Positions 1 to 32,000 are shown, counted from the stretch's first letter. The stretch: 32,000 bases of DNA from Candidatus Methylomirabilis limnetica (GCF_003044035.1 NZ_NVQC01000011.1:1-32000); one strand, 5' to 3'. The notes: a model not told the origin generated them from the letters alone. Translations and numbers: made by a program.

Positions 1-32
1 CGCTCTTCCAGTTGTTCAAGTGGTGTTGTCAT
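1..32 (-). CDS. 5' end of an unidentified gene running off the left edge (about 10 codons visible: MTTPLEQLEE)
   Basis: ATG at 32-30 on the minus strand is preceded by GGAGG (41-37) and lies downstream of a sigma70-like promoter. The fragment is too short to identify. Confidence 0.25.
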   Translation of the reverse strand, partial: MTTPLEQLEE

Positions 33-45
33 AAGGCCTCCTTAT

Positions 46-97
46 CTGATTGCTCAATTAACAATCAGATGATAGGCCAAAAAAAGGGAAAAGTCAA
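46..97 (-). promoter_or_regulatory. Sigma70-like promoter plus palindromic operator or leader hairpin for the left-edge gene
   Basis: On the minus strand: TTGACT (97-92), a 17-nt spacer, then TATCAT (74-69). A perfect 8-bp inverted repeat follows, TCTGATTG (46-53) and CAATCAGA (62-69), located between the -10 and the SD. Confidence 0.35.
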
Positions 98-249
98 TAT
101 TACCCATAAATTTGTCTTACACCCGCAAGGAATTTCCAACGATCCGGAACATGGCAAACACTGCAGGAACGGTCAGCCTATTCCCGCTGATCAGAAGGAC
201 TCTCCACCTCCAAGCGGGGATGTCACCCTCGGCATCGCGGTGTAGATTT

Positions 250-288
250 CAACCACAAATCCGCACCAAGATCGAAACGCCTGGCGGA
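250..288 (-). terminator. Possible intrinsic terminator downstream of the thiO-like gene
   Basis: Minus-strand hairpin ATCCGC...GCGGAT (288-258) is followed by TTTGTGGTT. It lies about 95 nt after the stop at 384. The stem is imperfect. Confidence 0.25.
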
Positions 289-383
289 TTTTAGTCGGGA
301 TGAATGCGGGATTCTTTCGGTTGATTCCACAGATCAATTCGAAATGCGTATGGAGTGTACACCAGGTGTTTTTAACGATTCAA

Positions 384-1502
384 TCAGGAAGGCCCAAATC
401 TATCTGGGGAGAAAGCTTGGAGGGGAAATGGTGGTTCTTTGTCCAGAATCAGGTCGGCGACCAACTCTCCCGTCAGTGGTCCTAGCAGGATCCCGCTACG
501 GTAGTGTCCAGTGGCTACGATCAGATTTGGAATATTCGCAAAGCGGCCGATGGCAGGCAGACCATCCGGTAGCCGGGGACGCAGTCCTGCCCATGTCCTG
601 TCGAGAGGCGCGGTCATCAGGCTTGGAACCATCGCCTTGGCGGCCTCGCACAGCTCCGCTACGCCTGCAAGGGTGGCGGTCGAAGCGAATCCCGCTTGCT
701 CTACCGTTGTTCCTATAAGGAGCTCACCGTTTAGTCGCGGAACGAGATATCCCAGTGGGCCCCAGACGAGGTGGGTCAATGGAGGGCGTTCGAAGCGAGC
801 CCGAACGATCTGGCCTCGCACGGGCTCCATGGGAAGTCTGTGGCCGATGAGATCCAGGAGGCGGCCGGACCACGCGCCGGCGCAGGCCACAATGGTATCA
901 GCCAGGATCGTTTTGCCGCCAATATTGACACCCCGCAGGCGATCTTCACCCAGAATGAAGTCGATCGCCTCGACGTTCTCAAGGATCTCGGCGCCGCCGG
1001 CACGCGCCCCCGCAGCCAGCCCGGACACTACGGTGCAGGGTCGGATGTGGGCCTCATCCGGAAAGAAGAGCGCGCCTCCTATCTTGGGATTCAGAATGGG
1101 CTCCATGGCGCGAACCTCACGTCCGGACAGCTCCTCCACGCGCAGCCCAGCCGCCCGCTGCCAGACCACTCGTCCATTCGCCGCCTCATGTTCCGTCGAA
1201 TCGAGGAGGTGCAGCAGTCCCCACTTGCAATACTCAATATCCTCTCCGGTGGCGTCCCGAAGCTCATCGGCCAGCGTCAGGTAACGATCCCTTGCGGCGA
1301 GGCAGAGGTCGAAGAAGGGCCCAGGTCCTTCCGCCTCCGCCTGAGGCGCCAGCATACCTGCAGAAGCCCGCGATGCCTCCCGCCCGAGCTGTCCACGTTC
1401 GATCAGGACGACACGCTTCACGTGAGCTCGAGTCAGGGCGTAGGCGCAGGCTACACCGATAATCCCGCCGCCAATGATGATGACATCCGCGCCTTTAGCC
1501 AT
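384..1502 (-). CDS. thiO: FAD-dependent glycine oxidase (ThiO-like, DAO family)
   Basis: 372-aa ORF. The N-terminal Rossmann motif is DVIIIGGGIIGVACAYAL. The ThiO-like C-terminal motif is ATGHYRSGILLGPLTGELVADLI. ATG at 1502 with GGAG upstream. Confidence 0.75.
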   Translation of the reverse strand: MAKGADVIIIGGGIIGVACAYALTRAHVKRVVLIERGQLGREASRASAGMLAPQAEAEGPGPFFDLCLAARDRYLTLADELRDATGEDIEYCKWGLLHLLDSTEHEAANGRVVWQRAAGLRVEELSGREVRAMEPILNPKIGGALFFPDEAHIRPCTVVSGLAAGARAGGAEILENVEAIDFILGEDRLRGVNIGGKTILADTIVACAGAWSGRLLDLIGHRLPMEPVRGQIVRARFERPPLTHLVWGPLGYLVPRLNGELLIGTTVEQAGFASTATLAGVAELCEAAKAMVPSLMTAPLDRTWAGLRPRLPDGLPAIGRFANIPNLIVATGHYRSGILLGPLTGELVADLILDKEPPFPLQAFSPDRFGPS

Positions 1503-1540
1503 AGCTATGAAGACTCCTCACGCCGCACCAAGAGATATGC

Positions 1541-1819
1541 TTAATGGTGAAAGACGATGTCTGGAAAAAGAACTAAAGTCAGGGCAACGACAAGCAGTAC
1601 TGGAACGATCGCCAGGGCGTAGATCAGCCAACTCTCAGATCTCAAGTGCATGTAGTTTAGTGCGACCAGTACGGCTTTTACCGCTGCAATGGCAAAGATC
1701 AGATTATTGATAGCCGACTTTCCCAATGGCAAACGGGTTGCGAGGACCCCGGCGACCATTAACACGAGCAGCCACACCCAGATGGTCACATAGTTGGGAT
1801 GAACCCGTTCAGGAGTCAC
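1541..1819 (-). CDS. Cytochrome c oxidase subunit IV (prokaryotic COX4_pro type)
   Basis: 92-aa three-TM ORF with the AVKAVLVALNYMHL motif typical of bacterial subunit IV/CyoD-like proteins. GTG start at 1819 sits 6 nt after GGAGG. Confidence 0.7.
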   Translation of the reverse strand: MTPERVHPNYVTIWVWLLVLMVAGVLATRLPLGKSAINNLIFAIAAVKAVLVALNYMHLRSESWLIYALAIVPVLLVVALTLVLFPDIVFHH

Positions 1820-1881
1820 TTGGGCCCTCCTTCAGGCAAGAGCGTCGCCGCTCCTCAGCGGTATGTGCAGCAAGGCTAGAC

Positions 1882-1910
1882 ATTATAGTGAATGGCCTCG
1901 GCCTTGTAGG
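1882..1910 (-). promoter_or_regulatory. Possible internal promoter for coxIV-thiO
   Basis: Perfect TATAAT on the minus strand (1887-1882). The -35 at 17-nt spacing is weak (CCTACA, 1910-1905) and overlaps the edge of the REP-like element. Confidence 0.25.
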
Positions 1911-1975
1911 GGCAGGGCTTGCCCTGCCCGGGCATTGCGTAATCCCGAGAAGGGCGCAGCAAGCAGCGCCCCTAC
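1906..1975. repeat. REP-like GC-rich palindromic element
   Basis: Outer stem GTAGGGGC (1906-1913) pairs with GCCCCTAC (1968-1975). It encloses the inner palindrome GCAGGGCTTGCCCTGC. The element is intergenic. Confidence 0.5.
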
Positions 1976-2042
1976 GATCCGGATGACGCGTTGACGAGTT
2001 ATAGTCGCCCACACAATTTGCGGAAGACCCATAATACATTTG

Positions 2043-2272
2043 GTAACTACTCAGGTGTTTAGACTGAAGGCTGAAGGCTCTGAATTATCTCGCAAGACAC
2101 GAATCAAGCCGTTCAAGACCTTCTCGGTTTATATGACTTTTGGTTCAACCAGATAAACCAACATTGCTACTTCATCAGCCAACTCAAATGCCCGAAGTTT
2201 TGTGTGATCAGAACACGATTACCCCTAACAGCCTTCAGCCTTCAGCCTTCAGTCTATCTACCTTGTAGTTAC
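2043..2272 (-). mobile_element. MITE copy 1 (230 bp) of the GTAAC...CTGAAGG-heptamer TIR family
   Basis: Left end: GTAACTACTCAGGTGTTTAGACTGAAGGCTGAAGGCT. Right end is its inverted complement with three AGCCTTC heptamers, ending CCTTGTAGTTAC. Internal core is shared with the other copies (CGAATCAAGCCGTTCAAGACCTTCTCGG). No ORF. Flanks are only imperfectly duplicated (CATTTG vs CATTTCAG). Confidence 0.75.
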
Positions 2273-2276
2273 CATT

Positions 2277-2849
2277 TCAGTACGAAAGGTAGAGAAGCGG
2301 GAAGAGGAAGATCCAGACGATGTCAACAAAGTGCCAGTACAGCCCCGCAATCTCGATGCGATAGCCGGTGCTCAACCCCCTCCCTGCCGCAAGAAACAGG
2401 ATGAAGTTCACAATAGCCCCGGCAATGACGTGTAGCATGTGCAGTCCCGTCAGCGCGTAGTAGAAGGACCAGAAGGAACCGCTCCACGGTACGGCGCCCT
2501 CCATGATGTGGGAGGTGTACTCATAGGATTTAATTCCGAGGAACGTCAGCCCGAGCAGGGTGGTAAGCAGCAGAAACCTTTGCGCCCCACGCTGATCCGC
2601 CTTTTGGTAGGCGTCAAAGGCCATCGCCATGGTCATGCTGCTGGTAAGCAGGACAAAGGTGTTGATCGTCGCCAGGGAGGTGCTTAGATGGGCGGCTTCT
2701 GCCGACCATCCCGGGCTGGCCGCCCGAGCCAGGATATAACTGCCTACGGCGGTTCCAAAAATCATCACCTCAGAGGCGATCACGAACCAGATGGCGATCT
2801 TGCCTCGAAGCGCGGGGGTGAACTGTTCGGATACGACCGCCATACGCAT
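2277..2849 (-). CDS. ctaE: Cytochrome c oxidase subunit III
   Basis: 190-aa polytopic ORF with the subunit III motifs FWSFYYALTGLHMLHVIAG and YWHFVDIVWIFLFPLLY. Its start overlaps the subunit I stop (TAATG). Confidence 0.85.
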   Translation of the reverse strand: MRMAVVSEQFTPALRGKIAIWFVIASEVMIFGTAVGSYILARAASPGWSAEAAHLSTSLATINTFVLLTSSMTMAMAFDAYQKADQRGAQRFLLLTTLLGLTFLGIKSYEYTSHIMEGAVPWSGSFWSFYYALTGLHMLHVIAGAIVNFILFLAAGRGLSTGYRIEIAGLYWHFVDIVWIFLFPLLYLSY

Positions 2850-4585
2850 TATCGCCCGTCCTGGGCAGCTCCCGACACCGGGGCACGATCCTGCGGAAGA
2901 TAATCTTCACGAATGCCGGGAGGGCTGTACTCATACGGGCCGCGGTAAACGGTTGGGGTCGCTTCTCCCCAGTTGTCATGAGGCGGCGGAGAGAGGGCTG
3001 TCCACTCGAGTGTTGCTGCCTCCCAGGGGTTGCGCTCCGCCTTTCTGCCGGCCACGATACTCCAGGCAAAGTTGATCAGGAATGGAATCTGGGCGATGAT
3101 GAGCCCAATCGCACTTATCGTAATCTGGATGTTAAGCGGTTGAACCGCTTTCAGGAACTCGTACTGGAGCGGGTTGGCGATACGACGCGGCATCCCGGCG
3201 AGGCCGACGGCATGCATCGGGAAGAAGGTGAGATTAAAGAACAGGAAGGTGAGCAGAAAGTGTAGTTTTCCCATGGGTTCATTCATCATCCGACCGAACA
3301 TCTTTGGAAACCAGAAGTAGAGGCCGGTAAAACCGCCAAATATGACGACGCTCAACAGGGTGTAGTGGAAGTGGGCCACGACGAAGTGGGTACCGTGAAT
3401 CTGGATGTTGGCCGGCGCCGAGCCGTTTACGATGCCGGTGAGTCCTCCGAGAATGAACATGGCGATAAAGCCCAAGGCCCAGAGCATCGGGGGCGCAAGG
3501 CGGATCGAGCCTTTCCATAGGGTAAAAATCATCGAGAACAAAATGAGCGCAAGTGGTACAGAGATCAGGATGGTGGCAATACTAAACGGCATGACGAGCC
3601 GGGGATCCATGCCGCTGATGAACATGTGATGCGCCCAGACGATAAAGCTGAGGACCCCCGTGATGAGGGTCGAGTAGATAATCCACCGATAGCCAAAGAT
3701 TGGTTTCCTCGAGAAGACAGCCAGGACCTCTATCACCGCCCCAAGCCCTGGCAACAGGATGACGTAGACCTCAGGATGGCCGAAGAACCAGAAGAGATGC
3801 TCCCAGAGCAGGGGGTCGCCACCCCCTTCGGGTACAAAGAAGCTGGTTCCCAGGAGCCGATCCATCAAGAGCATTACGGCTGCCGCGATCAGCGGTCCCA
3901 CAGAGAGCAAGAAAATGACGGAAGCGGTGAGTAGCTGCCAAATAATGATCGGAAGACGGAAAAAGGTCATCCCCGGTGCCCGCATAGTGATCGCGGTGGT
4001 GAGAAAATTGACGCCGCCGATTAGGAAAGAGCTGAACTCAAGGGCGTGAGCGATAAGCCAGAGGTTTATCCCCCAGTTCACACCGGTATATTCTGCCCTT
4101 GCGCTCAGCGGCGCATAGCCGGTCCAACCGGCGGAGGCCCCACCAGCGGGAACGAAGAATGATGTTAAGATCAGAAGAGCAGAGACCGCGAGGATCCAAA
4201 AGGAGAGCATGTTGAGCCGCGGGAAGGCCATATCCCTGGCCCCGATCATAAGCGGGATCAGAAAGTTTCCAAATGCCCCCAGCAAGATCGGCATTGCCAC
4301 AAAGAACACCATGATCGTGCCGTGATTGGTGACGAGAGCGTTGTACGTCTCCGGCCCCACAAAGCCGAATCCAGGGATTGACGTGTCGGGAAAGGCAAGC
4401 TGCCATCGCATCACATAGGCCAGGTAGCCCCCCACAAAGGCCATAAAGAGGCCGAGGGAGAGATACTGCTTGGCGATCGTTTTGTGATCGGTTGTGAAGA
4501 TATACGTACGCCAAAAGCCGAGCTCCCCATGTGCGGCGTGGATAACGGCCGAGGGAATGGGGGCTACTCCTGGGGGATGGCTCAT
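2849..4585 (-). CDS. ctaD: Cytochrome c oxidase subunit I (heme-copper oxidase, A-type)
   Basis: 578-aa ORF with WFFGHPEVYVILLPGLG (CuB His-Tyr region), VWAHHMF and HFHYTLL motifs. Confidence 0.95.
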   Translation of the reverse strand: MSHPPGVAPIPSAVIHAAHGELGFWRTYIFTTDHKTIAKQYLSLGLFMAFVGGYLAYVMRWQLAFPDTSIPGFGFVGPETYNALVTNHGTIMVFFVAMPILLGAFGNFLIPLMIGARDMAFPRLNMLSFWILAVSALLILTSFFVPAGGASAGWTGYAPLSARAEYTGVNWGINLWLIAHALEFSSFLIGGVNFLTTAITMRAPGMTFFRLPIIIWQLLTASVIFLLSVGPLIAAAVMLLMDRLLGTSFFVPEGGGDPLLWEHLFWFFGHPEVYVILLPGLGAVIEVLAVFSRKPIFGYRWIIYSTLITGVLSFIVWAHHMFISGMDPRLVMPFSIATILISVPLALILFSMIFTLWKGSIRLAPPMLWALGFIAMFILGGLTGIVNGSAPANIQIHGTHFVVAHFHYTLLSVVIFGGFTGLYFWFPKMFGRMMNEPMGKLHFLLTFLFFNLTFFPMHAVGLAGMPRRIANPLQYEFLKAVQPLNIQITISAIGLIIAQIPFLINFAWSIVAGRKAERNPWEAATLEWTALSPPPHDNWGEATPTVYRGPYEYSPPGIREDYLPQDRAPVSGAAQDGR

Positions 4586-4592
4586 GGTTGGT

Positions 4593-5306
4593 CTATTTCC
4601 TTGAGAGAGCTTTGCGTGGCAGTGCTTCTGCCATTACGGAAGGCCACTGTTCTTTCACCCACTTGTCGTATTCCTCAGCAGTGTGGACGGTCAAATGTCC
4701 GATCATCCCGGAGTGACCGAATCCGCAGAGTTCTGCGCAGGGGATCTCGAACACGCCGGTCTTGGTGGCCTGGAACCAGGCGGGAAACTCACGTCCTGGT
4801 ACAGCGTTCTGCTGTAGTCGCAGGTTGGGTAGGAACAGACTGTGAATGACATCCTTTGACTTGAGGGTGATACCGACGACCTTGTTCACTGCAACGTGCA
4901 GCTCATTGTCCATCTGAAGATCATCCGCCGTCCCGAACTGGCCATCCGGCCCTGGATAGAGGATCTCCCAGTTAAACTGCTTTCCAGTCACCTGCACCTG
5001 AAGCTCGCTTGGCGGCACGTTAATCCTGGCCTTTGCCCATGCATCGCCTGATCGAAAATCGAGCCACAAATCGAGCACGAGGACGAGCGCGGTCGGGATA
5101 AGAATCCACGCAACCTGCGAAAACTTCTCGCCCGTGATGTAGGTGGCACGCCGTCCCTCGCGCTGGCGGAAGAGTAGAACGAAGCCGAGCATGGCCCCAA
5201 TGGTCACAATGAACCATGCCAGCGTGATGTAATAGATCAGCCAGAAGAGAGAGTCAATCTCTCCCCCATAGGTTGAGATATTCTCAGGAAGCCAGCTCAG
5301 GAACAT
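4593..5306 (-). CDS. ctaC: Cytochrome c oxidase subunit II (CuA subunit)
   Basis: 237-aa ORF with two N-terminal TM helices and the CuA site CAELCGFGHSGM. It ends 7 nt upstream of subunit I. Confidence 0.9.
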   Translation of the reverse strand: MFLSWLPENISTYGGEIDSLFWLIYYITLAWFIVTIGAMLGFVLLFRQREGRRATYITGEKFSQVAWILIPTALVLVLDLWLDFRSGDAWAKARINVPPSELQVQVTGKQFNWEILYPGPDGQFGTADDLQMDNELHVAVNKVVGITLKSKDVIHSLFLPNLRLQQNAVPGREFPAWFQATKTGVFEIPCAELCGFGHSGMIGHLTVHTAEEYDKWVKEQWPSVMAEALPRKALSRK

Positions 5307-5373
5307 ACCTCATCCGCCCCAATCAGAGTCACTACGTTGTGATAGGCACACAGCGAAAGAAGAACCAAAAGCG

Positions 5374-5402
5374 TTTCTAACATTCACCTCAAATAGTGTC
5401 AA
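5374..5402 (-). promoter_or_regulatory. Candidate sigma70 promoter of the cox genes
   Basis: On the minus strand: TTGACA (5402-5397), a 17-nt spacer, then TAGAAA (5379-5374) with TGT immediately upstream (extended -10). It lies about 70 nt upstream of the coxII ATG. Confidence 0.3.
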
Positions 5403-5435
5403 CGTTAATTCTCGAGTCTATCCCGCAAACCCCCG

Positions 5436-5465
5436 TTCACCCTTCGACACGCTCAGGGCGAACGA
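5436..5465. repeat. REP-like hairpin or possible terminator after the DUF748 gene
   Basis: CGTTCACCC-N12-GGGCGAACG inverted repeat (8 of 9 bp) lies 30 nt past the stop at 5496. There is no T-tract. Confidence 0.3.
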
Positions 5466-5495
5466 TGAATGTAAAGAAGCGTTAGACGCACTACT

Positions 5496-8400
5496 CTAGC
5501 GGATTGTGAAATCAACGCGGCTATCCTTCAGCGTGTTGCGTTTCTCGGGCGCCAATGACTTGGGCTCAATGATGAACAGTCGCCCCTGCTCAACCTCGCC
5601 CGATCGTAGGATGGCATCCTTGACCTTCATGGCACGTTGAGAGGCCAGCAGCCGCAGGCCATCATCATTAACCTGGGTGTGTGTCAGCATCAGCTTTTCC
5701 ATTTCGGGGACCGGAAGGTCCTTCGCAAACCCCACGAGGTTGCGTGGCTTGGGAAACGTTTCCGCCTTGTAGGCTAGCCTCAGGAATGGCTCGTACTCCG
5801 CTGGTTCAAGGTTCAATTCAGCGACCGGGATCGACGCCTGTCCTTGTTTGAGGCGCTGATTGAATTTCTGGACCTTCAGCTTCCTCATGAACTCACGCTG
5901 CCGTAGCCCCTCTCTGTCCTTCTCAACATCAACATGGCCTTCGATCTCGAGCTTTAGCGAGGGCCGCTCATACAGCGCCTTAACCAGCATCTCGATCTTT
6001 TTCGCGTTTGTATCGGCCACAGTAGCGCTCCCTGGCTCGTACTCGAGATACCCCAGTTCCTCCCCACCCCCGATAAGCGCTCCGAGTAGGGCAAATGGGG
6101 CCGTCGCTGCCTTTGAGAGAAGGTTGACGAGGATCTGTAGGACAACCTTCCAGACTCTGAATTCAGGGTCATCAAGGCTGCCGGTCACCGGGAGATCCAG
6201 ACGGATCTCTCCATTTCTGTCCTTGAGGAGGGCGATGGCCAATCTGACAGGCAGATTTGTTGCAGTGGGGCTTTCTACCTTCTCTCCCAGGGTAAACTGA
6301 TCCAGGAACAGATTATTTTTGGAATCTAGCTTCCGGTTGGCAATCTGATAATTCAGATCGAAGGAGAGCTTGCCCTTCTCGACCGTGTAGCCAACGTATT
6401 TTCCCGAGTAGGGGGTCGCGGAGCTCAGGTCCATGTCCTTGAACCCGGCTTTCAGGTCTACAAAGAGGTCGTCGCGCAGCGGGTTGATCTTGCCCACGAT
6501 CTCGAGGGGGGCAAACTGGTTGACCTTACCCCTGAGCTCAACATCCGCGAGTGTGGCTTCACCGGACGACAGTCCGGTCACCCTTCCACCGATCTCTGTC
6601 AGGTCGACGGAATAGGCCGGCTTGAGTGATGCGTCTGAAAAGCTGATGTGTCCCCCCTGAAGCGTGACCGTCCGGATTTGAACATCAGTACCGGCCTTGC
6701 CGGATGTCTCGCTGGGGGTGGGCTGCGGGGCGGTCGGCGACGTATCTGGAGAAGTCGGTTTTTCCTCGACTGTCCCCTTTTCCATGATTTGTGCAAGATT
6801 GACCGAGCCGTCCGGATGAACGATCAGACGGGCGTAGAAGTCGGTCAGCGCAACCTTAGCGATATGGACGTACGTCGGATTATAGCCTACATCGAGGTCG
6901 CCGAACGCAAGGGATTGCCAGGTCAGAAAATCCTGTGCGTGAGCCTTATCAACCGATCCGAACTGCACTGCGGACAGATTGCCCTTGTAGGCAGCCTGCA
7001 GGCCGGATCCTTCCTGGTGGTTTAACGAGAGATTGCCGTCGGTTGATACGGTGCCTCTCGTGACGTGGATCTTGACCCGATCGGTGAAATAGGGTTGAAA
7101 CGGGCGGAGATCGATCGCCTTGAGGCTCACGGCCAATTGCGCGGACAGCGGGGCAATACCGACCGGGCCCTTGACCGTGGCCGTTCCCCCCTTATTCAGA
7201 CGGAAAGAGACGACGGTCGTACCCTGGCGATCTTTTCTGGTCGTAAGGTTATCGGCCCTCACGCTGATTTCCTGGGCGACGAGGTTGGCCGGCTCGGCAG
7301 GCGTATGATCTTCAGCATTCTTCTCAGCTTTTATTGAGATCGCCGTAGCCGTATCCGAAAAGGAGAGCATCCCCTTACTCAGTTGAAACGTATCGATGTC
7401 CACTACAGCAGAGGTGGCTGTAGTATCTTGAGCCTTGACATCGGTGCGCGTATCCGGATTCGCGGGAAAGAGGGTCTGAATGTTGGTTACCCCGGACGGA
7501 TCGCGCCTGATAAACAGTTCTGGTGATTCCAGCGTTACGGATGCCACATGAAACAGCCTGGCAAGAGGTTCCGTAGGCGCGAGCACGACGTCTAAAAGGG
7601 GAAGCGCCAGAAGCGGTCGATCCTGTGCGTCGCTGACGGCAAGCTGGCGCAAGGCGATGCGGCCTTCTACCGTCAGCGCGGGTTGTGGGTGTTGAATAAA
7701 TAACAGTTTCGCTTTGAGGGACATCTTCCCCGAACGGATCGTAAAGTTGGTCTTAACCGGCATATAGGTGAGATAGTAAGGAATATCGAGATCGGTGACA
7801 TCGATGTCGAAAGTGGTCTCCAGGGAGGAGGCAAACGGTTTTGTCTTGCCTTCAAGGATATACCGGCTGTCGTTGATCATTGCCGACACCCTGGGCGCAA
7901 CCGATGTATCGATATGGTATGGGTAATTCGAGAGAAACGGGAGGGCGATGTTCAGGTCCCTGACGGTATGATTGGTCTGCCTTGGCTGATCGAGGAGGTC
8001 CATGCTGCCGTCCACGATCCGAATATTATTGAATGAAAACTTGCGGGGGGCTGCTCCGCCACCCTGACCCGAGTCGCCCGCCCCCAGGAGATCGGAGAAG
8101 TTGTAGGAGCCGTCCTGATGACGGACGATCCGGATGTAGGGTCGATCTATGCGCACATCCTTTAGAATTACAGCCCAGCGGAGCGCGGAAACACTTTGGA
8201 GATTAATGAAGAGTTGATCAAACGATACGAACGTATCGGGCGCCTCGCGGTCCTTGACCATGACACCTCTGACGGTCAGTGAGAGCGTGAGCGGATTGAT
8301 CTTGATCTGTTGGATCGTCACCTCGCGGTGGAGCGTATCCGAGAGTGTTCGCATCAGAAACGATCGCATAAGTGGGGGGAGGCCAAGAAATGCGAAGAGG

Positions 8401-8498
8401 GCCACGGCCACAAAGACCGCGCCGGACCAGATGAGCAGTTTCCTCAGACGCTGCATGGGCATCAGTCGGCCCAACAACGATACCACCGAGGGTCTCAT
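5496..8498 (-). CDS. Large DUF748 / AsmA-like envelope protein (about 1000 aa, N-terminal TM anchor)
   Basis: Long ORF with an N-terminal TM helix (LLIWSGAVFVAVALFAFLGL), repeated beta-rich segments, RHQDGSYNFSDLL, and C-terminal LPVTGSLDDPEFRVWKVVLQILVNLLSKAATAPFALL. I place the start at ATG 8498, which overlaps the mscS stop (ATGA). The track's 42-aa upstream extension would overlap mscS. Confidence 0.7.
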   Translation of the reverse strand: MRPSVVSLLGRLMPMQRLRKLLIWSGAVFVAVALFAFLGLPPLMRSFLMRTLSDTLHREVTIQQIKINPLTLSLTVRGVMVKDREAPDTFVSFDQLFINLQSVSALRWAVILKDVRIDRPYIRIVRHQDGSYNFSDLLGAGDSGQGGGAAPRKFSFNNIRIVDGSMDLLDQPRQTNHTVRDLNIALPFLSNYPYHIDTSVAPRVSAMINDSRYILEGKTKPFASSLETTFDIDVTDLDIPYYLTYMPVKTNFTIRSGKMSLKAKLLFIQHPQPALTVEGRIALRQLAVSDAQDRPLLALPLLDVVLAPTEPLARLFHVASVTLESPELFIRRDPSGVTNIQTLFPANPDTRTDVKAQDTTATSAVVDIDTFQLSKGMLSFSDTATAISIKAEKNAEDHTPAEPANLVAQEISVRADNLTTRKDRQGTTVVSFRLNKGGTATVKGPVGIAPLSAQLAVSLKAIDLRPFQPYFTDRVKIHVTRGTVSTDGNLSLNHQEGSGLQAAYKGNLSAVQFGSVDKAHAQDFLTWQSLAFGDLDVGYNPTYVHIAKVALTDFYARLIVHPDGSVNLAQIMEKGTVEEKPTSPDTSPTAPQPTPSETSGKAGTDVQIRTVTLQGGHISFSDASLKPAYSVDLTEIGGRVTGLSSGEATLADVELRGKVNQFAPLEIVGKINPLRDDLFVDLKAGFKDMDLSSATPYSGKYVGYTVEKGKLSFDLNYQIANRKLDSKNNLFLDQFTLGEKVESPTATNLPVRLAIALLKDRNGEIRLDLPVTGSLDDPEFRVWKVVLQILVNLLSKAATAPFALLGALIGGGEELGYLEYEPGSATVADTNAKKIEMLVKALYERPSLKLEIEGHVDVEKDREGLRQREFMRKLKVQKFNQRLKQGQASIPVAELNLEPAEYEPFLRLAYKAETFPKPRNLVGFAKDLPVPEMEKLMLTHTQVNDDGLRLLASQRAMKVKDAILRSGEVEQGRLFIIEPKSLAPEKRNTLKDSRVDFTIR

Positions 8499-9301
8499 GA
8501 TCCGGACAGCAGACGCACCTCCCGCTGCGGAAGCGGGATGCCGATGCGACCGTCCTGAAATCGCTCCACAATTGTTTGGTAAAGCTCCGCCTGGGCAGTC
8601 TCGTAATCGTCGACCTTGACCCACGGACGGATCGAGATGACGATGGCCGAATCACCGAGCATACTGATACCCACTAAAGGGATCGGCTCTTTCAGTACGT
8701 ATGCGCTGCCCTCAAGCACTTGTCGCACGAGACCCATCGTATCGTTCAGGTCCGTACCGTACGCGACGCCTACCTTTAAGTTCAGTTGTCGCATGGTCCC
8801 ATAATTGTGCAGGATCTCTCCAACGATCTTGCGGTTCGGAATGACGATCTTCGACATGTCCGGATGAACGAGCGTCGTCGAGAAAAGATCGATCATATGG
8901 ACCTCACCCTGCTCCCCAGCCAGATCGATGTACTCGCCGACACGATACGGTTTTGTAAAGATGATAGTCAGGCCCGCAACGACGTTGCTCAGAACGCCCT
9001 GGAGCGCCAGTCCTATGCCGAGCCCGAACACGCCGATGCCGGCGAGAAAGGGTGACATCTGGATTCCCAGGTTGCCAAGCACCACCACGACCGTGAGGAG
9101 AACGACTACCACCCGGACAAGGCGGACGAGCAGTGTTCTGACTGGAGGCTCAATATGCTGACGCAAGGTCCATGTGCTAACGACGTTCCCGATCCATCGC
9201 GCTCCGAGTAGACCAGCCGCCAGGAGAATAATGGCCCCTAGAACCTGAAACCCGTAACGGATCAAGAGGTCGATCATGAGTGCTACCGGCGGCATCGTCA
9301 T
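8495..9301 (-). CDS. mscS: Small-conductance mechanosensitive channel (MscS family)
   Basis: 268-aa ORF with three TM helices, the pore helix GIGVFGLGIGLALQGVLSNVVAGLTIIF and the beta domain YRVGEYIDLAGEQGEV. GGAGG sits 8 nt upstream of the ATG. Confidence 0.85.
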   Translation of the reverse strand: MTMPPVALMIDLLIRYGFQVLGAIILLAAGLLGARWIGNVVSTWTLRQHIEPPVRTLLVRLVRVVVVLLTVVVVLGNLGIQMSPFLAGIGVFGLGIGLALQGVLSNVVAGLTIIFTKPYRVGEYIDLAGEQGEVHMIDLFSTTLVHPDMSKIVIPNRKIVGEILHNYGTMRQLNLKVGVAYGTDLNDTMGLVRQVLEGSAYVLKEPIPLVGISMLGDSAIVISIRPWVKVDDYETAQAELYQTIVERFQDGRIGIPLPQREVRLLSGS

Positions 9302-9359
9302 GGTGCGAACCTCCGCTGTGTGTCGTGGACCATCGATGTAATCCTCGTGTGCATTAGTA

Positions 9360-9509
9360 GTAACTGCTCAGGTAGATAGGCTGAAGGCTGAAGGTATTTA
9401 GGGACAAATAATGCGTGATCATGCAAAACTCCGGAAAAGGTCTTGAATAGCTTGATCCGAGCGTTACGTAATGATCGATCTACTTCAGCCTAAACGCCTG
9501 AGTAGTTAC
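9360..9509 (+). mobile_element. MITE copy 2 (150 bp)
   Basis: Ends are GTAACTGCTCAGGTAGATAGGCTGAAGGCTGAAGG and CTTCAGCCTAAACGCCTGAGTAGTTAC. A perfect 8-bp direct duplication CATTAGTA flanks it at 9352-9359 and 9510-9517. It carries the shared core CCGGAAAAGGTCTTGAATAGCTTGATCCGA. Confidence 0.85.
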
Positions 9510-9531
9510 CATTAGTAGACCTCTATCCCGG

Positions 9532-10302
9532 TCATCTGGAGAAGACCTCTTTCAGAAGATCGGTCACGCGGGCCGTCGGATCGGTCCTGATCTTGCGTTC
9601 CTCCTCCCCCAATACATGGAACAGGCCGTCGAGGCCCTTGGAGACGACATGCTGATCGATGTCAAGTGTTGCGCTCTTCACGAAGGGGATAGATTGATAC
9701 AGCGTAACCAGTTCCTTGTATTGGCGGACGGCACCGACCTCGTTCATCGCCTGTTCAACGACCGGCCGGAAGGCTGCAACTAGACGGTTCGAGGTCTTTG
9801 CCTTGAAATAGTCCGTAGCTGCTGTGTCGTTTCCAGTGAGGATTGTGCGGACATCCTCGAAGGTCATCGCTGAGAGGGCATCGGTAAAGATCTGTGTGGC
9901 GGCTGGGGCTGCTCGCTCAGCAGCCCGATTCATGCTCAACATAAACGCATCCATCTGCGGACCATACCCTACCGCCCGCATCGTCGTTTCCAGTGTCTGA
10001 AGTTGTTGCGGCATCAGGATCCTGATCGCCGGGTTGTCAAAGTACCCATTAGGCTTCCCCGTCAGTGCGACGGCGTTCTGCGTCCCGATCCGTAGCGCTT
10101 CTTTCAGGCCTGAGCCGATCCTCCCATCATCAAGCCCACCCTGCTGCCCCATTTCCAACCCTTTGAAGGGCTTACTGAAGGGCCACCACCCTGGAGCCGG
10201 GGCATTATGCTCCTGCGCGGCTGCCGGTTGTTGACCGGCAAGGATGAGCATCGGGAGGCACAGGATGAGCGTTGCACATCCCTTCCAGAATCTCTTTTGC
10301 AT
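9532..10302 (-). CDS. Secreted DUF4197-family protein
   Basis: Signal peptide, then [14 protein letters not shown]...[12 protein letters not shown]...[20 protein letters not shown], which is typical of DUF4197. I prefer the ATG at 10302 (GGAGG 6 nt upstream) over the track's TTG at 10308. Confidence 0.7.
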
Positions 10303-10372
10303 CGCCAACCTCCTGTACGCGAATTATTGCAGCGGCTCCCCGGCTGAACAGATTGAGACCATGACGCCCACT

Positions 10373-10807
10373 TCAGATCACAGAGGTGCAATACGCGCAG
10401 CGTGTGGCCTCCAGGTGGATACTGGACAAGCAATGGGGGCACGCCTTTGTGCTCGGTGCGACCGGCGCCGCTTCGGGCTTCCGTGTCATGCGGTTGATCT
10501 GCCTGATCAGGAGGAAGATGGCAAAGGCCACGATCAGAAAATCCAACACGGTGTTGAGAAACACCCCGTAATTGATGGTGGCTGCACCTGCAGCCTTGGC
10601 TGCGGCGAGCGTGGGGTGGGCAGTACCGGAGAGATCGATGAACAGGCTGGAGAAGTCGACCTTGCCGACCAACAGGCCGATGGGGGGCATGAGGATATCA
10701 TTGACAAATGAACTGATAATTTTGCCGAAGGCGGCGCCGATCAAGATCCCGATGGCCATATCGATGACGTTCCCGCGCATCGCGAACTCTTTAAACTCCC
10801 GAAGCAT
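10373..10807 (-). CDS. mscL: Large-conductance mechanosensitive channel MscL with a C-terminal Cys4 tail
   Basis: N-terminus is [31 protein letters not shown], followed by NDILMPPIG. The C-terminus is CPHC-x12-CAYC. GGAGG sits 5 nt upstream of the ATG. Confidence 0.9.
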
Positions 10808-11072
10808 CTACCCCTCCTCTTGCGCAATGGCAGATTACCACGCCTGTTCCGACCTTTACCCAGCGCAGGGACGGACGTGAATCCTGCCCCTGCTGCTACA
10901 GAGGATACCATAGTCTGCCGCTTGTCCGAAATAGCTTCCGACGGTGCCAAATCTATAAAGTGGAGCAGGGGGGCGCCTTATTCGGCGTTTCATTGAGAGG
11001 TGCGGGACAGGGTAAGGAAGCGGTTCGTGATGCAGGATGGCTGCCCGCGATTCGCAGCAACCTCGATCGGGT

Positions 11073-11573
11073 TTAGGCCAACGAAATTCTATGGTCCTCT
11101 AGGAGCTGTCGAAGGCGCTGGCCGTTGAGGAGCTCGATGGGTGGCCCCTCGGTGAGCTTCCGAACCTCTTCGGAGAAGAAGCCGGTTGTGATAAAGATGC
11201 CCTTAGATGCCCTTTCAGCACGTACCGTATCGCCTAGGGCAATGATCTGGGTGGAGTTGATCGGCACCTCAGGCGGGATCAGGACACAACGGACGATATA
11301 GCTGCCGCCGATAATCGGTTGGGGATTGACGGCGGTGATGTCGATCTCCCCATGTGTGTTACGATGGCAGCCCGTGATGGACAGACCCATCTGCTCCAGG
11401 AGGAGGAAACAGAGGCGTTCGAACTGCTCGGGCGTCAGCCGTTCCAGTCGCTGCTGCTCGACGTCCCTCGGTTGGTAGAAGGCCTTTTCGGCGGCTACCG
11501 GCGGCGAAGAGCGATTGAGCAAGAAGATCAGGCCCAGGCCGAGCAGGATCGCAATCGTAACTAAAACGAACAT
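11073..11573 (-). CDS. Membrane-anchored Mrr-like (restriction endonuclease fold) protein, with a degenerate catalytic motif
   Basis: 166-aa ORF. It has an N-terminal TM helix (MFVLVTIAILLGLGLIFLL) and an Mrr_cat-like core: FERLCFLLLEQMGL...HGEIDITA...IVRCV...KGIFITTGFFSEE...IELLNGQRLRQLL. Confidence 0.6.
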   Translation of the reverse strand: MFVLVTIAILLGLGLIFLLNRSSPPVAAEKAFYQPRDVEQQRLERLTPEQFERLCFLLLEQMGLSITGCHRNTHGEIDITAVNPQPIIGGSYIVRCVLIPPEVPINSTQIIALGDTVRAERASKGIFITTGFFSEEVRKLTEGPPIELLNGQRLRQLLEDHRISLA

Positions 11574-11627
11574 GCCTCTTGCTCTTCAAGGACCACCCAG
11601 GAGATCAGGCGAACAGACAGGAAGATC

Positions 11628-11795
11628 CTACCTGTACATCTCTTCGTAGATTCGATCTTTCTGGCCCTTTTTGATCAAGCGGTCATGGCGGAATGCTTGT
11701 TTCATCGCTGTCCCGAGACAGACTAAGATCAGGACGAGCATCCCGATGATCGGGATGTTGTCCGGCTGCGTCGCAATAGCCATAATATTTTCCAT
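11628..11795 (-). CDS. Small membrane protein (55 aa), hypothetical; not in the ORF track
   Basis: Translates as MENIMAIATQPDNIPIIGMLVLILVCLGTAMKQAFRHDRLIKKGQKDRIYEEMYR. The ATG follows AAGGAGGT by 6 nt. It has one TM helix with a positively charged tail, and a good promoter lies just upstream. Confidence 0.55.
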   Translation of the reverse strand: MENIMAIATQPDNIPIIGMLVLILVCLGTAMKQAFRHDRLIKKGQKDRIYEEMYR

Positions 11796-11817
11796 AGCTG
11801 ACCTCCTTTCACTCGGA

Positions 11818-11845
11818 ATTCTAGCACCGCTACACGTGATAGCAA
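11818..11845 (-). promoter_or_regulatory. Sigma70 promoter (extended -10) for the small ORF / Mrr-like pair
   Basis: On the minus strand: TTGCTA (11845-11840), a 16-nt spacer, then TAGAAT (11823-11818) with TGC immediately upstream. Confidence 0.4.
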
Positions 11846-12128
11846 GTCTTTTGTACGGAACTCTACATCCTCAGACTCGGACGTGCCATCTTCTCCTCTG
11901 GACGGGTCCTGAAAATAATCTACACGGCCCACGCTACCCGGCAATCGGCAATCGCTTTATTGTGGCCTCCCTACCATCCGACGAAATAATTCCTCCCTCG
12001 ATAGCGCATTTTGTTCTTGACAAGCACCATATGTCGAGGTAATTAAGACGTCTCTATACAAGATATGGTAGTGCATTGGAAAGTGGTACCTTTCTGATAC
12101 GCCGAGATAGATGGCTTATTTGCGCGTG

Positions 12129-12519
12129 GTAACTTCTTAGGTAGATAGACTGAAGACTGAAGGTTGTTAGACTGGAGGAACGCGCACAGATGAGCCAGGC
12201 GTTTTCCAAATGCGACGCGACAATGAACTACCCCACAGCAAGCTGCGGGGTATCGTCTTCTGTTCTGGCCCGTCATTCCGTGCTTGACACGCCTGCCCCG
12301 TACTTGATACGGGGCCTGCCCCGTACTTGTGTGATACGGGGGAATCCAGTCGGGCCCTCTGGGTACCGGCTTCCGCCGGTATGACGAACTTGCGGCAACC
12401 CGCGGGGGTATCAACCCTCAATGGAATGATGGAGACCGAAAAGGTTTTGGGCGCCTTGATTCGATCCGCGCGCAACGACTAACAGCCTTCAGCCTTCAGC
12501 CTAATCACTTTGTAGTTAC
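12129..12519 (+). mobile_element. MITE copy 3 (391 bp, composite) occupying the nrdJ leader
   Basis: Ends are GTAACTTCTTAGGTAGATAGACTGAAGACTGAAGG and AGCCTTCAGCCTTCAGCCTAATCACTTTGTAGTTAC. Apart from a 191-bp insert, it is collinear with the reverse complement of copy 4. No TSD is recognisable. Confidence 0.8.
12229..12419. repeat. Nested palindrome-rich insertion inside MITE copy 3
   Basis: This stretch is absent from the otherwise collinear copy 4. It is flanked by AATGAA (12222-12227) and AATGGA (12420-12425). It contains hairpin TACCCCACAGC/GCTGCGGGGTA, two tandem CCCCGTA-loop-TACGGGG hairpins (12296-12342), and the inverted pair CGTCATTCCG...CGGTATGACG. Confidence 0.55.
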
Positions 12520-12559
12520 GTCCGAGTTGTCACAATCATCCCAGGTAGAGGAGGACACA

Positions 12560-15500
12560 ATGTTTGGCAAGGCGAGCGAGTCAACGTTCCACGGGATTGA
12601 ACAGGGGGCAGAGATGACCCAGGCGGCTGGATCGCGACCGGCGAAGACCGGACAGTGGAGTGAGTCGGCCCTCCGCGTTCTCAAAGAGCGTTACCTGATG
12701 AAGGATGAGACCGGTGTCAGAGAGACGCCCGAGGAGATGTGTTGGCGGGTGGCGGTGGCCATCGCCAAGGCCGAAGAACAGTGGGGCAGAAGTGAGACGG
12801 AAGCTCGCCAAGTCGCGGAATCGTTTTACGATGTGATGGTTGAAGGGAAGTTCCTTCCTAACTCTCCCACGATGATGAATGCCGGCAAAGAGAACGGGAT
12901 GCAGTATTCGGCCTGTTTTGTGCTTCCCGTTGAAGACTCCATGGAAGGGATCTTCGAGGCGGTCAAAAGAGCGGCGATTATCCACCAGTCGGGTGGCGGG
13001 ACCGGCTTTGCCTTCTCGCGCCTCAGGCCGAAGGATACGCTGGTGAAGTCAACCGGCGGTAAGGCGAGCGGTCCCATCAGCTTCCTTCGGGTCTTTAATG
13101 CCGCCACCGAGGCAGTCAAGCAGGGTGGGGCCAGGCGTGGCGCCAACATGGGTATTCTCAAGGTGGATCACCCTGACATCCTGGAGTTCATCGACTGTAA
13201 GCTGGACGGCGGGATCACTAACTTCAATATCTCCGTGGCGGCCACCGAAACGTTCATGGATGCCCTGGCGAAGGACGAGGCCTACGAGTTGGTCGATCCT
13301 CACACCAAGTCCGTCACTGGCCACCTTCAGGCTCGCGAGGTCTTTCAACGGATCGTCCAGGCGGCCTGGCGGACCGGAGATCCAGGGATGGTCTTCATCG
13401 ATCGCATTAACACAAGTTCGGCCAATCCGGTCCAGCAGGATGAGCTGATCGAGGCCACGAACCCATGTGTGCCAGGGGATACGTGGATTATGACCGACGT
13501 CGGTCCACGCCAGGTCCTGGATCTGCTTGGCAAGCCGTTCCGCGCTATCGTGGATGGAGCCGGACATGCGAGCGGACTGGATGGTTTTTTCAAAACTGGT
13601 ACACGTCCCTTGGTATGCCTTCGGACGGTTGAGGGCTATTCGTTGCGCCTTACGGCAGACCATCAGGTCCGGAGGGTTACTAGGCTGACCCGCTATGTGT
13701 CTGAGGCGGAATGGACCGAAGCTGGGCAACTCCGCCCTGGTGATCGAGTACTCCTCCATGATCACCGGGAGCTGACGGGATGGGCGGGGGCTTATACGGA
13801 AGGCGAGGGGTATCTCGTTGGTCTGTTAGTTGGGGACGGTACTCTGAAGAACGACAAGGCGGTTCTCTCGGTGTGGTGTCCAGAAGTCGTCGCCGTCGCA
13901 AATGGACCGTCCGAGATTGGTGAGTCAGGAGCCTCGGCCGTGATGCAGGCTGCATGGAATTATGCCCAAGCCCTTCCTCATCGGTCGGATTTCAAGGGGT
14001 GGCTGCCAGTTTCGGGTCGAACCGAGTTCCGCCTGTCGCTGGCCTATCTGAGGAATCTAGCGGGAGAACTGGGAATGGCGCCTGGCCGGAAGGATATTAC
14101 CCCTACACTGGAGCAAGCCTCTTCTGCATTCTATCGGGGATTCCTTCGAGGTCTGTTTGATGCCGATGGGTCCGTCCAGGGATCGCAGGAAAAGGGAGTC
14201 AGCGTCCGCTTGTCCCAAAGTGACCGAGAACGGTTGCTGGCCACCCAGCGCATGTTGTTGCGCCTGGGCATCGTTTCCACGCTGTATGAGGGCCGCCGTC
14301 CGTCACAGGTTCGCATGCTCCCCGACCAGCGAGGAGGCCTGCGAGGGTACGCCACGGCCGAACAGCACGAGCTTGTCATCTCCGGGGATAACCTCCTGCG
14401 CTTTGCCGAGCGCGTTGGCTTCTCCGACAGTAACAAGGCCCTCAGGCTACGAACGTTGTGCTCAGCTTACCGGCGCATGGTAAACCGAGAGCGATTTACG
14501 GTCCGAGTGGTTTCTGTTACCGACGCGGGAATGGAAGATGTCTACGACGCGCAGGTCCCTGGGGTTCACGCCTTCGATGCCAACGGCCTCTACGCCCATA
14601 ATTGCGGCGAGCAGCCGCTTGGTCCCAATGACGCGTGCAATCTGGGCTCGGTCAATCTAGCCAGATTTTACCTCCCCTCGATTCCGGTGGATGCCAGGGT
14701 GACGGAGCGAATCGATTGGGCTGGACTAGAGCAGGTGGTACGGACGGCAGTCCGCTTCCTGGACGACGTGATCGACGTGAATCCCTATCCGCTCCAGGAT
14801 ATTATCGAGGAGGTCCGAAGCAACCGGCGTATCGGCCTCGGCGTCATGGGCTGGGCCGACCTGCTGCTTGAGCTTGGCCTTCCATACGACAGCGCCGAGG
14901 CGGTCACGCTGGGTGATGAGATCATGGGCTTCATTCAGCAAATTGGCCATGATGCCTCTGAGAAGCTGGCAGAGGCGAGAGGGCCGTTTCCTCGCTGGTC
15001 ACGGAGCATTTACAAGGGCAAGAAACCCCTTCGTAACTCCACCGTCACAACCATTGCGCCTACCGGAACGATCAGCATCATCGTCGGTTGCTCTTCCGGG
15101 ATCGAACCGATCTTCGCTGTCGCGTTCAGCCACATTGTAGGAGACCGGCACCTGACCTTCGTGAACCCGATCTTCGAGGATGTTGCGAAGCGACGGGGCT
15201 TCTACAGCGAAGAGCTGATGCGGCGGGTGGCCGAACAGGGGACCGTTCGCGGTCTTGAAGGCGTACCGGAGGACGTTCAGCGAGTCTTCGTGACGGCCCA
15301 CGAGATCGATCCCGCCTGGCACGTCAAGATGCAATCAGCCTTTCAGAAGCAGACCGATAATGGCGTCTCCAAGACGATCAACCTGTCCCACTCAGCGACG
15401 CCGGATGAGATCGCCAAGGCCTATATGATGGCGTATGAGCTTGGATGTCTCGGGATTACGGTCTTCCGCGATGGCTGTAAGGGCACCCAGGTCTTGCATC

Positions 15501-16126
15501 TCGGCACCGGCGCCAAGCCTGCCCTGAGCGATGCTGAAGGGCCTGCCTTGGGCGATATTGAAGTAGTGGCACAGCGGGAGGCGCCGCAAGCGATCCCAAT
15601 CGTTATGAAGATGGGCCGAGAGGCAGCGCTCAAGGTCAAGCCGAGACCGCGGACCGTGAAGGGCGTCACGTACAGGGCGGAGACGCCGCTCGGAACCGCC
15701 TTCGTCACCGTCAACCAGAACGGCGAAGGTGAGCCGTTTGAGGTCTTCGCCAGCGTCGGGAAGGCCGGGAGCGATACCTCTGCGGTGTCCGAGGCAATCG
15801 GCCGACTTATCTCTATGATCCTCAGGCTGCCGTCACCGATGTCTCCCAGGGAGCGGGTCGAGCAGATCGTGAGCCAACTCTCCGGCATCGGCGGCGGTCG
15901 GCCGATGGGCTTCGGTAAGGGTCGGGTTCGGTCGTTACCGGATGCCATCGCCCAGGTCCTGTCCGAGCATATCGGTCTGACCGAGCCCGGTGTTCAAGAG
16001 ATGCGGGCGGCTCTTGGCAAGGCGACCCAGAAAGTAGGCGACATGTGCCCTGACTGTGGCTCGGCAACCCTCGTCTACGAAGAAGGTTGCCAGAAGTGCT
16101 ACTCTTGCGGGTTTAGCGAGTGCTAG
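12560..16126 (+). CDS. nrdJ: Class II (adenosylcobalamin-dependent) ribonucleotide reductase NrdJ, interrupted by an intein
   Basis: Motifs seen: LPNSPTMMNAG, ACFVLPVEDSM, GGGTGFAFSRLRP, ATNP/CGEQPL and TIAPTGTIS, plus a C-terminal Zn ribbon CPDCG...CQKCYSCG. ATG 12560 sits 4 nt after GAGGAGGA. The track's TTG at 12527 is in frame but less likely. Confidence 0.9.
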   Translation: MFGKASESTFHGIEQGAEMTQAAGSRPAKTGQWSESALRVLKERYLMKDETGVRETPEEMCWRVAVAIAKAEEQWGRSETEARQVAESFYDVMVEGKFLPNSPTMMNAGKENGMQYSACFVLPVEDSMEGIFEAVKRAAIIHQSGGGTGFAFSRLRPKDTLVKSTGGKASGPISFLRVFNAATEAVKQGGARRGANMGILKVDHPDILEFIDCKLDGGITNFNISVAATETFMDALAKDEAYELVDPHTKSVTGHLQAREVFQRIVQAAWRTGDPGMVFIDRINTSSANPVQQDELIEATNPCVPGDTWIMTDVGPRQVLDLLGKPFRAIVDGAGHASGLDGFFKTGTRPLVCLRTVEGYSLRLTADHQVRRVTRLTRYVSEAEWTEAGQLRPGDRVLLHDHRELTGWAGAYTEGEGYLVGLLVGDGTLKNDKAVLSVWCPEVVAVANGPSEIGESGASAVMQAAWNYAQALPHRSDFKGWLPVSGRTEFRLSLAYLRNLAGELGMAPGRKDITPTLEQASSAFYRGFLRGLFDADGSVQGSQEKGVSVRLSQSDRERLLATQRMLLRLGIVSTLYEGRRPSQVRMLPDQRGGLRGYATAEQHELVISGDNLLRFAERVGFSDSNKALRLRTLCSAYRRMVNRERFTVRVVSVTDAGMEDVYDAQVPGVHAFDANGLYAHNCGEQPLGPNDACNLGSVNLARFYLPSIPVDARVTERIDWAGLEQVVRTAVRFLDDVIDVNPYPLQDIIEEVRSNRRIGLGVMGWADLLLELGLPYDSAEAVTLGDEIMGFIQQIGHDASEKLAEARGPFPRWSRSIYKGKKPLRNSTVTTIAPTGTISIIVGCSSGIEPIFAVAFSHIVGDRHLTFVNPIFEDVAKRRGFYSEELMRRVAEQGTVRGLEGVPEDVQRVFVTAHEIDPAWHVKMQSAFQKQTDNGVSKTINLSHSATPDEIAKAYMMAYELGCLGITVFRDGCKGTQVLHLGTGAKPALSDAEGPALGDIEVVAQREAPQAIPIVMKMGREAALKVKPRPRTVKGVTYRAETPLGTAFVTVNQNGEGEPFEVFASVGKAGSDTSAVSEAIGRLISMILRLPSPMSPRERVEQIVSQLSGIGGGRPMGFGKGRVRSLPDAIAQVLSEHIGLTEPGVQEMRAALGKATQKVGDMCPDCGSATLVYEEGCQKCYSCGFSEC
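13466..14602 (+). mobile_element. Intein (379 aa) with a LAGLIDADG homing endonuclease domain
   Basis: It starts CVPGDTW directly after ATNP, has block B LTADHQV, and ends LYAHN directly before CGEQPL. The two LAGLIDADG motifs are YLVGLLVGDGTL (about 13808-13846) and FLRGLFDADGSV (about 14140-14176). Confidence 0.85.
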
Positions 16127-16202
16127 ATCGCATGGCGGATATCCGCTCAATCTTACGTGATTCGTAAAAGTGGAGACTTGATGTCTCGCAGGAGGACGTT
16201 AG

Positions 16203-16757
16203 ATGTCGATCAAATCAGATAAGTGGATCAAGCGGATAGCGGTTGAACAGCAAATGATTGTTCCATTCGAGGCTGAGCAGGTCCGAAGCGGGGTAATCTC
16301 CTATGGTCTCTCGTCGTATGGGTACGATATCCGAGTGGCGAACGAGTTTAAAATCTTTACTAATGTCAACACGACCATCGTAGACCCAAAGAACTTCGAC
16401 GAGCGGTCGTTTGTCGATTTCAAGGGCGATGTCTGCATCGTCCCGCCTAACTCCTTTGCCCTCGCCAAAACCGTCGAGCATTTCAGGATTCCTCGGAATG
16501 TACTGACAATTTGTTTGGGGAAATCGACGTATGCGCGTTGTGGTGTCATCGTGAATGTCACCCCGTTCGAGCCGGAGTGGGAGGGGTTTGCGACCCTCGA
16601 AATCAGCAATACCACACCGTTACCCGCCAAGATCTATGCCAACGAAGGGATCGCCCAAGTGATCTTTTTCGAGAGCGATGAGACGTGCCTCGTGTCGTAT
16701 GCGGACAAGAAAGGGAAATACCAGGCCCAGCAAGACATCACGCTGCCTAAAATCTAG
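16203..16757 (+). CDS. dcd: dCTP deaminase
   Basis: 184-aa ORF: MSIKSDKWI...SYGYDIRV...[56 protein letters not shown] sits 6 nt upstream of the ATG. Confidence 0.9.
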
Positions 16758-16902
16758 CCAAGGCCTTTCCTCATTTTATCACTCCCTTTCGGCGAAGAGG
16801 GACAGTGCGGTTCGCAAGTATCCACAATCATTCTTAGAACCAGGCGCTGTCTCTCTTGTAGCCAACGATTTCGTTATGAAAAAAGTTTGACTTTTTGTAC
16901 GA

Positions 16903-16969
16903 TTGTTGTTGACACAGGCAGAACAGTCGTTGTAAATATATCAACAACGATGAGGTGCACAGTTGTTGA
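16903..16969 (+). promoter_or_regulatory. AT-rich promoter/operator region of the wHTH-NTase-like gene
   Basis: TTGACA lies at 16909-16914, with TAAATA at 16933-16938 (18-nt spacer). GTTGTTGA occurs at 16905-16912 and 16962-16969, and inverted at 16941-16948. A perfect inverted repeat, TCGTTGT (16927-16933) and ACAACGA (16944-16950), brackets the -10. Confidence 0.35.
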
Positions 16970-17532
16970 TCCGGTTATTTTCATCAGAAACACGGGTGAG
17001 TCTTCTCACATTTCTTTTCACTAGGTTGGATAAGCGCTTTTATGTCAGAGAGCTGGCGCGACACCTTGGACGGGATATCTCCGGGGTCAAGCGGGAGCTG
17101 GACAATCTAGAGAGGGCTGGTTTGTTGGCTAGCGAAAAGGTCGGGAATCTTCGGTACTACCGGGTAAATAAGGCGTCGCCCATTTACACCGATATCAAGG
17201 GGATCGTCGCCAAGACCACCGGCATTCATGCGAGCCTCCGAGAAGGACTCCGAAAAATTAAAGGGATCCAGACGGCTATGGTTTATGGGGTAGAGCAGCA
17301 CGAGGCCGAAGAGGGCCTTGGCCCCATTCGGCTGATGGTTATTGGACGGGTTGATTTGAACGATCTTAACGATACCATCAGGGGGCTGGAGAGCCGGTTA
17401 AATCGCGAGATTAACTACCTGGTGTTCGATGAGGCAGAATATCAGCGGAGAAAGACGGAGGATGACCCGTTCCTCGTTGAAGTCCTCAAGGGCCGAAGGG
17501 TGATCCTGATCGGAACGGACGATGGCTTATGA
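16963..17532 (+). CDS. Winged-helix (ArsR-like) DNA-binding domain fused to a degenerate minimal nucleotidyltransferase-like domain
   Basis: The N-terminal wHTH reads TRVSLLTFLF...FYVRELARHLGRDISGVKRELDNLERAGLLASEKVGNLRYYRVNK. The C-terminal half aligns with MNT proteins, but has VYGV...GPIRLMVIG where GS...DxD is expected. TTG start sits 5 nt after GAGGTG. Confidence 0.6.
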   Translation: MLIRLFSSETRVSLLTFLFTRLDKRFYVRELARHLGRDISGVKRELDNLERAGLLASEKVGNLRYYRVNKASPIYTDIKGIVAKTTGIHASLREGLRKIKGIQTAMVYGVEQHEAEEGLGPIRLMVIGRVDLNDLNDTIRGLESRLNREINYLVFDEAEYQRRKTEDDPFLVEVLKGRRVILIGTDDGL

Positions 17533-17971
17533 GGAGCTTCGGGAGCGCGGCTTGGTTGAGGAGATCAGACCTGACTTCCGGCAGGTCTTGACATTGCTGA
17601 CAAGGGCTATGAAAGATCTGTCGACGGCCAAGGCCAACGTGAGCATCGACAAGGAATGGGCATATACCATCGCCTACCAGGGAATGCTGGGGGCCGCTAA
17701 GGCGTTGGTGGCCGCTGAAGGGTGGCGACCAAGGGGTCGTGACCAGGCCAGAACGGTTATCGTGTTAGTGGGGGAGCTGCTGGGTGAAGAGGGGCGACCT
17801 CTGGTCAATGTTTTCGACCGGATGCGTCGCAAACGGCAGGACTTTATGGAGGAACCCCAGACCCCGATCCCACGGTATGAGGTCGAGGGGGCGCTGAAAG
17901 ATGCACAGTCCCTCATTGAAAGGCTTGTGGATCTCGCCCGTGAGAAAAATCCGCAGTTAGCGTTCCTGTAG
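17522..17971 (+). CDS. HEPN-like four-helix protein without histidine
   Basis: 149-aa ORF overlapping the upstream gene by 11 nt. The HEPN-like pattern is AMKDLSTAKANV..EWAYTIAYQGMLGAAKALVAAEG...FDRMRRKRQDF. There is no His anywhere in the protein, so no Rx4-6H motif is possible. Confidence 0.5.
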   Translation: MAYEELRERGLVEEIRPDFRQVLTLLTRAMKDLSTAKANVSIDKEWAYTIAYQGMLGAAKALVAAEGWRPRGRDQARTVIVLVGELLGEEGRPLVNVFDRMRRKRQDFMEEPQTPIPRYEVEGALKDAQSLIERLVDLAREKNPQLAFL

Positions 17972-18018
17972 CGAAGCTGGGAATGGACCGATTGCGCTGA
18001 AGGGAGGTGAGAGACTGA

Positions 18019-18117
18019 ATGGCGGCGAAAAAGCCTGCACCAAAAGCAGCAGTAAAGAAAGCAGCACCGAAGAAAGCAGCACCAAAGACGGCAAAAAAGT
18101 CGGGGAGGGGTTGCTAG
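18019..18117 (+). CDS. Polycationic Ala/Lys/Pro-rich micropeptide 1 (32 aa); not in the ORF track
   Basis: Translates as MAAKKPAPKAAVKKAAPKKAAPKTAKKSGRGC. The ATG lies 8 nt after GGGAGGTGA (18002-18010) and 47 nt after the HEPN-like stop. Confidence 0.5.
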   Translation: MAAKKPAPKAAVKKAAPKKAAPKTAKKSGRGC

Positions 18118-18169
18118 CCCCGTTTGGCGGTGTGTGAGTCCCTAACCATGGAAGGGGGTGAGAAACTCA

Positions 18170-18241
18170 ATGGCAGCGAAGAAGAAGGCAGCACCAAAGG
18201 CAGCAAAGGCAGCACCAAAGAAGGCAGCTAAGAAGAAATAG
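18170..18241 (+). CDS. Polycationic Ala/Lys/Pro-rich micropeptide 2 (23 aa), paralogue of peptide 1; not in the ORF track
   Basis: Translates as MAAKKKAAPKAAKAAPKKAAKKK. The ATG lies 8 nt after GGGGGTGA (18154-18161). The leader GAAGGGRGGTGAGARACTNAATGGCRGCGAARAAG is conserved with peptide 1. Confidence 0.5.
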   Translation: MAAKKKAAPKAAKAAPKKAAKKK

Positions 18242-18344
18242 TAACGCTGCAAGGCCTTGGTGGCCAAAATCGATCCCGCAGAGCCGAAAAAGAAACGATT
18301 CGTTACTGGGCGGGCCGGGGAACGATCACCAGGGAAGAGTTGAT

Positions 18345-18415
18345 CGATTGCTGTAAAGGTCAGCAATCGTCGCCCACTGCTGGGGGGCTAATCCCCCCCC
18401 CAGCCGGCATTATTC
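18345..18415 (+). terminator. Two consecutive perfect hairpins; the second resembles an intrinsic terminator
   Basis: Hairpin 1 is CGATTGCTG-TAAAGGT-CAGCAATCG (18345-18369). Hairpin 2 is GCTGGGGGG-loop-CCCCCCAGC (18379-18404), followed by CGGCATTATTCTT. Confidence 0.4.
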
Positions 18416-18842
18416 TTACATCTTATCTTAATTTTTAGCTATCAGAGGTGAATGATCGAAACGAAAGCGTGTGAAGTTGCGACGGGGGAGTTAGAAATTG
18501 TGCATCAGGATACGTGAGAAAGGAATGGTTGATCCGTAAAGGATGCCGACGGTGCTTGCTGTTTTCTCTTACCCTTGTTGGTGACTCCCGCTATAGCATC
18601 TTTTATGTGAGGGGCTTCTTTAATTTCATCCGTCTATCTATGTAGCGGGTTCTCTCCTCGCTGGGGAGGCCAAGAATCTCCCTTCTGCGTGACAGGCCTT
18701 CTCAGTGCTCCCCTCCCCATTACGAATATCCTACGTTGGTGAATTCCTCTTTCTGACCGGAGATGTGCTATGGTTATTACATAGCCGTCTACACCGATTG
18801 CGTCACAAGTAGTACTGCTTGTCGCTTTAGGCATCCACTCAG

Positions 18843-19028
18843 GTAAATACCCAGGTGTTTAGGCTGTAGGCTGAAGGCTGTTAGTCGTTACGTATGGACC
18901 GAATCAAGGCGCCCAGAACCTTTTCGGCCTCCATCATGCATGTTCACGTCGCATTCAGAAAACGCCTGGCTCATCTGTGCGCGTTCCTATAGTCTAAAAG
19001 CCTACAGTCTATCTACCTGAGTAGTTAC
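18843..19028 (-). mobile_element. MITE copy 4 (186 bp)
   Basis: Ends are GTAAATACCCAGGTGTTTAGGCTGTAGGCTGAAGGCTGTTAG and AGCCTACAGTCTATCTACCTGAGTAGTTAC. A perfect 8-bp duplication CCACTCAG flanks it at 18835-18842 and 19029-19036. It is the reverse complement of the copy 3 backbone. Confidence 0.85.
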
Positions 19029-19168
19029 CCACTCAGAGTCTGATAAACGGTCTTACTGGTGCGATGGCGAGGTTCATCTTCTTGCTTGTCGGAATTATCT
19101 CCAAGCGAAGACAAGACCGTTTCACAGTTCTTTACATCATCTCCACTTTATGGTATAGGAAGGCAGGA

Positions 19169-19780
19169 ATGCGAGTAATCAGGCATGTATGGTTAGCGGG
19201 GATAGTTGCGGTAGCGATGGCCGCAACTTGTGCGTTTGGGCTGGGCAGCGGTGCGTCCCTGGCATTTGGGGAGGGACAACCCGGTTCGACGGCAGACGTC
19301 AAGATCACCAGGTTCCATTTAGTGGAAACGAAGGCCGGCAAGACGCTCTGGGAGGTTTGGGGCGACCGCGGTGAGGTCTTTCAGAAGCAAGACGTTGCGA
19401 AGGTGATGAAGATCTCCAATCCGGTAACTATCGTGATCTATTCTGAGGAAGGCAAACTAACGGTCCGAGCGGATAGCGCCACGCTGAACACCCGGACGAA
19501 AGATATCCATATGGAGCATAACGTTACGGCGATCTCGGAGCAGGGCAATAGCCTGCAAACCCAGTCCTTGGACTGGTTGGCCAAGGCTCGTCGGTTGTCC
19601 ACTCGGTCGCCTGTTACGTTGATAAGGGGCGGGCTGACGAGTAGTGGAGTGGGACTGGAGGCAGATGCCGATCTTGAACGTGCGAGATTCTTGAGTCGTG
19701 TGAGGTCGCATATGATTCCCGGGGGTGCCGAGCTGGCGACTAAGGCCCCTTCTAGCTCGCGAAGCGGAGGAACTCGATGA
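19169..19780 (+). CDS. lptC: LPS export protein LptC
   Basis: It has an N-terminal TM anchor and an LptC-like beta-jellyroll pattern, and sits immediately upstream of lptA with an ATGA overlap. I prefer ATG 19169, which has AGGAAGG upstream, over the track start at 19064. Confidence 0.7.
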   Translation: MRVIRHVWLAGIVAVAMAATCAFGLGSGASLAFGEGQPGSTADVKITRFHLVETKAGKTLWEVWGDRGEVFQKQDVAKVMKISNPVTIVIYSEEGKLTVRADSATLNTRTKDIHMEHNVTAISEQGNSLQTQSLDWLAKARRLSTRSPVTLIRGGLTSSGVGLEADADLERARFLSRVRSHMIPGGAELATKAPSSSRSGGTR

Positions 19781-20340
19781 ATCGCCGCAGTTGGGTTGCC
19801 ACAGTCATTGTGATAGTGAATCTCGTCTTGCCGGTTGGTTCCGGGCGTGCCCAGGAACGGCAGAAAGGAAAGAGCCCAATTACGATTACCTCTGACCGCT
19901 TGGAGGTGAATCGGAAGCTCCATTCTGCGATCTACACAGGGAACGTGATGGCTGATGACAAGGATAAGGATCTGGTCGTCCTCTCTGACAAGATGGAGTT
20001 CCTCTTCGATGAGAAGATGGAACGAATCGAAAAGGGGGTAGCTACCGGCAATGTCAGGATCACCAACGGGGCGAAAAAGGCTACTGGCGACCAGCTCGAG
20101 TTATTTCGCGATGAAGACATGGCAGTCCTTACGGGAGATCCCAGGGTCTGGCAAGATAACGACCTGATCACCGGAACGAAGATTACCATTTTCTTGAAGG
20201 AGGATAGGGCAATCGCTGAAGGTGGTCCCTCAAAACGCGTGACGGCGATTCTCTACCCCAAGTCTGAGGGGGCGGAGCAGCCGAAGTCGGCGGAGCCTGC
20301 CAAGGCTGACAAACCGACAGCGCCGAAGGGGGGTTCCTGA
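19777..20340 (+). CDS. lptA: LPS transport periplasmic protein LptA (OstA-like)
   Basis: Signal peptide, then ITITSDRLEVNRK...AIYTGNVM...ATGNVRI...ATGDQLEL...LTGDPRVWQDNDLITG.KI. Confidence 0.8.
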   Translation: MNRRSWVATVIVIVNLVLPVGSGRAQERQKGKSPITITSDRLEVNRKLHSAIYTGNVMADDKDKDLVVLSDKMEFLFDEKMERIEKGVATGNVRITNGAKKATGDQLELFRDEDMAVLTGDPRVWQDNDLITGTKITIFLKEDRAIAEGGPSKRVTAILYPKSEGAEQPKSAEPAKADKPTAPKGGS

Positions 20341-20346
20341 GTCGGG

Positions 20347-21072
20347 ATGGAGCGGACCCTTCGGGCAGACAACCTCGTCAAGGCGTTCAAGGGTCGAACG
20401 GTCGTGGATGGTATCAGTATCGGTCTCGAAGCCGGGGAGGTTGTGGGCCTGCTTGGGCCCAATGGCGCCGGGAAGACGACGACCTTCTACATGGTCCTTG
20501 GATTGCTGAAGCCGGATCGTGGCCGGGTCATGTTGAATGGGGAAGATGTCACTGATCTTCCCGTGTACAAACGGGCCCGCAAGGGCTTAGGGTTTCTCCC
20601 GCAGGAGCCCTCGATCTTTCGCAAACTGACAGTGGAACAGAACGTGATGGCTATCCTCGAGATCCTGGACCTGTCAGAAGAAGAGCGACGGCAACGGCTC
20701 GACAGCCTCCTTCAGGAGTTGGATCTCACCCACCTTGCCAAAAGTAAGGCCTACACGCTATCAGGCGGCGAACGTCGTCGAGCGGAGATCACCCGATCCC
20801 TGGTAACTTCCCCAGATTTCATACTGCTGGATGAGCCGTTTGCGGGAATTGACCCTATTGCGATAGCCGATATCCAGGCCATCATTGCCAGGCTCAAAGT
20901 GAAGGGAGTTGGGGTCTTGATCACCGATCACAATGTGCGTGAGACATTGAAGATCGTAGATCGCGCGTATCTGATCCACGAAGGCAAGGTATTGGTCTCC
21001 GGCACCGCCAACGAGCTAGCATCCGACGAGCGGGCCAGGGAGATCTACCTGGGCGAACGGTTTAGTCTGTAA
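20347..21072 (+). CDS. lptB: LPS export ABC transporter ATPase LptB
   Basis: Walker [12 protein letters not shown], signature LSGGERRR, Walker [13 protein letters not shown], and the C-terminal YLGERF typical of LptB. Confidence 0.9.
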
Positions 21073-21083
21073 GGGTGAACGCT

Positions 21084-22508
21084 ATGGCGTTTGAAGCGAA
21101 GCTCAGTCTGCGACAGATGCAGAAGATGGTCATGACGCCGATGCTCCAGCAGGCGATCAACCTCTTGCAGCTATCGCGGATGGAGATGCTTCAGGCTGTA
21201 CGGCAGGAGGTGGAGGCGAATCCGGTCCTGGAAGAGATGATAGAGGAAACGGAGGAACTGGACGATCTATCAGCGTTGAAGTCCGTTGCTGAGGAGCCGA
21301 CGGCCGAGCGCAATGGGGAAGGGCAGACCGAAGAAATCGATTGGGAGAGTTATCTTCAGGACGGCGCAGACTATCGTCCATCTATCCAATACGAGTCGGT
21401 GGATCGCTTCGAGCGCGAGAGCTTACTTACCAAGCCGGGTACCCTCCAAGACCATCTGCTCTTTCAGCTTCACCTGACCGTCATTGATCAGGATCTTGTC
21501 AGGCTGGGCGGCCTCATCATCGGAGAGTTAGACGACAACGGATACCTTCGCAGCAGCATCGATGGGCTGGCGTCGCTGGCCGGCGTTTCCTTGGAGGCGA
21601 TGGAATCGGCCCTTCGAGTTATCCAGGGTTTCGATCCTGCCGGGGTGGGCGCGCGCGATCTTCAGGAATGCCTGCTCGTGCAGCTTCGGATGCGACCGGA
21701 GGAGCATGCGGTAGCAGAGGCCATTGTCAGCGGCCACCTCCATGACGTGGAGCGCCACCGATTCGGGAAAATTACGGCTGCGCTTGGGGTCTCGCTCCGA
21801 GAGGTGCAAGGGGCGGTAGCGCTTATTGCCTCCTTGGAACCCAAACCAGGAAAGAACTACAGCAGTGAGGAGCCTCAATACATTACGGCCGATGTGTATA
21901 TTCTCAAGCTTGATGGACAATTGGTGGTAACGCTGAATGAAGACGGTCTCCCACGCCTTCGAGTCAGTCGATATTACCGGGAGATCATGTCCAAGCAAGC
22001 GCCCACTTCACGCGAGGCTCGGGGTTACGTCGAAGAGAAGATGCGCTCCGCCCTGTGGTTTATCCGGAGCATTGAACAGCGGAAACGGACGCTTGTAAAA
22101 GTAGCCGAAAGTCTGGTGAAATATCAGAGGGATTTCTTCGAGCACGGGATCTCCCGCCTCAAGCCCCTGACGCTTCGCGAAGTGGCCGATGACATCTCGA
22201 TGCATGAGTCCACCGTCAGTCGAGTGACTACGAGTAAGTATGTCCAGACCCCGCAGGGACTGTTCGGGCTGAAATACTTTTTCCACTGTGGTGTTCCATC
22301 AACCGTTGGTGAAGCCGTCTCTTCTCGTAAGGTAAAAGACATGGTTCACCGATACTTGACGAAAGAAGACTCGCGCAAGCCGCTGAGCGATCAGAAGATC
22401 GTGGAGATGCTGGCGAGAGTGCACGGGGTCGAGATCGCCCGTCGAACCGTGGCCAAGTATCGTGGTCAGCTCAAGATCCCCTCATCCAATCAACGTCGCT
22501 ACGTGTAA
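21084..22508 (+). CDS. rpoN: RNA polymerase sigma-54 factor
   Basis: The N-terminus reads L.LRQMQKMVMTPMLQQAINLLQLS. The C-terminal RpoN box is ARRTVAKYR, with the HTH ISMHESTVSRV. ATG 21084 is preferred over the GTG at 21075. Confidence 0.9.
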   Translation: MAFEAKLSLRQMQKMVMTPMLQQAINLLQLSRMEMLQAVRQEVEANPVLEEMIEETEELDDLSALKSVAEEPTAERNGEGQTEEIDWESYLQDGADYRPSIQYESVDRFERESLLTKPGTLQDHLLFQLHLTVIDQDLVRLGGLIIGELDDNGYLRSSIDGLASLAGVSLEAMESALRVIQGFDPAGVGARDLQECLLVQLRMRPEEHAVAEAIVSGHLHDVERHRFGKITAALGVSLREVQGAVALIASLEPKPGKNYSSEEPQYITADVYILKLDGQLVVTLNEDGLPRLRVSRYYREIMSKQAPTSREARGYVEEKMRSALWFIRSIEQRKRTLVKVAESLVKYQRDFFEHGISRLKPLTLREVADDISMHESTVSRVTTSKYVQTPQGLFGLKYFFHCGVPSTVGEAVSSRKVKDMVHRYLTKEDSRKPLSDQKIVEMLARVHGVEIARRTVAKYRGQLKIPSSNQRRYV

Positions 22509-22550
22509 TTCGGTACAGAGGCATCTCATTCTTTGTCGAGGAGTCAACTG

Positions 22551-23093
22551 ATGCAGATTACCATTACTACTCGCAATCTCGAGAACACCGAAGCACTCAA
22601 ACGTTACGCAGAGGAGAAGATCGCTCGCCTGCAGAAGTTCGTGGATCAGATTACCTCAGTCCATATCGTCCTCTCAGTCGAGAAGCATCGACAGATCGCG
22701 GAGGTTACGCTCCACGTACGAGACCATACTATCCGTGGAGAAGAATCGAGCGCTGATCTGTATTCCGCCATCGACCTTGTGGCTGACAAGGTTGAACGCC
22801 AGATCCTTCGCTACAAGGAGAAGGTTGTGGATCACTCCGGTCGAGGCATAAGCCGGTTGCGGTCCAGGGAAGAGCTGGCGGCTACGGAGGCTGAGTCCTT
22901 TATGGAGGATGGTCCCAGCATCGTTAAGACCAAAAGCTTCGCCATCAAACCGCTCTCTCCTGATGAGGCCGCCGTCCATATGGACCTGTTAAGCCACAAT
23001 TTCTTTGTGTTCCGAAATGCCCAGACGCAGGAGGTCAACGTCCTCTATCGAAGGCGTGATGGGGATTACGGCTTGATCGAACCCACGAATTAA
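22551..23093 (+). CDS. hpf: Ribosome hibernation promoting factor (long form)
   Basis: It starts MQITITTRNLE...LKRYAEEKI.RL.KF and carries the C-terminal dimerisation domain KPLSPDEAAVHMDLLSHNFFVFRN...VNVLYRRRDGDYGLIEP. The ATG sits 7 nt after GAGGAG. Confidence 0.85.
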   Translation: MQITITTRNLENTEALKRYAEEKIARLQKFVDQITSVHIVLSVEKHRQIAEVTLHVRDHTIRGEESSADLYSAIDLVADKVERQILRYKEKVVDHSGRGISRLRSREELAATEAESFMEDGPSIVKTKSFAIKPLSPDEAAVHMDLLSHNFFVFRNAQTQEVNVLYRRRDGDYGLIEPTN

Positions 23094-23139
23094 GCGCCCG
23101 TAGATGCTATCGTCAGGCGTGAGGGGTTAGGCGTGAGGA
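23091..23139 (+). repeat. 49-bp direct repeat, unit 1 (begins with the hpf stop codon)
   Basis: Sequence is TAAGCGCCCGTAGATGCTATCGTCAGGCGTGAGGGGTTAGGCGTGAGGA. It matches 23194-23242 at 48 of 49 positions. Confidence 0.9.
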
Positions 23140-23193
23140 GAAGTTCGTTTCACGCCTTACGATTCACGTTTCACGAATATGTTCGCTGATAGC

Positions 23194-23242
23194 TAAGCGC
23201 CCGTAGATGCTATCGTCAGGCGTGAGAGGTTAGGCGTGAGGA
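23194..23242 (+). repeat. 49-bp direct repeat, unit 2
   Basis: Second copy, 103 bp downstream of unit 1, with a single G/A difference. Confidence 0.9.
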
Positions 23243-23276
23243 TTCGTCGTATAGCGAATATGAAGGGCGCAATGCG

Positions 23277-24143
23277 GTGAAGCCGACTGAGCTTGTGATT
23301 ATCACCGGTATGTCCGGGGCCGGTAAGAGTCAGGCGAACAAGTGCTTGGAAGATATCGGCTTTTTTTGTATCGATAACCTGCCGACACCCTTAATCCCCA
23401 CCTTCGTTCGGCTCTGCACGCAATCAGACCATGCCATTGAACGGGTTGCCCTTGTTATCGACGTTCGGGGGGGCGAGTTCGTTGATCCGCTGTTCGACAT
23501 CCTGGGGATACTTCGGGCTGAAGGGCATGCCGTCAAGATCGTATTCCTGGACGCAAGTAATGAGGTGCTTGTGCGGCGCTTTAGCGAGAGCCGACGCCCG
23601 CACCCTCTCGCGGCTGGAAAGTCGGCTCTGGCCGGGATCGTGGCGGAGCGACAGATACTGACTCGCCTTCTGGACGAGGCGGATCTCATTATCGAGACGA
23701 GTACCCTGACTATTCATGACCTGAAACGGTTCCTCTCTCAGGCATTCGTGGTGGAGCGGCCCACAGCCAAGATCAGCCTCTCCCTGGTCTCTTTTGGCTA
23801 TAAACATGGACTGCCGTTTGACGCCGATCTGGTCTTTGATACTCGATTCCTACCCAGCCCTCATTTTATCGATGACCTGCGGCCGCTGACCGGCCTTGAT
23901 TCACAGATCGGCGAGTTTATCATGCGAGCTTCAGCGGCCAAGCCTTACCTTGAGCGTCTGATGGATTTGCTTGACTTTGTGACCCCTCTCTGCGAGGAGG
24001 AAGGTCGCGCCTATCTGACTATCGCACTTGGCTGTACCGGTGGCCACCACCGTTCGGTCTTTTTAGCGGAACAGCTTGCCGGCCATTTGCGAGAGTGCGG
24101 CTATCTGGTCAACGTCAGACACCGTGACATCGAAAGGGCCTGA
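23277..24143 (+). CDS. rapZ: RNase adapter / nucleotide-binding protein RapZ (YhbJ family)
   Basis: Walker A reads ITGMSGAGKS, and the C-terminal CTGGHHRSV motif is present. The start is GTG. Confidence 0.85.
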   Translation: MKPTELVIITGMSGAGKSQANKCLEDIGFFCIDNLPTPLIPTFVRLCTQSDHAIERVALVIDVRGGEFVDPLFDILGILRAEGHAVKIVFLDASNEVLVRRFSESRRPHPLAAGKSALAGIVAERQILTRLLDEADLIIETSTLTIHDLKRFLSQAFVVERPTAKISLSLVSFGYKHGLPFDADLVFDTRFLPSPHFIDDLRPLTGLDSQIGEFIMRASAAKPYLERLMDLLDFVTPLCEEEGRAYLTIALGCTGGHHRSVFLAEQLAGHLRECGYLVNVRHRDIERA

Positions 24144-24240
24144 GCATGCACTCATCCTGTGCCGGGATACGGGTAAGCGTGTAGGCGACGCAGGATGCCT
24201 CGACTCGGATCTCAAGGGGCGAAATCGGGCCGATCGGTGC

Positions 24241-25041
24241 ATGGGGATGCCCGCAGCAGGCCGACTTCTGAGGATGGGTGGCTCTGGTGGTCCCACCAAC
24301 ATGGGGATTGACGAAGCGCTCGCCACCTTGTGTAGAGATGTTGCGACCCTACGCTTTTACGCATGGGAGGCTCCGACACTTTCCATCGGTTACTCTCAGC
24401 GGAGTAGCGACATCGACCCTGCGGCCTGTCGCAAATCCACGGTGCATCTGGTGCGCCGTCCTACAGGCGGTAGAGCCGTACTGCACCAGCAAGATCTGAC
24501 CTACAGCCTGATCCTTCCCCTGCGCCCACCCTGGACGAAGATCTCGATCGCAGAGAGTTACCACCAGATAAACGTGTGCCTGCTGCGGGGTCTTGAAACG
24601 CTGGGCCTGAAGGTGCGGGTTGGGAGCCGCCCGAGACAGGTTAACGGAGCGCTGTCCCCATTCTGCTTCCCAGCCATCTCGCAAGATGAGGTCTTGGTGG
24701 GCAGGAAAAAGGTGATCGGCTCAGCGCAGCGGCGATTTCCCACGGCACTTCTTCAACAGGGAAGCATTCTGTTGGATTTCGACCCTGCCGGTATTCTTGA
24801 TCTCCTACGCCCATCCGATCGGGCCGCCGCCGCAGGTGCTTTCGAGACAGTGGGTTCACTGCGGGAGGCGCTGGGGTGGCTTCCTGATCGTCTGGAGGTA
24901 GAGACGGCGATTAGAAACGGATTTTCCGAGGAGATGGGGATCGAATTCGTGGAAGGTGAGCTTCGGCCAGAGGAGTTCCGGCTATCCGTAGAGTTAGCCG
25001 CCACACGCTATGGCTCAGAGGACTGGACCTTTCGTCGCTGA
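24241..25041 (+). CDS. Lipoate-protein ligase / octanoyltransferase family protein (BPL_LplA_LipB domain)
   Basis: Motifs seen: NMGIDEAL, LRFYAWEAPTLSIGYSQ, VRRPTGGRAVLH and GRKKVIGSAQRR. ATG 24241 was chosen because the track's upstream extension overlaps rapZ. Confidence 0.7.
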   Translation: MGMPAAGRLLRMGGSGGPTNMGIDEALATLCRDVATLRFYAWEAPTLSIGYSQRSSDIDPAACRKSTVHLVRRPTGGRAVLHQQDLTYSLILPLRPPWTKISIAESYHQINVCLLRGLETLGLKVRVGSRPRQVNGALSPFCFPAISQDEVLVGRKKVIGSAQRRFPTALLQQGSILLDFDPAGILDLLRPSDRAAAAGAFETVGSLREALGWLPDRLEVETAIRNGFSEEMGIEFVEGELRPEEFRLSVELAATRYGSEDWTFRR

Positions 25042-25295
25042 TATTATATTGGATCGACCTTGACAGCCTCCTTAAGCCTTTGCTACGGTATCGCTATAAG
25101 GTCGTATCCGTATCTGTAGGCGCGTATGCTCTACATGGGAGCGGGTAGTGAGCAGTGAAAAGGCGAAGGCCATCCAGGGGGCGATGGCGCTGACCCTGTC
25201 GGCTCCGCAGGAAGAGAAGAGTGATTGAGCACGGGAGACGCGATCAAGAAGGGTCGATGGAATTCGCGCGAGATTTTAAAGGGCGAAGAGCTCTC

Positions 25296-25841
25296 ATGAA
25301 CCTGCCCAACAAGATCACGCTGGGCAGGATCTTCTTAGTTCCCTTCATCATCGTCTTCCTGGTTGTGGGGGAGAAGGTCCCCAATTATACTGCTGGCGCT
25401 ATCTTTCTAGCTGCGGTCCTGACCGACTGGCTGGATGGCCAGATTGCTCGCAACACCCGGCAGGTGACCACGCTGGGCAAGTTGCTTGATCCGATCGCCG
25501 ACAAGCTGCTCATCTCCACTGCTCTCATCGCGCTGGTGCAGGTGGGGCGCGCGCCGGCATGGATGGTCGTTCTGATCGTGGGCCGTGAGCTGGCTATCAC
25601 CGGGCTCAGAACGATCGCTGCCTCACAGAGCGTCATCATCCATGCAAGCGACTTTGGAAAGTACAAGATGCTCACAGAGGTGGCGGCGGTGAGCTTCCTG
25701 ATCCTCGACTGGCCACCGGAGTGGGGTTTCATTGCCATTCCCTCCCTGGGGGTTCTTTGTCTGTGGGGAGCGATTGCGTTGAGCATCGTCTCGGGCATCG
25801 ACTATTTCTTGAAGTTCTGGAAAGTTATCGACCTGAGCTGA
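25296..25841 (+). CDS. pgsA: CDP-diacylglycerol--glycerol-3-phosphate 3-phosphatidyltransferase
   Basis: It starts MNLPNKITLGRI and carries the CDP-alcohol phosphatidyltransferase motif DWLDGQIAR..........GKLLDPIADKL. An upstream in-frame ATG at 25257 is an alternative start. Confidence 0.85.
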   Translation: MNLPNKITLGRIFLVPFIIVFLVVGEKVPNYTAGAIFLAAVLTDWLDGQIARNTRQVTTLGKLLDPIADKLLISTALIALVQVGRAPAWMVVLIVGRELAITGLRTIAASQSVIIHASDFGKYKMLTEVAAVSFLILDWPPEWGFIAIPSLGVLCLWGAIALSIVSGIDYFLKFWKVIDLS

Positions 25842-25866
25842 TAAACCTTCTCATCTCTGGAGGGCA

Positions 25867-26499
25867 ATGAGCGTAGGATTATGGCTCGTTCCACTGGGGT
25901 ATCTCGCCGGCTCCATCCCGTTCGGCCTCCTGATTGCCAGGGCGTCGAAAGGAGTGGATGTGCGTAAAGTCGGGAGCGGCAACATCGGTGCCACCAATGT
26001 CTTGCGGGTCGTGGGCACAGGGGCCGGCGCTCTCACTCTTGCCCTGGACGCGCTGAAAGGGTGGGCGCCTGTCGCATTGAGTAAGCTCCTTGGTGCGCCG
26101 GAGGTGCTCGTTGCTACGGTAGGACTGGCAGCATTTCTGGGTCATCTGTATCCGCTCTTTCTCGGCTTTCGCGGGGGGAAGGGAGTAGCCACCGCCTTGG
26201 GGGTGTTGCTCGCGCTGTTTGCGAAGATCGCGTTGCTGATTGTGGGTGTCTGGGTGTTGATAGCTGCCCTCTTTCGCTATTCGTCGCTTGCTGCCGTCGG
26301 CACATGCATCGCATGCCCGCTGCTCGTATGGGTTCTTGATGGCCGACCGCCCTATGTGGGCTTGACGATTATTATCTGCGGTTTCATCCTCATCCGGCAC
26401 CGGGAAAACCTGGGACGCCTTATGGCGGGGGAAGAGGGGAAGATCGGACAAAAGCTACAGGGAGCGGATCTGCCTCGGCACGATCGGCTCGCCTCGTAA
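25867..26499 (+). CDS. plsY: Glycerol-3-phosphate acyltransferase PlsY
   Basis: Motifs seen: GYLAGSIPFGLLIA, GSGNIGATNVLR and HLYPLFLGFRGGKGVAT. Confidence 0.9.
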   Translation: MSVGLWLVPLGYLAGSIPFGLLIARASKGVDVRKVGSGNIGATNVLRVVGTGAGALTLALDALKGWAPVALSKLLGAPEVLVATVGLAAFLGHLYPLFLGFRGGKGVATALGVLLALFAKIALLIVGVWVLIAALFRYSSLAAVGTCIACPLLVWVLDGRPPYVGLTIIICGFILIRHRENLGRLMAGEEGKIGQKLQGADLPRHDRLAS

Positions 26500-26508
26500 G
26501 GACAAGAC

Positions 26509-27747
26509 ATGTCTCTCATCGTTCAGAAATACGGCGGAAGCTCCGTAGCAGACGTCGAACGAATCAAAAACGTGGCGCGTCGCGTGGTGGAGACGAAGCT
26601 CCAAGGGCACGACTTGGTCGTGGTGGTATCAGCCATGGCTGGAGAGACGGACCGCCTGTTAGGCCTTGCCGCTAAGATCTCCGATGCTCCGGATGAACGC
26701 GAGCTTGACGTCATCGTGACCACCGGAGAACAGATCTCGATCGGTCTCCTGTCGCTGGCCATTCAACAACTCGGGCACAAGGCCCGCTCCTTTACGGGAG
26801 CCCAGGTCAGGATCCAGACCGATACCGCCCACACCAAGGCAAAGATCGTAAGTGTCGAGGTTGACCGGGCACAACAGGCGCTTCGGGAAGGAGCTATCGT
26901 CATCGTCGCCGGGTTCCAGGGGGTGACGGCGGAAGAGGACGTGACGACGCTGGGGCGTGGCGGATCAGATCTGACGGCGGTGGCCATGGCGGCGGCCCTG
27001 AATGCCGACCTTTGCGAGATCTATACCGATGTGGATGGGGTCTACACCGCTGACCCGAATGTTGTTCCAGAGGCGAGGAAGCTCGGGAAGATCTCCTATG
27101 ATGAGATGCTCGAGATGGCTAGCTTGGGGGCGAAGGTACTTCAAGCCCGGGCGGTAGAGTATGCCAAGAATTACGGCGTGCCGGTTCACGTCCGTTCCAG
27201 TTTCAATTCAACCCAGGGGACACTGGTGGTCCAGGAGGATGCGGAGATGGAGAGGGTAGTGGTCTCTGGGATCGCTTGCGATAGAAACGAGGCGAAGATT
27301 ACTGTGCTGCGCGTGGCGGATCGTCCGGGGATCGCAGCCAAGCTGTTCGGCCGGGTTGCGGAGGCCAACATTGTGGTGGATATGATCGTCCAAAACATCA
27401 GCCAGGATGGGACGACCGATATCTCGTTCACGGTCCCGAAGTCGGACTTCCCTAAGGCGATGCAGCTCCTCAACGGTGTGGCTCAGGAGATAGGCGCTCA
27501 GCAGGTTGAGGGTGACGACAGGATCGCCAAGGTCTCCATCGTGGGGGTGGGGATGCGGACTCACTCCGGGGTGGCTGCGAGGATGTTTGAGGCCTTGGCA
27601 CGCGAGAACATTAACATCACAATGATTAGTACCTCCGAGATCAAGATCTCCTGTCTGATCGATGCCAAGTACGGAGAGTTGGCCGTCCGTGTTCTGCACG
27701 AGACCTTCGGCCTGGCCGAGCGCAACGTGGTCGAGGATCGCGCGTGA
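26509..27747 (+). CDS. lysC: Aspartate kinase (with tandem ACT domains)
   Basis: The N-terminus is [13 protein letters not shown], with [15 protein letters not shown] and [13 protein letters not shown]. The two ACT repeats are in the C-terminal third. Confidence 0.9.
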
Positions 27748-28145
27748 AGGGAACGTACACCAGGCGCGAGGCGATCGTCGCCGGCCTCTTTGGCGTGGCT
27801 GTCGCCGGCATTGTGTGGGGTCCTGTCATTCTTCGTCCGTTTGGCTCTGCCCCTGCCATTGATCTTCGAACGCTCCAGTTTCAGCAAGACCGGCCCGCGG
27901 TACAGGCCCGTCTGTCGCCACCGGCCAGGGTCACAAAGACAAAACCGACCAGCCGCGTGGACATTAATCATGCTGATGCCGTAACGCTTCAGACGCTGCC
28001 GGGGATCGGTCCGACACTGGCCCAGCGTATCATCACCCACCGGAAGGGCTATGGCCGGTTTACAGGCGCTGACGGGCTTAGAGAAGTTGAAGGGATCGGT
28101 CTGAGGCGATTTGAGAAGCTTGAGCCCTGGATCGAGGCGCGCTGA
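27744..28145 (+). CDS. comEA: ComEA-family helix-hairpin-helix DNA-binding protein
   Basis: N-terminal TM helix, then [29 protein letters not shown]...F....L.EVEGIG. The GTG start overlaps the lysC stop (GTGA). Confidence 0.75.
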
Positions 28146-28148
28146 GCG

Positions 28149-28886
28149 ATGAGCTATCGTGTTCGCCTTGATATGTTTGAGGGCCCACTGGATCTCTTAC
28201 TCTATCTGATTCAGGTCAACGAGGTCGACATCTACGATATCCCCATTGCCAAGATTACCCAGGAATACCTGGGATGCCTGGGCGGAATGGAGGCCCTTGA
28301 TCTGGAGATCGCAGGAGAGTTTCTGGTACTGGCTGCCACGCTGATACATATTAAGTCGAAGATGCTTCTCCCGGTGCAGGAGTCGGTAGCGGAGGGGACC
28401 TCTGAGGACGACCCGCGGCAGGAGCTGGTGGAACGTCTCCTGGAGTACAAGCGGTTCAAAGATGCGGCCATGAAGTTCGAGGAGTTGGAGGCGGGACAGG
28501 CGCTCCTATATGTCAGGCCTGACGATCCATCGATTCCGATCGCCGAGGGCCCCCTGGAGGTCAGCCTCCCCGCGTTGCTTCGCGCATTTATGGCGATCAT
28601 GCAGCGCGCACCAGAGGCGATGGCAGGCGAAATCACCCCAGACACGATCAATGTGGGAGGACGAATGGTGGCGGTGCTGGATCGGCTGACGCTTCAGAGT
28701 CCGGTACCATTCCTGGCCCTGTTCGAGGGGGTGACGACGCGCGCCTTATTGATCGCTACCTTTCTCGGGCTACTCGAGCTGTTACGTCGGGGCTTGGTCC
28801 GAGCCCGGCAATCGGATCCGGGAAGCGAGATCACGATCTATCGAATCGTAGAAACTGCGGTGGAGGCCAATGGACACCTCGGCTGA
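28149..28886 (+). CDS. scpA: Segregation and condensation protein A
   Basis: Motifs seen: FEGPLDLLLYLIQ..EVDIYDIPIAKIT.QYL and EFLVLAATLIHIKSKMLLP. Confidence 0.85.
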   Translation: MSYRVRLDMFEGPLDLLLYLIQVNEVDIYDIPIAKITQEYLGCLGGMEALDLEIAGEFLVLAATLIHIKSKMLLPVQESVAEGTSEDDPRQELVERLLEYKRFKDAAMKFEELEAGQALLYVRPDDPSIPIAEGPLEVSLPALLRAFMAIMQRAPEAMAGEITPDTINVGGRMVAVLDRLTLQSPVPFLALFEGVTTRALLIATFLGLLELLRRGLVRARQSDPGSEITIYRIVETAVEANGHLG

Positions 28887-29490
28887 CCTCGGCCCGCTTG
28901 GGGTCCTTGAGGCGTTATTATTTGTCGCCGAGGCGCCACTGCCGCTGGAACGAATCGAGGAGATCATCGACGGTTGCTCAAAGGAAGAGGTGAGTCAGTT
29001 ACTCGCCGACTTACAGGAAAAATATCGGCAACCGGACCGGGGACTTGTCGTGACCGAGGTTGCCGGGGGCTATCGTCTGACGACAAAACCAGAGGTGGCC
29101 TTATGGGTTCAGCGGCTTCGCGGGTCCAAGCCGGCCAGGCTGTCCAGACCTGCACTCGAAACGCTGGCGCTCATTGCCTATAAGCAGCCGATCACCAAGG
29201 TAGAAATCGAGGCGATTCGAGGGGTTATGGTGGACGGGGTCGTAAAGACGCTCGTGGAGCGGGACCTCATCCGAATTCTTGGACGAAAGCCCGAGGTGGG
29301 TAGGCCGATCCTCTACGGGACCAGCAGGTCCTTCCTGGAATACTTTGGATTTAAGGACCTCTCGGAGCTACCGACTATGAAGGAGATCGAGACGCTGACC
29401 CCGAGCCCTGTCCCCGAGCGTACTGATCTGGGAGCGACCGTAAAGGAGGCGTCAGGCGAGGCAGTTGATGAAATCGAAAAGGCGGATTGA
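28870..29490 (+). CDS. scpB: Segregation and condensation protein B
   Basis: Motifs seen: LEALLFVAEAPL, GGYRL.TKPE, LSRPALETLALIAYKQPITK.EIE.IRGV and GRP.LYGT...FL..FG. Confidence 0.85.
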   Translation: MDTSADLGPLGVLEALLFVAEAPLPLERIEEIIDGCSKEEVSQLLADLQEKYRQPDRGLVVTEVAGGYRLTTKPEVALWVQRLRGSKPARLSRPALETLALIAYKQPITKVEIEAIRGVMVDGVVKTLVERDLIRILGRKPEVGRPILYGTSRSFLEYFGFKDLSELPTMKEIETLTPSPVPERTDLGATVKEASGEAVDEIEKAD

Positions 29491-30238
29491 GGCGACCGAT
29501 GGTGGCCAGGAACGACTGCAGCGATATCTCGCCAGAGCCGAGCTGGGCTCGCGCAGGAGTTCCGAGAAGCTGATCCTCGCGGGGAGGGTCTGCGTCAATA
29601 ATCGGATCGTCACGCAGCTTGGGACAAAGGTATCGCCGGGCCTCGATAAGGTGACGTGCGATGGTAAGCCGGTCACACCAGCGGCCAGTCTGGTCTACGT
29701 CATGCTGCATAAACCGGCAGGCGTCCTGACGACCTTATCCGATCCTCGTGGACGGCCGATCATCAGCGACCTCCTGCCGTCTGAAGGGCTGCCAAGGCTC
29801 TTTCCTGTTGGGCGTCTTGACTATCACACAGAAGGACTCATACTTCTCACGAATGATGGAGAGTTAGCCTACGGGCTCATGCATCCCAGCTTCGAGATCG
29901 AGAAGGAATATCTCGCCCAGGTGCGTGGTTGCCCCAAGCCTGCCGATCTGGCTAAGTTGGAGGCGGGGGTAATATCGGATGGGGAGAGGTTGTGGGCCAC
30001 CCAAGCCAAGCTCGTTACCCGTGGGGTAAGCTCTGCATGGATCGCACTTATCGTACAACAAGGACGGTATCACGAGATCAGACGGCTCTGCGATGCTATT
30101 GGGTACCCGGTAATTCGACTCCAGAGGGTTCGTATTGGGCCCCTCGTCTTGGGGAAACTGGCCAAAGGGTGCTGGCGACGACTCAACCTCGGGGAACTGG
30201 CCAGCATCCGTCGCGTGGTGGGACTGGGAACTGCCTGA
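29468..30238 (+). CDS. rluB: Pseudouridine synthase, RsuA/RluB family (S4 domain plus catalytic domain)
   Basis: The S4 domain reads RLQRYLARAELGSRRSSEKLILAGRV.VN, and the catalytic motif is GRLDYHTEGLILLTNDGEL. The ATG at 29468 immediately follows the TTG at 29465. Confidence 0.75.
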   Translation: MKSKRRIEATDGGQERLQRYLARAELGSRRSSEKLILAGRVCVNNRIVTQLGTKVSPGLDKVTCDGKPVTPAASLVYVMLHKPAGVLTTLSDPRGRPIISDLLPSEGLPRLFPVGRLDYHTEGLILLTNDGELAYGLMHPSFEIEKEYLAQVRGCPKPADLAKLEAGVISDGERLWATQAKLVTRGVSSAWIALIVQQGRYHEIRRLCDAIGYPVIRLQRVRIGPLVLGKLAKGCWRRLNLGELASIRRVVGLGTA

Positions 30239-30293
30239 TGGGGCATGGTGGCGGCGTGGGTAGCGTGCGCCCCTGCCTGGGCTGGGGAGCCTG

Positions 30294-31370
30294 ATGAAGA
30301 TTGCGAGGTTACGGCATAAGATCGATCAGATCGATTCGAAGATCGTATCGCTGCTCGGTGAGCGAGCCGAGGTTGTGTTCAGAGTCGGGCAGGAAAAGGC
30401 TAAGGCGAATATGGACCTCCACGTGCCGCAACGCGAGGAGGAGATCTTTACCCGTCTGATGCTGGAGAATACGGGGCGCTTTCCCATTCACGCGATTCGG
30501 CCTGTTTTTCGCGAGATCATCTCAGCCTGTCGATCCCTGGAGGGTCCGTTAAAGCTGGCCTACCTTGGCCCGGAAGGGACGTTTACCCACTTGGCCTGTA
30601 CGCGGCGGTTTGGGGTATCGGCCCAATTCGTGCCGGTTCGCTCAATCAGTGATGTCTTCGCCGAGGTAGAAAAGGGAAACGTCGAGTACGGGGTGGTGCC
30701 CATTGAGAACTCCAGTGAAGGTGTGGTCAGCCATACCCTGGATACATTTATGGAATCGGACCTGAAGATCAGTGGAGAAATTCTCCTGGAAGTGTCCCAC
30801 AGTCTCCTGTCCAAATCAGGCGATCTGAGGAAGGTGAAAAAGATCTACTCGCACCCGCATGCCTTCGCTCAGTCCCGAAAATGGCTGGAGGCAAATCTGC
30901 TGCGAGTGCCGCTCTTCGAGGCGTCGAGTACTGCGGCGGCGGCAAAGCTCGCAGCAAAAGAGCCGACAGCGGCTGCGATTGCGAGTGAATTGGCTGCTAG
31001 CCTGTACAAACTTAAAGTCATTTCTCGAAAGATAGAGGATACCCCGCGTAATTTCACACGGTTCTTGATAATTGGTAAGACCCCGGCTACACCAACTCAT
31101 CGCGATAAAACCTCCGTGATGTTCTCGATCAAAGACCGGGTAGGGGCGCTGTATCGTATCCTGGAACCTTTCGCGAAGCATCAGATCAACCTGACCAAGG
31201 TCGAGTCCAGACCATCCAAGACCAAAGCCTGGGAGTACGTTTTCTATTTGGACGTTGAGGGACACGTTGCCGACGAGCCTGTGAAGGCGGCGCTCGCGCT
31301 ACTGAAAGAGGAGTGTCTGTTCCTGAAGGTCCTCGGCTCGTACCCCAGGGGAAGCTCCATCGAGACCTAG
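30294..31370 (+). CDS. pheA: Bifunctional chorismate mutase / prephenate dehydratase (P-protein)
   Basis: The N-terminal CM helix pattern is LR.KID.ID..IV.LL..R. The PDT domain has AYLGPEGTFTH...VPIENSSEGVV, TRF and ESRP. A C-terminal ACT domain is present. Confidence 0.85.
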   Translation: MKIARLRHKIDQIDSKIVSLLGERAEVVFRVGQEKAKANMDLHVPQREEEIFTRLMLENTGRFPIHAIRPVFREIISACRSLEGPLKLAYLGPEGTFTHLACTRRFGVSAQFVPVRSISDVFAEVEKGNVEYGVVPIENSSEGVVSHTLDTFMESDLKISGEILLEVSHSLLSKSGDLRKVKKIYSHPHAFAQSRKWLEANLLRVPLFEASSTAAAAKLAAKEPTAAAIASELAASLYKLKVISRKIEDTPRNFTRFLIIGKTPATPTHRDKTSVMFSIKDRVGALYRILEPFAKHQINLTKVESRPSKTKAWEYVFYLDVEGHVADEPVKAALALLKEECLFLKVLGSYPRGSSIET

Positions 31371-31386
31371 GAGAACCGTAAGAATC

Positions 31387-32000
31387 ATGGCCAAGTCGTT
31401 GGCAGAGCTCGCCTCGCCATACCTTCATGGGCTCGCACCTTACACCCCCGGGAAGCCAATTGAGGAGGTGGAGCGTGAGTTTGGGATCACAGGGGCCATC
31501 AAATTGGCGTCAAATGAGAACCCCCTGGGCCCTTCGCCGCTGGCACTTCGCGCCTTACGAGAAGCGCTACCGGAGGCCCACAGGTATCCCGATGGCGGCG
31601 GCTACTTCCTGAAGGCGCGGCTGGCCGCTCGCCTTGGACTGACACCAGACCATCTGGTCCTAGGGAACGGGTGTAACGAGGTCTTAGAGCTGATGGCCCG
31701 CGCCTTCCTGCTCGCGGGAGACGAAGTAGTCATCGCTGATCCGGCATTTGTCATCTACGGGATGCTGGCCCATCTGCAGGGGTGTACCACGATCCGCGTG
31801 CCGCTGAAGGCGTGGACCCACGACCTTGAGGCTATGGCGAAGGCCGTAACCCCCAGGACCAAGATGGTGTTTGTCGGCAATCCCAACAACCCCACAGGCA
31901 CGGCTGTAGGGCCAACGGAGCTGACTGCCTTTATGGACGCCCTCCCGGCAGAGGTCATAGTGGTCATCGATGAGGCATACATCGAGTACGTCCCGCAGGA
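31387..32000 (+). CDS. hisC: Histidinol-phosphate / aromatic aminotransferase (class II PLP), 5' partial, runs off the right edge
   Basis: The frame stays open from ATG 31387 to the window end: MAKSLAELASPYLHGLAPYTPGKPIEEV...IKLASNENPLGPSP...YPDGGGY.L...LA...LVLGNGCNEVLEL. It is absent from the ORF track because there is no stop in the window. Confidence 0.75.
   Translation, partial: MAKSLAELASPYLHGLAPYTPGKPIEEVEREFGITGAIKLASNENPLGPSPLALRALREALPEAHRYPDGGGYFLKARLAARLGLTPDHLVLGNGCNEVLELMARAFLLAGDEVVIADPAFVIYGMLAHLQGCTTIRVPLKAWTHDLEAMAKAVTPRTKMVFVGNPNNPTGTAVGPTELTAFMDALPAEVIVVIDEAYIEYVPQ

Follow-up and report, generated by a model that had tools for sequence, protein, structure and literature searches.

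What are the four related repeats that lie between the genes of this DNA, where do they come from, and which enzyme could have moved them? In the window, by which we mean the whole stretch of 32,000 nucleotides from Candidatus Methylomirabilis limnetica, a sequence-only reading had described four elements with GTAAC termini, CTGAAGG arrays and a shared internal core, and all four were indeed recovered. Copy 1 (2043-2272, 230 bp; minus strand, which is that of its gene remnant) opens with GTAACTACTCAGGTGTTTAG and two heptamers (2043-2078) and closes with three heptamers followed by CTATCTACCTTGTAGTTAC (2232-2272); the cox3 stop codon lies 4 nt upstream. Copy 2 (9360-9509, plus strand, 150 bp) sits between the MscS and DUF4197 genes, with a GTAGATAG-type end on the left and a GCGTTTAG-type end on the right. 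Copy 3 (12129-12519, plus strand, 391 bp) stops 7 nt short of the earliest candidate RNR start codon (TTG 12527); the ATG at 12561 lies 41 nt away. Copy 4 (18843-19028, minus strand, 186 bp) has the left end GTAAATACCCAGGTGTTTAG and the right end CTATCTACCTGAGTAGTTAC, and an ATG follows 35 nt downstream at 19064. Copy 3 is of the copy-4 type and is interrupted by a nested insertion, a second MITE-like element of about 203 bp (approximately 12224-12426, boundaries approximate, from alignment to uninterrupted relatives) that opens with the hairpin TACCCCACAGC/GCTGCGGGGTA and has further copies in L110 and at L197:16047-16215.

All eight ends in the window begin with GTAA, and the end motif reads GTAACTACTCAGGT(A/G). 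At up to three mismatches, the terminal 14-mer GTAACTNCTCAGGT matches the window 11 times, compared with 4.97 +/- 2.12 times in shuffled sequences. All six matches with at most two mismatches are ends of the four elements, and the two remaining ends have an indel. The CTGAAGG doublet, expected 0.4 times in the window, is seen seven times and is confined to the four elements, whose ends carry 1-3 heptamers each; across the family the counts spread more widely.

The flanks show that these repeats have moved. Copy 2 is bordered on both sides by the perfect 8-bp target-site duplication CATTAGTA (9352-9359 and 9510-9517) and copy 4 by CCACTCAG (18835-18842 and 19029-19036), as the sequence-only reading had noted. 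Equally in line with that reading, copy 1 has a degenerate duplication, of which only CATTT matches on either side (2037-2041 and 2273-2277), and no duplication flanks copy 3; both the absence of a duplication at copy 3 and the 5 bp at copy 1 count against the explanation that we favor below. Tabulating the flanking 8-mers, a check suggested together with the family claim, gave a clear result for 68 paired elements drawn from public genomes and metagenomes: the two 8-mers are identical in 27/68 and agree at seven of eight positions in a further 9/68, far above chance, while none of 136 shifted controls reached 7/8. Additionally, copies 1 and 3 are missing in a relative that is about 90% identical to the window (L197-L200). 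At copy 1 the relative has the empty site ...ATAATACATTTCAGTACG... (junction ...TACATTTCAGT...), and CATTT is the 5-bp overlap between the two alignments to this empty site in L197; at the site of copy 3 it carries 28 unrelated bp instead. Copies 2 and 4 are also present in a 98%-identical (L203) and a 99%-identical strain (L201), respectively, and one Logan assembly contig (L182) has its terminus within copy 1, at window position 2236.

The family is as abundant as had been predicted from four copies in one window. The exact 25-nt end pattern occurs at at least 120 loci from numerous MAGs and phyla, and a single Methylomirabilis MAG accounts for at least 16 contigs with it. With its near-identical ends, the family is present in at least seven phyla. 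The paired elements measure 34-438 bp (median 149; 150-391 bp for the window copies), and a GTAA start is also found in paired elements from 170 loci. Short, TIR-bounded, multicopy, without a transposase and with target duplications and insertion polymorphism, the four repeats are real miniature transposons. A full-text search for the end and heptamer strings returned no relevant literature; ISfinder lay outside the comparison.

Which transposase, then, recognises such ends? The link to IS66, proposed earlier from the GTAA start and the duplication length, is now borne out by complete insertion sequences. The search for a full-length IS with the same ends yielded single-ORF IS66-family elements of the ISBst12 group, about 1.5 kb long, with the same termini and 8-bp duplications. 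L163 is a complete 1494-bp IS whose IRL GTAACTACTCAGGTAGATAG matches the MITE end at 20/20 positions, as does the IRR of L130 (20/20); the stop codon of the transposase gene falls within CTATCTACCTGAGTAGTTAC in both L130 and L129. The 1.54-1.55-kb ISs of L171-L183 end in GTAACT(A/G)CTCAGGC (13/14 match), and their flanks pair as the 8-bp duplications GAAATAAA, TTCTAGGA, TATAGATT and CATTTTTT. These parent ISs (1494-1550 bp) have one called gene of 478-487 aa and lack tnpA and tnpB. The transposase ORF of about 485 aa combines DUF6444, zf-IS66 and DDE_Tnp_IS66 domains, the last detected with Pfam, and scores 302-321 bits against NCBIfam transpos_IS66 (cutoff 180). Annotated plasmid ISs of Pseudanabaena, Acaryochloris, Bacillus and Chlorohelix have GTAAC/GTTAC...CAG ends, with perfect 8-bp duplications in Acaryochloris and Chlorohelix. 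Moreover, ISDge4, a member of the ISBst12 group with the near-identical ends GTAACTGCTCAGCA and GTGACTACTCAGCA and an 8-bp repeat, transposes experimentally (PMC12898284).

Some observations count against this parentage. The identity between the MITEs and the parent ISs is confined to the 13-20 terminal bases, and the GTGTTTAG-type end was on no autonomous IS that we found. The heptamers, which had been described as part of the TIRs, are present in all four elements but do not belong to the parent ends: no autonomous IS with ends that we read has them, with the near-exception of the IS of Acaryochloris pMB01, where a single GCTGAAG unit lies within the IRR. Several IS families (IS1595, ISL3, IS6, IS256, ISH6) typically make 8-bp duplications, and the window copies have no transposase linked in cis. 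That one of these families moved the elements and the GTAA start is coincidental is nevertheless hardly conceivable to us, given that the 13-20 terminal bases are identical to those of complete ISs whose sole ORF is an IS66-family transposase, that ISDge4 and annotated IS66-family elements from four further phyla share the terminal motif, and that no other transposase family is recurrent near the ends among the matches listed. The 32-kb window holds no transposase, and we therefore infer mobilisation in trans within the host by an ISBst12-type enzyme; among the matches listed, no ISBst12-type IS occurred in 120 8-kb genome loci around MITE ends. Both negatives count against the proposed mover.

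The heptamers and the ends together form a stem of about 30 bp, by which the element as a whole folds into a hairpin. The RNA fold z-scores range from -3.0 to -6.8 (copy 2, -6.8 on the plus and -5.3 on the minus strand; copy 4, -3.0), and the terminal stem is present in every minimum-free-energy structure. The predicted fold of a full-length 448-nt relative (L194:1451-1898) has a terminal stem of 10 + 18 bp. If transcribed, the roughly 30-bp stem could be a substrate of RNase III, as in 23S rRNA intervening sequences. Could the repeats then be genes for structured RNAs or hairpins with a regulatory function, or else palindromes of the REP/REPIN kind that owe their spread to a RAYT-type enzyme? 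The great stability of the hairpins (z down to -6.8), their intergenic positions, some just 5' of genes, and decayed copies reduced to the heptamer hairpin, without GTAAC ends, would fit. We consider this very unlikely, however. The comparison with Rfam, named beforehand as a way in which the IS66 link could fail, matched no structured RNA family, neither at the gathering threshold in the window nor at E <= 1 with the full cassette; RAYT-type spread does not yield the target duplications and empty sites seen here; the interior is a decayed protein gene and not a conserved RNA; and the elements differ in their internal sequence and in length (34-438 bp). Later exaptation as an RNA hairpin is compatible with an origin as IS66-type MITEs.

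Some elements lie directly 5' of genes, for example of a class II ribonucleotide reductase, and in relatives others lie inside LPS or glycosyltransferase operons; because of these positions they may affect transcript structure.

The internal core reveals what the elements once carried. Translated, the core CCGRAAAGGTYYTGRRYRSCTTGATYCG reads ...(T/A)EKVLNGLIR, the C-terminal end of a PF05635 protein, and the start MRDH(T/A)KLR is also retained by copies 1 and 2. Copy 1 keeps IVP codons 3-23 (2209->2147) and 95-116 (2155->2090), copy 2 keeps ATGCGTGATCATGCAAAACTCCGG (MRDHAKLR) joined to an ..EKVLNSLIR.. remnant, and copy 4 keeps the C-terminal remnant EAEKVLGALIRSIRND up to its stop. The window copies align with both termini of an intact ORF (L012:2279-2635; PF05635 E = 1.8e-33, TIGR02436 E = 5.6e-34). 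The core is thus a coding remnant; the elements, described earlier as non-coding, are therefore decayed coding cassettes and not primarily non-coding. When copies are oriented by this core, GTGTTTAG and GTAGATAG, previously taken as alternative subterminal versions, prove end-specific, one always left and the other always right, with exactly AGATAG plus GTTTAG in 21/68 pairs; the element is therefore polar.

Intact ORFs are present in the full-length elements L012 (2279-2635), L194 and L196, the L194 cassette measuring 448 bp with a perfect AGCTTGTG duplication. The product, a 119-aa PF05635 four-helix-bundle protein, matches PDB 2GSC (E = 5.9e-24). Four intact cargo genes give dN/dS of 0.08-0.21 with dS up to 0.73, and there are hundreds of separate clusters with 85-93% identity to this cargo. 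The cargo gene is thus under strong purifying selection, which a pure "junk MITE" view does not account for. IS ends around an intact passenger with no transposase, the marks of a mobile insertion cassette, are found in L012, L194/L195 and L196; the four window copies hold gene remnants only.

From these data we conclude that the elements are very probably non-autonomous MITEs of the ISBst12 group of the IS66 family, gutted from a cassette of about 450 bp and likely mobilised in trans. The ancestor would have been a mobile insertion cassette carrying the 119-aa PF05635 ("23S rRNA intervening-sequence"/four-helix-bundle, Avd-like) gene in the order IS66-type end GTAACTNCTCAGGTAGATAG, two GCTGAAG heptamers, PF05635 gene, two inverted heptamers and CT(A/G)AACACCTGAGTAGTTAC. 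Internal deletions would have removed most of the gene and left the two ends, the heptamers and short stretches that still code for parts of the N- and C-terminus. The most likely mover is a single-ORF IS66-family DDE transposase of about 485 aa, which would recognise the terminal 14-20 bp or so and make an 8-bp staggered cut, giving rise to the 8-bp duplications. The heptamer arrays may have a role of their own.

One may ask whether the cargo itself drives the element. In this view the cassette would be a self-interested "intervening-sequence" element that could not move or persist without its own PF05635 protein, which might bind the heptamer arrays or bring in a host enzyme, and the IS66-type ends would be secondary. 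The strong selection at dS up to 0.73, the hundreds of related clusters and the heptamers that stand on either side of the gene yet are missing from the parent ISs would agree with this, and so would a mobility role for the IVS ORF proposed by Ralph & McClelland, as cited in PMC4990558, and the binding of nucleic acid and reverse transcriptase by Avd-type relatives (PMC10053308). Still, perfect 8-bp duplications flank the gene-less copies 2 and 4 as well as many other elements; such derivatives did transpose, and the protein is therefore not needed in cis. Families with the same ends, no IVP and other internal repeats also show 8-bp duplications, a 119-aa helical bundle without a catalytic motif is implausible as a transposase, and IS66 chemistry fully accounts for termini and duplication length. 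We thus regard a cargo-driven cassette as unlikely and favor the gutted ISBst12-type cassette.

This widespread repeat, which breaks assemblies of Methylomirabilis, Nitrospira, anammox and sulfate-reducer genomes, can now be named, assigned to a parent transposase family and given a history. The abundant "four helix bundle/23S rRNA IVS" gene of unknown function is seen to travel as cargo between IS66-type ends, and it does so under purifying selection. How ORF-bearing rRNA intervening sequences move and what the PF05635 protein does thereby become testable. One may speculate, at rather long odds, that the ORF-bearing 23S rRNA IVS of Leptospira, Coxiella and others are the same ISBst12-mobilised PF05635 cassettes inserted in rRNA helices, that the heptamer-extended stem lets RNase III cut the cassette from any host transcript, and that the conserved protein acts to the benefit of the element, perhaps as a binder of its repeat arrays. 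If so, this would be a "polite" transposon, tolerated in operons and even in rRNA, and the 30-year-old puzzle of IVS origin and mobility would gain a transposase and a mechanism.

The elements belong to a known kind, that of MITEs and mobile insertion cassettes; their cargo is unusual, and their range crosses phyla. They share the GTAAC(T)NCTCAG repeats and the 8-bp duplication with the ISBst12 group (ISBst12, ISDge4, ISCku6, ISMma15). Unlike these autonomous relatives, which are about 1.5 kb long with one ORF of about 485 aa and its stop codon in the right end, the window elements are 150-391 bp long, lack a transposase, and combine heptamer arrays with what is left of an unrelated gene. MITEs and mobile insertion cassettes such as the IS231-derived MIC231 of Bacillus cereus likewise place the ends of a known IS around nothing or a passenger, are mobilised in trans, and show target duplications, multiple copies and nested insertions. 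Here, however, purifying selection acts on the passenger, a PF05635 gene, and the near-identical ends span at least seven phyla and are extended by variable tandem heptamers. The Avd accessory proteins of diversity-generating retroelements have a homologous four-helix-bundle fold; the matches of the PF05635 protein to them are weak and far below the Avd cut-offs (bAvd, PF22296, E = 0.0039; DivGenRetAVD, E = 2.3e-5), and no reverse transcriptase gene was called beside the three intact cassettes examined. Finally, unlike the 23S rRNA intervening sequences, no locus here lies in an rRNA gene: none of 203 loci contains rRNA signature motifs, and the window copies sit between protein genes. Intervening sequences with an S23p ORF, known from Leptospira and Coxiella burnetii, have long been suspected to be mobile (PMC4990558). 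They likewise enclose a PF05635 ORF in a terminal stem of about 28 bp; the full-length relatives of our elements share both ORF and stem with them, while the window copies keep the stem only.

Direct reading of the window confirmed the four MITE-like elements at 2043-2272, 9360-9509, 12129-12519 and 18843-19028 (copies 1-4) that the sequence-only reading had described. A repeat search of the window places the ends of all four in one repeat family and resolves copy 3 as copy 4 plus an insert. The terminal 14 nt occur more often than in shuffled sequence, as does the heptamer doublet (tandem CTGAAGG/GCTGAAG units next to the GTAAC-type termini), which within the window is confined to the four elements. 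As claimed before, copies 2 and 4 are flanked by the perfect 8-bp duplications CATTAGTA and CCACTCAG, copy 1 has a degenerate duplication whose two sides share CATTT only, and copy 3 has no target duplication. Once the copies are aligned by their common internal core, the polarity of the element becomes visible: one end invariably reads GTAACTACTCAGGTGTTTAG(GCTGAAG)n and the opposite end (CTTCAGC)nCTATCTACCTGAGTAGTTAC. Because each of the two subterminal versions, previously taken for alternatives, is fixed to one end, they are left and right ends, not variants.

In copies 3 and 4, a scan for sigma-70 and terminator consensus sequences detected nothing resembling a promoter, and its sole terminator-like match there (12229-12252, minus strand) lies in a nested element. 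If the class II ribonucleotide reductase (RNR) gene and the genes downstream were transcribed from further upstream, copies 3 and 4 would sit in 5' leaders. The nested element, at 12224-12426 in copy 3, is a second, unrelated MITE-like element of ~200 bp with GC-rich hairpins (TACCCCACAGC/GCTGCGGGGTA). Further copies of its type lie at ~225-370 of L110, a locus outside the window, and at 16047-16215 of L197, from a ~90%-identical relative. The L110 copy is also nested in a CTGAAGG element, at another position, a recurrence that hints at a target preference for the CTGAAGG family. The repeat search also yielded a separate family of GCAGCACCGAAGAAAGCAGC-type direct repeats at 18046-18243, upstream of copy 4 by about 600 bp.

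The expectation of an abundant family was borne out. A scan with the right-end pattern AGGTAGATAGRCTGAAGRCTGAAGG, in which a single genome represented each species, returned at least 120 loci, whose records include Desulfobacterota/Deltaproteobacteria, Nitrospirota, Methylomirabilis (NC10), Brocadiaceae/anammox bacteria, Verrucomicrobiota (Chthoniobacterales, Spartobacteria), Chloroflexota, Ignavibacteriota and others; some loci lie on megabase contigs, and at least 16 contigs come from a single Methylomirabilis MAG. Pairing facing ends across the 120 genome loci listed, 50 metagenome loci and the window yielded 68 elements, whose lengths run from 34 to 438 bp with a median of 149. Their flanking 8-mers are identical in 27 of the 68 and match at 7/8 in nine more, while control flanks shifted by 8 bp reached 7/8 in 0 of 136 comparisons, so flanking identity is clearly above chance; the duplicated targets are A+T-rich. 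The assignment of the window to Candidatus Methylomirabilis agrees with its ThiO, which shares a 90%-identity cluster with a protein of that name. Empty orthologous sites were found as well: the ~90% DNA-identical relative (L197-L200) lacks copy 1, with the intact target ...ATAATACATTTCAGTACG..., and copy 3, where 28 other bp are present. Copies 2, 3 and 4 are present in 98-99%-identical strains; the relatives retrieved at that identity provided no empty site for copies 2 and 4, both being already there. An independent short-read assembly contig stops within copy 1, at window position 2236. No match was obtained for the element in Rfam, for copy 2 among 72,556 plasmids (blastn), or for the 20-nt end in the viral contigs scanned.

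The strain comparison also revealed other differences. The RNR gene (12527-16126) is interrupted at the TNPC|GEQ site by a LAGLIDADG intein (13470-14602; Pfam LAGLIDADG_3 and Intein_splicing), with Cys as first residue, His-Asn as last and Cys following; the gene is uninterrupted in L197 (809 aa), and the presence of the intein thus differs from strain to strain. A 5.5-kb block at 5403-10944 (DUF748/AsmA-like, MscS, MITE copy 2, DUF4197, MscL) is absent from L197, where the junction is clean and shows no obvious flanking repeat; it is either an insertion in the window or a deletion in L197. At the site of window 10326-10350, a 98-99%-identical strain is longer by about 425 bp (L203:2551-2975); the additional stretch encodes an ORF with DUF559 (very-short-patch-repair-like endonuclease), which is absent from the window. 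Finally, two 98%-identical 49-nt direct repeats (23091-23139 and 23194-23242), 103 bp apart and each with AGGCGTG units, enclose inverted (T)TCACG units at 23150-23175, giving a short-repeat hairpin without GTAAC ends; the 23091-23242 repeat recurs in a 99%-identical strain (L201).

Neither the window nor the 8-kb stretches surrounding the 120 genome copies listed contained a transposase. All-against-all BLAST of the 1,726 ORFs from these loci likewise yielded no transposase among the proteins recurring near the ends, the only recurrent families being PAS/response-regulator, TPR, ABC, T2SS-ATPase and EF-G proteins. An apparent IS66 tnpA-tnpB-tnpC trio beside a GTAAC end (L049; 151/82/510 aa) was rejected as CheW/CheR, and three solo ends facing other cargo (L139, L157, L101) border MoxR, sigma-54 activator and AsmA genes instead.

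Parent elements were obtained from a metagenome scan for the 20-nt end without a CTG heptamer after it. Two of its loci (L129, L130) contain a decayed IS66-family transposase gene (PF03050) with its stop codon within CTATCTACCTGAGTAGTTAC. A repaired fragment of this type, used as query, retrieved 7,983 proteins of ~485-493 aa (DUF6444 + zf-IS66 + DDE_Tnp_IS66), mostly on 1.5-2-kb contigs. Among the complete ISs, L171 (1550 bp) has the ends GTAACTACTCAGGCACAC... and GTAACTACTCAGGCAGGT..., while L172-L181 (1544 bp) have GTAACTGCTCAGGCATAG... and GTAACTACTCAGGCAGGT..., and their flanks, paired across contigs, give the 8-bp duplications GAAATAAA, TTCTAGGA, TATAGATT and CATTTTTT; L183 has the same layout. 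The left end of a complete 1494-bp IS (L163), GTAACTACTCAGGTAGATAG, is identical to the MITE end at 20/20 positions. This IS has no 8-bp duplication. Its flanks (1-40, 1534-1571) are inverted repeats of one another (CTGTAGGGACATCCAACAGG...), so it inserted into a palindromic repeat. All three transposases tested passed NCBIfam transpos_IS66. Annotated plasmids of Pseudanabaena, Acaryochloris, Bacillus thuringiensis and Chlorohelix carry single-ORF 'IS66 family transposase' genes with GTAAC/GTTAC...CAG ends, with perfect 8-bp duplications in the Acaryochloris and Chlorohelix copies (CTTCATTC, GAATCATT). Transposition in Deinococcus geothermalis is reported for ISDge4 (PMC12898284), a single-ORF IS66 element of the ISBst12 group that has an 8-bp repeat and the ends GTGACTACTCAGCA / GTAACTGCTCAGCA. 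A further IS of this group, from Candidatus Kuenenia, is catalogued in ISfinder. On these grounds the IS66 parentage guessed from the sequence is supported and narrowed to the ISBst12 group; a full-length IS with MITE-type ends does exist, but it is of the single-ORF ISBst12 type.

The ends of the parent ISs do not include the heptamers. Each end of the 68 pairs carries 0 to 5 heptamer-like units, and sister MITE families with ISBst12 termini (L122-L170, e.g., L124:2306-2440, L125, L126 and L148; L020, L120, L074; L079:934-967) have GGAATC/GGTATC, GGTTCAC or CGCAAAG in their place; the metagenome scan likewise returned MITE families with the same termini and other internal short tandem repeats. 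Where paired ends were read, namely in the GGAATC/GGTATC family, 8-bp duplications were found, and one 34-bp element among the sister-family loci consists of two ends only, with a 7/8 duplication. RNA folding pairs heptamers and ends into a stem closing the whole element; the intact cassette has a stem of 10 + 18 bp and z = -5.8, and z is -6.2 for copy 1, -5.3 and -6.8 for copy 2 and -3.0 for copy 4. An ISBst12-type IS on Acaryochloris sp. 'Moss Beach' pMB01 (L205; right end GTTACTGCCCAGGCTGAAGC near 1800-1823) has one GCTGAAG unit directly inside its terminus, in the transposase C-terminal codons, a possible seed of the heptamer arrays.

The interior of longer relatives is coding. Just inside the GGTAGATAG end and heptamers they read ...TTTTAGGGGTAAGTC ATG CGT GAT CAC ACA AAA CTT CGG GCA TTT GAG..., and before the opposite end ...ACC GAG AAG GTC TTG AAT GGC TTG ATT CGT GCC TTG CGA GAT AAT TTA TAG. 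Among the ~121 exact right-end matches listed, only L012 has the intact gene (2279-2635, 118 aa), which matches PF05635 (23S_rRNA_IVP, E = 1.8e-33) and TIGR02436 (four helix bundle protein, E = 5.6e-34) and is weakly similar to DGR Avd. The core reported earlier is indeed shared; its nature is that of a C-terminal coding remnant (..EKVLNGLIR..) of this gene, and N-terminal remnants persist too (codons 3-23 in copy 1, MRDHAKLR in copy 2). A protein search gave 7,987 relatives; the best 120 distinct 90%-clusters show 85-93% identity and lengths of 117-149 aa (nearly all 117-119), mostly on 0.5-3-kb contigs. A 448-bp cassette in a Nitrospira MAG (L194/L195) reads AGCTTGTG|GTAACTGCTCAGGTAGATAG-(GCTGAAG)2-ORF(119 aa)-(CTTCRGC)2-CTGAACACCTGAGTAGGTAC|AGCTTGTG, and its ORF matches PDB 2GSC (E = 5.9e-24); L196 is laid out alike, with a 7/8 duplication. 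Four intact genes, compared in pairs, give dN/dS values of 0.08-0.21 (dS up to 0.73), and therefore selection maintains the cargo. The three intact copies examined (L184:1501-1854, L194:1501-1860, L196:1501-1860) are co-oriented within glycosyltransferase or LPS operons, next to LPS-core or glycosyltransferase genes (Glyco_transf_9, Glyco_transf_4/Wzy_C, Glycos_transf_2). Domestication of the L184 copy is suggested by its decayed ends and its conservation in 17 contigs. PADLOC matched neither the PF05635 protein nor the transposase to a defence system.

In summary, the elements make up a MITE family that descends from IS66 elements of the ISBst12 group and whose rarer members are intact mobile insertion cassettes. 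They produce 8-bp duplications on insertion, differ in presence from strain to strain, have no transposase of their own and have 13-20 terminal bases in common with autonomous ISBst12-type ISs. A resident ISBst12-type DDE transposase would bind the terminal ~14-20 bp and could move them in trans. ORF-bearing 23S rRNA intervening sequences, whose origin is still debated, hold a PF05635 ORF within a ~28-bp stem cut by RNase III (PMC4990558), an architecture that the cassette matches with its PF05635 ORF inside a closing stem. None of the loci analysed contains an rRNA gene, and a link between the family and these sequences is a speculative reading. Full-text literature matched the end and heptamer strings in unrelated primers only, and the publications found on IS66 with MITE/MIC and on S23p/IVP gave no description of the family. 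MITEs and MICs are kinds already known; what is unusual here is the spread across phyla while the ends stay nearly identical, the purifying selection on the PF05635 cargo, and the extension of the ends by variable tandem repeats.
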